IMG/VR virus record: IMGVR_UViG_3300048574_000496
Coordinates: 1-61,342 of that record
Length of the DNA stretch: 61,342 nt
Source: a virus
Taxonomy: Duplodnaviria > Caudoviricetes
Direction: 5' to 3' (one strand)
The notes under the pieces were generated by a model. That model was not told where the DNA came from. It did no database searches and worked only from the letters and a program-made list of their open reading frames with translations. The translations under genes were made by a program, and so were the position numbers. Below, piece after piece: positions 1-61,342 of the stretch (its first letter is position 1; the number at the start of each line of letters is the position of its first letter).

Positions 1-1011
1 ATGCAGAAAATATTGATCACCGGCGCGGCCGGATTCATCGGTCACGGTCTGGCGCTTCGGTTGCTGGCCGAAGGACGGACAGTAGTCGGGCTGGATAATC
101 TCAACGACTACTATGATCCGCAGCTGAAACGGGATCGCCTGGCCGAGTTGCAGGCCTTTTCAAGCTTTCGCAACGCCGAATTTGACATGGCCGACCGGGA
201 ACGCACCGCCGCCCTGTTCGCCGACGAGCAATTTGACGCGGTGGTCAATCTGGCAGCCCAGGCCGGGGTCCGTTACTCGCTGATCAATCCCCACTCCTAC
301 GTGGACACCAACCTGGTTGGGTTTGTGAATTTGCTCGAAGGGTGCCGTCACAACGGGGTCAAACATCTGGTGTACGCCTCGTCGAGTTCGGTGTACGGCG
401 CCAACACCCGGATGCCGTTTTCAGTGCACGACAACGTTGACCATCCGGTTTCGCTGTATGCGGCGTCGAAAAAAGCCAATGAACTGATGGCCCACACCTA
501 CAGTCATCTGTTTAAGCTTCCAACCACCGGGCTGCGGTTTTTTACCGTGTACGGCCCCTGGGGGCGGCCCGACATGGCATTGTTTCTGTTCACCAAGGCC
601 ATTCTCGAGGATCAGCCGATCAACGTCTTTAACAACGGCAACATGGAGCGCGATTTTACCTACATCGACGATATTGTCGAAGGCGTGGTGCGGGTGATTG
701 ACCATGTGGCCGCGGCCAACCCCGCCTGGAGCGGCGACCGTCCTGATGCGGCCACCAGCTATTGCCCCTGGCGGGTTTTTAACATCGGCAACAACAACAA
801 AGAAAAGCTGATGCGCTACATCGAGGTGCTTGAGGAGTGTCTGGGACGCAAGGCGCGCAAGAACTTTCTTCCCATGCAGGACGGCGACGTGCCCGCGACC
901 TACGCCGATGTGACCGATCTGGTCGAAGCGGTTGGCTTTAAGCCGGCCACCTCGATCGAGGCCGGCATCAAGAATTTCGTCGACTGGTATCGAGGCTACT
1001 ACAAGGTGTGA
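1..1011 (+). CDS. NAD-dependent epimerase, UDP-glucuronate 4-epimerase-like (extended SDR)
   Basis: TGAAGFIG Rossmann motif, YAASK catalytic motif, [11 protein letters not shown] and [16 protein letters not shown] motifs typical of this family. Confidence 0.93.
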
Positions 1012-1227
1012 GGGGATGCTTTGCCGGTCCCTTTGGTCGGAATTTTTACCCGGCTCGGCATCGTTTTTCCAGATAACGTTTGCCGGGCGGCACAACGGCG
1101 CCGCTGAAAAGCAGGGCGAAGCCTACAATGTTATGGTAATTGAGAAAACTTTTTGGTAGAAAGAAAAGCCGGTCAGTTCGAGCGTTCTGCTCATGCTGAC
1201 CTCACCGACTGCCATTCGCATTTGTAA

Positions 1228-1304
1228 GGACGGGTAGCTCAGCTGGATAGAGCGTTGGCCTCCGAAGCCAAAGGTCGCGGGTTCGAATCCCGCCTCGTTC
1301 ACCA
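1228..1304 (+). tRNA. tRNA-Arg (anticodon CCG)
   Basis: Cloverleaf: acceptor GGACGGG/CTCGTTC, D arm GCTC/GAGC, anticodon stem TTGGC/GCCAA with loop CTCCGAA, T arm GCGGG-TTCGAAT-CCCGC, encoded CCA. Confidence 0.97.
1257..1304 (+). repeat. att core (48 bp, tRNA-proximal copy) of the integrated island
   Basis: Identical to 19411-19458 (GGCCTCCGAAGCC...GTTCACCA). Confidence 0.95.
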
Positions 1305-1310
1305 ATAATT

Positions 1311-1347
1311 AAAGCCACTTAGCAACTTTTTGCTAAGTGGCTTTTTT
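1311..1347 (+). terminator. Rho-independent terminator after tRNA-Arg
   Basis: AAAGCCACTTAGCA / TGCTAAGTGGCTTT stem followed by a T run; near-identical hairpin at about 19467-19502. Confidence 0.8.
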
Positions 1348-1352
1348 CATTT

Positions 1353-1371
1353 TGTGCCCCTATTGTGCCCC
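1353..1371. promoter_or_regulatory. Putative integrase arm-type sites (TGTGCCCC x2, 11-bp period)
   Basis: Same pair at 19266-19284 and inverted at 19186-19204, i.e. at both element ends. Confidence 0.7.
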
Positions 1372-1432
1372 AGGTCTCCAAAAAGTCTTTTCTGGGGGGG
1401 TGGTTTGCGTTGATGTATCGGTGCCATCGGGT

Positions 1433-1815
1433 GACCGACATCTCCTCGCCGGTCTACTGCCTGCTGGCCGTGTTGTCGAACCTGGAAGCGCCGCAGCGCC
1501 TCTGGCTGGAGAGCCAGAGTTGTGGCCGTTGCCGCTTTCCCTCTTTGGTGTCGGCCGGTTCACGCTGCTGCCGCTGTGGCGTCCGTCCCCACTGGTGTTG
1601 AAAAAGAAAGGCCAGGCCGGCGCGGTGTCGCGTGGTCTGCCGCGGTCCGATTGTGCTTGGTGATCCGCCGCGCCGCCGGCCTGATCGCTCGACCGACATC
1701 CTCTCGGCGGTCTACTGCCTGCTGGCCGTGTTGTCGAACCTGGAAGCGCCGCCGGGACCCCTGGCCGGCGCGCCTGAGTTGCCCGTTGCCGATTTCTCTC
1801 TTTGTTGCCTGGCCG
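1433..1815 (+). repeat. Imperfect ~120-bp direct repeat pair with a 45-bp identical core (1450-1494, 1708-1752)
   Basis: CGGTCTACTGCCTGCTGGCCGTGTTGTCGAACCTGGAAGCGCCGC twice, 258 bp apart, flanks also similar. Confidence 0.85.
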
Positions 1816-2174
1816 CTGTTGTGTCCATCTTCCGGCCCGGTGTCGTGGCGGGCGACCGTGGTGATCCAGACCGCCGCAGTTGATTATTTCACTGGTCGCG
1901 AATATAGGATTGCCGGATTGATCCCGTGTCAGTCCAGCGGAAAGGGCTGGGCGAGAAGCCAAAAAAGAAGAAACGGCGTGCAAAAGAAACGAAAAAACAT
2001 GGTGCCATCAAAGGCGTAAGAACGAAAAACCATTGTTTTGTGATGGATTCAGTCGGTCAGTTTCCGCCTCGATGTTTCTGTTGTGTTTCCTGGGCGCAAG
2101 TGCAGGGGGGTGGGGTAGGTGGTAGTCGGAGTCAAGAATGCCGTTTTGCCTCCCGCGCTTTTCTTCGTTTTTAC

Positions 2175-2527
2175 TAAACAGAAACTTCGTTTCTTTTTTT
2201 GTTTGCCGGAATAACTAATGTTTTTTTGGTTAAATTTCCCCGATTGGTGGTATGTAAATGACTTCCATGATTGCTTCCGTGATCGGGTAGATGGTGAAAT
2301 AGGTAAAGTCGCTTGCCTGGTAATGACCGATTCGCCTTGTTTTTTTCCTTGTCGCGGTGGGTATCACCAAGCCGCCTTCCTGACAGCTTAACCGGCTCCA
2401 CCCGGCTCCACCTGGCTCTGGCTGCTCAGCTAAACAAGAAACTATGTTCTTTTTCTTGTTTGCCGGAATAACGAATGTTTCTGGGGTTAAATTTATCTGA
2501 ATGGTGGCATGTTGAAGAGTTCCCATG
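2175..2527 (+). repeat. Imperfect ~95-bp direct repeat pair (about 2175-2269 and 2431-2527)
   Basis: TTGTTTGCCGGAATAAC...GGTTAAATTT...TGGTGG...CCATG shared, 257 bp apart. Confidence 0.8.
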
Positions 2528-2844
2528 GAACTCCCTTGATGGTGAGCCAGGTCGTTTGGTAATTGCCAAGAAACGCTGATTATTGTTTCTGTATTTACGT
2601 TTTATAAGGTGCTTTTGGATGTGGATGGATGGTGGTGAATGTAAATAGGGCGGGAGTCTTCAAAAAGCCTTGTTTTTTGGCATGTTGCACCACCGAAACC
2701 GATGATTTTTTAAAAACCACTTTATTGCCATTGGCCCATGTGTTCAATTTTATTAAATAAAATGTTAAAAGTTTACATAATGGATGTTATGCGACGTTTG
2801 TGTTTTTGTCGCCAAAACAATACAACTTGCTGTTTTCATTGTGG

Positions 2845-3186
2845 TTAATTTTTAACCTGCAGTTTTAAGGAGTTGCATTTTTTCATGTGGGCCTTGAGGT
2901 CGCTTATTAAGAAACGTTTTCTTGCTCCATACTGGACCGTTTTCAAACCAGATTCAACCCACCTATGTATGGTTGTCGGCGATACCCCGCAATAGGCGGC
3001 AGCTTCTTGTTGCGTCAGTTTTCGACTGTCCGGTGGTAAATCGGTTCTCCCCGTTTTCGCTTTTACCTCCCCCATGCGTGCTAAACGTGCGGTTTCTGAT
3101 ACGCCAATGGCATGATTCAGGCGACTGTTTGAATCATTGTTGGATGTTGGGGTGCCGGCCAATTTTTCCTTTCTCTCTTTTGTCAT
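2845..3186 (-). CDS. Excisionase-like HTH DNA-binding protein
   Basis: C-terminal LTQQEAAAYCGVSPTTIHRWVESGLK...YGARKRF pattern (HTH_17-like). Confidence 0.75.
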   Translation of the reverse strand: MTKERKEKLAGTPTSNNDSNSRLNHAIGVSETARLARMGEVKAKTGRTDLPPDSRKLTQQEAAAYCGVSPTTIHRWVESGLKTVQYGARKRFLISDLKAHMKKCNSLKLQVKN

Positions 3187-3196
3187 GTGGTGACTT

Positions 3197-3775
3197 TTAC
3201 CTGTTCATTGATTTCGTGCGAGAGTGTCGCGGGGGGAAATCCACCACCGACGGGTAGCCGGTCGCGGCATGGATCGCCGCGCCGATGGCCCAGCCTTCAG
3301 CCACGCAGACCGGCCAATCTGGTTCAGGTGGGCCGCCAACGAGGCCCAGCAGGCCAGAGACGGCGCCGCCTTTCAAAAACCTCTTCTGTCCTTGCTGGCT
3401 AATCGTCTGAAAGGGAAAACCACACTCTCCGTGTCGCACATTGGAACCAGCAGCAGGCGGCCCTCTTGACAGAGCCCGTTATCTTCGCCCTTGCCGGCAA
3501 GATAGGGGTGGTCACGATTTGCCGGGCCGGCCGCTTCCCACCGTCGGACAGCCTCAGCGGCGGCCGCCTCCCGATCCGGCCGCCGCTGGCTGTTTGTCTC
3601 TTTGGTTCGTTTCTCTGGAGCCGGTTGAGTGCGGCCCATCAGCGGCAGACGCTCAGGCCAGAGTCCGCGGGCACGCAAGGCGCTGATAACATCCTGATTG
3701 GAGCATCCGGCCCAGCATTTCACCACTGGCCGCAGGTTGTCGCCCGGGGCGCGGGCTATCGTTTCGATAGTCTCA
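3197..3775 (-). pseudogene. Degenerate Zn-finger/Toprim primase (TraC-like), split across frames and truncated
   Basis: VKCWAGC..DVISALRARGLW and HPYL..KG in ORF 3373-3726; Toprim motif VAEGWAIGAAIHAATG in a different frame (3197-3439); first half of the Zn finger missing. Confidence 0.65.
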
Positions 3776-4102
3776 TCACGCGCTTCCCTTCCTCAGGTGG
3801 GCTCGATGAATGGTTGTCTCTATGTTGTCGGCAAGGGTGTAGACAATTTCGCCCAGCTCTTCGATGGCGGTGTACAGGGCAAAGAGGGTGGGTGTCGTAA
3901 CGAGTTGATGCATGCGGCAGTCGTTGCACGGTTCGTGTGGAGCCTCTTTTTCAAGGAGTTGCGCTTGAACTGCAGTCATGATCGTGCCGATCCTGGCGAC
4001 CGAGGTTCCGATGGCGCGGATCCGGTCTGCGGCCGAAGCCACGTCCCTTTGTTCAAGTGCGGAAAGCGTGGTTAGTGTTCCTGGCTGCTGTATTGCGTTC
4101 AT
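3776..4102 (-). CDS. Hypothetical satellite protein (CxxC)
   Basis: Start overlaps the upstream stop (ATGA); resembles 5481-5831. Confidence 0.6.
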   Translation of the reverse strand: MNAIQQPGTLTTLSALEQRDVASAADRIRAIGTSVARIGTIMTAVQAQLLEKEAPHEPCNDCRMHQLVTTPTLFALYTAIEELGEIVYTLADNIETTIHRAHLRKGSA

Positions 4103-4494
4103 GACCTGACCTCCCGCCCCGTTTTTATAGGCTCCCGTTTTGCGAGGTCACGGGGTAGTATGTGGCAGGCGTTAAGGCGGCGTTCCAGTTCCCCCCATGT
4201 CGTGCTGAGGTTTTCTCGATGCTCGTTGATTATCATCTGAATTTCCTTGATCAGATCCGTCGCTACCGAAAGCGCCCACCCTATATGTTCCTCACTAATC
4301 ATGAACTTGTCGGATGATGGATCCTGGCAACCTGATATCAGGTGAATGACGGCATTCAGTTTGTCGAGGGGCTCTTCCGGTTCGCCATCACCGTGCACAA
4401 ATCCCAGGTGTAGGTTGGATAACAGTTCGCTGGTGCTAATGATCGCTCTTTGTTGTTCCTGGCCTGCGTGTGCTGCTGGTGTATGACCGTTCAT
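4099..4494 (-). CDS. Hypothetical satellite protein, paralog of the C-terminal part of 4491-5174
   Basis: EPEEPLDK..AV...SGCQD...WAL vs EPYEPIDK..AV...MGCQD...WAL; ATGA overlap. Confidence 0.65.
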   Translation of the reverse strand: MNGHTPAAHAGQEQQRAIISTSELLSNLHLGFVHGDGEPEEPLDKLNAVIHLISGCQDPSSDKFMISEEHIGWALSVATDLIKEIQMIINEHRENLSTTWGELERRLNACHILPRDLAKREPIKTGREVRS

Positions 4495-5174
4495 TGCTGC
4501 ACCTTCTGTCCCGTTCTCCTGTGGGGCGTCTCGCCGCAGTCATGGCCCACCAAAAAATAGGGCGCAAGCCGGTTGCTGATCTCCTCATAAAGGGTATGGC
4601 AATGGTCCTGGTATACCTCGGCCCGTTTTCCTGCTTCAATCAGGAGGTCAGACAGGAGAATCAGGGCCCAGGTTACATCATTAGGGTAAAGCCTGATTAT
4701 ACTGGTTTCCTTATCCTGGCAGCCCATGAGCATGCTAACAACGGCTTTGGCTTTGTCGATGGGCTCGTAAGGCTCTTGCAATTGCTCCCCAGCTGATGTG
4801 CAATATGGGCTCAATCCGTCCATGATTTTATCGGCGTCAATGCATGACGTCCCCTCGGCAGTACTCCTGTCGGCGGTCGCCAGCTGTATGACCTGGCGGC
4901 GATAATCCTCCAAGTGTGCCTTGGCCACTGCAAGCGTTTGGGTCAGGGATGTATCCTGCGATTGCGGAATCATGGATTTGCCGTTTTTGCCGGCGTTATT
5001 TTTACCGTGCTGCCGGCGGAGACGTTTTAAGCCTCGGTTCACCATGGCGATGGTGTCGGCAATGTCGATGGCTTTGGCTACATCGTGATGGTGGCCGCCG
5101 TCGGCGACCGTTGGGTTATTCGTTCCATAGTCGGCAACTGCTGACAAGGCGGGAAGGCTGTTGGTTTTGGCCAT
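4491..5174 (-). CDS. Hypothetical protein, first gene downstream of the C4-like switch (longer frame from 5339 has an Ash-like N-terminus)
   Basis: AGGAGA SD upstream of ATG 5174 (MAKTNS); the in-frame extension runs through the RNA structure. Confidence 0.6.
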   Translation of the reverse strand: MAKTNSLPALSAVADYGTNNPTVADGGHHHDVAKAIDIADTIAMVNRGLKRLRRQHGKNNAGKNGKSMIPQSQDTSLTQTLAVAKAHLEDYRRQVIQLATADRSTAEGTSCIDADKIMDGLSPYCTSAGEQLQEPYEPIDKAKAVVSMLMGCQDKETSIIRLYPNDVTWALILLSDLLIEAGKRAEVYQDHCHTLYEEISNRLAPYFLVGHDCGETPHRRTGQKVQQ

Positions 5175-5223
5175 ACATAGTTCTCCTATTGGTAGTTTTT
5201 TTGCGCTTTCCAGAACGCAAAAA

Positions 5224-5294
5224 GGGCGGGTTAGTGCGGGCTGGAAAATGGCAATAGGCAACCATCGGGCCGAGGCCCCCCGCACAGCCCGCCC
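5224..5294 (-). ncRNA. C4/CI-like antisense RNA (P1/P7 immI or P4 type)
   Basis: Closing stem GGGCGGG-CT-GTGCGGG / CCCGCAC-TAA-CCCGCCC enclosing GCCTATT and TTTCCAG, complementary to boxes repeated upstream (5364-5370, 5378-5384) and downstream (5185-5190, 5207-5213). Confidence 0.72.
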
Positions 5295-5416
5295 AAAGAA
5301 AAGAGCAATCCTGTGCACTGGACGCAAAAAAACCGCCAAACATAGAGTGGTGGCGGTGCGTCCGCCTATTATTCAGGTTTCCAGGCCCGACAACCGTTTT
5401 TTGCGGCTGCAGTGAT

Positions 5417-5446
5417 AGAATTGCCTTAATCGGATACGGTTGTCAA
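5417..5446 (-). promoter_or_regulatory. Putative sigma70 promoter of the C4-like operon
   Basis: TTGACA at 5446-5441; weak -10 (AATTCT) 18 bp downstream. Confidence 0.45.
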
Positions 5447-5480
5447 CAGGGAAAATGACCGGGCGGGCGACTCCCCGTAA

Positions 5481-5831
5481 TTATTGCCCCTCCGCCTCTG
5501 GATTGCTCTCTTTCCGCCCCGGCAACCCGTTTCTGGTTTCGCTGGCCAGAAGGTGGGAATACTGAGTCAATGCCCGCACCACTTGGTAAAGCCCTGCTAC
5601 GGTGTCTCCGCCACCAAGAATGTCATGCCACTCGCCGCATTCCTCGCAACGCGGTCGAGCCTTGGTTAAAGAAATGAAATTTAACACCTTGTTGACCGCG
5701 CCGATAGCCTCGCTGTTGTCCTGGATCTGCTCCAGGTTCTCCTGAATCCAATCTTCGGGGAGTTCTACGGTGACCCCTTTGAGCATTTCGGGGGTGAGGT
5801 TGATTGTGCCAAAGTCTTGCATTTTGTCCAT
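5481..5831 (-). CDS. Hypothetical protein (CEEC motif) downstream of the tape measure gene
   Basis: GAGG SD, 26 bp after the TMP stop. Confidence 0.65.
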   Translation of the reverse strand: MDKMQDFGTINLTPEMLKGVTVELPEDWIQENLEQIQDNSEAIGAVNKVLNFISLTKARPRCEECGEWHDILGGGDTVAGLYQVVRALTQYSHLLASETRNGLPGRKESNPEAEGQ

Positions 5832-5857
5832 GTGTGCCTCTCTATTTTGGATGGAGA

Positions 5858-8614
5858 TTATCTGTTGCTGCTGCGGCGTTGGTTGTAATTGTCGACCGCC
5901 CTGATAAGCTGGGGGATATGTTCCTTTCCGATCACCATCGGATGTGGCTTGGTGCTTCCGGGCAGGGTCAAATTGAGATTGATCGTCTCGGACGGAGTGG
6001 GGGCGTCCGCCAGGCCGCCTTGTTGGAACCGCTGATGTGCCGAATTGTTAGCTAGGGCAATCAGGCCGCCGATCCTTGCTTTGACAGTGTTGATATTGGT
6101 GATGCTCATGGCGTTAAGGGCCTGAAGGTATCCCACGCCATACCGTGCCACCGCTTCCTTCCGGACCACAAATTCACCCGGCTCCAGCAGCGCCCGCACC
6201 CGGTCACCGCCGCCGTATCCAGACAGCTTGCCGCCCCGGGCCAATTTGTGCACCACGCCGCCCAGGGCCTTGGTCTGTACCTGGTTGATGTAGACTTGCA
6301 TCGTTCGGTCGGCGAACGTCTTATCGAGCAGGCGGCCGGCTTCATCGGTGACCTGAACGAACATGCCCTGCATCTCCAGGACAGATTCCTCCCAGGATTT
6401 GACCGGCATGGTGATGGTCCGCATCACTGGAACGATCTCTTCTTTGACCTTTGTCTTGATCCCTTCAATGCTCTTCGTAACCGCTTCAAGCTGCCCGGCA
6501 AGTTCAGGGGCGCTTTTTTTGAGATCTTCGAGGAGCGCACCGCCGGTTTCCTTGTTGAGCGCCGCCGCGGCCGTGCTGATGGACTGGGCCTGCTGGGTGA
6601 GAATGTCCGCCTTGAGCTTGCCCGCGCGTTCGACGCCTGTCATTGCGGTTTTCAAGGCCTCACCAGAGCTAATGGCGATCTGGTCGCCACTCTTGACCTC
6701 GGTGTTCAATTCACGGTAGGCCGTTTTCGCCTTCTGAGCGTATTCCACCGCTACGGCGAAGCTCTCCTTGCCGGTTTCGACATTTCCGGCAGCAAAGGCG
6801 GCTTTAGCCCCCTCCGCCGCCTTTTTGGCGGCTGCCTCGAACTCTGCCGCCTCTTTCTTCTGATCTTTCCAGGCCGAGACGTCGGACATTCCGGTTCGGG
6901 ACATGCTGCGCAGCTCTTCGGAAAGAGATCGCGTTTCGTTGGCGATCTCTCCCTGCAGCTTCTTCACTTCGTCCGCATAGTCTTTGTACTTCTTTTTCAT
7001 CTCGTCCAAGGCCTTGCCGGTGACCTGTTTTTGTTCGGTCGCCGAAGAACCGGCGGCAACCGCAGCCCGCGCATGGACAACCTTGGCGGCAACGCCGTAT
7101 TCATTCATGGCCTTCTCGATTTCTGACAGCTTGCCCTTGGCGGCAGCGAGTTCGACGGTTGCCTGCCGGGCGCCTTCTGTTTGAGATCCCCACATGTTTG
7201 TTTCTCGGGAGGCGATGTAGAGCGATTGCACAATAGCGGCCTGGTATTTGTACGCGCCCTCCAGCTTCTTTTTGTAGCTCTCCAGTTCCCTTTCCGATTT
7301 GGCAAACATGGATTCCTTGGTTTCGGGGGTGAATCCGGCGAACTGACGGAATTTTGCTGTAGTGGCATCGATTTCAAGCTGCAGTTTGCGCAAATCCCGT
7401 TCTGCCGGCTCGGTGGCTTTGTAAATGCGCTCGCCGATATTCATGCCGGCGAGAAACCCCAGGGTTGAGCCTGCCGCCGCGCCCAGCGCTCCAGATAGTC
7501 CCATAGCTGACACCTTGGCCATATCAAGGTTTACGTGGAGTTTGGACAGGTACGGAATCAGTTGTAATCCAGTCATGACAACCATGGCGGCGTTCAAACC
7601 CTTCCATACCCCGGTTAATAGGGCAATGGTTCGAGATAAAGCGGACATCGCAACCAATCCGCCAGCTACCTTGGCGGCTGCCTCGCCGTGGTTAACCGCG
7701 AAATTCAAAACCGCTTCAGATAGTGTGAAAAACTTAGAGGCCAGGTCGGTGATGGTTTCCTTCATGGCAGGATCGTTCATTGCTGCGGTGACGTCTTTGA
7801 TCTTTCCTGTTGCCAGGTCCATAAACCCAGATTCGCCGATCGCAATTCGCAGATCAAACCATGCGTTCTTGAACCGGTTTAGTGCGGCCACCGGACCATC
7901 GGCGCCATCTATTGCACCTTTGCCAAATGCTTTGTGAAGCTCTGCGGCCAATTTCGGAAGCATGTCAACAGCAGCCACCTCGCCATTTTGCAGGAGTTTG
8001 TCAAGCTCCTGCGTAGTTACTCCCATTGCACGGGCCGCTATTTGGAAGGCTCCTGGCAACCGTTCACCTAATTGTCCGCGCAACTCCTCAGCGCTGACGT
8101 TGCCCTTGCTTATCATTTGGCTGATTGCGAGTAGTGACCCTTGGGTTTCTTCGGTTGACATGCCTAGGGCTGTGGATGCCTCAGAAACGGCAAGGAATAT
8201 GTCGCGGGTGGCTTTGCCCTCAAGAACCGTGCCCCTGGAGGCTGCAGACAACAATTTGAACGCATCGGCTGTACTGGTAAATTCCAGGCCCAATTCTTCA
8301 GCCGTGGACCGCACGAATGCGAGCTCCTGCTTAGCGGCTTCGGCTGATCCCGTGATAGTCGTGAAGGCCTTTTCAAGCTGGTCCATCTTTGTACCAGCGT
8401 CAAAGATTGATTTTGCGAAGACGGTCGCCGAAATGCCTCCGAATAGCCCAGCGAACTTCCCAGCTATCCCGGCAAGGCCAGCGTCAAGCTCCCTGACCCC
8501 TTTGGTCGATGTTCCAATCTGTTCTTGAAACACCTTCCACCCCTTGGTGGCCTTGCCGATCCCGCTGGTAAATGGGCTGGGGTTTAAAGAGAGAACGAAT
8601 TCAATGTCTTTCAT
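5858..8614 (-). CDS. Phage tail tape measure protein (918 aa) in the satellite
   Basis: Tape-measure domain AISQMISKGNVSAEELRGQLGERLPGA, Ala-rich helical body, hydrophobic segment, C-terminal GG...GGGDRVRALLEPGEFVVRKEAV motif. Confidence 0.92.
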   Translation of the reverse strand: MKDIEFVLSLNPSPFTSGIGKATKGWKVFQEQIGTSTKGVRELDAGLAGIAGKFAGLFGGISATVFAKSIFDAGTKMDQLEKAFTTITGSAEAAKQELAFVRSTAEELGLEFTSTADAFKLLSAASRGTVLEGKATRDIFLAVSEASTALGMSTEETQGSLLAISQMISKGNVSAEELRGQLGERLPGAFQIAARAMGVTTQELDKLLQNGEVAAVDMLPKLAAELHKAFGKGAIDGADGPVAALNRFKNAWFDLRIAIGESGFMDLATGKIKDVTAAMNDPAMKETITDLASKFFTLSEAVLNFAVNHGEAAAKVAGGLVAMSALSRTIALLTGVWKGLNAAMVVMTGLQLIPYLSKLHVNLDMAKVSAMGLSGALGAAAGSTLGFLAGMNIGERIYKATEPAERDLRKLQLEIDATTAKFRQFAGFTPETKESMFAKSERELESYKKKLEGAYKYQAAIVQSLYIASRETNMWGSQTEGARQATVELAAAKGKLSEIEKAMNEYGVAAKVVHARAAVAAGSSATEQKQVTGKALDEMKKKYKDYADEVKKLQGEIANETRSLSEELRSMSRTGMSDVSAWKDQKKEAAEFEAAAKKAAEGAKAAFAAGNVETGKESFAVAVEYAQKAKTAYRELNTEVKSGDQIAISSGEALKTAMTGVERAGKLKADILTQQAQSISTAAAALNKETGGALLEDLKKSAPELAGQLEAVTKSIEGIKTKVKEEIVPVMRTITMPVKSWEESVLEMQGMFVQVTDEAGRLLDKTFADRTMQVYINQVQTKALGGVVHKLARGGKLSGYGGGDRVRALLEPGEFVVRKEAVARYGVGYLQALNAMSITNINTVKARIGGLIALANNSAHQRFQQGGLADAPTPSETINLNLTLPGSTKPHPMVIGKEHIPQLIRAVDNYNQRRSSNR

Positions 8615-8616
8615 TC

Positions 8617-8740
8617 TTAATCATCTCCAAAGGTTTCTTCTATTGCGGTAAGGAAAAAGCTGAATCCATATTCCCAAACCCGGTGGTGGCCAGCGGATAT
8701 CATTGCGCAGATAACCCGGTCAAGTTGTCTGCGGAACTGA
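8617..8740 (-). CDS. -1 frame extension of the tail assembly chaperone (gpGT-like C-terminus)
   Basis: Open -1 frame RRQLDRVICAMISAGHHRVWEYGFSFFLTAIEETFGDD* fills the gap and stops 2 nt before the TMP start; no canonical slippery heptamer seen. Confidence 0.55.
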
Positions 8741-9059
8741 GAAGGTGAGCAAGGCGGTCGGAAGCCTCGATCCTCCTCTGGATCATCGAGGCTAAGGAAG
8801 GGTTTACTTGTGCCACCTCGGCACAGAGTGTCACTAGTTCTGAAGGTTTGGCCTCTTCAAGTTGTTCAATCGGTATCCCGGTGCACTCTGTGACAATCAA
8901 GGCGGGAACAGAGTGATTTATCAGGTCGTCCATAAATTGCGCCCCCTCTTTGTTGAGACGCTCAAACACTTCCCGAACCTGCTTAACGGTCAACTCTTTA
9001 ATGGTCACGGTCTGTCCTTGGAATGTTGCGGTAGTCGTGTCTTGCATGGTGTGTGTCAT
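8700..9059 (-). CDS. Putative tail assembly chaperone
   Basis: Immediately upstream of TMP; VTIKELTVKQVRE...LEEAKPSEL...VNP pattern; ATGA-coupled to the upstream ORF. Confidence 0.68.
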   Translation of the reverse strand: MTHTMQDTTTATFQGQTVTIKELTVKQVREVFERLNKEGAQFMDDLINHSVPALIVTECTGIPIEQLEEAKPSELVTLCAEVAQVNPSLASMIQRRIEASDRLAHLLSSADNLTGLSAQ

Positions 9060-9430
9060 CCTTGGGCTCTTGCCCTGTTTATGTTGCTGCCTTTCCTGTC
9101 CCTATCAAAGGGGTTTAGGTCTGCAGTTGAAAGCCTCACTATCGCCCCCTTATCCCCCTTGCTGAATGTATTCAGGGCGAAAAGATGTTGAATCCTTAAG
9201 AAAACGCCGGGTGTTGTCTCGATTTGGAGACAACACCCGGCGCGCATGCCCCCTGGGGGTGGGTAAAATCTCCACGCCCATATAGCTGGTAACCGGTCTG
9301 CAGTTTTCTTGCGGTGTTGGCAAAATTGGGCAAGGGGGGTATTAATCCTTTTTTCTGTGTAACTTGTTGTAATCAATGTATAATTATCAGTGTTCATGGT
9401 TTTGCCGTTTGCGTTATTGTTTTTTCGCAA
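9056..9430 (-). CDS. Hypothetical protein
   Basis: Fills the operon between 9394-10071 and the chaperone; true start may be the second ATG. Confidence 0.45.
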   Translation of the reverse strand: MRKNNNANGKTMNTDNYTLITTSYTEKRINTPLAQFCQHRKKTADRLPAIWAWRFYPPPGGMRAGCCLQIETTPGVFLRIQHLFALNTFSKGDKGAIVRLSTADLNPFDRDRKGSNINRARAQG

Positions 9431-10071
9431 TACCGGAAAGTGAAGGCTATTGCGCCCTTGTCATTGATGGTGACCAGCACCTGCTCGCGCGTCCAGACTG
9501 GAAGCCAGGCAAGGCCCCATTGGCCATAAGGCCACCGAAATTTCGACCGGCCAACCAAAGCGGCCATAGTCCACCCGGCCGCCAGGAGTTGTGCCTTGTT
9601 CTCCTTGATCCACGGCCAAGCCGCCCGGAAGTATTTCCGCTGCTGGTCAGTGACCGGATCGGGTTTCTTATCCCCCTGCAGGGCCTCGGGGAGATCGTAG
9701 TTGACCGGGACCAATTCACAGTCCGCCTGGGTGCGCTTGCTCATTCTGCCTGCGGCCTCCACCGGTTGCCCCTCAATCCCTGGCTGGCAGGTTGTGCAGA
9801 AGAAGCCGCCGCCGCGACCTGCCACGAACAATCGCCCATAACAGATGGGGCAGGGGTGCAGGAAAGCAAGGCGCTCAGGTTTTGGCTGCGGTGCGGGGTG
9901 TTTACTCTGCGTCCTCTTGCTACCTTCTTGCCGGCCGGGTGTGTTTTTGCTCCGAGGTGGATCGAATTCCCCGCTTTTTGGTGGGGAATCCTGTGATTTT
10001 TTCAGACCACCCACGGGGGTGATAGGGGCCATCCCCGTGGCCAGCTGCTCAATTGCGTCGAATAATCCCAT
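9394..10071 (-). CDS. Hypothetical Zn-finger protein downstream of the origin
   Basis: CPIC...CTTC motif; C-terminal LLAAGWT...WGLAWL. Confidence 0.6.
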   Translation of the reverse strand: MGLFDAIEQLATGMAPITPVGGLKKSQDSPPKSGEFDPPRSKNTPGRQEGSKRTQSKHPAPQPKPERLAFLHPCPICYGRLFVAGRGGGFFCTTCQPGIEGQPVEAAGRMSKRTQADCELVPVNYDLPEALQGDKKPDPVTDQQRKYFRAAWPWIKENKAQLLAAGWTMAALVGRSKFRWPYGQWGLAWLPVWTREQVLVTINDKGAIAFTFRYCEKTITQTAKP

Positions 10072-10152
10072 TTCCACACCTGCTTTTTCTTTGGTATTCC
10101 TCCCCTTGTTGGGGCAATTTCATGCGCAAACCCTGGGAAAATCCTTTGGCAA

Positions 10153-10475
10153 CTGCACCCAAGCCGGTTTCCGCTGCACCCAAAACCACTGTTACTGCAC
10201 CCAGAAACATAGGATTTTTTCACACCTTGAAAACTGTCTATATATAAATATTTATAATTATTATATTTTATATAATAACATGGGCCGGCTGGGTGCAGTG
10301 GGTGCAGTGGGTGCACCTGATGTCGCGCGCATGTGAAGTGATCGCTCGGCGGGGAAGTTTCTTTTTATAATTGGTGAAAAAGTGCTGCACCCACTGCACC
10401 CACTGCACCCAGCCTTGATTTTCCGTTGTTTTTGCTGCACCCACCGAGGAGTATCCGCTGCACCCACTGCACCCA
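10153..10475. repeat. Iteron-like origin of replication: about 12 copies of CTGCACCCA in both orientations around an AT-rich core
   Basis: Direct copies at 10153, 10174, 10195, 10385-10411 (x3), 10435, 10458-10475 (x2); three inverted copies at 10290-10316; AT-rich 10239-10280; adjacent to the primase 3' end. Confidence 0.8.
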
Positions 10476-10490
10476 AAAAAGCCGTGTTTT

Positions 10491-13091
10491 TCAATGTTCA
10501 TCTGGGGCGACCATTGCCAAGTCACTGTTTTTCTGAAACCATTCAAGGCAAAAAGCCCAAACCCTTCTTTGTGTCGGTCGCCCCGTTTCTGGAGCGTTTT
10601 GGGGTGTGGGGAAGCGATAATTTAGGCTGTTTCGGATATAAGCTGGGTGTTCTTGCAGGGCTCTGGTGAGTTGCTCGCTTACCTGAAAACTCATCCCCCG
10701 ATTGCTCCGGAGGATGCGTTCAACCTCTGGCAAGTTCACCAGAATCATTTTTCTTTCAGTGTTGATATGGTAAGCGGTTGGGTGCTCCCTGGTGTCGATG
10801 AGGTCGAGTTGTTCAAAAGCATGGTCTGCAATGGTGGTTTTTCTAATTGCACTGGTAACGCATTTCTTCCGCCCAATTTCGGCCATGAACCCTGTTGCTT
10901 GGGGTTCGGTGTCTATATCGAAGCACGAACAGAACAAGCGATAGAAAGCCAGAATGAGGGCGTGGTTGTCGAGTATGCGGCGTTCAGCCATAGGGCGGAG
11001 TGCCGCTTGTGCGGCCGTGTACTCATTATGCCAGTTTTTGAAGTGTGCTCTCTTGATGAGCGCCTGTTGCATGATGCCGGCAATCTCCCGCTTGTCGATG
11101 GCGGTCAATTTTTCGTAGGCGGCCCGTGTGCTGTCGCTGATAGCTTCGGTTTTGAATTCAAGGCTGATGGTTCGCTGCTTTTCTGCCTTGCTGTTGAATG
11201 GCTCTATGTTTTGTGAAAAGAGCAGGGTGCCAAGGAATGGGTTTTCCCTGGTGGACAGGTCGTTGGAAAAAGAGGCCTGCACCTGTAGCGGGCCTCGGTT
11301 GTAGGCGGTCAGAATGATGCTGTAGTCAAAGCCTTTCTCGTTCCTGTCGTTGTCCTCAAGGAGTGCAGTGAATAACCCGGAGACTTGGCCTATGGTACGA
11401 ATAGCGCCTTTTTTCGTGTTCAGCTGTGTGACGGGTAGGCCTTCGCCCTCTCGGCCCTGGATATTGTTCAGCAGGGTTACCAAGGCGCTTTTGCCGCTGG
11501 CCGGATCACCAAACAGGGATAGGAACGGGAAATAGTTGGTTTCTGCCTTCACCTGGTTGACGAACCACCCGGCAACAGTCCAGGAAAGGGCGACGATACC
11601 ATTAAGTCCCCACGCCTCCCGAATGAGCCGGTATATCTCTTTGGCCCGCTTCTTGGTGATTGGTGCCGGTTGTATGGATTTGCTTTCCCCATGATGAGGG
11701 GGTTTGAAGTATTGATTGTGACCAAGCTGGAACAGGCCGCGTTTGTTTGGTGTGGCAAGGTTTCCGGACGCATCGACCGCCCACCGGTTGAAAATGTAGT
11801 GCCCGCACTCCAGTTGGTACCCGGTAACAGTGAGCAGCAGCACCTCGGGGGCCGCCTTGTCGCCAGTTATTTTTGTCTGCAGGGCGGTTGCCGCTTTGGG
11901 GTCCCCTTCCCAGTTAATTTTTGCCGTGGAAAGCAGGAACTCATTCAAAGCCCTGGCGCTTGATATCTCTTTGCCGGTAGCGGTCACCTCAACCGGGCGA
12001 CCTTTGGCTGGTTGCACTGCAAGGTTGTAGTGGTATTCCGGCTTGGCTGGGTTGGTGCGGTCCACGATATAGCTGAGCACCTTGATTGTTCCCCGGATAC
12101 AGATGGAGGCGGCAACGTAAGGCTCTGCCGCTTCGTTGCGTGGGGTTTTAATTATTGAATAGTAGGTTGCTCGGGCGAAGGTGAACAGGCCGGGCGGCTT
12201 GCCGTAAAACCGGTAGTAGATGGTGGCAAAATCATTAGCATCCGTTGCCAGGGCTAGGGTGCCGTTATTCCGGTACCGGGGAAGGTTTTGCTCGAACTGT
12301 TCTTTGACCTTGGTAATTGGTCCGGCGTTTAAGATATCATTCCAATCCTGACCGGAATCGCAAAGGATAACCTCTGATTCCGGGTAAAAGACTCTCCACT
12401 TCCTGCAGGCTTGGTAACCAGCTTCGTCATTGTCGAATGCCAGGACCAAGTTTTGAAAAGAAGACAAATCGACCTTGGCCGGATCCTGGCCGGAAGCGAG
12501 AACGGCGATAGCCTGCTTGCCCATTTCGAGAAGGGAAAGTGCGTCAAGGATGCCCTCAGTGATAAATGTTTTCTGATTGGGGTTATAAGGTATTGACGGG
12601 TGTTGCCAGTGTAGCCCAGTGGTTGAGCCGACATTGTGGGTTTTACCCTCACCCGGTGGCGGGCTGAAAAGCCGCCCGTTCAAAATCTCCTTGCCGTCCT
12701 GGCTGGTGGCCACGGGGAACATGACGGCTCCTGATCCGGTCTTTCTGGCGTCCTTCATGTAACGGAAGTCAAGTCCGGTCAGCACATGGGAAAGGCCCCT
12801 TGATTTCAGGTATTCACGCGCCGGGCGGTGTGGATCGTCTTTGGTTGCGGGGAAATCGCGCTCGATGTCCCGGCGAATCTCTGGGAAAATATCAAGCGTC
12901 TTTGTACGTGCTCCGCATTGCGACATGCGGTTGCAGTTGATGGCCATGGGGCTTGATGCGTATGCCCAGGCGTTTTTGTCGCCGCACGCGGGGCAGGTTA
13001 AACCCTGGATGGTGTTGTTTGCTGCCCTGGTCTTTGAAGTCCAATACACTGAGGTTTTCAGGGCCTCTTTGATCTTCTCATCTAACGCCAT
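10491..13091 (-). CDS. Zn-finger/Toprim primase fused to a P-loop helicase (satellite replication protein)
   Basis: CPAC...C..C Zn finger, Toprim ITEGILDALSL and AFDND, Walker A GDPASGKS. Confidence 0.88.
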   Translation of the reverse strand: MALDEKIKEALKTSVYWTSKTRAANNTIQGLTCPACGDKNAWAYASSPMAINCNRMSQCGARTKTLDIFPEIRRDIERDFPATKDDPHRPAREYLKSRGLSHVLTGLDFRYMKDARKTGSGAVMFPVATSQDGKEILNGRLFSPPPGEGKTHNVGSTTGLHWQHPSIPYNPNQKTFITEGILDALSLLEMGKQAIAVLASGQDPAKVDLSSFQNLVLAFDNDEAGYQACRKWRVFYPESEVILCDSGQDWNDILNAGPITKVKEQFEQNLPRYRNNGTLALATDANDFATIYYRFYGKPPGLFTFARATYYSIIKTPRNEAAEPYVAASICIRGTIKVLSYIVDRTNPAKPEYHYNLAVQPAKGRPVEVTATGKEISSARALNEFLLSTAKINWEGDPKAATALQTKITGDKAAPEVLLLTVTGYQLECGHYIFNRWAVDASGNLATPNKRGLFQLGHNQYFKPPHHGESKSIQPAPITKKRAKEIYRLIREAWGLNGIVALSWTVAGWFVNQVKAETNYFPFLSLFGDPASGKSALVTLLNNIQGREGEGLPVTQLNTKKGAIRTIGQVSGLFTALLEDNDRNEKGFDYSIILTAYNRGPLQVQASFSNDLSTRENPFLGTLLFSQNIEPFNSKAEKQRTISLEFKTEAISDSTRAAYEKLTAIDKREIAGIMQQALIKRAHFKNWHNEYTAAQAALRPMAERRILDNHALILAFYRLFCSCFDIDTEPQATGFMAEIGRKKCVTSAIRKTTIADHAFEQLDLIDTREHPTAYHINTERKMILVNLPEVERILRSNRGMSFQVSEQLTRALQEHPAYIRNSLNYRFPTPQNAPETGRPTQRRVWAFCLEWFQKNSDLAMVAPDEH

Positions 13092-13489
13092 TACACCTTA
13101 CCCCTAACGATATTCCCTTTGGAGGCTTCACCTATTTTGCTGCGGTAGAATTCGGGAGTATCCCTGTAAAAAATTGTATATTTTTCATTCGTCACGGAAA
13201 TTGCGTACCTTCCGTCCCCGTATGTTGTTTTGATGATGAGTTTATTGTTTTTTTTCTCATCCACCTCGATCTCTAGAATGGAGGTTGGTAGGTCGTTGAA
13301 GGATGGGATATATCGATACGGTATCCAGCCTTCAGGCCGGAAGAAGTGGCTTTCCCATTGAGTTCCTTTGCTTATTGAGCAATACGGGACCAGTATTACT
13401 CGTGAGTAATGAAGAATGAGAACGTCAACCGCTAGAAATTGCAGAGCTGCGGGTTTCTGTTTGGTTAGATGATTTTTCACGTTGGCCAT
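13091..13489 (-). CDS. Hypothetical protein
   Basis: Tightly packed between the HTH gene and the primase (TAATG overlap). Confidence 0.6.
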   Translation of the reverse strand: MANVKNHLTKQKPAALQFLAVDVLILHYSRVILVPYCSISKGTQWESHFFRPEGWIPYRYIPSFNDLPTSILEIEVDEKKNNKLIIKTTYGDGRYAISVTNEKYTIFYRDTPEFYRSKIGEASKGNIVRGKV

Positions 13490-13494
13490 CCCTT

Positions 13495-13818
13495 TTAATT
13501 GCAGGAAGGGTCAAAAATTTTAACCTCTACTCCGTTCGCCCACTTATCAAGCCATGGGATGGTGTAATAAACTCGCGAACCAATTTTTTTATACTTGGGT
13601 CCACGGGATTGGCAGCGATATACCTCAAGGCTGCTTGCTGCGGTCGGTATTCCTTTGATTTTGGTAAGATAGGCGGACGCCTGTTTGGTGGTGATGGCTT
13701 CGGGATTGGTAATCCCGAACTGTTTGAATGATTCTTCTGTTTGAGGGGAGATGCTTTCTGGGTTGGTGGTCCGGGCTTGCTGATGGAATGTTCCGGTTAA
13801 ATTAGAATCCTGTTTCAT
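13495..13818 (-). CDS. AlpA/excisionase-like DNA-binding protein
   Basis: ITTKQASAYL...SLEVYRCQSRGPKYKKIGSRVYY..LDKW pattern; GAAGG SD. Confidence 0.75.
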   Translation of the reverse strand: MKQDSNLTGTFHQQARTTNPESISPQTEESFKQFGITNPEAITTKQASAYLTKIKGIPTAASSLEVYRCQSRGPKYKKIGSRVYYTIPWLDKWANGVEVKIFDPSCN

Positions 13819-13915
13819 GTAAAGTCACCTTCATTTCAGGGTTAAACGGCGTATGAAAAAGCGCCAATTACAGGCCTGATATGAAAGTAACTTGCTGTGT
13901 TTATTTGTAAATAGG

Positions 13916-13972
13916 CATTGGTAACGTGTGTCTGGTAATCGTTACCAATGTCTGACACACGTTACCAATGTC
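13916..13972. promoter_or_regulatory. Operator-like repeats between the regulator and alpA-like gene
   Basis: Perfect 17-bp inverted repeat CATTGGTAACGTGTGTC / GACACACGTTACCAATG plus a direct repeat of CGTTACCAATGTC. Confidence 0.65.
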
Positions 13973-14687
13973 GTATTTTTTCCGGAAGCTGATCAATATT
14001 TTTAGGGTTGATGCCGATTGTGTTCAGCCATCTGATGAATGTTCTATGACTCGGCGTTTGTTTTTTTGTATTTTTATTCCAAACTTTCCTAATTTCATCA
14101 GCTAATTTTTCACAGCTGTATCCAGGTTTATATATTTCAGTAATATTGTCTGTAATTATTTTTTTTATAACGTCAATATTATCATTAACACGATTTTTTA
14201 CTGTATTTGTCGATTTTTCTATTCTGATTTTTTCACTTAAAAGGTGCTTGCCGCTGAATTTAAGTATTTTTAAAAATGATATTAACCTGTGCGCGTAACT
14301 GTTAATTTTTAAAAAATTATTAAATTTTTCTTGTGATATGATTTTTTCCATTATTTTCATTTTTTGATAATATGAAGCAAACAAGGTGAGGCCAAACTCT
14401 ATATATGTAACGTCGAAAGGGGCGGGTGGTTCTTTTTCTGGTCCAGGCTGTAACATTCCAATTATTATTGGACATGTTATTTTTACTAAAAAAAGTTCCG
14501 AATTATCACTTATTTCATTTCTAAAATCCTGCATTGAGATGAATTTTTCACAAAACATTATGTTTGTTTCATCTTCTGATAAATTACACGCTTTTTTATC
14601 TGTTATATATTGCGTCAATATGTTGTGTGCGATGTATATCTGGTCTAGCATATCGGACGCTTCCGCTCGGATCTGCTGCGTGTTCAT
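13962..14687 (-). CDS. AT-rich hypothetical protein with C-terminal HTH-like segment (putative regulator)
   Basis: SCEKLADEI...PSHRTFIRWL; position upstream of the alpA-like gene. Confidence 0.6.
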   Translation of the reverse strand: MNTQQIRAEASDMLDQIYIAHNILTQYITDKKACNLSEDETNIMFCEKFISMQDFRNEISDNSELFLVKITCPIIIGMLQPGPEKEPPAPFDVTYIEFGLTLFASYYQKMKIMEKIISQEKFNNFLKINSYAHRLISFLKILKFSGKHLLSEKIRIEKSTNTVKNRVNDNIDVIKKIITDNITEIYKPGYSCEKLADEIRKVWNKNTKKQTPSHRTFIRWLNTIGINPKNIDQLPEKIRHW

Positions 14688-14714
14688 TAATATTCCCCTT
14701 TAGTTTTCCCCATT

Positions 14715-14789
14715 AAAAAAACAAGCACGGCGGACACTGGGGAAGAAGCGTCTTTTCGGCGGAGTGATCAGCTCCACCGGCCGTGCTTG
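14715..14789 (-). promoter_or_regulatory. Structured leader/attenuator candidate upstream of 13962-14687
   Basis: 10-bp outer stem CAAGCACGGC/GCCGTGCTTG followed by a U run; internal UUCCCCA complementary to downstream UGGGGAA and AGGGGAA (SD). Confidence 0.5.
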
Positions 14790-14804
14790 AAGTCTGTCAA
14801 GATT

Positions 14805-15227
14805 TCATTTCACAAGACGCAGATGGCCGGTGATGACTGGATTTTTCCTGGTCTGTCTCTTTTTCACCCTCTTCTTGCCCGTTTTGTTCGCAAGCCATTC
14901 TTGATAAGGCTTTACCTGGGTGAGAGATTTCCTAAAGGCTTCAATCCCCTCTTGGTCGAATCCGTATGTCTCGAAAACAAATTGTAAAAATCGTTGAAAA
15001 TCATAGCTGACGGCAGGTGTTCTTTGTGCACTCTGCATGTAGAGGTACATTTTTTCAAACGCATGTACCTGGCAAACAGCCTTGAACGCCCATTGCTGGA
15101 ATGTCGGGTGGTATCGGTCGAGATCATCCATAAAATTTGAAAATCCGGCGTGATCGAAACTCGATGTCTCGGTGATAAACTGAAAAACTTCATCAAATTG
15201 TCCGGGCTTGAATTCTGAATGCATCAT
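14805..15227 (-). CDS. Hypothetical protein
   Basis: GAGGAG SD; ends in HLRLVK. Confidence 0.65.
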   Translation of the reverse strand: MMHSEFKPGQFDEVFQFITETSSFDHAGFSNFMDDLDRYHPTFQQWAFKAVCQVHAFEKMYLYMQSAQRTPAVSYDFQRFLQFVFETYGFDQEGIEAFRKSLTQVKPYQEWLANKTGKKRVKKRQTRKNPVITGHLRLVK

Positions 15228-15270
15228 TCTCTCCTCTGCTCAGTTCTACGGAAACGCACGGTAATGCTCA

Positions 15271-16344
15271 TCAATCCTTAAAATAATACACAGCCCTATC
15301 GGGAATCGAATTCATTTCCCCTGTTTTCCAGTCAATAAGGTTGTAGGTTCCCGCATCGTTGGGGAATTGAAAATATCGAACTCCGTCTTCGTACAGTTTG
15401 TTTTTCGAACCGCCCACCTCGGCAATAACTTTGATGGCGTGGATCTTTTTAGTGTTGTTCGTCCAGTCTATTTTCAGGGTCTTGCTGAAAAAACCGCTCA
15501 ACTCTGCATGGCACACGTTTCCGTACAACCCGTTCAGTGCTATTACGAAAGCGCTGGGAAAATCGATTGTTCTCGGGGTGTGCGTTTCCTGCTTGTTTGG
15601 TGCAGGGCGCTGAAGTGGTGCAGGGCGTTGAGGCTCTGGTTGTGGTGTGAGTCGCTCTTGTGGCGTTGGTGGAATTGGTGTCTTTTGCCCGTTGTCGTGA
15701 TCGCATTTACCGAGCAGGTAAATGGTGAAGAAAAGAATAAAGGCCCACCCCATGCACCCAAGCGGTTTTCTCGGTGAATTATTTGCAGATTTGCGTAAAG
15801 GATTCTCTTTTTTAATTCGTTCTCCGCAAAGAGGGCAGTTCTCTGCATTTCTAGAGATTGGTTTTTTACAGGTTGGGCAACTGATGAGCTTTGACGATGT
15901 GTTTTCTTCCCTTGGATCGTCAGACAAATTGTCAGGCGGATCAACCTCCATGATACGGTCCATGGAGATGGCTTCACCGGTTTCGGCATCAACAATGCCT
16001 CCTTGGATGCGATCAAATCGAAAGGTCCTTGCCTCTTGTCTTGTCAGGCAAAACCCGTTGATGTACCAGAGCTGAGCATATAAAAATCGAATTGGGTTCT
16101 TGATCTGCCTCGATGATTTGTTTTCACGAGCATCTTCATAATCAAAGGCAATAACCGGTGGCCTTCGGTTGACCCTTTGGCGTTTTCCTTCCTCATCCCA
16201 TGCTTGCTGTTTTTCTTGCTCTTTTTTTTCCTGCAGAACAACACGCTCCGCTTTTTCGTAAATAACCCCGCAGTTAAGGCACTCTGCCCCTTCGTTCTTC
16301 TCAGTGCCGCACTTGACGCAATGAGTGAACGATTCTTCAAGCAT
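15271..16344 (-). CDS. Zn-ribbon / WYL-like / Zn-ribbon / transmembrane protein
   Basis: CVKC..CLNC; FDYED...RQI.NP...WYINGFCLTRQEARTFRFDRI (WYL-like); CPTC..CPLC; hydrophobic MGWAFILFFTIYLLG; Pro-rich linker. Confidence 0.75.
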   Translation of the reverse strand: MLEESFTHCVKCGTEKNEGAECLNCGVIYEKAERVVLQEKKEQEKQQAWDEEGKRQRVNRRPPVIAFDYEDARENKSSRQIKNPIRFLYAQLWYINGFCLTRQEARTFRFDRIQGGIVDAETGEAISMDRIMEVDPPDNLSDDPREENTSSKLISCPTCKKPISRNAENCPLCGERIKKENPLRKSANNSPRKPLGCMGWAFILFFTIYLLGKCDHDNGQKTPIPPTPQERLTPQPEPQRPAPLQRPAPNKQETHTPRTIDFPSAFVIALNGLYGNVCHAELSGFFSKTLKIDWTNNTKKIHAIKVIAEVGGSKNKLYEDGVRYFQFPNDAGTYNLIDWKTGEMNSIPDRAVYYFKD

Positions 16345-16674
16345 GGTCTGGTTCCTGCTGGTTGTTTATTTTACGCATTTGCACACCCGTAAAGTGAATT
16401 GTGGCAAATCATATGGTTGCAGTCGGATATTTGGCACAATTCGCCGTCAGTCCCTAGCATTCATCCTTCGTGCTCTAGCGTACCATTATTCCCTTCTTTT
16501 TCCCCAGCCGCCGATGTGTGGGCGGTGTTGCCATGCTGTTTGCTGCTGCGGAGTGCATGATGCTTGCCTGGCCGCCTTTTCCGTTTGTGCCTCACCCAAT
16601 ATGCACAAAATTATTTGTGACTCATATTTTCAATTTCATAAACATCAAACTGTTTTGTGTTGCATCTGTGAGCT

Positions 16675-17796
16675 TCAAAAAACCTCTCGGCCTTCGGCAA
16701 TATTCAAGAGCGCATGGTATGCCAACACCGCTGCCCTGCTGCCACTGCTCTCTGTCATGGTCCGCAATACATCATTGGCTTTTAACACGTTCAGTATCCT
16801 CTGGGCCGTTGGCTTTGGGATTGCTGAGGTGTTGACAAAATCAGAGCTTTTGAAAATGGGCCGCTCAAATATCCAGTCCAGGGCATGAATGGCATACTGG
16901 GAATGGGTCAGCTCAACAAATCCGGTTTTCATTCGGTTGTACAGATCCAGGATGGCCCCAGCCTTTTTCAGATTTTCTTCCGCCTGCTGTTGAACGGCGG
17001 TGAGAAAGAAGACGCACCAGCCTGTCCAGTCATAATCTTGAGATACCGCCAACAGTCTGTCATAATAGGTGTCGCGGTTGGCCTCGAGATAGGCGCTGAT
17101 ATAGAACATGGGCCGCTGGATAAGGCCGGCCTGGTGCATGAACAAGGGAATAAGCATGCGCCCTAACCGTCCGTTTCCGTCGAGGAATGGATGCAGTGCC
17201 TCGAATTCGGCATGGAGGATAGCGAGCTGAATTAATCGATCAGGGGCGGGTGTATGGATGTAGCGCTCCCAGGTAGACATGGCCTCGGGTAATGCATCCG
17301 CGCCGATAGGGACGAAGCGAGCTTCCTCGATACTGCAGCCATGCGGGCCAATCCAATTCGGGATGCGCCGATATTCTCCTGGTGATTTGCCATGCCCCCG
17401 GACGCCAGAAAGCAAAACCTTGTGGGCTTCGCGAATAACCCGCTGAGACAGGGGGAGCTCTTGCAACATGCCCTCCGCGGCACGCATGGCCTTCCGGTAA
17501 TTAAGGACCTCCCAGATGTCAGCCTCTTTCGGTGTAGTTGGGTCTCCGGAATCGCCTTTGGCTTCATACTCCAAAACCTCGCCCATTGTGGCCTGGGTGC
17601 CCTCGATCCGTGAAGAAAGAACCGCCTCCTGAGTCGTGAGCGGGCTCATCAATACCGATGCGTTGGGAATCGCGGCCAACAGCCCGTCATACCGTGCAAC
17701 GGCAGCGTTGGCCGAACCAATCAGGGTGATGAGTCGTTGCCAGTCCAGCTTTTCCGGCGGGAAGTTTCCTTTGTGATACTTGACGGCTTCGGGCAT
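16675..17796 (-). CDS. Fic family protein with N-terminal extension
   Basis: HPFLDGNGRLGR Fic motif; EAVLSSRIEGT inhibitory-type motif. Confidence 0.92.
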   Translation of the reverse strand: MPEAVKYHKGNFPPEKLDWQRLITLIGSANAAVARYDGLLAAIPNASVLMSPLTTQEAVLSSRIEGTQATMGEVLEYEAKGDSGDPTTPKEADIWEVLNYRKAMRAAEGMLQELPLSQRVIREAHKVLLSGVRGHGKSPGEYRRIPNWIGPHGCSIEEARFVPIGADALPEAMSTWERYIHTPAPDRLIQLAILHAEFEALHPFLDGNGRLGRMLIPLFMHQAGLIQRPMFYISAYLEANRDTYYDRLLAVSQDYDWTGWCVFFLTAVQQQAEENLKKAGAILDLYNRMKTGFVELTHSQYAIHALDWIFERPIFKSSDFVNTSAIPKPTAQRILNVLKANDVLRTMTESSGSRAAVLAYHALLNIAEGREVF

Positions 17797-17886
17797 TGTT
17801 CGTTCCTCGGTGCTTTCGGTTGTCTCGGTGAAATTTTACGGATGTATTCGCGTGGCGCCGTAAACTTCATCGTAATTCGCCATAGT

Positions 17887-19131
17887 TCAGTTTTTTCCGC
17901 GCCGGTTGGCCACCTTCTTCTCTTCCTTCTCACCGGCGGCAGCCGTATGGGCGGTGATGATCTCCGCCGCCCGATCTGCGGCCCGCTGCTGCGCTTCCGG
18001 CAGGAAATGAGCGTACCGGCGGGTGATGTCGCTGCTCTTGTGGGTAAGCAACTGACCGATCTGGTCCAGGTTGAATTCCCCGGAGCTGGCCAAGAGAACG
18101 GCGTAATGGTGGCGGAGCCCGTGGAACGGGCGGAAGTTCTTGGGCAGTTCCGCTGCCTTTTTGATGCGGTCAACGGCTCCACACTCAACCCGCTGGCCGC
18201 CAAGGACTCCAGGGAAAAGGAAACCGTTGTCTTCCCAATCCGGAGCTTTCCGGGTGGTGTTGCGGTATCGCTTGGCGCGCCGGGCCTGCTCGTCATCCAA
18301 AAAGGCAAGCTGCTGTTCAAGCAGCTCCCGGACCGGCGGCGACATGGGCACGGTAACGTCTTGGCCGCCCTTGGGGCCGGAGATGGTGATCAGGCTATGG
18401 TGAAAATCAAGATGCTCCTGTTTGAGCCGAAACAATTCCCCCCGGCGCAGTCCGGAGAACATGGCGAGCTTCACCATGCGCGCCACATCCTGCCGGGGCC
18501 AATTGTTCAGGGTATCGAGCAGGCGGGCGGCTTCTTCTGGAGTAAGGAACTCGGTTTTGGTGTTGTGAACCTTGGGGAATTGAATCTTAAACGATAGGCG
18601 GGGGCAAAGGCTATGCTCAGCGCCATGGTTGACAACGCGCCGGAGCAACCGCAAGGCGTGGTCAATAGTGGCTGGAGCAAGCTCCTTTTCTTTCATGTTA
18701 CGCTTGATTCGCTCAATATCGAGTTGAGAAAGCTCCTTTGGGCTTTTGGCTTCCAGGAACGCAAGGTGATGCTCCCAGCGGCTAAGGTCTTGTGTCTTGC
18801 CTTTGATGGCGCCGCCCTTGGTGCTGCTGAAATAGTGATCCTTGATTTCTTTCAGGTCGCGATTGACTTTGCGGTGTTCTGCTCGAATGTCGCGGCTCGT
18901 TTTGACTTCACCTTGATGGCGGGCTTCTCTGATCCGTTTCGCCCTTAATTCAGCAGCAAGCTGAGGCGTGTATCCTTCGGAAATCCACCCGACTTTTTCA
19001 GTGGTCTTTTTGCCGTCTACCTTGAAGGTGACGTACAGGCAAACATCTGGTTTGCCGTTAAAGCGTTTGGTGGCGGAATCATACCCAAAAACGCCTTGGT
19101 GTTTTTTGATAGGATATTTCTTTGAGGGCAT
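17887..19131 (-). CDS. Tyrosine recombinase/integrase of the island
   Basis: SGLRRGE (R), K, FHGLRH (HxxR), LTH...RRYAH (H, Y); adjacent to att. Confidence 0.94.
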   Translation of the reverse strand: MPSKKYPIKKHQGVFGYDSATKRFNGKPDVCLYVTFKVDGKKTTEKVGWISEGYTPQLAAELRAKRIREARHQGEVKTSRDIRAEHRKVNRDLKEIKDHYFSSTKGGAIKGKTQDLSRWEHHLAFLEAKSPKELSQLDIERIKRNMKEKELAPATIDHALRLLRRVVNHGAEHSLCPRLSFKIQFPKVHNTKTEFLTPEEAARLLDTLNNWPRQDVARMVKLAMFSGLRRGELFRLKQEHLDFHHSLITISGPKGGQDVTVPMSPPVRELLEQQLAFLDDEQARRAKRYRNTTRKAPDWEDNGFLFPGVLGGQRVECGAVDRIKKAAELPKNFRPFHGLRHHYAVLLASSGEFNLDQIGQLLTHKSSDITRRYAHFLPEAQQRAADRAAEIITAHTAAAGEKEEKKVANRRGKN

Positions 19132-19410
19132 ATGCTGTTTGTCAGTCTTGCAAGTTATTGTATTTTATGTTTTTATTGTGGAATTGGGGCACAATGGGGG
19201 CACAAAAACAGATTTTCCGGGGTAGCTGCCTTGGCCTCTTGTCTGTGTTGCAGGTTCGTTTTTTTTGTGCCCCTATTGTGCCCCTCTAGGTTAAAAAACT
19301 ATAAAAAGCGCAGGTTGTGTAGGGAATATAGTAAACTTGCTGTGTCGATGAAACAACAAAATAATGCGCTATTAAATCCCATTAAACAGTATATGAAGCA
19401 ATCAAGGCAG

Positions 19411-19458
19411 GGCCTCCGAAGCCAAAGGTCGCGGGTTCGAATCCCGCCTCGTTCACCA
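19411..19458 (+). repeat. att core (48 bp, integrase-proximal copy; 3' half of tRNA-Arg CCG)
   Basis: Identical to 1257-1304; tRNA 5' half absent. Confidence 0.95.
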
Positions 19459-19588
19459 TATATATCAGCCACTTAGCAAGTTTTAGCTAAGTGGCTTTTT
19501 TTATCTTTGCTACCCTATTGCTACCCTGTCTCATAAAGCCCTTAAACAAGGCGCAGCAAAATAACCAAAGGAACACGCAATCTGTGTT

Positions 19589-19637
19589 CGGCCTTCTAAG
19601 CCGTGGGCCGCAGGTTCGAATCCTGCCTGGCGCACCA
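19589..19637 (+). pseudogene. 3' half of a tRNA-Arg(TCT), probable att relic of another element
   Basis: CGGC-CTTCTAA-GCCG anticodon arm, GCAGG-TTCGAAT-CCTGC T arm, ends ACCA; no D arm or 5' acceptor strand. Confidence 0.8.
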
Positions 19638-19944
19638 GAAATATCAGCCGCTTAGCTAGTTATCTAGCCAAGTGGCTGTTTTCATTTTGTGCCCCAATGT
19701 TAATGATCAAGCTGCCTGCTGGGTATCCATCGGAATTATTTAACTGAAGCTTTCGGATGTAAATTCGCGCCCGCTTTTGCACCTACTCACGGGAGATTTT
19801 GAACTGCGTTTCCAAGGCATTTATAGCCCCTTCAGCACCGAATAAAAATTTCCCTGCCAGCTCGCTTCTCCTCACAGTTTCCGCTTCAATTCTCTCCCGA
19901 AAAATTGCCAACCGGACCTGCCCGAATAGCCCTCCGCCATGAAG

Positions 19945-19968
19945 AAAGGCGACCGGGTGGTCGCCTTC
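19945..19968 (-). terminator. Hairpin after the hemerythrin gene
   Basis: AAGGCGACC-ACCC-GGTCGCCTT stem followed by TCTT. Confidence 0.5.
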
Positions 19969-20004
19969 ATAGAGAAAAGGATTGTGCAAAGCCGGGCAAA
20001 ACGG

Positions 20005-20421
20005 TCAAGCAGCCTGCTGATTATTCTCGGCGGCAAGGAATTTACCGAATTTGACATCGGTATCCTGGATGTGCGAGAGCAACCAGCTGTTCAAGAAGGT
20101 CAGCAGTTCGAAGGAAACCCGTTGGTTGCAACGGGAAAAATTCGTTTGTAATTCTTTGAGGCGGTTGACGAACTGATCATGCAGGACCTTGTGGCTATCA
20201 AAATCAGGGTAATGGCAATCCTGCATCAAGGCCTCTTCCGCAAGAAAATGGTACTGCGTATAGTCCGTCAACTCATTGAAGATTCTGGCCAGATCAATAT
20301 CCGGCGCCTCGTGCATGAAACTCTCATAAATTTTGTTAAGTAACAAAATGAGGTGACGATGGTGCCCATCGAACTCATCAATGCCTATCGAATATCGTAC
20401 ATCCCAGGTTGTGAGATTCAT
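20005..20421 (-). CDS. Bacteriohemerythrin (single domain)
   Basis: W...YSIGIDEFDGHH, HFLAEE, YPDFDSHKVLH, WLLSHIQDTD iron ligands. Confidence 0.92.
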   Translation of the reverse strand: MNLTTWDVRYSIGIDEFDGHHRHLILLLNKIYESFMHEAPDIDLARIFNELTDYTQYHFLAEEALMQDCHYPDFDSHKVLHDQFVNRLKELQTNFSRCNQRVSFELLTFLNSWLLSHIQDTDVKFGKFLAAENNQQAA

Positions 20422-20599
20422 TTTTGACCTTTTTGTGTGCCGAGGGCAGAATTCAATCATCTGCTCCCTTGAAGCGAGAAATAGCCGGTTTCAGCCGAAT
20501 AAGCGTATGGGTAAAATTACCTGTCGAACAGGAGGAATCATACCGCTTCTCGCCACTCGTGCAAAGCTCGAAATTGTAATTGAGGTCATTGCGGCGCCA

Positions 20600-21364
20600 T
20601 TATTCGTTGCCAATCAACAACTCCGTCCGCACCTGCGACCGGCTCCCTTCCTTCTTGCTCATCGAGTACTTCAGCTCGACCTCCTCGATTGAAAACCGCT
20701 TGAAGATCTCCCGGACCTCGGGCGTGTCGTTGATGGTCATCAAAAAGCGGCCCTTGATGCCAGCCAACACCTCGGCCAGGTCGACAAAATCCTGTTCCAC
20801 GAAGTTGTGCTCGTAGCAGTTGATCTTCCAGTACGGCGGGTCGAGGAAGAACAGTGTGTAGTCCCGGTCGTATCGCGGGATCAGATCCCTAAAATCGAGG
20901 CATTCGATCATCACCTGGCTCAGCCGCATCCAAGATTCCTCCAGCAGTCTTTGCAGGGTGAACAGGTTGAACCGAGGCACGCCAGTAGTTGATGTGCCAA
21001 AGGTCCGCCCCCGGCTGCGGCCGCCGAAGCACATCCGCTGGAGATAGAGATACCTGGCGGCCCGCTGGATGTCGGTGAGGGTGTCGGGATTGACCTGCAT
21101 CAGGCGGGTGAACTCGTCGCGTGAGACCAGGACGTATTTGAACTGGCGATGCAACTCCTCAGGGTGATGCTTGACCGTGCGGTAGAGGGTGATCAGATCC
21201 CGGTCCAGATCGTTGATGATCTCGGTTCCTCTGGCCTCTTTGGCAAAGAAAACGTTGGCCGCGCCGGCAAACACCTCGACATAGCATTGGTGCTCCGGAA
21301 AGCGGGCGATGATGGTTTTAGCCAGACGGCTCTTGCCGCCAAAGTAGGGTATCAGTGCTGCCAC
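20600..21364 (-). CDS. D12-class DNA adenine methyltransferase at the mom position
   Basis: YFGGKSRLA, YVEVFAG, INDL, DPPY; GTG start with AAGGAG SD. Confidence 0.92.
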   Translation of the reverse strand: MAALIPYFGGKSRLAKTIIARFPEHQCYVEVFAGAANVFFAKEARGTEIINDLDRDLITLYRTVKHHPEELHRQFKYVLVSRDEFTRLMQVNPDTLTDIQRAARYLYLQRMCFGGRSRGRTFGTSTTGVPRFNLFTLQRLLEESWMRLSQVMIECLDFRDLIPRYDRDYTLFFLDPPYWKINCYEHNFVEQDFVDLAEVLAGIKGRFLMTINDTPEVREIFKRFSIEEVELKYSMSKKEGSRSQVRTELLIGNE

Positions 21365-21567
21365 GAAAGGCTCCTTGTGTTGTCGCAGGCAATATGCTAC
21401 TACCCCCCTTGCGCTGTCCGCAGCGTGCATCGGGGCTATAGCAGGAGAACCTGTGGATCACCTCCCGTGTTTCAGCACGGTTGGATGGTTCGGGGAGGGT
21501 GACAGCCCTCCCCAGTCCCGTCCTCTTGTTCAACTCGTTCAACGCGCCGCCGGCAAGCCTGCGGTCG

Positions 21568-21717
21568 TCAACTTGCCGGGCGCGCCCGCGCCCGTTGCTG
21601 CAGTTCTTCCCACTCAGCCTGGATTTTCACCGGATCGCCGGATACCGGCCTGCACACAAGCCATATCGCCAAGACCAACAGGGCCGCCGCTGCCGCCAGA
21701 AACATCTTTGTTTTCAT
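21568..21717 (-). CDS. Small (49 aa) membrane-anchored protein, not in the ORF track
   Basis: MKTKMFLAAAAALLVLAIWLVCRP...; GGGGAG upstream; directly after the tail tip gene. Confidence 0.55.
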   Translation of the reverse strand: MKTKMFLAAAAALLVLAIWLVCRPVSGDPVKIQAEWEELQQRARARPAS

Positions 21718-21735
21718 GTCAAACATACTCTCCCC

Positions 21736-24700
21736 TTATGCCCCAGTGCCCGGAACCTGCACCGCAGCGCTAAAATTCAACACCGATGCGTCCTGATAGT
21801 CGGCGTTGGTGGCCGCCACCTTCACGTAGACCGCAGTCGCAACCGACGCCAGTTCAAAAAGCCGCATCGAGCTGGTTCCCGAGTAAACCAGCGTGCCGGC
21901 AGTTGCCGGGTTGAAGCTGGCCGTCGCCCCTTTGTACAGCTTGTAGCCGGTCGCGCCCGACACCTCCTCCCAAGAGGCCATGAACCCACCGCTGGTCAGA
22001 CTAGCCCCCATGTATTCAAAAACAGTCAAGCCGGAAGGCGCAGCAGGCGCAAGCGCCGCCGCCTTGCCAACCATCAAGGCCACGCTGAAAACCAAATCCC
22101 CCACCGCCTGGTGGTTGGCGTCGGTTGCCGCCACCTTGAAATAGTAGGTGTACGGCACGGTCAGGTTGAGCGGGATCGTGGCGTAGGGCGCGCTCCCCGT
22201 ATACACCAGCGTGCCGGCTGAAATCGGGTTGAACCCGCTTGTAGTCCCGACATAGACCTTGTAGCCGGAAGCGCCCACGACCGTGCCCCACGAGATGATC
22301 AAGGCGCTGGCCAGGGTTGATTGCAAGGCCAGGCCGGTGGGTGCGGCCAGGGTGGTCGTTGCAGCCACAACCGGCAGGGCCGGGCTAAACGTCAAGCTGC
22401 TTGCGACCTGATGCGTGGCGTCGGTGGCCGCCACCTTGAAGTAGTAGCCATAGGGCACGGTCAGGTTCAACGGCACGGTGGCATAGGGCACGCTCCCCGA
22501 GTAGACCAGCGTGCCCGACGATTCGGGGCTGAAGTCAACCGACGCGCCGACATAGAGCTTGTAGCCGCTGGCGCCGGACACCACGCCCCAGGTGAACACC
22601 GCCGCGCTCGTCAACAAGGATTGCAGCGCCAGGTTTGCCGGAACCGCCAACGAGGTCGCGGCCGTGTACTCAAGGGTGAGCACCTGCTGATGCGAGGAGA
22701 CCAGCACGCCGTCTTCGTAGGGCGTGACCCGCAAGGTCACATCCTGGAGGGCGGCGGCGAATGTGGCGCTATGATCTGTTGTCGCGTCAAGCAGGGTCAC
22801 GTAGCTGCCGGTCCCCACCTTGTATTCCACCTTGAACGAGTCGGCCGATCCGGACCATCCTGCAACCAGCGTCTGACTGCTGGCCCCGATCTCGGATGCG
22901 TACAGGCTGATGGTGGTCAACGGCGCCACGCCCACGCCGCTTCCCGGCGTCGGCACGGTCCCGCTCAGGTCATAGGCGCTGGCGTTCGCCAGGTCGCCCG
23001 AGATAACCACCTTGTCGTGGCCTTCCGGCGCAATGCTGGTCACCCGCACAACATGCACCTCTTCGGAGGCCGGGCCAAAGAAATACGGGGTCGCGGCCAC
23101 GCTGTTGTCCTCTAAAGTTGCCAAGGCATCCGGGATCGACGCCATCACCTTGTGAGCGATATTCGTCGGGGTGACGACATAGGGGCCAGCAGCCGTTCCA
23201 GCCGGCAACTGCAGCATCAGCCAACCGCTTTCCTCGCCGGCAAAGTCCAGCGGCTCCGAAGTCCAGAGCACTCCACCGGGCTCCACCGCGACGATCACGC
23301 CGGTCTGGCCCCAGTCCACCGAGTCCTCGCCAACCGCCACCCAGGAGAACAGCGTCGGCAGATAACCTTGCAGGCCGGTGGTCCATTCAACGCTGGTGGT
23401 GGTCAGGGCGAGTTCGTTGCGCATCCTGATCCCCACTTTCCAGGCATGGGTCCGGTCCATGCAACCCTCCAGGGTGATCTCATAGGGGTTGTCGCCGCTG
23501 CCGCAATCTACGGTGTCCTCGGTCCAGGTTGCCGCGTCGATGTACTTGACGCGCACAAAGTCGTAGGACGCCGGGGTCTTGAAGGCGTGGGAGATTTTCA
23601 ACGTCCCCTCGTCAATGCCGCTTGAGCCGGAAAACACGTCGGACACCCCGCTGCGCAACCTGTCGGCGGCCAGACAGAACAAGCCGCCAGGGGTGTAGGG
23701 CAAGGCCATGCCGCAACGGGCCGCTGTGGCGCAAGCATCCATCACCGAAAGCCGGGACGAGAAGCCCCAGTCAAAATGATAGCCCTCTGTCTCGAATAGA
23801 ACACGCAACGAGTACAGTTCATCCCACACCAGAATGGAACTGGCCTGGCGGCCGCCGTTGCTGGAGGTAACCATATAGGCCACCGCGTCGATGATCGACC
23901 GGGTTGCAACCTTGGTCGCGCCAAAGCCAGCGGCAGTCACCGGGTAAAGTTTTCGCGTGGCAACCACATTGATCCTGTTGGCCACCTCGCCGTTGAGCTG
24001 CTTCGACGCCTTGATCTTGACCTCGAGCATGGTGCAGTTGACCGCCGGCGGATGTGCGCCGCCGATCCCGCGCAAGGCCCCGAGATAGCCTTTCTCCACG
24101 TTGTCGAGGTCGGTGGTCTCGCCGTCCTGACGGCGTATCCGAAACTCATACCTGCCCGCACCCAGCGGAACCGCAACCGTGAAGTTCCGCCCCCACGAGA
24201 ACGTGGTGGCGTGCTCGCCAAAATGGAAGGTATGCAGCGCAACCCATCCAGAGGTTGCGGCGCCGTTGTCGTCAACGGTGCGGCACTGGGTGATGGAGCT
24301 GATGTGCCCGATCAATCCGGAAGGAAAGGCGACCTCGTACTCGATGGCGGTAATCGTGGTCCCGCGCGGGTTGACGATGAAGGTGCACCAGTCGTCGTTG
24401 TCGAGTTCCTGGTTGTTCACCTCAGAGGGAACATACACTACGTTGGTGACGATGGTCGGGCACTCCCCAGGCTCAATGATGTTGTAGGCAACGTCGTCGT
24501 AGTCGGCGATTGGGGTCTCATCGATAAAGACACCCTCGACGTCAAACTCGCCTTGCCCCAGGATCATCAGGGAGTACAGACGTTGCGGATAATCATAGTT
24601 GCCGACCTTCTCGCCCCGTTTCACATAAGCCACCTGGGCGAGGTCGGGGTAAAACGGGGTGCGACCAAAGCGTTCGGCAAAGGGCTCGCCCACGCGGAGT

Positions 24701-25137
24701 TGGTTGGTCCCCTCCAAGCTATACGTGGTGCGGGTGTCGCTGGTCGCGGTGACGGCCGGGAACAGCAGGGAGATCAGCAGGCCGCCGACGATGTTCACCG
24801 CCAGCCCGGCGGCTGCGCCCCAGGCCGCGCCATACGCCGCCGCCACTGCGCCCGAGGTGTAGATCGACAGGGCGACCACAGCGATTGTGCCTAAAATCTT
24901 GCCCAGGTTGCCGCCCCTGGGCAACTCCACGAACCGGACAAGCCCCTTTTCCGGCACCGGGTGGTTCCAATCGGCACGGCCCCAGATGTCGCCGTTGACA
25001 ATGCAGATCACCGGCCGGGAGAACGCCAGGGCGTTGCTGGCAATGATCTCGTTCGGGCTCAAACGCTCGCCAGGGTCCGGCAGGGCCAGCAGATCATGGT
25101 CGGTCGACAGCGGGTTGAAGCAATGGGTCACTTGCAT
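21736..25137 (-). CDS. Tail tip / host specificity protein (lambda J-like) with three C-terminal FN3-like repeats
   Basis: Position after NlpC gene; ERFGR...PDL, GQGEF, VKIKASKQLNG...INVVATRKL; three AP.GL...W..V.GA.GYKLY.G repeats. Confidence 0.85.
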   Translation of the reverse strand: MQVTHCFNPLSTDHDLLALPDPGERLSPNEIIASNALAFSRPVICIVNGDIWGRADWNHPVPEKGLVRFVELPRGGNLGKILGTIAVVALSIYTSGAVAAAYGAAWGAAAGLAVNIVGGLLISLLFPAVTATSDTRTTYSLEGTNQLRVGEPFAERFGRTPFYPDLAQVAYVKRGEKVGNYDYPQRLYSLMILGQGEFDVEGVFIDETPIADYDDVAYNIIEPGECPTIVTNVVYVPSEVNNQELDNDDWCTFIVNPRGTTITAIEYEVAFPSGLIGHISSITQCRTVDDNGAATSGWVALHTFHFGEHATTFSWGRNFTVAVPLGAGRYEFRIRRQDGETTDLDNVEKGYLGALRGIGGAHPPAVNCTMLEVKIKASKQLNGEVANRINVVATRKLYPVTAAGFGATKVATRSIIDAVAYMVTSSNGGRQASSILVWDELYSLRVLFETEGYHFDWGFSSRLSVMDACATAARCGMALPYTPGGLFCLAADRLRSGVSDVFSGSSGIDEGTLKISHAFKTPASYDFVRVKYIDAATWTEDTVDCGSGDNPYEITLEGCMDRTHAWKVGIRMRNELALTTTSVEWTTGLQGYLPTLFSWVAVGEDSVDWGQTGVIVAVEPGGVLWTSEPLDFAGEESGWLMLQLPAGTAAGPYVVTPTNIAHKVMASIPDALATLEDNSVAATPYFFGPASEEVHVVRVTSIAPEGHDKVVISGDLANASAYDLSGTVPTPGSGVGVAPLTTISLYASEIGASSQTLVAGWSGSADSFKVEYKVGTGSYVTLLDATTDHSATFAAALQDVTLRVTPYEDGVLVSSHQQVLTLEYTAATSLAVPANLALQSLLTSAAVFTWGVVSGASGYKLYVGASVDFSPESSGTLVYSGSVPYATVPLNLTVPYGYYFKVAATDATHQVASSLTFSPALPVVAATTTLAAPTGLALQSTLASALIISWGTVVGASGYKVYVGTTSGFNPISAGTLVYTGSAPYATIPLNLTVPYTYYFKVAATDANHQAVGDLVFSVALMVGKAAALAPAAPSGLTVFEYMGASLTSGGFMASWEEVSGATGYKLYKGATASFNPATAGTLVYSGTSSMRLFELASVATAVYVKVAATNADYQDASVLNFSAAVQVPGTGA

Positions 25138-25523
25138 GGCGTCCAGTACCCCTTGTTTTTCCAGCCGTTGACGAGCAGATCGATGTTGGTGGAGCGCGTC
25201 ACCCGTCCGCCCTCCAGGGCGTGCAAAACGCGCATCTGGCAGCCGAAAAACACCACCATGCCGATATGGTGGGGCCGCTCGCCCCTGGAGAGCAGCACCG
25301 CGTCGCCTTCAACCGGCGTGCTGGTCGACTTCCAGCCCATCTTCTGGCCATTCTCCGCCGTCATCAGGCCCATGGCGACATGGGGCAAGTGCCGGTCATT
25401 GACGTCCATATCCGGCACCAGGTCGGCAAAGTGTCGCTCCCGCCACAGGCGGAACCAGCCGAAGCAATCACACTCCGGCGTCCAGGCTTGGCCGATGTAT
25501 TGCTCGCACCAATGGGCCATCAC
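25128..25523 (-). CDS. NlpC/P60-type tail assembly protein (lambda K-like)
   Basis: YIG..W...DCFG, GDAVL...HIG...VLHA. Confidence 0.8.
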   Translation of the reverse strand: MMAHWCEQYIGQAWTPECDCFGWFRLWRERHFADLVPDMDVNDRHLPHVAMGLMTAENGQKMGWKSTSTPVEGDAVLLSRGERPHHIGMVVFFGCQMRVLHALEGGRVTRSTNIDLLVNGWKNKGYWTPCK

Positions 25524-26014
25524 ACCACCATGCCCGGCAACTCGCTTTTGGTCATCAGCCGGCGGCAGAACGGGGTGTTGACCAGATCGGGCAAGGTGGC
25601 GGTCATCACTGCGCCGCCGCCGGCGATCCGGTCAACCTTGGTTACATAGAGCGGCGCCCGGCACTCAAAATCCGGGTTGAGGCCGGGGCCAAGGTATTGC
25701 AGCCAGTTGAGCGAAATCTGCGCCCCAGCCTCGCTTTGCTGAACGAGCCATTGCCGGGCCGCCTTGGGAAGAAACGCCACTGATATTTCCATAGAGCCGA
25801 CCACCTCGCCCTCGGTCTCTGGCGGGCGGATGTCAAACGGGCAGGCCAGGTAGACGCCTTGAGGCGTGGTGAGCGACGACTCGCTGTGAACAATCCGGGT
25901 GACATCCACGCTCATCGAACTGGTGATCACCAGGCAATCGTAATGCGTCACCCCGCCGTCCGCCGCCATCACCGCCTCGGCATACGCCGTGGTGAAGTCC
26001 ATCGGAGTTGGCAT
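25520..26014 (-). CDS. Minor tail protein (DUF1833-like)
   Basis: YAEA...L.ITS...RIV...ACPFDIRPP, ending F..R.MT..ELPG; TAATG overlap. Confidence 0.65.
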   Translation of the reverse strand: MPTPMDFTTAYAEAVMAADGGVTHYDCLVITSSMSVDVTRIVHSESSLTTPQGVYLACPFDIRPPETEGEVVGSMEISVAFLPKAARQWLVQQSEAGAQISLNWLQYLGPGLNPDFECRAPLYVTKVDRIAGGGAVMTATLPDLVNTPFCRRLMTKSELPGMVV

Positions 26015-26655
26015 TACAGCGCCCCCAGGGCGGCAACGGTCTGGTCCCGCTGGGCCAGCAGCGACTCGGCGTCGGTACATGCTTTGCACTTCACCTTACC
26101 GCCGATCCGCAGGGCCTCGATCTGCACCGCCAGGGCGGTCCACTGATCATGCACCGCCACGATCTCCTGGGCCTTCTCCAAAGCCGACACCCCGCAGGCC
26201 TCGGCCTCGGCGGTGACAAAGCAGACGGTGGAGCCTGGCGTCTCGCCGGCGGCGGCAAGCGTGGCCAGGTACGCCACGGCGCACTCGTATTTTTTGAGGT
26301 AGCGCATATCCTGGCACGCCCCGGTCGAGGCGTATCGGGCACAGGCATCACTGGCTGCATCGTCAATGGCCAGTTCCGCACTTGCAAGCACCACGGCCAG
26401 GTCGCGGGCGATGGCCGCATAAAGGAATTGCTTGTTTTCCGCATCCCAGGCGGCGGCGACGCTGTAATAATAGGCCTCGCTGCACGGCAACTCTTCATAC
26501 GCCACCGGCGCCCAGCCCAAGGCGAAGAGGGCCGCCTGGGGCAAGGCGTTAAACCCGCTGATCGTTGCTCCGTCCGCTGTGGTCCACCGGGCCGGGAGGT
26601 TCTGCGGACTGCCGATCATCTGGAACGTTGCCTGGTTAAATTGCGCATACAACAT
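26014..26655 (-). CDS. Tail fibre-associated protein
   Basis: In tail operon; IDDAA...RY...YLKK.E.A..Y...IEALRIGGK pattern. Confidence 0.6.
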   Translation of the reverse strand: MLYAQFNQATFQMIGSPQNLPARWTTADGATISGFNALPQAALFALGWAPVAYEELPCSEAYYYSVAAAWDAENKQFLYAAIARDLAVVLASAELAIDDAASDACARYASTGACQDMRYLKKYECAVAYLATLAAAGETPGSTVCFVTAEAEACGVSALEKAQEIVAVHDQWTALAVQIEALRIGGKVKCKACTDAESLLAQRDQTVAALGAL

Positions 26656-26664
26656 GGATGCTCC

Positions 26665-27810
26665 TTACAGCGTGCTGAAAAAATTGATGGCCGCTTGAAC
26701 AGAACGCTCGTCATAGGCGTTCTCAACGATGACTCCATGTAAAGAATGGGAATAGGCGTTGAATTGCGGACCGTATATCGATCCCATCATGGATATGGCA
26801 TACTGGGTTGTCCCTGAATACACCTCAATCCCCTCGACAAACGCTTTGACCGCTTGATCTGCGTGCCGGTACAAAATGGAGATGATGAATAGATTGGAGA
26901 TCCCACCATGCGTTTGCAGTGACGTTCGCGGGATACTGGCCGATGCGGAATTGTCAAAAAGGCGGAAATCAAACCGATCAGCATAGATCAAAACGCCTAA
27001 TGATCTCAACGAACCCGCAAAAAGACAAGCTGCGTAATAGGAAGAATCCGTGTAGACGGGCGCGGTTACATACATGTGAACCGCTTTGTCGCCAATGTCG
27101 GTTACTGGGCTGACTGAAGCAGTGTCATATACAATCTGCGTTGAATAATTGTTGTGACTTGTGCCTGACTTCCTCTTGATCTCCACATACGGCGGAATGG
27201 AGGTTTGACAAACTGTCGGATAAGAGAAGCCGGTTGAGCTTGTCCCGCTCGCGGTCACTTTCAATTGCGCCGCTGTAATGTTGCGTGCCGGCCAGCGGGG
27301 AGTAGTGGTCAACTTGAGGGAGCAGCCGGAATACGGTAAATCCGCCACCACCCACACGGCGGCAGTGCTGAAATCATAAGGGCCTTCGACGGTGCTACCA
27401 CTTGGCCATTCGGTCTCCGTCCATACCGCCGCCATGGTCTGGATGGTGAAGCTCACCGCGTAATCGCTGTAGAGCGTGCCCACGGCCCGGCGCTGGCTGT
27501 AGCCGATGATCCGCAGATAACAGGCGCTATACCCCAGACCGGTCTCCAGCCAGTCGGCGTTAATCCAGTTGAGCCCCATGTTCAGGTCGCGGGACCAGTA
27601 CCGCTTGAACTTGGCCACCTGATCGCCATGGGCCGGGTGATTGTTCCACAGCCGCAGGGTGCAGGTCAGGGTATCGCCGCCTCCCTTGCCCCACCGGCGC
27701 AGTTCCTTGCGGCCGGACTGGGTGATCCGCGCCTTCACATCCGAATTAGGTGTAACGGTCAGCCCGGCACGCAGCGGAGCGGGTAAGGTTACGGGCCAGG
27801 CAACAGCCAT
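26665..27810 (-). CDS. Distal-tail-like N-terminus fused to a divergent C-terminal domain (possible receptor binding)
   Basis: WPVTLPAPL N-terminus, F..W...L..G..W; C-terminal half visibly lower GC. Confidence 0.6.
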   Translation of the reverse strand: MAVAWPVTLPAPLRAGLTVTPNSDVKARITQSGRKELRRWGKGGGDTLTCTLRLWNNHPAHGDQVAKFKRYWSRDLNMGLNWINADWLETGLGYSACYLRIIGYSQRRAVGTLYSDYAVSFTIQTMAAVWTETEWPSGSTVEGPYDFSTAAVWVVADLPYSGCSLKLTTTPRWPARNITAAQLKVTASGTSSTGFSYPTVCQTSIPPYVEIKRKSGTSHNNYSTQIVYDTASVSPVTDIGDKAVHMYVTAPVYTDSSYYAACLFAGSLRSLGVLIYADRFDFRLFDNSASASIPRTSLQTHGGISNLFIISILYRHADQAVKAFVEGIEVYSGTTQYAISMMGSIYGPQFNAYSHSLHGVIVENAYDERSVQAAINFFSTL

Positions 27811-28214
27811 CAGTCTTCCCCGTCCGGGATCCAGTAAGCGATCACGCCGCCGTCAAGCGGCACGCCGGCGATAATCTCAACCCGAATGGTCAGGTCAACC
27901 CGTAACCCGTTCACAGTTGCCTCCCAGGGCGACTCGGCGTCAAACCGGCAGAAATGGTGGCTGTAGCCCGCCGCCGCCAGCCACGGCGCTGAGAATGGAG
28001 CGCACTGGTTCAGCGTCACATCCCACCAGGCGCGGAAAGCCTGGAACTGCGCCACGGTCAACCGCCGAAAGGTGAACGTCTCGGTGTGTTCCGGGTAAGT
28101 CCGGGTCCGCACCGGGAAGAGCGTGGACTCGGGGTCGTTCAAGCCGGCAACCTGCGCCCCCTCAAACTGGTGGTAGGGCGTCTGCGGCAATGTTGAGAGC
28201 CAGGCTTGCATCAA
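27810..28214 (-). CDS. Minor/distal tail protein
   Basis: Directly after TMP; WLSTLPQ...QFQAFRAWW..TL...F. Confidence 0.65.
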   Translation of the reverse strand: MMQAWLSTLPQTPYHQFEGAQVAGLNDPESTLFPVRTRTYPEHTETFTFRRLTVAQFQAFRAWWDVTLNQCAPFSAPWLAAAGYSHHFCRFDAESPWEATVNGLRVDLTIRVEIIAGVPLDGGVIAYWIPDGED

Positions 28215-31200
28215 AACTTCCTCCGGGCACCGTAAAGACTGCCCATGGTTTTGTGCAGGCCCTGGCCCTTGGCCATGCGTTGCGACACCTCGCTCTCGAC
28301 CATCCGCACCAGCACCTTGAACGAACCGTCGTCATTGGCGCTGGTCTCGGTCTCCGCCTTGACGCCGGGGGCCTCGACAATGGTCATGTTGAATTGCGGC
28401 GCTTGGCTCTTGGCGCTCAACCCCTTGCCGATGGTCGCCATCTGGCCCTCGGTCAGCACCGATTCCCCGTCTTCAAGGATCGCCGGGAACTCGTTGCCCT
28501 TCAACCCGGTGTGGAACCGGGGTGCGGCCATGAACGTCGAGAGCGGCACGATGCGCGTGAAGGTCGGCGCATCCACGCCCGGCACGCCGCCGGAGTGATG
28601 TCCGGACACGCTGCCGAAGATGGAGTCGAGGGAGAACTGTTCGCTGGTAGTGCTCCCGGCGGTGGTCAGGTTGATCCCGCCCAATCCCGCCCCGCCAAGC
28701 AACCCCATGATCGACATTTTGAGGTACATCGCGGTCAGATCTTCCAGGATGTCGAACACCACGTTTTCAATCGACTCCCCCAGAGCCTCCCAGGCCTCGG
28801 CAAGAGTGGCGTTGCCCTGGGCCACGTCGCGGACAAACTCCGCCAGGGCGCTGCTGGATTCATCAATGGCGTCCGGCAACAGGTTGCGGTAGAAATCAAG
28901 GGCCTCCTGGTCAACCTCCAGGCGATAATCATTCAGGCCCTGCCGGAAGGCTTCCATCGGATCCAGCAGCCGCAACCGCTGCTGATATTCGGCCAGCTCC
29001 AAAGTGGTCCGAGCGATGGCCTCGGCCTGCGAGTTCCACGCGGTGATCTCCTGGGGCGTGCTCTTCTCCATGTCGGCCAGGAGTTCTTGCTGCAGCCGCA
29101 GCCGTTGCTCCAACAAGTCGATCTGGAAGGGTAACGCCTCATTTTCGGTGAACTGCCCCTGGGCAAGGGCGATCTCGATATCCGTGCCCTGCCGTGTCAA
29201 CTCGCTTTCGGCCGCTGCGCGTTGGGCCTCTTCCATGGCCTTTTTGGCTTCTTCAGCCTCTTTGGCATAGCGGTTGGCCGATTCGGCGGCAGCCTGGTAT
29301 TCATGATTGAGATTGGCCAGGGCAATCTGGTAGCTCTCGGTGCTCTGCGTCGGATCCATCTTGATGAGAGCGGCCAGCCCCTCATTGTACTCACGCTGGG
29401 CAACCTCGAGCGGGAGCAATCGATCAAGGATGGACTGGTATTCCTTTTGCTGCTGCTCGGCCGCCTTGGCCGCCTTTTTCGCGGCCGATTCGGCTGCCTT
29501 GCCTTCGCGCTCGTGGAGTTGGGTCAGTTCTTCCTGGTACTTTTTATCGATCAGACCCCGCTCTTCCACAGTCTTTGCCCCGGCCATGGCAGCGTCCCGC
29601 TCTCGCTTCAGCGCCTGCTCCTGGGTCTCGATGTACTTGAGCGTCTCCTGGCGCATCTTTTCGGTGATGCGCATGGTGCTCTCCGACTGGGTTTGCACAC
29701 CCTGCATGACAAAGTCCTGGCGGCCAAGGGCTGCGGTCACGATGTCGATCTTGCCGGCGGCCTCGCCGGTAACATACGGCGAGCTGATGGCCTCACGTTT
29801 GACCTTCTCCAGCGACTGCAGCTCTGTCTGCTGCTCATGCAGGGAGGCATTCAGCTTGGCAATCGCCTGTTGCTGCGCGTCCGAATATCCGGCCGCGCCT
29901 CGATTGCCCTGAATCCTGGATATTTCAGCCTCGGAGGCCGCTATCTCCCTGTTGAGGTAAACAACCCGCTTGGCCTGCAACTCTTTGGCGGTGATGTTGT
30001 CCAGGGACGTTTGGAACGCCGGAATCCCAACATCGACATTCATGTCAGTTGCGAGAAGGGCGCTCAGTCCTTTCAACGCGGCGGTCACCGCATTGATGCC
30101 GGCGACGGCGGTGTCGGACTCGATCAGGTTCGCCTTCAGATCGGTCCAGGCCTCGGACATCTTGTTGATTGCGCCCTGGGCGCTCTCCAGCCCTGCGGTC
30201 TCAGCCGCTTCGCCATAGGTTGCATGGATGGCGCTTGCCAGTTTGATCAGGTCGGCCGAGAGCACCTCGCCCTTTTCCACCATGGCGATGAACTCTTCGG
30301 TGGACTTGCCCATGCCCTCGGCAAAGAGCCGCAGCGCGCCGGGCAGACTCTCACCCAGCTGCTGGCGCAGATCCTCCATGTTGACCGTGCCCTTGGAAGC
30401 CATCTGCGAGATGGCCATGAACGACAGCTTGATCCGCTCGTTGGACATGCCGAGCACAGCGCCGGCCTCGGATATGGCCGTGAAGATCTTCCTGGTGGCC
30501 TCGCCTTCCAGGATGGTTCCCTGGGTTGAGGCTGAAAGCGTCTTGTAGGAGTCCACCAGTTGGTAGACGTTCTGGCCGGTGCGGTCCGCCGTCTGGCGGA
30601 GAAACTCCATCTGGGCTGCGGCCGCGCTCTGGCTGCCGTAGATGGCCACCAGGGAGCGGTGCAGGGAATCGATCTGCACGGTGACGTCGAGCACGCCCCG
30701 GCCAAAACTGATCAGGGTCTGCAGGCTGAGATAAGCCAGCGCGCCCCTGGCCACCGTGCCCAGCGACAGAAACGAGGTCTCTGCCTTCTTGGTGGAACCG
30801 ACCACGCTCTCGATCTGGGCGCGGCTCAGACCGAACTGGTTGCCAAGCTCGCGGATCTCCTGTTCGGTCAGGTTGCAGGAAGCGGCCAGGTTGCGCAGGG
30901 CCTGTTCCTGCATCTTCTCCGCCGAGGTCTGCTGGAACTTGGCCTGGAGGGCGGCGAACTGGGCGTCGGTCAACTGGGAGTGCCGGCGCAACTCGTCCAA
31001 CTCCGTGCCCAGCCCGTCCAGGGAAGTTTGTGCAATCCGGCCGCCCTGGGAGAGCGCGGTCAGATCCTGGGCCAGACCGGCAACCGAGGCCTCGGCCGTC
31101 TTGCTGAGTCCGTTCTGGGCTGATTGTGACAACGAGACCAGGGTGTTCAGCGCCGGGGCCGCGCCGTGGGCCGCCGTGGTCACCCGGTCGATCTGGCCGG

Positions 31201-31810
31201 CGTTCATGCCCATGGCCTGGCCCAGCTGCTGGATCTCGGCCCGGCTGAGCACCGCAGCCTTGGCAATGGACAGCAGCGAGTTCTCCTGGGCCTTCTCGGC
31301 GGTGGTCTGGGCAAACCGGGCTTGAAGATCAGCAAACGCCTCACTGCTCAGGCCGGTGGCCTGGCGCAGTTCATCCAGCTCTTTGTCCAAAGGGCCAAGC
31401 ACGCCTTCGGTGGTCTTGGCGGCCGAAGAGACGCCCACCAGGCTGCGGGCAAAATCATCGGCTTGGGCGCGGATGCCGGAACCAAAGGCCTCGGCGGCTG
31501 CGGCGGCCAGGGTGCGATGGGAGGCGGCGGCGCTGCGGTCCAGCTCGACCAGGCGCTTGGCGTAGAGCGCATAGGCGGTTTCTTTGTCGCCGGTCAGCTG
31601 GGCAAACTCGGCCGCGTCCGCGCCGTACTGCAGCCGCATCTGGCCGTAGACGTCGGCGGTCGAAGCGCCGATCAGGGCAAAGGCCTGCTGGTAGGCTTCG
31701 GCCACCGCCGAGCCGGAACGCCTGGCCTGTTGATGCAGCCGCTCCAGTTCGGCCCCGGCTTCATTTTTTGCCTCAACAATGAGGCGCAGCTTCATGTCCT
31801 TGTCACTCAT
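28211..31810 (-). CDS. Prophage tape measure protein (1199 aa)
   Basis: AISQMASKGTVNMEDLRQQLGESLPGA; coiled-coil body; C-terminal HSGG...APRFHTG...EFPAILEDGESVLT. Confidence 0.93.
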   Translation of the reverse strand: MSDKDMKLRLIVEAKNEAGAELERLHQQARRSGSAVAEAYQQAFALIGASTADVYGQMRLQYGADAAEFAQLTGDKETAYALYAKRLVELDRSAAASHRTLAAAAAEAFGSGIRAQADDFARSLVGVSSAAKTTEGVLGPLDKELDELRQATGLSSEAFADLQARFAQTTAEKAQENSLLSIAKAAVLSRAEIQQLGQAMGMNAGQIDRVTTAAHGAAPALNTLVSLSQSAQNGLSKTAEASVAGLAQDLTALSQGGRIAQTSLDGLGTELDELRRHSQLTDAQFAALQAKFQQTSAEKMQEQALRNLAASCNLTEQEIRELGNQFGLSRAQIESVVGSTKKAETSFLSLGTVARGALAYLSLQTLISFGRGVLDVTVQIDSLHRSLVAIYGSQSAAAAQMEFLRQTADRTGQNVYQLVDSYKTLSASTQGTILEGEATRKIFTAISEAGAVLGMSNERIKLSFMAISQMASKGTVNMEDLRQQLGESLPGALRLFAEGMGKSTEEFIAMVEKGEVLSADLIKLASAIHATYGEAAETAGLESAQGAINKMSEAWTDLKANLIESDTAVAGINAVTAALKGLSALLATDMNVDVGIPAFQTSLDNITAKELQAKRVVYLNREIAASEAEISRIQGNRGAAGYSDAQQQAIAKLNASLHEQQTELQSLEKVKREAISSPYVTGEAAGKIDIVTAALGRQDFVMQGVQTQSESTMRITEKMRQETLKYIETQEQALKRERDAAMAGAKTVEERGLIDKKYQEELTQLHEREGKAAESAAKKAAKAAEQQQKEYQSILDRLLPLEVAQREYNEGLAALIKMDPTQSTESYQIALANLNHEYQAAAESANRYAKEAEEAKKAMEEAQRAAAESELTRQGTDIEIALAQGQFTENEALPFQIDLLEQRLRLQQELLADMEKSTPQEITAWNSQAEAIARTTLELAEYQQRLRLLDPMEAFRQGLNDYRLEVDQEALDFYRNLLPDAIDESSSALAEFVRDVAQGNATLAEAWEALGESIENVVFDILEDLTAMYLKMSIMGLLGGAGLGGINLTTAGSTTSEQFSLDSIFGSVSGHHSGGVPGVDAPTFTRIVPLSTFMAAPRFHTGLKGNEFPAILEDGESVLTEGQMATIGKGLSAKSQAPQFNMTIVEAPGVKAETETSANDDGSFKVLVRMVESEVSQRMAKGQGLHKTMGSLYGARRKF

Positions 31811-32156
31811 GGTTCAGCACTCTGATGGAACCCCGGTCGCAGTTGGCGCAGTCGTCTTCGCCCAGGTCGCGGCAGACCTGGCAGTAGGCCTCGTGGGGAT
31901 CGGGCTTGTCCGCGCAGCCCAGAAAATGGAGCACCGCTTCCCGGAACAACAGGTCGCGGCGCTTGTAACGCACATAGGGCCGGACATCGCTTACGGTGTA
32001 GCCCCAGAGGATGGCGTCTCGCCGGGTGATGTCGCCTCCGGCAAGGAGCAGGACGGTGTCGTCGATCCAGCCGCCCCGATCCGCGTCATCACGAACATTC
32101 CCCGCAGCCTGCCCAGGAGTCTCGCGATGATCGCCGCCGGGGTTAAGACGAAAAAA
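31803..32156 (-). CDS. -1 programmed frameshift extension of the prophage tail chaperone
   Basis: T-TTT-TTC heptamer at 32156-32150; -1 frame open to 31803 with LAGGDITRRDAI and CxxC..CxxC. Confidence 0.7.
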   Translation of the reverse strand, partial: FFRLNPGGDHRETPGQAAGNVRDDADRGGWIDDTVLLLAGGDITRRDAILWGYTVSDVRPYVRYKRRDLLFREAVLHFLGCADKPDPHEAYCQVCRDLGEDDCANCDRGSIRVLNHE

Positions 32157-32440
32157 TCGTCAATCACCTTGTCCGCCGTGACAATGTCCAGATGCTCGGC
32201 GAACTCGATTTCCAGAGCTTCCAGATCCTTGTCTTTATGGGCCACGCCCTCGGGCTGGAGAATCACCGCCGCGCAGCGGGCCAGGTTGTCGCCGATCAGC
32301 CCGGCCACCTGGCCCACCCCGGCTCCGGCCGGGATGTTCACTCCCTGCAGGGCCTCGGTCAGCTGTTTGATCTGCCCCAGCACCAGGGTGCGCTGGGTGT
32401 AGGTCTTGTCGTTGATGGTGTAGATGGTGTTGGTAGCCAT
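31991..32440 (-). CDS. Tail assembly chaperone
   Basis: Between tail tube and TMP; contains the slippery site at DDFF. Confidence 0.75.
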   Translation of the reverse strand: MATNTIYTINDKTYTQRTLVLGQIKQLTEALQGVNIPAGAGVGQVAGLIGDNLARCAAVILQPEGVAHKDKDLEALEIEFAEHLDIVTADKVIDDFFVLTPAAIIARLLGRLRGMFVMTRIGAAGSTTPSCSLPEATSPGETPSSGATP

Positions 32441-32443
32441 GGC

Positions 32444-33412
32444 TTATTCGATGGTGGCGGTGGGGCTTTTGAGGGTGATCTGCAGGGCGCTGGCGCCCGC
32501 ATCGTTGCCGTAGTAGCCAACAAAAGGCAGCTCCACGACAATGCCCTTGGGGCCGCTGATCGGCGGCGCCTTGGGGGTGAAGGTCAGCTCCGGGATCAGA
32601 AACTCCAGGCTCTCGTTGCCCAGGGTCCCTATTCCCGAGCCGCGTTTGAAGATCAGCTTCAGGCTCGACTCGGTGTCGTTGATCGCCTTGGTGTACAGCG
32701 CCAGGCTGGTGAACCGGGCCTTGAGCGTGCCGGTCACTGCCACTGTTCCCTCGGGAATGTCGGCGCGCTTGCCCTGCCCACCGAGCAAATACTGATCGCC
32801 GTCGAGATCGTTACTGATCTCCAGGTCCACGCTGGTGACGTCGGCAATGGCTTCCCCGCCTTCCTCAATCGTGGCCAGGGCAAAGCCGTCAAACGGCGCG
32901 TAGGTGAGATCCGTAGGCGAAGCGTCAAAGGCGGCGGAAGACGTCGTCTCTTGGGCGCCCATGATGGTAAACGTCATCTTCTGCGCCCCGGACGGGGTAA
33001 AGCTCACCTTCATCGAGCCCACCTTGCAGCCGAGGTAGCCGAAGTACTGGTTGATGTCGAGGAAGCCCTTCTCAATCAGAAACGAGGGCAACTCGTCGCC
33101 CACGGTGAACAGATGGGTGTAGGGCGCCGTGCTGCCGCTGGTGGTCACTTCGCCCAGCAGCCCCAGAAGCAGCAGGCCGTTATAGGCCTGCATGGTGGCG
33201 ACCAGGTCGCCGCTGACGTCGTCGGCTCCGCGCATGGCCTTGGTGGGGTTGCGGTTGCCGCGCAGGGTGTCGTCTTGCTCCTGGCCACGGCTTAGCGCCA
33301 ACGAGCAGGAAGAGTAATAGAGCAACTGCACGTTCGGGGCGCCGGGAGGCGTGCCGTAGGTGGTTTCTTGCTGGATGGTGACCTGGCTGCGCGAGCCTTT
33401 GGCCTGTGCCAT
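32444..33412 (-). CDS. Major tail tube protein
   Basis: QETTYGT.P, LPSFLIEKGF, YLGCKV, VTGTLKARF; no sheath gene present. Confidence 0.85.
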   Translation of the reverse strand: MAQAKGSRSQVTIQQETTYGTPPGAPNVQLLYYSSCSLALSRGQEQDDTLRGNRNPTKAMRGADDVSGDLVATMQAYNGLLLLGLLGEVTTSGSTAPYTHLFTVGDELPSFLIEKGFLDINQYFGYLGCKVGSMKVSFTPSGAQKMTFTIMGAQETTSSAAFDASPTDLTYAPFDGFALATIEEGGEAIADVTSVDLEISNDLDGDQYLLGGQGKRADIPEGTVAVTGTLKARFTSLALYTKAINDTESSLKLIFKRGSGIGTLGNESLEFLIPELTFTPKAPPISGPKGIVVELPFVGYYGNDAGASALQITLKSPTATIE

Positions 33413-33415
33413 GAT

Positions 33416-33832
33416 TTAATCCTCCGTATCGAGATAGAAGTCGGCGCCGTAGACCAGCACGCCGTTCTTGCTTTTGAGAAACTCAACCGCCTGCGGCCAC
33501 AGGTGGTCATTGCCGATCACCAGACCGGTCAAGGCCGCCTGAACCGCGTCGATCAGTTCCAGGGCTTCCTGGTTGGCGCCGGCAACGTTCCTGCCCGAGA
33601 CCGCGATCAGCACCGTCCAGATCTGCCGGGTGGGAACCGGCTGCACAGCCGCGCCCAGGGTCTCCTGTTCGCCGAAGCCTGTGCCGGCATAGAGCACATG
33701 CAGGGCCGGCCGGGGCGAGGTGTCGCGGAACAGGGCATCCAGGTCGCCGGCGAACGGCTCCACCGTCCGCACCCCGGCCACGGTTTGCAGTTGGTCGACC
33801 ATAGCTGTCCGCACGGTTAAAAGGCTCATCAC
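33416..33832 (-). CDS. Mu gp37-like tail terminator
   Basis: Position after gp36; PALHVLYAG, LIDAVQAALTG. Confidence 0.7.
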   Translation of the reverse strand: MMSLLTVRTAMVDQLQTVAGVRTVEPFAGDLDALFRDTSPRPALHVLYAGTGFGEQETLGAAVQPVPTRQIWTVLIAVSGRNVAGANQEALELIDAVQAALTGLVIGNDHLWPQAVEFLKSKNGVLVYGADFYLDTED

Positions 33833-34263
33833 ATCCCCTTTAACGAATCGCGGGTGAACAACCGCTCATTGCCGATGAACATGGCTCCGGAACTGGATGT
33901 GCCGCTGGTGTCCGCCTCGGCCACGCCGGGGAGGTGGGCATCTTTGGCCGCGATCCGGGCCAGGAGCGCACGGGCATTCTTGGCCGCCGTCTTCACCGCC
34001 TCAGGCATGTCCAGATCCGGACGCCGGCCATACAAAATCTCTACCGAGAGATCCAGCGACAACCGCTGCAGCAGCGCCGACGCCGGGTCCACCGGCACCG
34101 GGTAGCGACCGGCCAGGTAGCTGTCAATCTCGGTGTCGGCGTCAGCGATGGCCCGGTCGACCGGGTCTTCGTTGACCAGGCCGGTATGCTGATCGTCCGT
34201 CAGGTCAATGATTACTTGCTCCGGCATCCGCTGCTGCAGTGTGGTCAGGTCGCTGTAGGCCAT
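33829..34263 (-). CDS. Mu gp36-like head-tail connector (DUF1320)
   Basis: AIADADTEIDSYLAGRYPVP. Confidence 0.85.
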   Translation of the reverse strand: MAYSDLTTLQQRMPEQVIIDLTDDQHTGLVNEDPVDRAIADADTEIDSYLAGRYPVPVDPASALLQRLSLDLSVEILYGRRPDLDMPEAVKTAAKNARALLARIAAKDAHLPGVAEADTSGTSSSGAMFIGNERLFTRDSLKGM

Positions 34264-34266
34264 GGC

Positions 34267-34578
34267 TTACGCCAGCTCCTTGCGCCGGGCTTCGATGGCG
34301 TCGAGCACTTGTTTGCGGGTTTCGCCCTCGGCTAGCAGCTGATCCAGCCCTTCATTGCCGGCCTGCTTGACCAAAGCGATCACGTCTGCCGCCGACGAGG
34401 GTTTGTTGGTCAGCTCCGCCTCTGCCTCTTCTGCCTCCAGCACCACGAGCATCGGCTCTTCGTGCAAGGCTTTAATCTGCTCGGGCGTAAAGAATCCGTC
34501 CGGATAGTCGGTTGGGGAGGCTGGATGGGCCACGCCGCAACGGCGGAAGCCCTCTTTTTTGCTGGTGATGATGATCAT
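34267..34578 (-). CDS. Mu-like gp35 / HI1506-related protein
   Basis: ITSKKEGFRRCGVAH...FT.EQ..AL..EPMLVV. Confidence 0.8.
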   Translation of the reverse strand: MIIITSKKEGFRRCGVAHPASPTDYPDGFFTPEQIKALHEEPMLVVLEAEEAEAELTNKPSSAADVIALVKQAGNEGLDQLLAEGETRKQVLDAIEARRKELA

Positions 34579-34647
34579 GGAACGACTCCTTTCAGCAGGT
34601 GGGCCGGTGGCCCACCCTACGGTTCAATGGTTACGGCTCCCGCCTGA

Positions 34648-35541
34648 TTAGACCAGCCAGGGCACGACCAGCAGGTCAGTGGCCTTGTAGTTGGTGTTGC
34701 TGGCGCCGCTGGCCAAAAACTCGGCCGCAACAATTTTCTTAGCAGCAGCCGAGTTGGATGGCCCCACCACCAGCAGGTTGGGACTGATGCCCAGTGGATC
34801 GCCATAATCCTTTCTGAAGGCGCCCATGGCGGCCACAGCTGCCTCGAAGTTGGTAGCGTCGAGGGTGGCCTTGGAGCCGTAGGCCATCTGCCAGAAACCA
34901 AAGCCCACGTTGCGGCGGCAGTCGACCCCGTAGACAAATCGGCTCTGCATGAACACGTTCTGATCCTTCTCTTGGTTGAGCATAACGAAGTTGGGCGCCT
35001 TGCGATCTTGGAAGATGATCGGTTTCAGCGGCCGCTTGGTATCGAGCAGATACCAGGGGTTTCCGGCGCCGGACTGGTAATTGCTCACCGAGGTGGCCGC
35101 GCCTGCGGCATCGAGCACCGGGTGATCGGTATCGAAAAAGTACTGGCCGTCGTAGCAGGGGGTGGCGAAGCCGGCGGCCAGCAGGGCATAGACCAGCGAA
35201 TCCGGATGCACCGAGGCCTCGTAGCCAAGAGACTCCATCATCGGTGTATAGATGCCGTACTGGTCATCGTCGAACTTGTCTCGCTCCACAGCCACGGTCA
35301 GTTCGAACTTTTTGTTTTTGATGGTGTAGCTGGATTGGCTGAGGTTGTGGATGGTGCGATCCCCTACCCACTCACGCATGCCGGGGATGGACCCCAGCCA
35401 ACCGTAATCCTCGATAGAGGTGGACGATGGCACGGTGGTGGCGATTTTTCCGTAGGTGGGCTGCACGCCGGCAAAGCCACGCTGGAAAGAGGCCTTGAAG
35501 CCACGGTTGGCAATGGCCATATTGTCTGCATTGATGATCAT
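34648..35541 (-). CDS. Mu-like major capsid protein gpT
   Basis: YGWLG.IPGMREWVGDR, CYDGQYFFDTDHP, KPIIFQDRK, GFGFWQMAYGS. Confidence 0.93.
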   Translation of the reverse strand: MIINADNMAIANRGFKASFQRGFAGVQPTYGKIATTVPSSTSIEDYGWLGSIPGMREWVGDRTIHNLSQSSYTIKNKKFELTVAVERDKFDDDQYGIYTPMMESLGYEASVHPDSLVYALLAAGFATPCYDGQYFFDTDHPVLDAAGAATSVSNYQSGAGNPWYLLDTKRPLKPIIFQDRKAPNFVMLNQEKDQNVFMQSRFVYGVDCRRNVGFGFWQMAYGSKATLDATNFEAAVAAMGAFRKDYGDPLGISPNLLVVGPSNSAAAKKIVAAEFLASGASNTNYKATDLLVVPWLV

Positions 35542-35577
35542 GGGATGTCTCCTTAAATATCAGTGTTGGGTGGGCAA

Positions 35578-35985
35578 TCAGCGCATATCGACCCAGACGC
35601 CGCTGGTATCGACATCGTGGATCTTGCCGGCCACTGACCGCGTTGAGCTGCCGCTGGTCAGGGCCACGGTCTGATCGTCGACGATGTAGCAATCGGCGCC
35701 GATGTTGGCGGTGGTGATGGCATCGGTTGATGTGGAGTTGCCGAAGCGGAAGATGCCCTTGTCGATCTCCACACTGACTGCACCGGCGGCGCTGCCATTG
35801 GTGACCTTCTCGCAAGCCCGGCCAACACCGCGCAGAGTGGTGGCGGTGGCGCCAGGTGTGGCGCGGCCGTTGGCGTCGCGGGCGACCAGTGCCCCGGCAT
35901 AGATGGTGACCGACGCGGCAACCGCCAGCACGAGTTTGTTGCCGCTACGCTCCTTGGTGTCTCTGTCTGCAGTGAGTGCTGCCAT
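35578..35985 (-). CDS. Capsid decoration/cement-like protein
   Basis: Between protease and capsid; ALTADRDT, IYAGALV, CYIVDDQTVA. Confidence 0.7.
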   Translation of the reverse strand: MAALTADRDTKERSGNKLVLAVAASVTIYAGALVARDANGRATPGATATTLRGVGRACEKVTNGSAAGAVSVEIDKGIFRFGNSTSTDAITTANIGADCYIVDDQTVALTSGSSTRSVAGKIHDVDTSGVWVDMR

Positions 35986-36059
35986 GAGTGTGTCTCCTCT
36001 TTAGGTTGTTTAGTCTGTAGGTGTTTAGGTTGTTCGCTCAACCGCTAAACGGCTACCCG

Positions 36060-37061
36060 CTAAACAGCTGTCTTCAGATATTCCTCTTCCGTGATGCCCA
36101 TCTTGGCGATGATCTCATTCTCCTGGGCATTGATGGCGGTGCGCGCGCCATCGGGCTTCTTGCCTCCCAGACCGGAATCAGCCACGATCTGCGGCGCCGA
36201 GGCAATGAACTTCTTGAACTGCTCCAAGCCGCCTTCGGCTCGGCAGGTGGCCACATAGAACTCCTTACTCGCCGGGGCAATCTTGCCCTCGGTCAGCGCC
36301 TGGTTGATGGCCGTCTCAATCTCGCCCTCCAGCTTGTCCTTTTCGCCCTGGCTGATCTTTGCCTCGGCGGTGGCGGCGCGGTTGAGCGCCAGTTCGTAGT
36401 CGGCCTTGGGAACAAACTTGTCCAAGGGCGGGGTCTGGGCGCTGTTGAGGGCGGTCTGCAGATCGATCTGCAGCTTGCCGATTGCGTTCAACGCGGTCTC
36501 TTCGGTGACGTCCTCGGACAGGCCGAGTTTAGCCAGGATCTTCTTGAGCAGGGGATCCATAGTGTGCTCCTCCATTTGATTGAGTGCCGATAAAGGCAGG
36601 TTTGGGGTGTTGGTCAGCCCGGCGCTGACAATGTCGCGGACGACCATCGTCCTCGGGTCATACAGCAATGCCGGGCTGACATATCTGTACTCGCGGTTCC
36701 GTACCGCCTTTTCTCCTTCAGGTGTCCAGGAGTTCACCGCTGCCGTAATTCTTCCGTCCGATTCAACTTTGAGGTCAGACAACCAGGCGGCGGCAGGGGC
36801 ATGTTCACCGTTGGACGCCTTCAGTTGCGTGGCATGGACAAAGTCGAGAACAAGGTCAATCCCCTTGGAATTCACCCGGTCCACGATGGCCTGCGGATCA
36901 GGATTGTTCCATGCCCTGCCGTCCCACCCCACAATGCGCTTGCCGGCCGGAACCAGATCGATGCGCTCCGGCAACCCCGACTCCCCCACCTGGAAATTGA
37001 GGGCCACCGGCAGGATGATCCGCTCGATTCCGTCCTGATTCGCTGCTGTTTTCTTGTTCAT
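36060..37061 (-). CDS. Mu-like I prohead protease/scaffold
   Basis: DGRAW, PAAAW, WTPEG...REYRYVSP, AGLTNTPNL. Confidence 0.9.
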   Translation of the reverse strand: MNKKTAANQDGIERIILPVALNFQVGESGLPERIDLVPAGKRIVGWDGRAWNNPDPQAIVDRVNSKGIDLVLDFVHATQLKASNGEHAPAAAWLSDLKVESDGRITAAVNSWTPEGEKAVRNREYRYVSPALLYDPRTMVVRDIVSAGLTNTPNLPLSALNQMEEHTMDPLLKKILAKLGLSEDVTEETALNAIGKLQIDLQTALNSAQTPPLDKFVPKADYELALNRAATAEAKISQGEKDKLEGEIETAINQALTEGKIAPASKEFYVATCRAEGGLEQFKKFIASAPQIVADSGLGGKKPDGARTAINAQENEIIAKMGITEEEYLKTAV

Positions 37062-37193
37062 GGCGCTCCTCTGCCGAAACCCCGTTTAAAACATCTTTAA
37101 AATTGCCTGTATTTGATTGCCGGGGTCCTGCACGGGTCATGAACCCTGACGCCCGGCGCTTAAAATCTGTCCCCTTTTCCGGCCCCTGTCCGT

Positions 37194-37652
37194 TCAGACC
37201 CGCAAAGCCCGCTGCACATGGCCGGCGAGCAGATCCAGGGACTCGTCCCGCTCGCCCTCAGCGAACACCAGGTAGTGCCGCGCTGGGATGGTCACCTTAT
37301 GGCCCCGGCCTGCCTTGCCGCCCAGTTGCTGGATGGCTGCATAGACCTTGTTGCTGCCGATGGCGGCGCTGGTCTTGGTGGTGGCCGTGGTTACGCTTGC
37401 CGCTAACCCTGCGCCGGACACTTGCAGGATCTTGCCTGGCCAGGTTCCCTGTTTGGTGCGCCTGGCAATCGTGGCCGTTGCCAGTTCCTGCCAGGCGGGC
37501 TTTCCTTCAGCCTCGAACTGATCCTCGGCCGCATCGGCCATGATCCCGGCAACGCCTCGCATCACCTGCTGGGGATCGTTGACCAGGGCCAGCACCCGGT
37601 CCAGGGTACGGTACACTTCATCATCTTCGATGCGCAGGCTGAACCGGATCAT
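37194..37652 (-). CDS. Mu gpG-like virion morphogenesis protein
   Basis: F..EG.P.W..L...T, GSNKVYAAIQQLGG, IPARHYL. Confidence 0.85.
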   Translation of the reverse strand: MIRFSLRIEDDEVYRTLDRVLALVNDPQQVMRGVAGIMADAAEDQFEAEGKPAWQELATATIARRTKQGTWPGKILQVSGAGLAASVTTATTKTSAAIGSNKVYAAIQQLGGKAGRGHKVTIPARHYLVFAEGERDESLDLLAGHVQRALRV

Positions 37653-38419
37653 GCCGCTTTCCTCTGCAGGTAGTCCTGCGCCGCGTTGCTGCTCCAGCCA
37701 ACATCCGGCGCCATGCGGACAGATCGGCCCTGGACTTCGCCCTCGAACACCGTCACCGGCCGCAGCTCGCCGGTCTTCTTGCTCACCAGCATATCCTCGT
37801 TGTGGAGCAGGCCGTCGCTGCTCGTCACCGTCTTGCCCAGCTGCTGCAACTTGTAGAGCGACAGCGCCCGCACCCGACAGCGGCAGTTCCAGCCGTTGGG
37901 CGGGTAGAGGCTGTCCCAGATGGGATCGTCATAGCGGAACACCAGGCCGTGCAGGGCGGCGTGGCCCGGCCGGGTGCGGCCATCCATCACCGCCGTGTAC
38001 ATCCAGTAGGGCCGCTCCTCGGTCAGCTCCATCTGAGTCGCATAGCGGCCGGCCATGTAGGCGGTCTGCAAATTGACCGTGTAGATGGTCCGCAGCCGCC
38101 ATAGGCTGCCCAGCTGGGCGATCTCGCCGTCCTCGGTCTGTACCTTCCCCCACCAGCCCTTGCTTTTAAGGAGCGGGGTCAGCTCGCTGGCGAACTGGCG
38201 GTAGGGCTTGCCCTCAATCAGGGCGGCGTCAACCGCTGTCCGGATATCCTCCAGGATGTCCTGGCGCATCGCCTTGGCCACGGTGAAGGCGGCGGCATGC
38301 GCCCGCTCCCAGACCTCCCACCAGTTCCAGCTGATCGCATAGCCCTTGGCCTGGAAGTAGGCGATAGCCTCTTCCGGCGGCAGCTCAAAGGCGTAGCTCA
38401 GATCAATCTCGTCCGCCAT
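37649..38419 (-). CDS. Mu gpF / SPP1 gp7-like head morphogenesis protein
   Basis: AFTVAK, RLRTIY..N..TAY.AGR, D.RTRP.H, PPNGWNCRC. Confidence 0.9.
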   Translation of the reverse strand: MADEIDLSYAFELPPEEAIAYFQAKGYAISWNWWEVWERAHAAAFTVAKAMRQDILEDIRTAVDAALIEGKPYRQFASELTPLLKSKGWWGKVQTEDGEIAQLGSLWRLRTIYTVNLQTAYMAGRYATQMELTEERPYWMYTAVMDGRTRPGHAALHGLVFRYDDPIWDSLYPPNGWNCRCRVRALSLYKLQQLGKTVTSSDGLLHNEDMLVSKKTGELRPVTVFEGEVQGRSVRMAPDVGWSSNAAQDYLQRKAA

Positions 38420-39992
38420 TGATCCGCCCCCAGGTCTCGGCAATGAACAAGGCCCGGCCAAGCAGGGCTTCCATGGCCGAACTGTCCATGGTCGGCTCGG
38501 CCTCAGCCAGCCAAGCCATTACCTCGGTGTAGTCCGCGCCCTCGGTAATCTGTTTGAGCAGCCCGGCCAGGATGGCGTCTGCTTGTCCCTGTAAGGCGGC
38601 GTCGGTGATCGAGGCAATCATAGCGTCGATGGCCAGCTGTTCGTCGGGCTCGGTCTGCTGGGAGTTGCGGGCTGTGTGCGGCGGCAACTGCTTTTCCGGC
38701 GGCGCCTCCGCTGTTTCTTCATCCAACTTGGATTGATTTTGAGCCCCAGCCGGTCGCAGCAGATCCTCCGGCTTGGCCTTCGGGTCCGGATCGGGCAGGC
38801 CGAGCTTGTCGCGCATCACGGATTGCTCCACCTGGAACCCGAAAGGGACCAGCTTCTCGACCGCCGCGACCAGGGCCGCCACGTCCTCTGGCGGGATGGC
38901 CCGCAGCTGAATCTCGGGATAGTTTTCCTGTGGCCCGAAGTTCAAATCGATGAACGGCCGCACCAGGTCGCGGTTGAGGGTCTCTTCCAGGCCCTCGGCG
39001 TCATCGTCGCGGATGTCGTCGCGGACCTCGGCCTGCAGGTCTTCGTTGCCCAGCTTGCCCGGCGTACCGGAGCTGGAGGCCGTCTGGCCGAGGATGCCGA
39101 GGCTGATCTGCTTATCGAGATAGTTGGCCAGCCGTTCGAAGAAATCCGCCGATCCGCCCTTGTTGCCCGCCTCGACCAACTCCACCTGCATCGACTCCGG
39201 GAACACCGCTGCCGCATCAATCCCCAGGTTGGCCACCGCCATCTTGAGGATGCGAATCTCTTCATCCTTGGCCGAGGGACCGTACTTGCCCAAGCGCAGC
39301 GGCATGCCAAACACCTCGGCAAAGGCCAACCAATCCTTGACCGCATAGCCCTTGCACATGAAGGCCCAGGCCGCCAGGCGGGCGATGCCGCCCCGGATGG
39401 GAATGCCCGACTTGCCGTGATGGATATGGGTCAGGTACTTGTACGGCGCCAGCTCCAAGCCGTTGAACCCGTCCAGCTCATCGCGCAGCCGGATCTCCCG
39501 GCGGCTCACCTGGTCGAACTGGAAGAAGCGGGGATCGCGCCACTCGTAGCGCTGCGGCCGCCACTGGCTGCCGGTGGCCCAAAGGATCTCCACCACTGAA
39601 AAACCCTTGCCGATGGCGTCCAGCAGGTCCTTGAGTAGGGCCCGGAATCCGCCGCCCTTGATCAGGGTTCGCACCGCCTCGGCCAGTTCCTTGTCGCGAG
39701 CTGAGTCGGTGGCGCTCTCCACCGTGATCGGCAACCGGGATACGGCCAGCTTGCGCTTGCCCAGCTCGGCCGCGTAGTGGAGATCCCGTTCCTCCATCTC
39801 CTCGGCCAGGGTCAGGTAGGCATGGTGATCGCCATCGGCCGCCGCCATCAACAACGTGGCCAAGCGCTGCGGGGTCAGGCCCGAGGCAACAGTATCAGTC
39901 CAGATACTCCGCACCCCAGTCAGGGTCGGCGCTGCCTGCTCGCGGGTCAGCTCGCGGGTTTTGACCGGTCGATTCAGATAGTCGTAGAGCAT
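38403..39992 (-). CDS. Portal protein (Mu gp29, DUF935)
   Basis: LTPQRLA.LL..A..GD, EEMEERD, FAEVFGMPLRLGKY, ILGQT. Confidence 0.92.
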   Translation of the reverse strand: MLYDYLNRPVKTRELTREQAAPTLTGVRSIWTDTVASGLTPQRLATLLMAAADGDHHAYLTLAEEMEERDLHYAAELGKRKLAVSRLPITVESATDSARDKELAEAVRTLIKGGGFRALLKDLLDAIGKGFSVVEILWATGSQWRPQRYEWRDPRFFQFDQVSRREIRLRDELDGFNGLELAPYKYLTHIHHGKSGIPIRGGIARLAAWAFMCKGYAVKDWLAFAEVFGMPLRLGKYGPSAKDEEIRILKMAVANLGIDAAAVFPESMQVELVEAGNKGGSADFFERLANYLDKQISLGILGQTASSSGTPGKLGNEDLQAEVRDDIRDDDAEGLEETLNRDLVRPFIDLNFGPQENYPEIQLRAIPPEDVAALVAAVEKLVPFGFQVEQSVMRDKLGLPDPDPKAKPEDLLRPAGAQNQSKLDEETAEAPPEKQLPPHTARNSQQTEPDEQLAIDAMIASITDAALQGQADAILAGLLKQITEGADYTEVMAWLAEAEPTMDSSAMEALLGRALFIAETWGRINGGRD

Positions 39993-39999
39993 AACCTTC

Positions 40000-41508
40000 T
40001 CACCAAAGCCCTTTGCCGGCGCCCAGCCCGGCGGTCACATGGATCGGCCGTTCGTCGCGATCATCATTGCGTTTGCCCACCGGATGGTAGGCGTACTCCG
40101 CCTCGCCTTCCTGCCTGGTGGCGTACTCGGCCATGGCGCCCGATATGGCGGCATCACCGTGCCGCTGCCCGCCGTCCTTGCCTGTTCCATGGCCCTCGGG
40201 CACTTTGGCGACGCCCTTGATCATTTTGATGGCCCGATGATCGTCGATGATGTCCGCATCCAGCGGCAGCAGGATGGTCCGATCCTCGAAGGCGGCCTTG
40301 TATTTGGGCATATTCTCCCGGTACCAGGTCTCGGAGAGCATCACCTCGCTGATCCGTTGCTGGCCGTACTTCTGCGCCGCCACCTCGGCCAGGTACTGGC
40401 CGTTGCCACGGGCGTCAAAGGCCGCGTGGCTGAAGCGGGGAAACCGGTCGCAGATGTAGAACACGATCTGTTTCTGCTGCTCAAAGGGCACATTGCGCAG
40501 TTCCAGCACAAACGGAGCCCGGTGGGTTGCATTCTGCTGCTCCTGCAGCGGGGTGAGCACGGTCAGGTCGCCGGTCCGGCCGAAGTCTTCGCCCAGGTAA
40601 CAGCGCCTCCGGGGTTCGAGATCTTCCAGCAGTGGCGCTAGGTTCTCTTCGCACCAGGCGTCAATCTCGCTGATCCGGTCCCGTTCGCTGCGGAACTTGA
40701 AATCATCGGGAACCGCGAACCTGAGCACCGGTATCTCATCCGACATGCAGGCCTCAACCAGGGCACGGGAGAAAAACACGCCTGATCCCTTGGCCGGGAT
40801 GCAGAACAGCTCCTCGTCCTCGTTGGGGTGATAGCGCTTGATGAGTGCCTGACGCCATTCCGTCTGTGCCTCTGCACTCCATTGTTGCCCGGTCACCTCG
40901 CAGATCCTCCGATACAAGCCTTCGTTCAGGGCATCGTCCAGGGTGACCCGATGCACGGCATAGCTGTTGCGGCCGGCCATGGCGTCCTGGATCAGGCCGT
41001 TAAACGGATTCTCGTTGCCGTTATGGGTGCTGATGATATGCACCCGGCCGCCCCACATGGTCATGGCGATTGCGGCCTTGAGGATCTCGTCGATATCGTC
41101 GACAAAGGCGGCCTCATCCAGCACCAACCGTTCCCGTGGCCGGCCCTTGCTGCGCAGGTTGCGCGGGTTGCCGGAAAAGGTCTGGATTCGATAACCGCTG
41201 TCGAACCTGATGTCGTACACATGGATGTCCCGGCCATCATCACGGGTCAGGATCTGCTCGCCGATCCCGCTGGCGGCCGAATGGAACGCCTTGGCCCAGG
41301 TGGCGCAGTCCTGAATGAATCCTGCCGTCATTTCCTTGTCGTAGGAGATGTAGTAGACGTTGGCGCCACGCTCGCCATCCGCCGCCTGGAGCACTGAATC
41401 AGCCGCCTCGGCATACGACAGCCCGATGCGCCGGCTTTTCCCCATGATCTTCACCAGCGAGGTGTCATCGATCCAGCGTTGCTGATAGGGCAGCAGGACC
41501 GCGCTCAT
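40000..41508 (-). CDS. Terminase large subunit (Mu gp28-like)
   Basis: LLPYQQRW, KSRRIGLS, LDEAAF, ISTHNG, GEDFGRTGDLT, HGDAA. Confidence 0.93.
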   Translation of the reverse strand: MSAVLLPYQQRWIDDTSLVKIMGKSRRIGLSYAEAADSVLQAADGERGANVYYISYDKEMTAGFIQDCATWAKAFHSAASGIGEQILTRDDGRDIHVYDIRFDSGYRIQTFSGNPRNLRSKGRPRERLVLDEAAFVDDIDEILKAAIAMTMWGGRVHIISTHNGNENPFNGLIQDAMAGRNSYAVHRVTLDDALNEGLYRRICEVTGQQWSAEAQTEWRQALIKRYHPNEDEELFCIPAKGSGVFFSRALVEACMSDEIPVLRFAVPDDFKFRSERDRISEIDAWCEENLAPLLEDLEPRRRCYLGEDFGRTGDLTVLTPLQEQQNATHRAPFVLELRNVPFEQQKQIVFYICDRFPRFSHAAFDARGNGQYLAEVAAQKYGQQRISEVMLSETWYRENMPKYKAAFEDRTILLPLDADIIDDHRAIKMIKGVAKVPEGHGTGKDGGQRHGDAAISGAMAEYATRQEGEAEYAYHPVGKRNDDRDERPIHVTAGLGAGKGLW

Positions 41509-42038
41509 GAAGCCAACTCCTGCTTGATTGCGGCTCGAAGCGCCTCGATGGTGGCAGCGCTTGCCCCTTGGGCCTTGCCGGTCTGCTCGACGATTGACGC
41601 CGCCTCTTCCAAGGCTTTGGCTCTGGCCTCGCTCACATGTTTTTTGACGTTGATCGAAGCTCGGGCCAGATCGCCAATGGCACGGGCCAGTTTGGCCAGG
41701 ATGCCGCCGTCGATGTTGCTGGTGTCCACCTCCATCAAAAGCGTGAACAACCGCTCCTGGCAGAGCCCGGTCAGGGCCTCCAGCATGGTGCCGTCATTCT
41801 CGCCCATGGCGGCCGCTACCGTTCGCGCGCTCTCGGTGGCCAGTTTGAGCGCCTGCAGCCGGGGTTGCAGGTCGCCGGCATGGTAGCGCTGCAGGGCCGA
41901 GTCGCTGATCGCAAACCCCTTGGCCTTCAATTGGGCTTCCAGGGCGGCGAACTGCTGGCCGCCGTTGGCCGCCAGGGTCTCATCCAGCCAGGCCCGGATC
42001 GGCTCCGGCAGGGTATAGACCTTGTTCTTCGGCGGCAT
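41505..42038 (-). CDS. Terminase small subunit (Mu gp27 / DUF3486-like)
   Basis: KVYTLPEPIRAWLD..L...G..ISDSALQRY; upstream of terL. Confidence 0.82.
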   Translation of the reverse strand: MPPKNKVYTLPEPIRAWLDETLAANGGQQFAALEAQLKAKGFAISDSALQRYHAGDLQPRLQALKLATESARTVAAAMGENDGTMLEALTGLCQERLFTLLMEVDTSNIDGGILAKLARAIGDLARASINVKKHVSEARAKALEEAASIVEQTGKAQGASAATIEALRAAIKQELAS

Positions 42039-42343
42039 TACCAGTACTTCTCCGGTCGGGCGATGCCGGGCTCGCAGTCGATGGTGTACTCCACCAGGTC
42101 CACGCCCACCCTGGTCAGCTCCGACTTCCACACCGGCCCCTGGATGTTCTTGTTTTCGAGCAACTGTCGGTCCGCCAGGTAGTCCAGCTCCTTGCGCAGC
42201 TCGGTATGGGTACAGTCTGGGATGACGCCCTGCACAGCGGTGAGCAGCACCGGTTCAACCGCTCCGTAGGGTCGGGCACTGTTAAGGGCCAGCAGGATGA
42301 TCCAGCGCAGGTTCTCCCGGCGGGCCTTCTCGGGGTCGATCAT
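42038..42343 (-). CDS. Mu gp26-like protein
   Basis: RRENLRWIILLAL, ELDYL.DRQL, LTRVGVDLVE. Confidence 0.78.
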   Translation of the reverse strand: MIDPEKARRENLRWIILLALNSARPYGAVEPVLLTAVQGVIPDCTHTELRKELDYLADRQLLENKNIQGPVWKSELTRVGVDLVEYTIDCEPGIARPEKYW

Positions 42344-42678
42344 TGGGACGTGTGTTGGCATTTTCTGCACTCCAGTTGTCGGATGTCTTTGGCAAGGGCG
42401 TCCAGTTTAGCGTGGATCAGGGTCTCAAAACGGATCATGTCTTCCCGCCGGTAGTAATCGATGGGTAAATGACCAATAAACTTCAGGTACTCCTCGCGGT
42501 GCTGCTGCAAGCCGTTTACGGCCGCGTTGGCCGTGGTGGTTGCAGTGTTCACCCGCTCCTCAATGTTGGCCACGGCCTTGGTCACCAGCCAACGGATGAT
42601 CCCCACCAGGAACCCGGACCAGGCCAGCAGCAGGGTCACGAGGATGGCCACCGCCTGCCAGGTAATGGTGATGCTCAT
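42340..42678 (-). CDS. Mu gp25-like membrane protein
   Basis: N-terminal TM helix, coiled coil, LP.DY.RRED. Confidence 0.7.
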   Translation of the reverse strand: MSITITWQAVAILVTLLLAWSGFLVGIIRWLVTKAVANIEERVNTATTTANAAVNGLQQHREEYLKFIGHLPIDYYRREDMIRFETLIHAKLDALAKDIRQLECRKCQHTSQ

Positions 42679-42890
42679 CGTTGCCCCCGTTGCCACCGCT
42701 CCAGTTTTTCCTGGCAGGGAAGGCAGAACCGGCAGCCGGCCTGCGCCAGCCGCCGGTCCTCGGGTATCGGTTCGCCGCATTCCAGGCATTCCCTGGCCGA
42801 CTCACCTCTGGGCAGGGCATAGACCTGGGCTGTGATCAATCGCCGCAGCTCCGCAGCCTGCTGCGGTTGAGAGATATCGATCTCATCCAT
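42675..42890 (-). CDS. TraR/DksA C4 zinc-finger protein
   Basis: MDEID...CLECGEPIPEDRR.A..GC.FCLPCQ. Confidence 0.88.
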   Translation of the reverse strand: MDEIDISQPQQAAELRRLITAQVYALPRGESARECLECGEPIPEDRRLAQAGCRFCLPCQEKLERWQRGQR

Positions 42891-43129
42891 CAGGGTTGCG
42901 GCTCCTTGTTGTCCGAATTCCCCACGATCAGCCGGGCCAGGTTGGCGGCCGCGTTCTTCTCCACCTTGTGGCCCAGCCCAACCAGGCCGAAGCCGAAGAG
43001 GATGGCCTGCAGGCCCAGGCCGAACAGCACCTCTTGCAATTGGGTGGCCAAGAGGCCCATGCCGATCAGGGCCAGGCCAAGCAGGCAAAGGCCGCCGGCT
43101 GCCGCCCAGGTCTTCCAGCCGCCCATCAT
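42890..43129 (-). CDS. Putative holin (two TM helices)
   Basis: GWKTW followed by two hydrophobic segments; lysis region. Confidence 0.65.
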   Translation of the reverse strand: MMGGWKTWAAAGGLCLLGLALIGMGLLATQLQEVLFGLGLQAILFGFGLVGLGHKVEKNAAANLARLIVGNSDNKEPQP

Positions 43130-43395
43130 GGCTGTCCACCCATGGCCTGAGCGTCGGCCGCGCCTGCGTTGCTGGCGTCTCCCTGTTGGGATGCGGCCGC
43201 CGTTGCCGCTGCCGACACGCCAACCGACGTGTCCACGGTTTTGCTTGGGGTGTTGGTGATGGTTGGGGTAACGCTGCCGGCATCGGACTCGGTGATGCTC
43301 ACGTAATACTGATTGCCGCCGATGGCGCATCCGGACAGCCCCATCAGCAGCGCCAACGGCAGACATGCGCCGTATCGTTTGATCCTCTTCCTCAT
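43126..43395 (-). CDS. Small lipoprotein in the lysis cassette (spanin candidate)
   Basis: Basic N-terminus, hydrophobic stretch, LSGC lipobox. Confidence 0.7.
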   Translation of the reverse strand: MRKRIKRYGACLPLALLMGLSGCAIGGNQYYVSITESDAGSVTPTITNTPSKTVDTSVGVSAAATAAASQQGDASNAGAADAQAMGGQP

Positions 43396-43583
43396 AGCCT
43401 GTTCTCCCTGGCCCGTTTCTGTTTCCATTGTGCGTGCAGCTCCATCAGCCATGCCACCCGGTCGCGCGGTTTGGGTGGCCGTCCCCTCGGTCGTTTCGGC
43501 GCTGCCACCTCCGATTTCTCCCTCGGCGGACGGCCCCGGCGCTTCTTTTCAGGTGCGTTCGAACACGCCAGGGAAGTCTTCAT
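43392..43583 (-). CDS. Small basic protein with two AT-hook-like motifs
   Basis: KRRGRPP and RPRGRPP; stop overlaps the next start (ATGA). Confidence 0.5.
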   Translation of the reverse strand: MKTSLACSNAPEKKRRGRPPREKSEVAAPKRPRGRPPKPRDRVAWLMELHAQWKQKRARENRL

Positions 43584-44085
43584 GCTTGCTCCAGTTCTTA
43601 TAATGGATGTACTGCTCGCCGTTCTGGCACTTCACCAGGATACGGGGCGGCCGCTTCCTGATGCAGGCCAGGGTGGCCGCCAGAGTGGCGGCGCTCATGG
43701 AGCCGCCCACGTACAGATCCGGATACAGCTTCCCCCGGCTGTTCAGGGCGTTGAGCGCCCGCTGCAGGAACTTGACCCCATTGCCGGGGCCGCAGTTGAC
43801 CGAAGCCTCAAACAGCTCCTCGGCCACCGCCTCGCTTACCGCATCAATCCGGTCGCACTGCAGCGGAATCCAGAACTCGGAAAGGTAGAAGGAGCGCACC
43901 ATGTCGGCCAGGCCAGGTGCAATCGACAGCGGTTCCCCGTGGGCCAGGCATTCGTCGATGATCCGCCAGCCGGGCCAGGCGGGATGCTTGGTGCGGTCGA
44001 TACCCATGTAGGTCTCGTGGCCATCGACAATGGCGTGACCGCCTTCAACCAGCATGGTGGTGGAAAATCCGCGTTCAAAACTCAT
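43549..44085 (-). CDS. Endolysin, glycoside hydrolase family 108-like with peptidoglycan-binding C-terminus
   Basis: EGG...ETYMGI, FY..EFW, LFEASVNCG, LQRALN. Confidence 0.88.
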   Translation of the reverse strand: MSFERGFSTTMLVEGGHAIVDGHETYMGIDRTKHPAWPGWRIIDECLAHGEPLSIAPGLADMVRSFYLSEFWIPLQCDRIDAVSEAVAEELFEASVNCGPGNGVKFLQRALNALNSRGKLYPDLYVGGSMSAATLAATLACIRKRPPRILVKCQNGEQYIHYKNWSKHEDFPGVFERT

Positions 44086-44120
44086 GGTTCCTCATCATCG
44101 GTTTGAGGCGTGGAGCAAAC

Positions 44121-44137
44121 CACGCCAATTGGCGTGA
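44121..44137. promoter_or_regulatory. Palindrome CACGCCAATTGGCGTG in the late/lysis leader; second copy at 58741-58757
   Basis: 17-bp identity between the two sites. Confidence 0.65.
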
Positions 44138-44595
44138 AACGCTGGGCTCAATCCAACCGGGAACAGGGGTGGTTCAGGAGCCAGCCCCTGTCAGGCCGGC
44201 AAGGAGTGTGCTTGGCCAGCGGGGCCAAAGTTGATGAGGGAACTATAGAGGGAATGGTAGAGAGGGATAAGACTGCGGTATTACAGAGGTGAAATTGCGG
44301 TGCGAGGGAAACTCAAAGAAGCCATAGGTAAAATTACCTATGGAATTTTAATGTGTTTTGAAACTTGTCAAGGTCAAGTACGGGTGGTACATCAGACGGA
44401 TCTATCCATTTTTGATCGGTGTTGCCATCTTAAACGGTTCAGAGTTGCTTATATTCTGTGTGACTCCCTACCGGGTATTTGTTTCAGTCAGAATTTTAGA
44501 AATTAAGCTCGATCTGCAAATTATAGTAAGATCTGCAGCATCATGATATCCTGCGCATTAAAAGCATTACTTGTTACCTAAAATATGAATAGTTT

Positions 44596-46332
44596 TTGAA
44601 TCAATATAGGTATCAGCTTATGAATGGTGACGTTTCGTTTGATGTCGGATCTGCAATTCCATATCTAGTGGATTCTTTAAAAAGTTTATTTGGAAAGGAT
44701 TCGTTAAGTGTCTCAGCAAGACACAGATTCGAGCATCTTTCTAAAATTTCGATAGATATTGCGTCTCATGTTCAATGCATTGGCATGTGGAAGCCGATTC
44801 CAATATCAAAAATATACCAACAAACAAGACTTTACGACTCGCCTGTATACAATAATGAAGAAGAAATAAAATATATTGAAATTTCTAGAATTATAGAAAA
44901 TGATGAAAATATAGTAGTAACAGCTGGACCAGGTGACGGGAAGACAGTTTTTACGCACTGGATTTTCATGCATCTTATTAATGTAAAAAAATATACGCCT
45001 ATGCTTTTTACATTGAGATTGCCAGATTCTATCTCTAGCCTGGAGATATTTATAGAAGATTTAAAAAATGTAAAATATTTTTCAACTAAAAACACCAAAA
45101 TTATTTTACTGATTGATGGCTATGATGAGGTTGGCAAAAAAGACAGGGAAAAAATATCAGGAATATTGAGGGTGTTCAGGTCGTTAAGAATAGGAAAGTT
45201 CATACTTACATGCCGATCTCATTATGAATTATTCGACCTGCAAGCTTCTCAATATTGGATTGCAAAATTTAACAAAAACGATGCGTTGGGGTTCTGTGAG
45301 AATTTCATGCAGGCTTATGGAGTCGAAACAGATATCCCTGCTATGTTATTGGAACTTGAACGTAAAGGCTTCAAAAGTTTCACCGAGCATCCTCTAATGC
45401 TTGCGTTGGTTTGTATTCTTCGATCAACACCACGTCTTGGATTGCCGAGAAGTTCTCTTGGCCTTATACGACGTGCAATCGATACACTGACATTAAGGTG
45501 GGATGACTCCAAGGGCATAGTACGCGACTCTGCGATGCCATTGGATGGCGAAGAAAGGGTTCGCTGCCTCATGCGTATCGCTTATGAACTAGATAAATTG
45601 GTCGGCCCAGAGTCAATAATACTTGGATCAATAATGAAACACCTCAAACGTCAGCAAGTAGGAGGCGTGGACGCGAGGAAATTATTAAAAGAATTATCAC
45701 AATGGTACGGACTGCTAGTTCCAGTATCTTTGGAAGATTGGACATTTACACATCGAACAATACATGATTTTTTGGCTGCTCGGTTTTGGGTAGAAAGCGG
45801 GGAGTTTTCCTTAAATACCATTCAATCTTGGGACACTAGAGCTGCATATGCAATGTGTACAGTCCCTGATGCCACACGTTTTATTCAAAGAGCCTTAAGT
45901 TGTGATTGCGAAATGCATGTATTCAATCAGTGCCTTTTCAACAAAGCAATTTTTGATACAAATGAAGTTGCTGGTTCAATTATAGCTTATTTCAGCAGAA
46001 AAAAAAATGTATTTCACAAAAGATCTGCCAAATGTATGAGTGTTAAAATGCTTCCTTCAGATGATTTTTTCAATGATGCGAGTGTTGAATTTTTAGAATC
46101 GATGATATTTACGGCCATTAATTATAAGAACAAAAACGAGGCTAGTAATACAATTATTGCATATTCATTATATGAACTTTTTATCCGCAAGCTTTCAATA
46201 AATAGAGACCTTTACGGTCAAGCTCTGCAATATTTTGGAAATCATAATTTTTTAATAAATATACAAAAAGGTAAATATCAAAAGGAGCTTATTTTGTATC
46301 AGGTTTCCAATAATGATGATGCAGAATGCTAA
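44596..46332 (+). CDS. NACHT-family STAND NTPase (candidate anti-phage protein)
   Basis: Walker A GPGDGKT, Walker B LLIDGYDE, ILTCR, HPLMLALVC, FTHRTIHDFLAA; AT-rich; opposite strand to phage genes. Confidence 0.85.
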   Translation: MNQYRYQLMNGDVSFDVGSAIPYLVDSLKSLFGKDSLSVSARHRFEHLSKISIDIASHVQCIGMWKPIPISKIYQQTRLYDSPVYNNEEEIKYIEISRIIENDENIVVTAGPGDGKTVFTHWIFMHLINVKKYTPMLFTLRLPDSISSLEIFIEDLKNVKYFSTKNTKIILLIDGYDEVGKKDREKISGILRVFRSLRIGKFILTCRSHYELFDLQASQYWIAKFNKNDALGFCENFMQAYGVETDIPAMLLELERKGFKSFTEHPLMLALVCILRSTPRLGLPRSSLGLIRRAIDTLTLRWDDSKGIVRDSAMPLDGEERVRCLMRIAYELDKLVGPESIILGSIMKHLKRQQVGGVDARKLLKELSQWYGLLVPVSLEDWTFTHRTIHDFLAARFWVESGEFSLNTIQSWDTRAAYAMCTVPDATRFIQRALSCDCEMHVFNQCLFNKAIFDTNEVAGSIIAYFSRKKNVFHKRSAKCMSVKMLPSDDFFNDASVEFLESMIFTAINYKNKNEASNTIIAYSLYELFIRKLSINRDLYGQALQYFGNHNFLINIQKGKYQKELILYQVSNNDDAEC

Positions 46333-46561
46333 CCTTTTGAGATGCTCCGGAACCAGATCTAAGAGGAAGGACGACATTGGATGTATAATCCAGGCACCGG
46401 ATCGTAGCTGTCGCAGAGTCTTTTACCGACTATGCCGTTACATCCTCAACTACCGCCAGAGACACTGCGAATATTCGATTTTCAAAAGTTCATATATCTC
46501 TGAACAATATTGACCTTCGGGATATTCGTTCTTTCCCTGAGCATTACACCAATCCAGCTCA

Positions 46562-46880
46562 CGCGGACTACCCCAGACCGTGGATGCTCATCAAAACGGA
46601 ATTCTCGCGCCATATCCCCCAAGGGGAACGCCGGAGGGCGAGCAAAGGGGAACGCGCCATCTGGCAACGCCGATAATGGGAACACCTCATCCGAGACGAA
46701 GGAGACTTGGCCAGACATATGGATTACATCCATTTCAATCCAGTGAAACACGGCCATGTGGCCCGTGCGGGTGGATTGGCCGTACTCGAGCATCCACCGG
46801 TATATTGAGGCAGGGATGATTAACCGCGACTGGGGAAATGGTATCTGCGTAAACGATAAAAGGGGCTATGGAGAGAGAAT
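46562..46880 (+). pseudogene. Fragment of a REP-associated tyrosine transposase (RAYT)
   Basis: W..IK..FSR...GERAIWQRR*WEHLIRDE.D...HMDYIHFNPVKHG, then frameshift to DWPYSSIHRY; 5' part missing. Confidence 0.82.
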
Positions 46881-46886
46881 GATGTT

Positions 46887-46911
46887 GTTGGGGTTCGTTC
46901 CTCACCCCAAC
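46887..46911 (+). repeat. REP-like palindrome next to the RAYT relic
   Basis: GTTGGGGT-TCGTTCCTC-ACCCCAAC. Confidence 0.55.
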
Positions 46912-46995
46912 CTTGCTTCGATATTGTCCCTGCGGCAATAGTTGGCGTTAATGGAGGAACGATTATTTTCAAGAGCTTGCGTAGAGAGACAGCCT

Positions 46996-48438
46996 ATGGC
47001 AATAAGCATTTTGCACATTTCCGACCTTCATCGTGACCCGTCCCTTGGAATTGCTAACGGCCCGCTGGTGCGCTCGCTACTTAACGACCGTAATCGATAT
47101 ACTGTTGGGAATACACCGATTTTATCTCCGTCGCTAATTGTTGTCAGTGGGGACATTGTTTACGGTGTTCCGATGTCGCATCCCACTCCCGACTCCGCAC
47201 TTGCTGCACAATATCAAGAAGCTGAGGAATTTCTTGTCCAGTTGGCCGATAAATTTCTCGGTGGCGAACGCCAGCGGTTGATTCTTGTGCCTGGCAATCA
47301 TGATGTCAGCTTTCCTGCAACACTCGCAGCTCTCACTCCTCTCACCTTGCCCCCCCCCTCTTGCAACGAAGCCTTGGCAGATTTATTTTCCCCCCACTCA
47401 ACGCATCGATGGTCTTGGGAAAACTTGCAACTATTCAAATTGTCAGATAACGACGGCTATAATCGGCGTATTGCACTCTTCGCTGACCTTTACTCCCGTT
47501 TTTATGAAGGTGCTCGTAGCTTCAGCCTCTCACCAGAGGAACAGTACGATATTTTCTCCTTTCCATCTCACAGTGTCGTAGTTGCAGCATTCAGTAGTTG
47601 CTATAATAATGACCCCCTTCACAAAGCTGGTTGCATCCACCCTGAAGCCATTGCAGCAGCGGCACGAGAAGTTGATAGTCTTCGCTATGAGGGATACATC
47701 CCTATAGCCGTATGGCATCACAATACGGCTGGTGGCCCTCACTCTGACGACTACATGGACGCTGACACCCTTCAGGTGTTGATCGACTGTGGGTTCAGCA
47801 TTGGACTACACGGACACCAGCATAAGCCAACATTCGTTGATGAACGATTTCGTTTTGATACTGGTCGAAAGATCACCGTCATCAGTGCTGGAACTCTTTG
47901 CGGTGGACTTCGCTCTCTTCCGCATGGACACAATCGATCATACAACGTGATCGAAATTGATACTGCCGCCTTTTCCGCAACTGTGCATCAGAGGCAAATG
48001 GTCAACGAGACGCTTTCAGCTCCTATTTGGTCCGCTGGGTGGTATGCCGAGTCCAACACAAACATGATTACTTTCCAGGTCCAGAAGCCATTAGTTCCTA
48101 TTCGGTCCTTAAACGCTGGGTTAGCTCATGCCGAATCATTGATTGCAAAGGCTGACTATTATGGCGCGAGAGATATGTTGCTTGCACTAGCTCCAGTTGA
48201 CGGGATCGCACGACGATTGCTAGCAGAGTGTTACGATTTTGTGCCGTATGACACCAATATGGTGAGTTATTTGTTTCCGCCGCAGTCTATCGGCGAGGCA
48301 TTGCTGCTCGCAGATGCCCTCTGGGAAATGGGGGATAGGGATCGCCTCGGCACGTTACTAAGCCTGAGTGTCGTTGCCGACAGTAACGATCCAGCGGCGA
48401 CCGAATTGCTCCATAAATACCAAGCGAGGGTTAAATGA
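46996..48438 (+). CDS. Calcineurin-like metallophosphoesterase with helical (TPR-like) C-terminus
   Basis: HISDLH, SGD, PGNHD, WHH, LHGHQH metal-binding motifs. Confidence 0.88.
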   Translation: MAISILHISDLHRDPSLGIANGPLVRSLLNDRNRYTVGNTPILSPSLIVVSGDIVYGVPMSHPTPDSALAAQYQEAEEFLVQLADKFLGGERQRLILVPGNHDVSFPATLAALTPLTLPPPSCNEALADLFSPHSTHRWSWENLQLFKLSDNDGYNRRIALFADLYSRFYEGARSFSLSPEEQYDIFSFPSHSVVVAAFSSCYNNDPLHKAGCIHPEAIAAAAREVDSLRYEGYIPIAVWHHNTAGGPHSDDYMDADTLQVLIDCGFSIGLHGHQHKPTFVDERFRFDTGRKITVISAGTLCGGLRSLPHGHNRSYNVIEIDTAAFSATVHQRQMVNETLSAPIWSAGWYAESNTNMITFQVQKPLVPIRSLNAGLAHAESLIAKADYYGARDMLLALAPVDGIARRLLAECYDFVPYDTNMVSYLFPPQSIGEALLLADALWEMGDRDRLGTLLSLSVVADSNDPAATELLHKYQARVK

Positions 48439-50780
48439 GCACATCAATAGACGAACGCATTACCTTAGAAGTCGAGACGAGCCGAGTCCTTGATATTCTC
48501 TGTAAAGAGATTTATGACTCGCCGTTAGCTATGCTGCGTGAAAATGTTCAGAATGCTTATGATGCGATACTGATGAGGGCATCGTTGGAAGGCACTTCGT
48601 TAGCGGAGGGTAGAATTACCCTTAATTTGTCAGGCAAACAGATCATCATTGAGGATAATGGCATTGGGATGACCGAGGAAGTTCTTCGGAGGAACTTCTG
48701 GAAAGCTGGGTCGAGCGGCAAGCGAGGTGAGTTGGCGATGCGTTCTGGAGTAATCGGAACCTTCGGAATTGGCGCTATGGCAAACTTCGGAGTTTGCACT
48801 GATCTAGAGGTCGAAACAAGGGCCGTCACTAGCGATGAAACACTAATCAGCATTGCCAAACGTGATGAACTGTCCATTGCGAGGGATTGCATTGCATTAA
48901 ACCGTCAGAAAGACGATCGCATGCCAGGGACTCGATTGACGGTCATGCTTGATCCGAAAAATATTATTACTCCCGAGAAAGCTCAAGCTTACTTGGAGCA
49001 ATATGTGCGCTACGTCCCTGTCGGTATCTATATCAACGGCAAACTAGTTAGTAAGCAATCACTTCACGAGCGATATCTCCAGCGAACAAAAGATTCTCAG
49101 TCACTCGGTACACTCAACGTGAAACTTGGTGACTACCATTGCACAGTTGAGGCGTTTTGCGACTCAAACGCTGTGGCTGCGTGTAGAATTTTAAACCTAA
49201 ATTTGGGGGGTGAGGCCGTGATGGGGGAAGCGGTTTTCCTTCAAGGAGCTGGGCAGTTGATGGGCCTTCGGAATTTTTTTGGCCTAGCCCCCGCACCTGT
49301 TGGTGGATACTATAATCTTGGTGGAGTTGCGAACCTGACGATCCTCCAGCCTACTGCTGGTAGGGAGGCGCTCAGCCGGGACAGTATCTTACATTTGAAT
49401 AATGTGATTCAAATGGCGGAATACGCTATCAGCGAAAAGATCGCGGGAACGGCCTTTGCAGATCGCAGTAATAACTTCATGCAATACATTCTATCTAAAA
49501 ATAAACTTGAATGGGCGTCGAACATTACAATTGAGATGCTGCCGACAAGAGAGAATGTCCGCCTGACAGACATCCCAAGCAGGACGGAAGGGAAAGGTTA
49601 CTTTTACATGGGCCGTGACCCGCAAATGATCGAAACATTCGCCTCATCTGAATCACCATTGTTATGTGTCGGTCAGTCAAACCCAAGAAAAAACATTCAG
49701 ACCCGGTATCTAAGAGAATTCCTTAAGTTTCCCGAAGTGCCGGATAAGGCAACGACCACAAAGGTCTATGATGGTCCAGATCTATCCTTTGAGGAGGCGG
49801 TATTTCTGGTTCGAGTTGCCACCGTATTGAGTGACGATTACTTGCTCCCAAACGCGTCGGTTCGATTGGCAGAAATCACGCACGGTGTAAATGTCCTTGT
49901 AGAGCGGGTAGGCGAGAATGCTAATGTATTCATCGCAAAGGGAATGAAAGCAATTCAGCCGATTCTCAGTTGCTACAGGTCTGCACCGGAAGTGTTCTCA
50001 GGTTTTGTGAAAGACTTTGTGCGTGGGCAACTCTACAAGAAAATAGCCGAATTCGTTCCTTCATCAACGAGACAAGGCGCTGATGTACTCTTTAAGCTGC
50101 TACAACGAAATCGCGAACTGTATCGCTATGAGCAGAGTGAGTTGGGGGAACTCGAGCCCCTATTGGCTGATGTTCTTTCAGGTGACAAAAATCTTGGGGA
50201 AGTGATTAGGGCTGCACGCGCTCATGGTAGTTCACAATCAATCCGGGTTCAAAAGGCAGATGTCGGGCAGGTGGAGCAGCATATGCCAGATGTTGTTTCG
50301 TCCCCGGAACCCGATGTGGTTCCAGATTCTGGTTTTAACCATTTTGATGCCGCACCAGCGGTGATGAGGCCCGAACTCGAATGCACTGCGAAGATTTTAG
50401 TGGCGAGTCAGAGGTATCCACAACTAAACGGCTGCGAGCTGTTTCTTGGCTTGTCTGATAAGGCATTGAAACGTGAGGGGGAGTTCTTTCGATTTCCTCA
50501 CACCACGAAGGTAATTTGGGCTGGTCATCGGGTTGTTTATATTTTCAACCATGCTTCTGGCGGGCTATCTCTGTATTACGATATTGAGCTTAAGGAGCCT
50601 CTTCAGACTCCGGATGCAGCTGGAACGGCAATGCCTTCTACAACTCTATTTACGAAGAATAGAATCTTTATTCCAGTTCCCGCTCCATTAGTCCATGAAT
50701 TCATGATCACTGAAGGTTTTAAGGAGTTTTACGTTCGATTTGATGTCGTCGTGGCTTCAACGGTGTCTGAAATGCAATAA
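48435..50780 (+). CDS. Hsp90-like GHKL ATPase with long uncharacterised C-terminus
   Basis: LRENVQNAYDA, IEDNGIGM, GTFGIG, GTRLTV motifs; ATGA overlap with the phosphoesterase gene. Confidence 0.85.
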   Translation: MSTSIDERITLEVETSRVLDILCKEIYDSPLAMLRENVQNAYDAILMRASLEGTSLAEGRITLNLSGKQIIIEDNGIGMTEEVLRRNFWKAGSSGKRGELAMRSGVIGTFGIGAMANFGVCTDLEVETRAVTSDETLISIAKRDELSIARDCIALNRQKDDRMPGTRLTVMLDPKNIITPEKAQAYLEQYVRYVPVGIYINGKLVSKQSLHERYLQRTKDSQSLGTLNVKLGDYHCTVEAFCDSNAVAACRILNLNLGGEAVMGEAVFLQGAGQLMGLRNFFGLAPAPVGGYYNLGGVANLTILQPTAGREALSRDSILHLNNVIQMAEYAISEKIAGTAFADRSNNFMQYILSKNKLEWASNITIEMLPTRENVRLTDIPSRTEGKGYFYMGRDPQMIETFASSESPLLCVGQSNPRKNIQTRYLREFLKFPEVPDKATTTKVYDGPDLSFEEAVFLVRVATVLSDDYLLPNASVRLAEITHGVNVLVERVGENANVFIAKGMKAIQPILSCYRSAPEVFSGFVKDFVRGQLYKKIAEFVPSSTRQGADVLFKLLQRNRELYRYEQSELGELEPLLADVLSGDKNLGEVIRAARAHGSSQSIRVQKADVGQVEQHMPDVVSSPEPDVVPDSGFNHFDAAPAVMRPELECTAKILVASQRYPQLNGCELFLGLSDKALKREGEFFRFPHTTKVIWAGHRVVYIFNHASGGLSLYYDIELKEPLQTPDAAGTAMPSTTLFTKNRIFIPVPAPLVHEFMITEGFKEFYVRFDVVVASTVSEMQ

Positions 50781-50829
50781 CAGATGAATTCTCTTAACGT
50801 GTCCCAGTATCTCCTGTTTACCCTGCTCT

Positions 50830-51150
50830 TCAAAACAACCTCAACTGCCGCCCATCCATCTTCCCTAAAATATTCCAGATCTGCCGTTCCTGCAGCCCAT
50901 ACTTCCGGGCCAGATCCGTTCCGGAATACCGGCCGGTATCATAGTCACGACGGATACACTGGTCCCGCCAGCTCCGCCGCCAGGTCTTCCAACCGTAGAT
51001 CCGCAGTGAGATCCCGTCAAACCGCTGGGCCAGCTTGAGGGCGTTGCCCACGCCGATCAGTTCCGCCACCCGACGCATGTCGCCGTTCAGATCCTCCAGT
51101 TGGGGCCAGGCATCCGGCGGTAGTTCGAACGATTCTTCCTGCCTGTTCAC
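50830..51150 (-). CDS. mor: Mor/C family transcription activator
   Basis: IG...A.KL...F.G...RD..IR..Y...LARKYGLQERQIWNIL, Q.RLF. Confidence 0.85.
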   Translation of the reverse strand: MNRQEESFELPPDAWPQLEDLNGDMRRVAELIGVGNALKLAQRFDGISLRIYGWKTWRRSWRDQCIRRDYDTGRYSGTDLARKYGLQERQIWNILGKMDGRQLRLF

Positions 51151-51584
51151 TGCTTGCTTGTTCCTTGCGTCTTTAATCGATGCTCCAGGTCGGTGATCAG
51201 GATATGCAGGGCCTCATGGTCATCCAGCCACTCAAACCGGTCCACCCCGAACTGCTTCTTCACCCTGGCGTGTAGCTTGCCCATGTCGTAGCCCAGGGCA
51301 TGCCACAGGGCCAGCACCTTGCGCTGCTGCTTGGCGGCCGGTCCGGGCTTGATCTCGATAAACTGGCCGCTGGTTTTCCGCCGCTGACCAGGATTGAATG
51401 GAGCAGGCTTCCATCCCTTGGCCTTGAACAGCTCGATCAGCTCCAGGGCCTGTTGCTCGGTCAACTCCTTGGCCGACGCCACCCCGAAGTTGAACCCCAG
51501 CATATCCCGGTAGGTTGCATCACTCAGCGCCAGTTCCTTCTTGGCAATATGGATCCTGGCCAGTACGCTCTTGCTCGGACTCAT
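51147..51584 (-). CDS. gemA: Mu gp16 / GemA regulatory protein (DUF1018)
   Basis: LARIHIAKKELAL...YR.ML....GV.SAKEL, KV.ALW. Confidence 0.88.
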   Translation of the reverse strand: MSPSKSVLARIHIAKKELALSDATYRDMLGFNFGVASAKELTEQQALELIELFKAKGWKPAPFNPGQRRKTSGQFIEIKPGPAAKQQRKVLALWHALGYDMGKLHARVKKQFGVDRFEWLDDHEALHILITDLEHRLKTQGTSKQ

Positions 51585-52098
51585 GTGGAACTCCATGTTG
51601 GGCGAGGTATTTGCGCATGATCTCACTCATGCCGTCTTCCGTGGGTTGGCGGGATACCCGCTGGCTGCCGTCAATCTCCTGGTGCCGCTGGTGCTGCTCC
51701 CGCTGCGCATCCGCCTGGTTGGCCAGCTTGTAAACAATGGAGCGCAGATAGTTGTGGTTCTTCATCGGCAGGTCCAGGGTCCCGGCCAACTCCTGCATCC
51801 GCTCCATGCCCATGACCCAGAATCCCGGCGGGCAGGGCCGGTCCGCCTTGCCTTGCTCCGAAACAAATCCTTTGGCCACCAGGGCAACCAAATCCCTGGT
51901 CAATCGTTCCGCCTTGGCCGACTGGATGGCACAGCCCGAGGCGGGCTTGAACAGGGAGAGATACTTGAGAAAGGGTTTCTGCACTTCATAGGGCAGATCG
52001 GAAAAGGCCTGGAGCATGGCGCCGTATTCCGCCGCATCCACAAAGCAGCTCACCGGCGCCTTGTAGGCACAGCGCGGGCATTTTCCGTTCACGGGCAT
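51520..52098 (-). CDS. Hypothetical Mu-like phage protein
   Basis: CPRC, YLSLFKP, LPMKNHNYL. Confidence 0.7.
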   Translation of the reverse strand: MPVNGKCPRCAYKAPVSCFVDAAEYGAMLQAFSDLPYEVQKPFLKYLSLFKPASGCAIQSAKAERLTRDLVALVAKGFVSEQGKADRPCPPGFWVMGMERMQELAGTLDLPMKNHNYLRSIVYKLANQADAQREQHQRHQEIDGSQRVSRQPTEDGMSEIMRKYLAQHGVPHESEQERTGQDPYCQEGTGAE

Positions 52099-52101
52099 GG
52101 A

Positions 52102-52773
52102 TCACCCGATCTGTTTGCGCTCTTGGCCAGGGACTCCGGCATTCACCTCCACCTCCATTCCGGCGGCATAGCCTTTATAGAGGCTGTCTTCTCCGTTTTT
52201 CATGTTCGTGGCCCGGCTCTTTGCTTCGATAACAAAGGGGTACCTCTGGCGGATGTATTCCTTGATCAAGCCCTCTTCCTTTTCCGATTTTTCCGGCCTG
52301 GTGATATTGCAGGCAACACCCTGCACCCAACCTTCACAGAAGAGATCGGCCCTGGCTGTACGGTTTGCCGCCTTCATCCTCCTGGAAAGGGCGCCGAGAT
52401 ATTGCCTTCGGGCCTGCTTGATCTTGCGCGACAGCACAACATAGAAATAGACCGCAACCTCGATTTTCTCATGTCGACCGATGAACTTGCAAATCGGTTC
52501 CGCCCCCAGGTAGAATTCAACGAAGGGTTCAACCCCGAAAGCCGAGCAGACCACATGAATCAGGCCGACATGCCAGCGTGGCTGTTTTCTGCTGGTATTG
52601 GTCATTTTGGTGGCGACTTCCCCAATGGAAGTCAATTCCACATCCTGCATGGTTAACTGGTATTCCTGCATCAACTGCTGGGCCTTGCTGACCGCGTTGG
52701 CCGCTTCGTGCGGATTGGTGCTTTGGCCAAGCGCCAGCAGTTTCTTGATTTTATCCAACACCTTTTTGTCCAT
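52102..52773 (-). CDS. DUF2786-domain protein
   Basis: KVLDKIKKLLAL..STNPHEAANA..KAQQLM. Confidence 0.85.
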   Translation of the reverse strand: MDKKVLDKIKKLLALGQSTNPHEAANAVSKAQQLMQEYQLTMQDVELTSIGEVATKMTNTSRKQPRWHVGLIHVVCSAFGVEPFVEFYLGAEPICKFIGRHEKIEVAVYFYVVLSRKIKQARRQYLGALSRRMKAANRTARADLFCEGWVQGVACNITRPEKSEKEEGLIKEYIRQRYPFVIEAKSRATNMKNGEDSLYKGYAAGMEVEVNAGVPGQERKQIG

Positions 52774-52888
52774 ATTGTTCTCCCTGGCTGCTCATCAGAT
52801 CCGGAGCACCACCTCCGGATGAACCCGACCGGCGTTGTCAACTGACAGCGCCTGCACCATGCAGGGCCGCCGCCGGCCGGGATTTCGC

Positions 52889-53083
52889 TTATCTGGCTTG
52901 TTGTTCCTTCATGGCGGAGATATCCACCAGAGCAAAGGGCAGGTCGCACAGGGCCTCGGCACGGATCGCCTCCTCGGCCTGGGTGCGGAGATCATGCACG
53001 CCGTCATCGCTAAAGACGGCCTTTACGGTAACGCTTAGGCGGCCTTCCACGCAATAGCGGGCTCCACGCTGGTTTTCGTTCAT
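52889..53083 (-). CDS. Hypothetical protein
   Basis: ATGA-coupled to gam; GGAGG SD. Confidence 0.55.
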   Translation of the reverse strand: MNENQRGARYCVEGRLSVTVKAVFSDDGVHDLRTQAEEAIRAEALCDLPFALVDISAMKEQQAR

Positions 53084-53595
53084 TGCGCCTCCTGCACCTC
53101 GGTATCGTGAACCTCATACCAGAAGGTATCCTTTTCCTTGCGCTTGGCGCCCACCAGGTCCAGCCGCTCTTCGGGCCAGGTGCGCAATTCATCTTTGTTT
53201 ACCGTCTCGGTGGTCCTGATGCCGGCGGTGAACCCCAGCTCCTTTAACCGGCCCAGAACCATGGCCAGGGTATGGCCCGACTTGGTGGCAATCTCGGTGG
53301 ATTTCCGGTAGCCGAGCACGCCATAGGTCAGTTCCTTGCTGCGCCGTTCACCAAAGACTTCCACTTTGTTGTATTCGGCAAAGGCCAGCAGGCCGTTCTC
53401 CAGCCTGGCTATCCGCTCCAGGATCGGCGCCGCCTTGGCCTCGGCCTCTGCCTTGAGCTGGTCGACCTGGTCGGAGAGGTCCTGGTCGATCCGTTCCTTC
53501 TGCCGTTTAAGGGCGCCGATCTCCGCCAGCACGCCGTTGGCCTCGGCCAGATCCTTGACAGGATAGAGGTTGGCGGGTTTCTTCCGCTTGCTCAT
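53080..53595 (-). CDS. gam: Mu Gam-like host-nuclease inhibitor
   Basis: Coiled coil, RSKELTYGVLGYRKS, IR..E.VNKD.L, D.FWYE. Confidence 0.88.
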   Translation of the reverse strand: MSKRKKPANLYPVKDLAEANGVLAEIGALKRQKERIDQDLSDQVDQLKAEAEAKAAPILERIARLENGLLAFAEYNKVEVFGERRSKELTYGVLGYRKSTEIATKSGHTLAMVLGRLKELGFTAGIRTTETVNKDELRTWPEERLDLVGAKRKEKDTFWYEVHDTEVQEAQ

Positions 53596-53945
53596 ACGGC
53601 CTCCAAAACAGCCCCGGCCACCTGCTGGTAGGTGTCGATCCGGTCCGCCGCCAGCTCCAGCGACAGGCGCAACTGCACCAGCCTGCCACTGTCCGGGGCC
53701 TGGTTGTATTCACCGATCAGCTCATACACCCGTGCAATCTGCTCCAGGGCATCCTGGCGGTAGCCCTCCAGCGCCCCTGGCTGGGCCAGTTGCAGCTGCA
53801 GCTCCTGGGCAGTCTCCCAGATCCGGACCAACTGTGCCTGCAGCGCCGGGTCCGGGGCCTCGATCCAGTTGGCGTGCAGCAGGGTGTTGGCGCCGGCTTT
53901 GATAGCCTCCAGTTGTCCCTGCACCTCTACAATCTGTTCTTCCAT
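53592..53945 (-). CDS. Hypothetical helical protein
   Basis: AGGAG SD before MEEQIV; ATGA overlap with gam. Confidence 0.65.
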   Translation of the reverse strand: MEEQIVEVQGQLEAIKAGANTLLHANWIEAPDPALQAQLVRIWETAQELQLQLAQPGALEGYRQDALEQIARVYELIGEYNQAPDSGRLVQLRLSLELAADRIDTYQQVAGAVLEAV

Positions 53946-54064
53946 GGTTGTTCTCCTTCTGGTTGCGGCCCCGTGCCCCAGGCGGTATCCTGAAACCCGG
54001 AGCCGGTTGCAATGGTTTTCCCGCTCCACGTACCAGGCTGGGCGATGTTCCAGCATCGTCCAGC

Positions 54065-54400
54065 CTATTCTTCTTCCCTCGGATCCGTATTGTTCGGGCA
54101 CACCCGGCAGGCCTGGAACATCCGCACCCGGTGCGGATTGGCCGAACTGAAGGGCCGCCGACGATCCCCCACGCATTGCGGATAGGTGATGGTCCCCAGG
54201 ATCGGGCAGTCCACCTCCGCCTTGCCGAACACCTCTTCAACCCGCGTTAAAAAGGCCTCCAGTTGGCCTTTATACTGCCCGGCCAGCACCTGCGAGATGG
54301 TGGCCGCGCTGTACTTCCCGAGCATCTTCACAACTTTTGCCTGGCTGCCATGGGTGGCAACAGTCTCACGCAGCAACTCCAACCGATCTTCATTGGTCAT
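54065..54400 (-). CDS. HTH regulator with Cys-rich C-terminus
   Basis: SQAKV...YSAATISQVLAGQY.G, CPILG, C..C. Confidence 0.8.
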   Translation of the reverse strand: MTNEDRLELLRETVATHGSQAKVVKMLGKYSAATISQVLAGQYKGQLEAFLTRVEEVFGKAEVDCPILGTITYPQCVGDRRRPFSSANPHRVRMFQACRVCPNNTDPREEE

Positions 54401-54971
54401 GACCTACCTCGCTTCTCCACCGCACCTGGTTGGTGTTCGGATCCCACACCACCTTGGTCCGCTGGATCATCGGCGCCTTGGGGCCGGTGTAGGCCGAGGG
54501 CAGCATGTAGTAGCTGCCGTCCTCGTGCCGATGCAGGTAGCCGGCATAGCACAGATGCCGGGCATACTCTTCGGCGGTCGACTCCTTGACGTCGCAATCT
54601 GGAGTCCGGGCATGGACTGTCAGGTCACGGACCGTGAAGGTCCTCAGCACCCGCATGGCCTTCCACATATTCTCCCGGCCCTTGCCCTGGGTCACCGGCG
54701 TGCCGTCCTTGCGCACCCTCGGAGCGTCAATCCCCACATCCCTGATCAGCCGCCAGCAGGGGGCAGCGCCTTGCCGCAGTTCCTTTGGCGAAACCCGCTC
54801 CACATAGCCGGCCGCCTCCAGGCCGATGACATATTCCCGCACCGAATCGGTCTTCATTACCGTCTCGTCTCGCAGATCCTTGATGTTGAACACCTCCTTG
54901 GCGCGGATGGCGTCCCACACGGCCTGGCGGGTGTCGAGCCCGTTTCGTTTGTGCATCGGTTTCAGCGGCAT
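54390..54971 (-). CDS. Conserved transposable-phage protein (tandem winged-helix-like)
   Basis: RQAVWDAIR...Y..GL..AGY and ENMWKAMR...Y...L..AGYL, TGPKAP. Confidence 0.75.
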   Translation of the reverse strand: MPLKPMHKRNGLDTRQAVWDAIRAKEVFNIKDLRDETVMKTDSVREYVIGLEAAGYVERVSPKELRQGAAPCWRLIRDVGIDAPRVRKDGTPVTQGKGRENMWKAMRVLRTFTVRDLTVHARTPDCDVKESTAEEYARHLCYAGYLHRHEDGSYYMLPSAYTGPKAPMIQRTKVVWDPNTNQVRWRSEVGHDQ

Positions 54972-55744
54972 GGGATGCTCCTCTGCGGGGCGTCGCCGGT
55001 GAAGAACGGCTCGTCGCCCCATTCCTTCATGCCGATGGTGTTGGAACCGCGCTTGTTGGCGATCTCCTCGGCCTTGGCCAGGTTGACCACCACCCGGCGG
55101 GCCGAGCCGCCGCTTTCCCCGACAATCCGTTCCAGCAGATCGTCCTGGACGTCAAGGTTGGGGTGATACAGCCCCTTGAGGTGCCGGGCGTCGTCCATGT
55201 CGGTCGGTTGCGCCGGCACCCAGTCCAAAATGCGGCCGTGAAAGCGTTCCCACTGCATCAGCTTGTGCGGCAGCTTCTCCTCGCCGATCAGCAGGATGGT
55301 GGCCTTGGAGCCGTCGTGAATGTCGCGGATCAGTTCAACCGCGTTCTTGCTCAGCAGTTTGTCCATCTCGTCAATGATCAGCGGCCGCCGGCTCTTGGCC
55401 AGTTGTTCGCACACCTGGTCCACCATCTCCCAGAGGGATTTCTTCGGCGGGATGCCCATGTCGCCCAGCAGGCTGACCAGAAGCGACTTGCGCACCCAGG
55501 TGTCCTTGCAGGCGATGTAGTAGGCGTTGTTCACCAGGTGCACATAGAGCGCGGCCGTGGTCTTGCCCCAGCCGCTCGGCCCGTAGAAGCAGATCATCCC
55601 CGGCAGATGGTTCGGCCGCTCCATGGCCTTGGTCAGGGCCATCTCGCACAGGCTGACATTGGTCAGCGGCGCGGTGGTCCGGTTCATGCCGCCCTTGTTT
55701 TTTGGGTTCATCGCGTGTACTCTCCTTGTGTTTGTTTCAGCCAT
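54962..55744 (-). CDS. MuB-like AAA+ transposition ATPase
   Basis: Walker A GPSGWGKT, Walker B LIIDE, LLIGEE; follows the transposase; true start may be a later ATG. Confidence 0.9.
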   Translation of the reverse strand: MAETNTRRVHAMNPKNKGGMNRTTAPLTNVSLCEMALTKAMERPNHLPGMICFYGPSGWGKTTAALYVHLVNNAYYIACKDTWVRKSLLVSLLGDMGIPPKKSLWEMVDQVCEQLAKSRRPLIIDEMDKLLSKNAVELIRDIHDGSKATILLIGEEKLPHKLMQWERFHGRILDWVPAQPTDMDDARHLKGLYHPNLDVQDDLLERIVGESGGSARRVVVNLAKAEEIANKRGSNTIGMKEWGDEPFFTGDAPQRSIPCR

Positions 55745-55785
55745 GAAGCACTTCTGAGCAGGGCCGTGTTGACGCGCGGCTCTGC

Positions 55786-57888
55786 TTACCCCTGCTGTTC
55801 AATCAGCTTGAAGTTGTCCTCAACCTTCTTGAACGCCCGGTAACTGGCCGTCTGGCAGTATCCTTCGTAAAACTGCACCGCCTCTTGATCCAGGGCCTCG
55901 CCATTCCGCAGCTGGGCGTCTAGTTCCTTCCACAGCCGGTACTGGCTGCGGTCATCCTTGGGCACCTCGAACCGGGGTTTCTGCTCCAACTTCTCGGCGA
56001 GTTGCCGCTTGGCTTCCTCGATCTTCCTTTTCTCCGCCTGTTTGGGCTCAATTGAAAGGATTTCCGCCTGTTTCCGGGGCCGGGAAACGATCTCGATCAC
56101 CCCGCGCTGCTCGTCGTAAATCTCTTCCAGTTGATTCTTCTTAATTTCTTCCCGCCGCTTGGTGCGCTTATCCTGGGCCTGCTCAATCATGGATTTGGGG
56201 AAGAAATCGACCAGGTTCTTTTCGTACCAGGCATAACAGATCAGCCGGCCTTCCATGTCCCAGACCTGCACCTTGGCGCCATCCGCTGGAAAGTAAGCCA
56301 CCTGAACTTCCTCGCCGTGATAGTGATCGAGGTCGGCGTTGTAGTAGTAATTGTTGCCCAGTTGCACCATGGCCCGCTTCACCGTCCTGGTTTCCCTCGG
56401 CAACCACAGCACCTCAACCTCGGCCTCGGTTAACTGGTGTTCTTTCGGATCCCAGCCGTCGGCGATATGCCAGGCCCAGCACTCCAGAGGCGACATGTGC
56501 CGCTTCAGGCCGGTTTCCGGATCCCTGATCTTCGTCAGGGCGGAGTGGGGGCGACGGTTGTAGTCGTCGATTATCTGCCGGCAGTAGTCCTGGAATTGTG
56601 GCCAGCTCTTCACCAGCTCGCTTTTCCCCTGTTCCTTCATATCTTTCTGGATCTGGATGTAATTTTTCCGGCGGGCGCCCTTGTCCATGGATGATGTGGT
56701 GCAGGATGGCAGGAACTTGGCGCCCCGGATCCAGAGCGATTTATTGGACACCTCGATCAGGCCCCGCCCCTGGGGATTGCCCGGACGGCCGATGGTGAAA
56801 GTGGTGCCGATGCGGGCAAAGAGGCCGGTGACGTCGTCGGTGTTGATCTTGGCGATGTTGCCCGATCCTCCGTCCGTATACAGGATGTCGAGAATTCCGC
56901 CGCAGGGCTTCTGCTCGTTGACTATGGCCGCGTGCCGGACTGCGGCCGCCACCGTCAAGGCCGATTCCGCCAGGCCGGCCGACCATCCCAGGGCCACCTT
57001 AGAGACCACATCGATCACCGCGCACACCTCGGGATGGAACGGCCTCCCGTTGGTTGGGTGAGTCACGTAGGCTTTGAAGCTGTGGCCGTCGCACTGGCCG
57101 ATGGTCATCGGCCGCAGGCCGCTGGTGTCCCGCTTGACGTATCCTTTCAGCGCCCGGTAGGCGGAGCCAGTGCGCCGGCCTTTCTCCCGGTCGAGTACCG
57201 ACCGTTTATTGTGCCACCGCAGCACTTGGTGGTAGCTGGGGACCTTCATGCCTTCCGGCAGGATTTTGGCCATCTGTTCCATGGCCTCGGGAATGGTGGG
57301 GTTGCTGGGGAGTTGGTAGAATTTAATGAAATAGGGAACCCACTCGGGGACCTCGGATTTTTCAACCGGCTTGGGCGCCAGGGCGGTGATGCCGTAGCGC
57401 CGGACGGCCCGCTGCCAGCTCAGAACCAGCGACCGGGAAAGGGTGCGCTCCTCGCCCTTGCGGGCGTTGGCCTGGGCCACGCAGCGCATCAGGTGATCGG
57501 GCAGTTCCGCCTGCCTGGCCATCTCAACCAGGGCGTCCACGGCCCGGTTGGTGCCGTGCAGTTTCTGCAGTTGCTCGAACTCCCGGTACAGAGTGACGCG
57601 GGCCTCAAAGATCTCCCGCTGCCAGTTTTTGAGATCCGTCAGTTTCTGGTCCGTTTTTTCGCGGATCACCAACTCCTTGTCCTTGGTTGGCGCCGGGGCG
57701 TATTTGAAATGGAGCGCGGCCTGGGTCTCGGCGGGAAGGGAAGAAAGATGGTATTCCTTGCCGCCGCCCTGGCCCTGGCTGTACCGGGCCATCCAGTGTT
57801 CTTTTTTGGCCCGCCTGGAAACCGATTGCTGCGCCGAGGGCATACAGGGGAGGTAAACCAACTCTATCGGTTTGAACCACTGCTTCAT
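55786..57888 (-). CDS. MuA-like DDE transposase
   Basis: N-terminal GGGKEYHLSSLP.ETQ, CDGH (D), YTDGG (D), PQGRGLIE (E), YNRRPHSAL. Confidence 0.93.
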   Translation of the reverse strand: MKQWFKPIELVYLPCMPSAQQSVSRRAKKEHWMARYSQGQGGGKEYHLSSLPAETQAALHFKYAPAPTKDKELVIREKTDQKLTDLKNWQREIFEARVTLYREFEQLQKLHGTNRAVDALVEMARQAELPDHLMRCVAQANARKGEERTLSRSLVLSWQRAVRRYGITALAPKPVEKSEVPEWVPYFIKFYQLPSNPTIPEAMEQMAKILPEGMKVPSYHQVLRWHNKRSVLDREKGRRTGSAYRALKGYVKRDTSGLRPMTIGQCDGHSFKAYVTHPTNGRPFHPEVCAVIDVVSKVALGWSAGLAESALTVAAAVRHAAIVNEQKPCGGILDILYTDGGSGNIAKINTDDVTGLFARIGTTFTIGRPGNPQGRGLIEVSNKSLWIRGAKFLPSCTTSSMDKGARRKNYIQIQKDMKEQGKSELVKSWPQFQDYCRQIIDDYNRRPHSALTKIRDPETGLKRHMSPLECWAWHIADGWDPKEHQLTEAEVEVLWLPRETRTVKRAMVQLGNNYYYNADLDHYHGEEVQVAYFPADGAKVQVWDMEGRLICYAWYEKNLVDFFPKSMIEQAQDKRTKRREEIKKNQLEEIYDEQRGVIEIVSRPRKQAEILSIEPKQAEKRKIEEAKRQLAEKLEQKPRFEVPKDDRSQYRLWKELDAQLRNGEALDQEAVQFYEGYCQTASYRAFKKVEDNFKLIEQQG

Positions 57889-58100
57889 GCGGCCCTCCGC
57901 ATGTCGTCGGGCAGATCCAGGTACTTCCTCGGACAACCGTTGTCCATGAGCCAGGTCAGGACCTTGCGGTTGTTCTCCTTGCCTTCGATGGTGGACCACA
58001 CCGTCTTGTTGTCCCGATATCCCAGGTCCTTCTGGATGGTGGCCAGCTTGAATCCGTTGCGCTTGAGCCACACCCGTATTTCCACGCTGTTTCGCTTCAT
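57885..58100 (-). CDS. Ner/Cro-like small DNA-binding protein
   Basis: EIRVWLKRNG...IQKDLG....VWSTIEG; ATGA overlap with the transposase. Confidence 0.7.
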   Translation of the reverse strand: MKRNSVEIRVWLKRNGFKLATIQKDLGYRDNKTVWSTIEGKENNRKVLTWLMDNGCPRKYLDLPDDMRRAA

Positions 58101-58107
58101 CGTCCGG

Positions 58108-59007
58108 TCATGCCTGCAGGTTGGTCGGTTCAAGCAGCAGATCATCAAACACCTCCCGCGTCTGGTCCTCGGTCTCGTATTCGCCATACACCAGCCAAGT
58201 TCCTGCAGTCTCCAGTTGCTCGATCATGGTTTTGTTGGCGCCGATCCGGTAGATGCCGAATCCGGCCGCCAGTAGTTTCTCCAGGTTGTTGGCTCTCCAG
58301 GCGATCTTCTGGTCGCGGATGGTCTGTTGTCCGCAGTCGCCGACTACCCTGGCCAGGTTGGTCAGGGTGCTGAAGACCGTCTCCCGTGCAGTGTGTTTCC
58401 AGCCGGCCTGGCGCTCGATCTCGATCTGCTCGAGGAAATCCTCCCAAGTCTGGGCAAACTCGGCCGATTGCCGCGCCGTTTCGGCGGATTTCCGGGGTTT
58501 GATCGTTTTGCCGGCCCGGCGGATGGCGCCGCCCACTTGCTCGCCTTTAAAGACCTTCACCGCGTTCTTCACCGTTTTGGCGGTAAGCTTGAGAGGCTGC
58601 TCCACGTCGGCCGTTGTCCGTTTGACCTCGATGAGCTGGCCCCAGACCTGCTTCTGTTCTTCCGGCTCCAGCCTGGCCAGCTCGCGGGCCTGGGACTCGT
58701 TGGCCGGCATCAGTTCCCAATCGATGCTGCCATCCTCCTTCACGCCAATTGGCGTGAGATTCTCGATCACCCTGGAGGCGGAGATAAGACGGTCCGCGTA
58801 CTGGAAGCTCATGTCCCACAGTTCCCGGCAGTATCCTTCCCAGGTCCGGCCGCCATCGGTGCGATACAGCCGGCTCTCCCGGATCTCCAGGAGCGAATTG
58901 CCCACCGCCACATAGGCCAGGAAGTTCTCCCGGATGATGGTTTCCAGGGCCGCAAGCCGGGTGTGTTCGGCCAGGGATAAAGGTTTTTCTTCGATGATCA
59001 GTTCCAT
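58108..59007 (-). CDS. DNA-binding protein (DUF3102-like) with internal palindrome
   Basis: VGNSLLEIRESRLYR...TWEGYCRE.W...A.RLI.A, P.NESQAREL; TPIGV encoded by an 18-bp palindrome. Confidence 0.7.
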   Translation of the reverse strand: MELIIEEKPLSLAEHTRLAALETIIRENFLAYVAVGNSLLEIRESRLYRTDGGRTWEGYCRELWDMSFQYADRLISASRVIENLTPIGVKEDGSIDWELMPANESQARELARLEPEEQKQVWGQLIEVKRTTADVEQPLKLTAKTVKNAVKVFKGEQVGGAIRRAGKTIKPRKSAETARQSAEFAQTWEDFLEQIEIERQAGWKHTARETVFSTLTNLARVVGDCGQQTIRDQKIAWRANNLEKLLAAGFGIYRIGANKTMIEQLETAGTWLVYGEYETEDQTREVFDDLLLEPTNLQA

Positions 59008-59016
59008 GTCCGTTCC

Positions 59017-59439
59017 TTACAGTTCAGCTTTGAGTTTCTTCATCATCGCCTGCTTCCGTTTGACCTCTTGGTCCAGTTCGGCAAGCCGTAGCAGCTTGGC
59101 CTGCTTGTCGTCTATGATCCGCCAGCCCAATGGGGCAACCATGACCTGCATCGGCTCAATGCTGTGCACCGCCGCGCAGAACACCGGCAGGGCCTTGGCC
59201 GGGATCACCCGTTCCTTGTCCTCCGGGTTGAGCCACTTCTCAAAGGTGGCCATGGTCAGGTTCGGCCCGGTCCCCTTTACCAGCCGGACCCCGTAGCGGT
59301 CGGCCAATTGGTTGATCCGGTCGCACAGCTCTTCCCTCGACAGCCCGGTGGCGTCGGCCGCTTTGGCCATGGCGGTTTTGAGGTCCCGCAGGATGTTCAA
59401 AGTGGGCGCGGTGTCGAAAAGGCCGAGCTGGGTTGCCAT
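59017..59439 (-). CDS. Phage regulatory protein (CII-like)
   Basis: GLSREELCDRIN...T..T.EKWLNP....IP...LP.FC. Confidence 0.65.
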   Translation of the reverse strand: MATQLGLFDTAPTLNILRDLKTAMAKAADATGLSREELCDRINQLADRYGVRLVKGTGPNLTMATFEKWLNPEDKERVIPAKALPVFCAAVHSIEPMQVMVAPLGWRIIDDKQAKLLRLAELDQEVKRKQAMMKKLKAEL

Positions 59440-59730
59440 CAGGTGCGCTCTCCATGCAGCCGGTCAGCGAGCCTCACGGCCTGCTCCAGGGTGAAGAAGC
59501 TGTATTTGTAGCCTTTTCGCCCATGCCATCGCCCATCAACACGCAACCGGAAATGCTGCTGCCAGTATTCCCGATTGCGCAGTGGTGGATGAGGGTGCAT
59601 GGTCTTTCGGAAAGCTCCAGTTCGGCCGCCACTGTTCCGCGCGGAATAGTTCAATCCGCAGTGGTTTTTTGCCCTGCGTGGCGGCATTTCCCCACCGCCA
59701 CACTATGTCGGGTATCCTCTCCTCGCTCAT
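59439..59730 (-). pseudogene. Small early gene apparently split by a 1-nt frameshift near 59608
   Basis: MSEERIPD...RIELFRAEQWRPNWSF continues plausibly in another frame as RKTMHP...FRLRVDGRW...ERT*, which abuts the next start. Confidence 0.45.
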
Positions 59731-59731
59731 C

Positions 59732-60097
59732 TCAGCCTCTGGCCATGGCCACTCCCAACTTGTCTTCCCTGGTGATGGCCAAGAAGAAGTCGAAACCGTC
59801 CTTGATCACCTGGAGCCATTCATTGAAAGTGGCGGTCGCGCTGGCGTAAACGGCGACCTTGTTGTTGGCCAGCCAGCGGGCCAGGTCCTCGGCCGTGGCA
59901 AATGCCGGGCTGATCGGCGTGCCCTCGGTGGTGGTCTCGTACATCATCAGGTGGGTGGCTTCCTCGCTGCTCCAGGTTGGCATGTATCCGTCTTCGCAGG
60001 AAAGACCGTCCTCACCTTGAAACAGCGGAATGAAACGGCTGTTTTTGTCTTTGGGGTGCTGCCATCCTGCGGGTACTCGCCGTGCTTCTCGCGCCAT
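59732..60097 (-). CDS. Hypothetical phage protein
   Basis: AGGAG SD; REARRVP..WQHP, YETTTEGTPISP.F. Confidence 0.72.
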   Translation of the reverse strand: MAREARRVPAGWQHPKDKNSRFIPLFQGEDGLSCEDGYMPTWSSEEATHLMMYETTTEGTPISPAFATAEDLARWLANNKVAVYASATATFNEWLQVIKDGFDFFLAITREDKLGVAMARG

Positions 60098-60175
60098 GGT
60101 GTTCTCCTTGTTTCCGCTTGTCGTTCCACTGTCCGGAGAGTTCCGGGCCTACCGTCTGGTTTTAAATTAACGCGG

Positions 60176-60422
60176 ACGTTGAACCTTTTATGCCCGTCGT
60201 GTAAGTTTTGGTTATGCATTCCCGTTTTTGCGGGACCGTAGCTTTGGATTTATCTTAAATATTGGTACCAGTCAACCCAAATATGGGTGTTCAACTTCTA
60301 AAAAGTAATTTTATTGGCACCTCTCGACCAATGCTTAATAAATACAATTAATTGGAACGAAGATGAACACTGTTGCTCAAGGTTAAACTTAGGTTCAACT
60401 TTTTATGACGGAAGATGAACAA
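60176..60422. promoter_or_regulatory. Divergent immunity control region with repeated GTTCAACTT-like boxes
   Basis: Variants at about 60177, 60288, 60360, 60381, 60392 and 60412 in both orientations; TTGACT on the minus strand at 60276. Confidence 0.55.
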
Positions 60423-60860
60423 TCTTATCTCTCAGAGATTGGTGGCAGAATAGCAAAGGCTCGCGGCGAGAAAACCCAGCCTGTATTCGCAGAAGAACTT
60501 GGGATAAGTAAAAATACCCTTCTGCGATATGAAAAGGGTTACTCGGTGCCAGATGTGGTGATTATTCGCAAAATATGTACCTTGAGCGAAGTGTCACTGG
60601 AATGGTTGGTGAATGGGGAACAATGTCGATCTTGCGAAAATGCCTCTATCGAAAAATCATTAGAAAAAACGTGCAGAATCAATCATCTCGAAGACCCATT
60701 TATTACAGACATAAAGCTCTGGCTCAATGAGATGACGAGCGATGACCCAGGATGGCGGGTTTGGTTCAAGATGGAATTATTAAGCAAAATTCCGAAGTTC
60801 AAGGAGTGGTGGGAAAAAAAACGGGGTGGTGACGCACCTAAACAATCGAATGCAGCATAA
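60405..60860 (+). CDS. Prophage repressor (XRE HTH)
   Basis: IGGRIAKARG..TQ..FAEELGISKNTLLRYEKG..VPD...SLEWL; divergent from the early operon. Confidence 0.88.
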   Translation: MTEDEQSYLSEIGGRIAKARGEKTQPVFAEELGISKNTLLRYEKGYSVPDVVIIRKICTLSEVSLEWLVNGEQCRSCENASIEKSLEKTCRINHLEDPFITDIKLWLNEMTSDDPGWRVWFKMELLSKIPKFKEWWEKKRGGDAPKQSNAA

Positions 60861-60958
60861 CGGGAAAAATTTACCAATACCGCACCCGTGTAAGCGGTGC
60901 CATATATTATTAGATGATGCTAAAAATAATTCTCCTCAAAGCAGCCCGCAAAAGAAAA

Positions 60959-60978
60959 AACCCCTCGGATGAGGGGTT
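60959..60978. terminator. Hairpin downstream of the repressor
   Basis: AACCCCTC-GGAT-GAGGGGTT preceded by an A run. Confidence 0.55.
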
Positions 60979-61342
60979 CAAAATCTCGCGCGAATAAAGC
61001 GCCGGGCAATCAGATTGGCCCCAAAAATTCAAAATCGGATGCAAAATCACCAAACCCAACCATCCGCATCCCAAACAACCCACAACAGCCCAATTCTGGG
61101 GCCACCCCGCATCATTTCATATCAACCCCAATCATCCCACATACAGGTGCAGAATCAAGAGAGAGGGAACACGGATATTTTGATTCATTTTTCACCCCTG
61201 CCGAAAGTCATGGTAGACAGGAGATGGTATGGACGTCTCCCTCCTGCCGGGAGAAAAAATTAATCGAGGTGCGCCAAAGCATCCTTCATTGTTTTTCTCG
61301 GCATCAATATGCCAAAGTGGTGAGAGAACCATCACTACCAAC

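Follow-up and report, generated by a model that had tools for sequence, protein, structure and literature searches.

What use would an integrated genetic element have for a tail tape measure protein (TMP) and a tail assembly chaperone (TAC)? The question is raised by an island of ~18 kb (positions 1257..19458) within the window, that is, the whole 61,342-nt stretch of viral DNA analyzed here. According to our analysis, with a probability of roughly 0.55, this is a phage satellite that integrates, replicates by itself and uses its TMP to build chimeric tails of a helper siphophage.

On either side the island ends in an exact 48-nt copy of the tRNA-Arg(CCG) 3' end, embedded in a longer 97-nt repeat with 90% identity. 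Its integrase, primase-helicase, TMP and TAC are all encoded on the minus strand (Table 1). The att-bounded 18 kb element and the co-oriented gene run described in the first-pass annotation are thus both borne out. A second pair of tandem TTGTGCCCC 9-mers is found at 19265-19284, upstream of int, and the motif also adjoins the tRNA in the related element L087; these pairs are putative arm-type sites of the integrase. Remnants of older islands adjoin attR. A complete-looking Mu-like prophage, absent from the earlier description, occupies 20.6-61 kb of the window and begins 1.1 kb past attR. The host of the island appears to be of Desulfobulbaceae type, a relative of sulfate reducers.

Table 1. 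Features of the island and its integration site, in order of position in the window.
Feature	Position	Strand	Basis
tRNA-Arg(CCG)	1228..1304	+	ARAGORN; Rfam tRNA 70.2 bits
attL core, final 48 nt of tRNA-Arg(CCG)	1257-1304	+	direct-repeat search
tandem TTGTGCCCC 9-mers, just inside attL	1352..1371	+	repeat family; sequence inspection
HTH_17/excisionase-family DNA-binding protein, 113 aa	2845..3186	-	PF12728 7.4e-9; phrog_66 2.2e-9
second-primase N-terminal remnant, over two reading frames	3197..3726	-	phrog_2249 matches
o108, small helical protein	3776..4102	-	tblastn
o131, o282 paralogue	4099..4494	-	clusters with o282
o282 family gene, first gene past C4-like RNA	4491..5174	-	homologue clustering
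C4-like antisense RNA, P1-type	5221-5299	-	Rfam, sub-cut-off
a1/b1 target and isrK-like element, upstream of C4-like RNA	5326-5423	-	Rfam, sub-cut-off
o116, small helical-hairpin protein with CxxC motif	5481..5831	-	AF2 model; homologue search
TMP, 918 aa, intact	5858..8614	-	PF20155; phrog_2335
-1 frame "T" extension of TAC, 61 codons + stop	8617..8802	-	sequence comparison
TAC, ORF of 119 aa	8700..9059	-	PF10109; phrog_7608; position; frameshift signal
slippery heptamer A AAC CCT, in phase with TAC frame	8799..8805	-	sequence comparison
o227, lineage-specific zinc-ribbon protein adjoining origin	9394..10077	-	homologue search
iteron origin, 12 copies of (A/G)CTGCACCCA in both orientations, AT-rich core between	10152..10475	.	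motif search
primase-helicase, 866 aa	10491..13091	-	phrog_1139 1.7e-88; Toprim_2/3
o107, small protein in AlpA position	13495..13818	-	position; eye reading of sequence
WYL + zinc-ribbon protein, cargo or regulator	15271..16344	-	PF13280 1.1e-8; PADLOC WYL 3.3e-11
SoFic-type Fic protein, anti-phage defence cargo	16675..17796	-	PADLOC SoFic 9e-111, full length; Fic_N + Fic
tyrosine integrase, 414 aa	17887..19131	-	PF00589 1.1e-19; phrog_1 3.1e-52
attR core, displaced 3' 48 nt of tRNA-Arg(CCG)	19411..19458	+	direct-repeat search

The island is no isolated case: 11 distinct elements, mostly from Desulfobulbaceae, have the primase, o227, TAC and TMP in common (the window island, L001-L004, L008, L009, L083/84/85 counted once, L086, L087, and L089). 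L009 comes from Desulfobulbus rhabdoformis DSM 8777. The related elements occupy tRNA sites Arg-CCG, Arg-TCT (twice) and Leu-GAG, and their integrases are of two types. Purifying selection acts on the TAC-T-TMP cassette, in which the frameshift is retained: dN/dS of the TMP is 0.137 between the window and L085 (dS 0.75), 0.099 between L008 and L009, and 0.078 between the window and L086, where dS is saturated, and dN/dS of the TAC is 0.15-0.21.

The integrase, primase-helicase and iteron origin were confirmed by Pfam, PHROG and repeat counts; with one mismatch allowed, the motif GCTGCACCCA has 16 matches in the window, 12 of them inside 10152-10475, and 0 of 100 shuffles attained 16. The AlpA-like HTH protein of the first-pass annotation fared less well. 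The protein concerned, o107, has homologues that precede the primase in L002 and L009, but Pfam and PHROG profile searches gave no match to it and its AlpA identity is unconfirmed, whereas the clear excisionase-type HTH is the protein encoded at 2845-3186, which also matches a TerS PHROG weakly (4e-5). A second primase is intact in L008, L009 and L083 (729-730 aa; Toprim_3 and DUF3631, according to Pfam on the L008 protein); it occupies a single frame in L008 and L009, in contrast to the truncated and frameshifted copy in the window. Next to the origin, o227 is present in 11/11 elements and has 58 homologues, those with a name belonging to Desulfobulbus; a fold search with its AF2 model (pLDDT 74) found no match (best Z 4.2).

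The tail cassette itself is well defined. The TMP, described as intact from the outset, scores 96.7 bits against PF20155 (cut-off 41; 1.8e-27), matches 24 PHROG families, 21 of them named TMP (phrog_2335, 3e-58), and has relatives aligning over the full length. The chaperone kept its identity but probably not its length of 119 aa. It matches phrog_7608 (4.6e-9), and its score against PF10109 (23.5 bits, 5.7e-5), slightly below the cut-off of 25, is supported by a conserved -1 frameshift signal; because the alignments of its relatives begin at residue 20, the start is probably Met5, which would give 115 aa. The predicted -1 frameshift product has 147 aa. The A AAC CCY heptamer is in-frame in all 11 island elements and in the phages L016 and L171, and in the seven loci viewed codon-wise the preceding codon ends in A whether it encodes Val, Ile or Leu. 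The stop of the T extension lies 2 nt upstream of the TMP ATG, and the peptide LDRxIC.MI..GHHRVWEYGF.FFLTA is kept in 11/11 island elements.

Selected island ORFs of 75 aa or more were scanned singly against Pfam and PHROGs, and no head, portal, large terminase, tube, tip or lysis family was matched in the window island, in agreement with the original reading; likewise, it has no recognizable gene for a small terminase subunit or for capsid size, and no recognizable cos/pac site. Another 49 ORFs from L083, L086, L087 and L089 matched 16 families, none of them related to heads or packaging. For the 115 accessory ORFs of seven loci, the best 25 of 89 PHROG and the best 25 of 31 Pfam families were considered; a lone head-gene match in a relative may lie among the lower-ranked families. 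In L004, one P-loop-like stretch of a 157-aa ORF matches PHROGs labelled TerS, protease and ATPase. The statement that the TAC and TMP are the only virion genes holds for the window, within the reach of profiles, but not for the family, since a Neck1/minor-tail gene is carried by 4 of the 11 related elements; the window island is without the Neck1 gene present in its closest relative. It is also qualified by o116, which gene fusions link to the TMP: among 1.84 billion representatives this protein has just 11 relatives, and three of these bear an N-terminal copy of the C-terminal LPGYGGGDR..EPGEFV motif of the TMP. A BFVD fold search with the o116 AF2 model (pLDDT 73.9) gave no match.

Beyond o116 lies a C4-like RNA locus. 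In the window its elements score under the Rfam cut-offs (C4 32.4 against 45, isrK 43.7 against 50, a1b1 31.2 against 46.7), and at the equivalent position C4 exceeds the cut-off in L001 (50.5), L003 (61.8), L008 (45.2) and L086 (53.4). The o282 family was found in seven loci; the Atlas entry of the o282 protein begins at residue 56, and Met56 is probably the true start, giving 227 aa. The copy of o131 in L085 is 92% identical, and Pfam, PHROG and PADLOC searches with o282 and o131 found no match. The o108 protein is conserved in L008 and L083-85 (68-69% identity, tblastn), and its look-alikes in the Atlas were all generic helical hairpins. The earlier description had left out the SoFic gene, the WYL protein, the C4-like RNA locus and the second-primase remnant. 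Among the matches listed for seven loci, the related elements have RexA, toxin-antitoxin genes and methylases, and an int-alpA RNA was found in L008. Together with SoFic and the C4-type immunity RNA, these are features typical of satellites.

The closest view of a possible helper comes from two siphophages. L016 is a true phage with portal, protease, major head, Neck1 and major tail genes, and L171 is a resident prophage in the genome that also holds the island L004. The T peptides of both are related to that of the islands, and the heptamer is identical. The island TMP is homologous to the L016 TMP along its whole length, while the C-terminal ~350 aa of the L171 TMP are 44% identical to the TMP of L004 (E 4e-58), and these two proteins also match across the first 44 aa. 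Because the frameshift signal is shared and the TMP ends are homologous, siphophages of the L016/L171 type are the likely helper type; no particular helper was recognized for the window island. The genomes G001-G003 have a single TMP_3 match, namely the TMP of the island, and no HK97 capsid or terminase was found in G002 (completeness not given) with the three families searched.

Since replication genes, TAC and TMP are present and head genes are absent, hybrid tails on a helper are probable. The gene set suggests that the island would excise from tRNA-Arg(CCG) by means of the tyrosine integrase and the excisionase-type HTH protein and replicate from the 12-iteron origin with its own primase-helicase. 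Its sole recognizable virion contribution would be a tail-length cassette, consisting of the chaperone, the -1 frameshifted chaperone-T and the 918-aa TMP, presumably derived from siphophages of the L016/L171 type. By analogy with PLE and ICP1, the island may be induced and packaged, and its TMP may enter tails. In a cell where a helper siphophage is growing, the island chaperone would hold the island TMP, the T peptide would recruit the tube protein of the helper and the TMP ends would dock into the helper tip and terminator; the tails would therefore be chimeric, with their length fixed by the island TMP at ~140 nm, based on the 0.15 nm per TMP residue known from work on lambda. Heads, tube, tip, terminase and lysis would be supplied by the helper.

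The cassette might instead belong to a non-virion island and act as a defence decoy, in which TAC-T and TMP would compete with and spoil the tails of infecting L016/L171-type siphophages, protecting the population alongside SoFic. Its homology to phage falls exactly on the parts that interact, namely the T peptide and the ends of the TMP, the same islands hold defence cargo, no packaging function was found in the profile scans of the window island, and island-borne genes that interfere with tail assembly are reported (PMC11364771), Rta being a further example (PMC12987554). Nevertheless, we consider this unlikely: an intact structural protein of more than 0.9 kb with a frameshifted chaperone, kept at dN/dS ~0.1 in 11 elements, is costly compared with the 80-aa Rta, and the Neck1/minor-tail gene beside the cassette in 4/11 suits the building of tails over their breaking. 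A sub-case of the chimeric-tail explanation would make the neighbouring Mu-like siphophage the helper, with the 918-aa TMP replacing its 1199-aa TMP. This prophage has a full-looking set of head, tail and transposition genes close to attR, with a tube-like protein encoded at 32444-33412, and the two TMPs share the TMP_3 core, where 215 aa align at 42% identity, but their similarity ends outside this core, the TACs are unrelated by BLASTP, and nucleotide comparison of prophage and island found no similarity and no common segment able to serve as a pac site. Moreover, G001-G003 have related islands without a second TMP_3-type TMP. Mu-like phages insert near-randomly, so the adjacency can be due to chance, and we regard this sub-case as improbable.

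It is very doubtful that a TMP-like protein was recruited to a role outside virions, for example as a membrane-spanning conduit or scaffold for transfer or maintenance of the element. Such a role would fit a window island with no other recognized virion gene, in which the TMP is accompanied by small helical proteins without a known fold (o116, o282, o131, o108); however, the tail-specific -1 frameshift is kept, the T peptide is homologous to those of true phages, and the TMP resembles that of L016 along its full length. For lambda, binding of the tube protein has been attributed to the T part. Finally, a functionless leftover of a degraded prophage, fused by chance to an integrative element, would explain the damaged second primase of the window copy, its missing Neck1 gene and the older-island remnants next to attR. 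This reading is largely refuted by the slippery site, kept at the nucleotide level, by the intact TAC and TMP in 11 distinct elements and by the TMP dN/dS of 0.08-0.14; the latter two results also counter the one-off deletion and the neutral TMP decay that the first-pass annotation had named as possible objections.

Its interpretation of a satellite placing its own TMP in helper tails remains plausible, given the recurrence, selection and phage homology, whereas its starting point, that satellites supplying a TMP had not been described, has to be abandoned. PLEs of Vibrio cholerae encode TAC, TMP and BhuB (PMC12987554, Nature 2026), and their TMP enters chimeric tails, replacing that of the helper, is required for >96% of transduction and shifts tail length by about 10 nm (PMC12987554). 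Putative tmp genes are indicated in PLE-like elements and some cf-PICIs (PMC12987554, Extended Data Fig. 10 legend), and mycobacterial satellites encoding a TMP, the EPIPs, have been reported (PMC12822802, bioRxiv Dec 2025). Like the island, the PLEs (PLE1, PLE4, and PLE11; parasites of ICP1) are integrated, have their own TAC and TMP and anti-phage functions, and are without capsid-protein genes (PMC12987554). They supply the baseplate hub BhuB, whereas the island family has no recognizable hub, and their helper ICP1 is a myophage with a contractile tail, whereas the island cassette is of the siphophage type and conserves a -1 frameshift (PMC12987554). The island family also differs from PLEs in its tyrosine integrase, Toprim primase-helicase and iteron origin, in the Neck1/minor-tail gene of some members, and in its Desulfobulbaceae hosts. 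PLEs use a recombinase of the serine type and an initiator of the RepA_N type, together with the TcaP capsid scaffold. The EPIPs, satellites of the Mycolicibacterium aichiense prophage HerbertWM, are also small and encode a TMP, and the tail length of their particles is unlike that of the helper (PMC12822802). As described there, they have 11 kb and a serine integrase, in contrast to the ~18 kb and tyrosine integrase of the island, and have genes for a major capsid protein, a scaffold, TerS and adaptors joining head and tail, of which the island has none (PMC12822802).

In lambda (G/GT-H), in L016/L171 and in the island alike, the chaperone lies directly upstream of the TMP, the -1 frameshift occurs near the chaperone 3' end and the T extension stops at the TMP start. 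The phage module follows a full head module and is situated between the tube gene and the tip genes, whereas that of the island lies between the replication origin and the C4-RNA-controlled operon. P4-like satellites and Gram-negative PICIs (10-18 kb) are characterized by integration at tRNA sites, a tyrosine integrase, a small AlpA/Xis-type regulator, a primase-helicase with adjacent origin, antisense-RNA immunity (P4 CI RNA, P1 c4 type), and defence cargo. The island resembles them in its tRNA site, integrase, small excisionase-type regulator, primase-helicase with origin, antisense-RNA locus, defence cargo and size, but Sid, Psu, Delta, Epsilon, TerS, Ppi, Rpp and a cos site were not recognized in it; tail genes are not known from P4 or the classical PICIs. 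Compared with the PLE precedent, the new element here would be a satellite with a siphophage-type TAC-T-TMP cassette.

Our Pfam and PHROG scans of the candidate satellite island at tRNA-Arg(CCG) confirmed, with some corrections, the first-pass description of an element that carries a tail assembly chaperone (TAC) and a tape measure protein (TMP) and has no recognisable capsid, portal, terminase, tube, tip or lysis gene; none of its ORFs matched a family of head, portal, large-terminase, tube, tip or lysis proteins. A repeat search showed that the last 48 nt of the tRNA gene recur exactly at 19411-19458, embedded in a 97-nt repeat (90%) that includes the tRNA terminator, and all credible genes between these two att copies lie on the minus strand. 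The features are listed below, those of the island in the order read from the attR side. The Fic protein, matched over its full length, is a putative SoFic defence gene. The origin holds 12 of the 16 iteron matches in the whole window, and none of 100 shuffles reached 16.

Coordinates of the features of the island, of the neighbouring Mu-like prophage and of the C4-type RNA loci in the window and in related islands
Feature	Position	Strand	Evidence or remark
tRNA-Arg(CCG)	1228-1304	+	tRNA gene call
Tyrosine integrase	17887-19131	-	PF00589 1.1e-19, phrog_1 3e-52
Fic protein	16675-17796	-	PADLOC SoFic model 9e-111, residues 6-367 of 373
WYL/zinc-ribbon protein	after the Fic gene	-	
ORFs without assigned identity	AT-rich stretch between the WYL gene and o107	-	
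o107	between the AT-rich stretch and the primase-helicase	-	
Primase-helicase, 866 aa	after o107	-	phrog_1139 1.7e-88, Toprim_2/3
Iteron origin	10152-10475		12 x (A/G)CTGCACCCA around an AT-rich core
o227	between the origin and the chaperone	-	
Chaperone (TAC)	8700-9059	-	
Slippery heptamer A AAC CCT	8799-8805	-	
TMP, 918 aa	5858-8614	-	PF20155, PHROGs
o116	after the TMP	-	
C4-type antisense RNA locus (C4/a1b1/isrK)	5221-5423	-	matches below Rfam cut-offs
o282, o131, o108	after the C4-type RNA locus	-	
Second primase, N-terminal remnant	after o108	-	frameshifted
HTH_17/excisionase-type protein	2845-3186	-	Pfam, PHROG
Mu-like prophage: MuA transposase	55786-58071		phrog_310 1e-140
Mu-like prophage: TerL	40000-41508		
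Mu-like prophage: portal	38403-39992		
Mu-like prophage: MuF-like protein	37649-38461		
Mu-like prophage: Mu-type major head protein	34648-35541		phrog_371 7e-123
Mu-like prophage: tube-like protein	32444-33412		
Mu-like prophage: TAC	31991-32440		
Mu-like prophage: TMP, 1199 aa	28211-31810		
Mu-like prophage: J-like fibre protein	21736-25137		
Mu-like prophage: putative Dam-like methylase, 276 aa	20600-21430		near end of the prophage; named from sequence only
C4/a1b1/isrK locus, island L001	4394-4591		
C4/a1b1/isrK locus, island L003	7305-7515		
C4/a1b1/isrK locus, island L008	13103-13316		
C4/a1b1/isrK locus, island L009	13573-13783		
C4/a1b1/isrK locus, island L086	13215-13409		
C4/a1b1/isrK locus, island L087	5792-5983		

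Both ends of the island showed further repeats. Two repeat pairs spaced 257-258 nt apart (1426-1494/1684-1752, 91%; 2180-2266/2437-2523, 79%) lie between attL and the HTH gene in DNA that seems to be non-coding, where TRF revealed a small 10-nt array only and Rfam gave no match; they may represent a packaging or regulatory site. The attR flank (19459-19700) contains a terminator and tandem TTGCTACCC 9-mers. Positions 19590-19637 match the last 48 nt of a tRNA-Arg(TCT), with 45 of 48 positions identical to the tRNA at the related island L003, and are followed by a terminator and a TTTTGTGCCCC arm motif. The 5' half of this tRNA is absent. Remnants of older related islands thus lie beside attR, and the arrangement hints at recurrent integration and decay here.

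The tape measure assignment is based on a match to Pfam TMP_3 (PF20155; 96.7 bits over residues 68-255, cut-off 41) and on matches to 24 PHROG families, of which 21 bear the name TMP (3.2e-58 for the best match); among the first 31 database matches listed, 25 covered at least 87% of the query. The gene is long and intact, lies directly downstream of the chaperone with its frameshift signal, and has a homologue in the TMP of a true tailed phage, L016. The chaperone itself scored 23.5 bits against PF10109 (TAC_7), under the cut-off of 25, and matched phrog_7608 (4.6e-9), which carries no function name; a PDB sequence search with TAC, the Neck1-like protein of the island L008 and the tube candidate of the prophage L171 gave nothing better than E 0.3. 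Translation of the TAC-TMP junction in all frames, in the window and six relatives, revealed a conserved -1 frame peptide, LDRxIC.MI..GHHRVWEYGF.FFLTA (hereafter the T peptide), that stops just short of the TMP start. Every junction compared also has the heptamer A AAC CCY, in phase and placed on the same V/I/L-N-P codons. In the seven loci compared codon by codon, the codon preceding the heptamer ends in A for any of three amino acids, and this points to selection on nucleotides. A systematic check found the in-frame heptamer with an open extension of 61-91 codons in all 11 island elements, and the signal also occurs in two phages. In the window, the extension comprises 61 codons and runs to a stop codon whose last base is 8617, leaving 2 nt to the TMP ATG at 8614, so that the frameshift product is predicted to have 86 + 61 = 147 aa. 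With a heptamer in phase and a -1 frame open up to the TMP start, the G/GT-type feature is present, and the chaperone is probably real and predicted from its sequence to frameshift like lambda G/GT.

One could suppose that the island is a one-off deletion remnant of a prophage, or that its tail cassette is undergoing neutral decay. A search of genome contigs with the single TMP sequence found no relative. The TMP alignment search, with one genome per species, yielded 79 loci, about ten of which match most of the protein and most of the others only the TMP_3 core. According to tblastn with the window proteins, the order int-o107-primase-o227-TAC-TMP, or the part of it held by the contig, is kept in six of the loci (L001-L004, L008, and L009), whose records are titled Desulfobulbaceae or Desulfobulbus with the exception of L001 (uncultured delta proteobacterium); L009 belongs to Desulfobulbus rhabdoformis DSM 8777. 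Scans of metagenomes and IMG/VR added L083/84/85 (one element, with a TMP 84% identical to that of the window), L086, L087 and the UViG L089, which brings the number of distinct elements to 11, the window included. The integration sites are tRNA-Arg(CCG), tRNA-Arg(TCT) in L003 and L087, and tRNA-Leu(GAG) in L004, where the element is bounded by repeats and is 18.3 kb long. The integrases fall into two clusters, and in L004 and L008 origin-type repeats of different sequence occupy the same position in the gap between primase and o227. Nei-Gojobori estimates from codon alignments gave a dN/dS for the TMP of 0.078-0.137 in three pairs: 0.137 between the window and L085 (dS 0.75, dN 0.10), 0.099 between L008 and L009, and 0.078, with dS saturated, between the window and L086. 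The values were 0.15-0.21 for TAC (three pairs with the window, and L008 with L009), 0.28 for o116 (window and L085) and 0.072, with dS saturated, for the Neck1-like gene of L008 and L009. These estimates exclude neutral decay of the cassette, and together with the recurrence of the element they lead us to reject a one-off deletion remnant.

The first-pass annotation also held that TAC and TMP were the only virion genes. As far as the profiles see, this is true of the window; the family has a variable and slightly larger tail cassette, always without a recognised tube, tip or head gene. A gene of 281-283 aa directly upstream of TAC in L008, L009, and L083-85 matches phrog_1924 "minor tail protein" (at 5e-38 in L008; 3.3e-39 as the best of the alignment scan) and also phrog_27 "tail completion or Neck1." In L089, a 216-aa ORF upstream of TAC is weakly similar to the Neck1 of the siphophage relative L016 (E 1e-4) and is probably the second phrog_27 match of the alignment scan. 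No credible trace of the Neck1 gene was detected in the window by tblastn at E<=10, and nucleotide homology between the window and L085 begins at TAC. The o116 family has 11 representatives among 1.84 billion, and three of the 11 carry a copy of the TMP C-terminal motif LPGYGGGDR..EPGEFV N-terminal to the o116 domain; such fusions tie o116 to the TMP. In L008, a 208-aa gene after the TMP (12444-13070) consists of a second copy of the motif and an o116 domain, which by its sequence is a duplication-fusion linking o116 to the TMP end.

o116 was modelled as a helical hairpin that contains a CxxC motif (pLDDT 73.9), and Foldseek found no match to it in BFVD at E<=0.001; for the o227 model (pLDDT 74.0), Foldseek gave no PDB match at the same threshold and a wide VIA-align search a best Z of 4.2. 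Atlas look-ups with o282 and o108 returned only matches under 0.9 and generic helical hairpins. Blank fold and sequence searches of this kind are no proof that the proteins concerned are non-structural. Related TAC and TMP (890 aa) genes were also observed in the Desulfobacterium/Desulfobacteraceae records L006 (9164-19270) and L007, with the T peptide kept and the A AAC CCY heptamer absent. In these records an 872-aa putative tail protein and further ORFs come after the TMP, a ClpB-like host gene adjoins, and the 10-kb flanks contain no primase or head gene; the genes may form a cluster for tails only, as in a tailocin-like element, or may be the end of a prophage.

The question of which phage could serve as helper was approached through the cassette itself. 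The Desulfocapsa siphophage L016 encodes portal, protease, major head, Neck1, major tail, TAC and a 955-aa TMP, the latter 36-39% identical to that of the window over residues 36-907. In each of the three genomes that hold the islands L009, L008, and L004 (G001-G003, respectively), the only TMP_3 match is the island's own TMP. HK97-type capsid and TerL genes lie on other contigs of G001 and G003, and none of the three families included in the HK97 capsid/terminase search was found in G002. A prophage of G003 (L171/L172) encodes an 838-aa TMP that shares 44% identity (E 4e-58) over its C-terminal ~350 aa with the TMP of the island L004 in the same genome; the two also match over the first 44 aa, and the TACs are weakly similar (E 2e-4). 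The heptamer A AAC CCT likewise lies in frame in both L016 and L171, and each has a T peptide related to that of the islands (..C.LI..GH.D.W.Y..). The parts expected to contact other tail components, namely the T peptide and both TMP ends, are thus common to the island family and the L016/L171 lineage, and because they are shared this siphophage lineage is the likely helper type. An island and a phage of this type co-occur in one of the three genomes examined.

The other candidate is the complete-looking Mu-like transposable siphophage prophage that starts 1.1 kb past attR (20600-60860); the whole record is filed as a virus record in the database. This prophage is a possible helper, and its TMP has the TMP_3 core in common with the island TMP, but it is not favoured because that core is all the two TMPs share, the TACs are unrelated by BLASTP, and there is no shared nucleotide segment: a search for a common pac/cos site with blastn-short gave only chance 15-19-mers. 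Homologues of its putative Dam-like methylase, 39-44% identical, were found by tblastn in the corresponding position of Mu-like IMG/VR loci, and the prophage includes a block of low-GC cargo at roughly 44-51 kb. The resident prophage L169 of D. rhabdoformis (G001, contig C131) has a 1803-aa TMP that at its C-terminus shares 53% identity with the Mu-like TMP, and a J-like protein 47% identical over its full length to the J-like protein of the window, indicating a tail-tip module common to a Mu-like and a non-Mu-like phage of related hosts.

Directly downstream of TMP/o116 we identified a candidate P1-type C4 antisense RNA, with elements resembling the a1/b1 target and isrK upstream of it. In the window all three matches are under the Rfam cut-offs (C4, 32.4 bits against a gathering cut-off of 45 for RF01695); syntenic C4 matches exceed the cut-off in L003 (61.8 bits), L086 (53.4), L001 (50.5), and L008 (45.2), and reach 42.9-43.3 bits in L009 and L087. 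The covariance model detected no C4 in L002, L004, L083/85, and L089. The o282-family genes sit behind this locus, which by its sequence resembles a P1/P7-type immunity-type RNA switch in an unexpected place and would control the o282, o131, and o108 proteins. In L008, L009, and L083, these genes are followed by a full second primase (729-730 aa, Toprim_3 + DUF3631); only a split N-terminal remnant of it persists in the window, and L004 has an NrS-1-type primase-helicase and RexA in its place. Cargo of the relatives includes toxin-antitoxin pairs, methylases, and KilA-N.

By membership tests, with PLE compared by description, the island family does not appear to be PLE, P4, PICI or cf-PICI. 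Of the P4-type set of integrase, AlpA/Vis-type regulator and alpha-type primase-helicase, the island has an integrase and a Toprim primase. Sid, Psu, Delta, and Epsilon families were not found among the island ORFs by Pfam and PHROG. AlpA (PF05930) was found in two of the relatives and o107 of the window had no match; in L008, an int-alpA RNA (1248-1325; 37.1 bits against an Rfam cut-off of 35.8) lies between integrase and alpA, and Rfam gave no such RNA in the window. No TerS, Ppi or Rpp as in PICIs was found in the island, the sole match being an HTH protein with weak similarity to a TerS PHROG (4e-5); recognition of cos/pac presupposes a known helper. The capsid, portal, protease, and connector genes that cf-PICIs carry were likewise not found by Pfam and PHROG. 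EPIPs, as described in PMC12822802, carry capsid genes as well as one for a TMP.

The closest functional parallel is PLE, and here the first-pass suggestion that satellites supplying a TMP were undescribed has been overtaken by published work. PMC12987554 reports that PLEs encode TAC, TMP, and BhuB, that PLE TMP and BhuB replace those of ICP1 in virions, that the chimeric tails are 10 nm shorter, and that deletion of tmp lowers transduction by 96-99.9%; its discussion and the legend of its Extended Data Fig. 10 refer to putative tmp genes in PLE-like elements and some cf-PICIs. The island shares the TAC-TMP gene pair described there. No island ORF gave a profile match to a hub or baseplate protein comparable to BhuB beside tmp, and the small ORFs downstream of the TMP have helical folds without matches. 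PLE, moreover, depends on ICP1 in a Vibrio host, whereas the relatives found for the island are Desulfobulbaceae. Overall, the island family would work most like PLE, on a P4/PICI-like chassis and with a siphophage cassette. Our literature searches found no paper on Desulfobulbaceae satellites with a TMP, and as far as these searches reach such satellites are not in print.

Based on these results, we consider the island to be a satellite that forms chimeric tails with a probability of roughly 55%. The mechanism suggested initially, in which the island TMP enters helper tails, is plausible by analogy with PLE. The broader proposal, that capsid-less Desulfobulbaceae satellites parasitise siphophages via the tail only, we rate at slightly below even odds. 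In this scheme, the satellite would supply the ruler (TMP), the frameshifting chaperone and, in some members, a tail-completion protein, and the helper would give everything else. Since DNA is also ejected through the TMP conduit, the satellite would come with an entry device of its own, which could give it access to cells that exclude the helper. The putative P1-type C4 antisense RNA just after the TMP would link the making of tails with a satellite immunity switch.

Up to 2025-2026, to our knowledge, satellites were seen as acting on heads and packaging alone. The tail piracy of PLE concerns one myophage system in one pathogen. If our reading is true, the island family would be the first case of siphophage-type and the first of non-Vibrio chimeric-tail piracy, with a siphophage-type cassette, environmental anaerobes as hosts, a P4/PICI-like chassis and head genes lacking altogether. 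Helpers could be sought by sequence through the conserved T peptide and the TMP ends, and a carrier in culture (the culture-collection strain D. rhabdoformis DSM 8777) makes the reading testable. A second, unrelated family would make tape-measure supply a general satellite strategy and not a Vibrio oddity.
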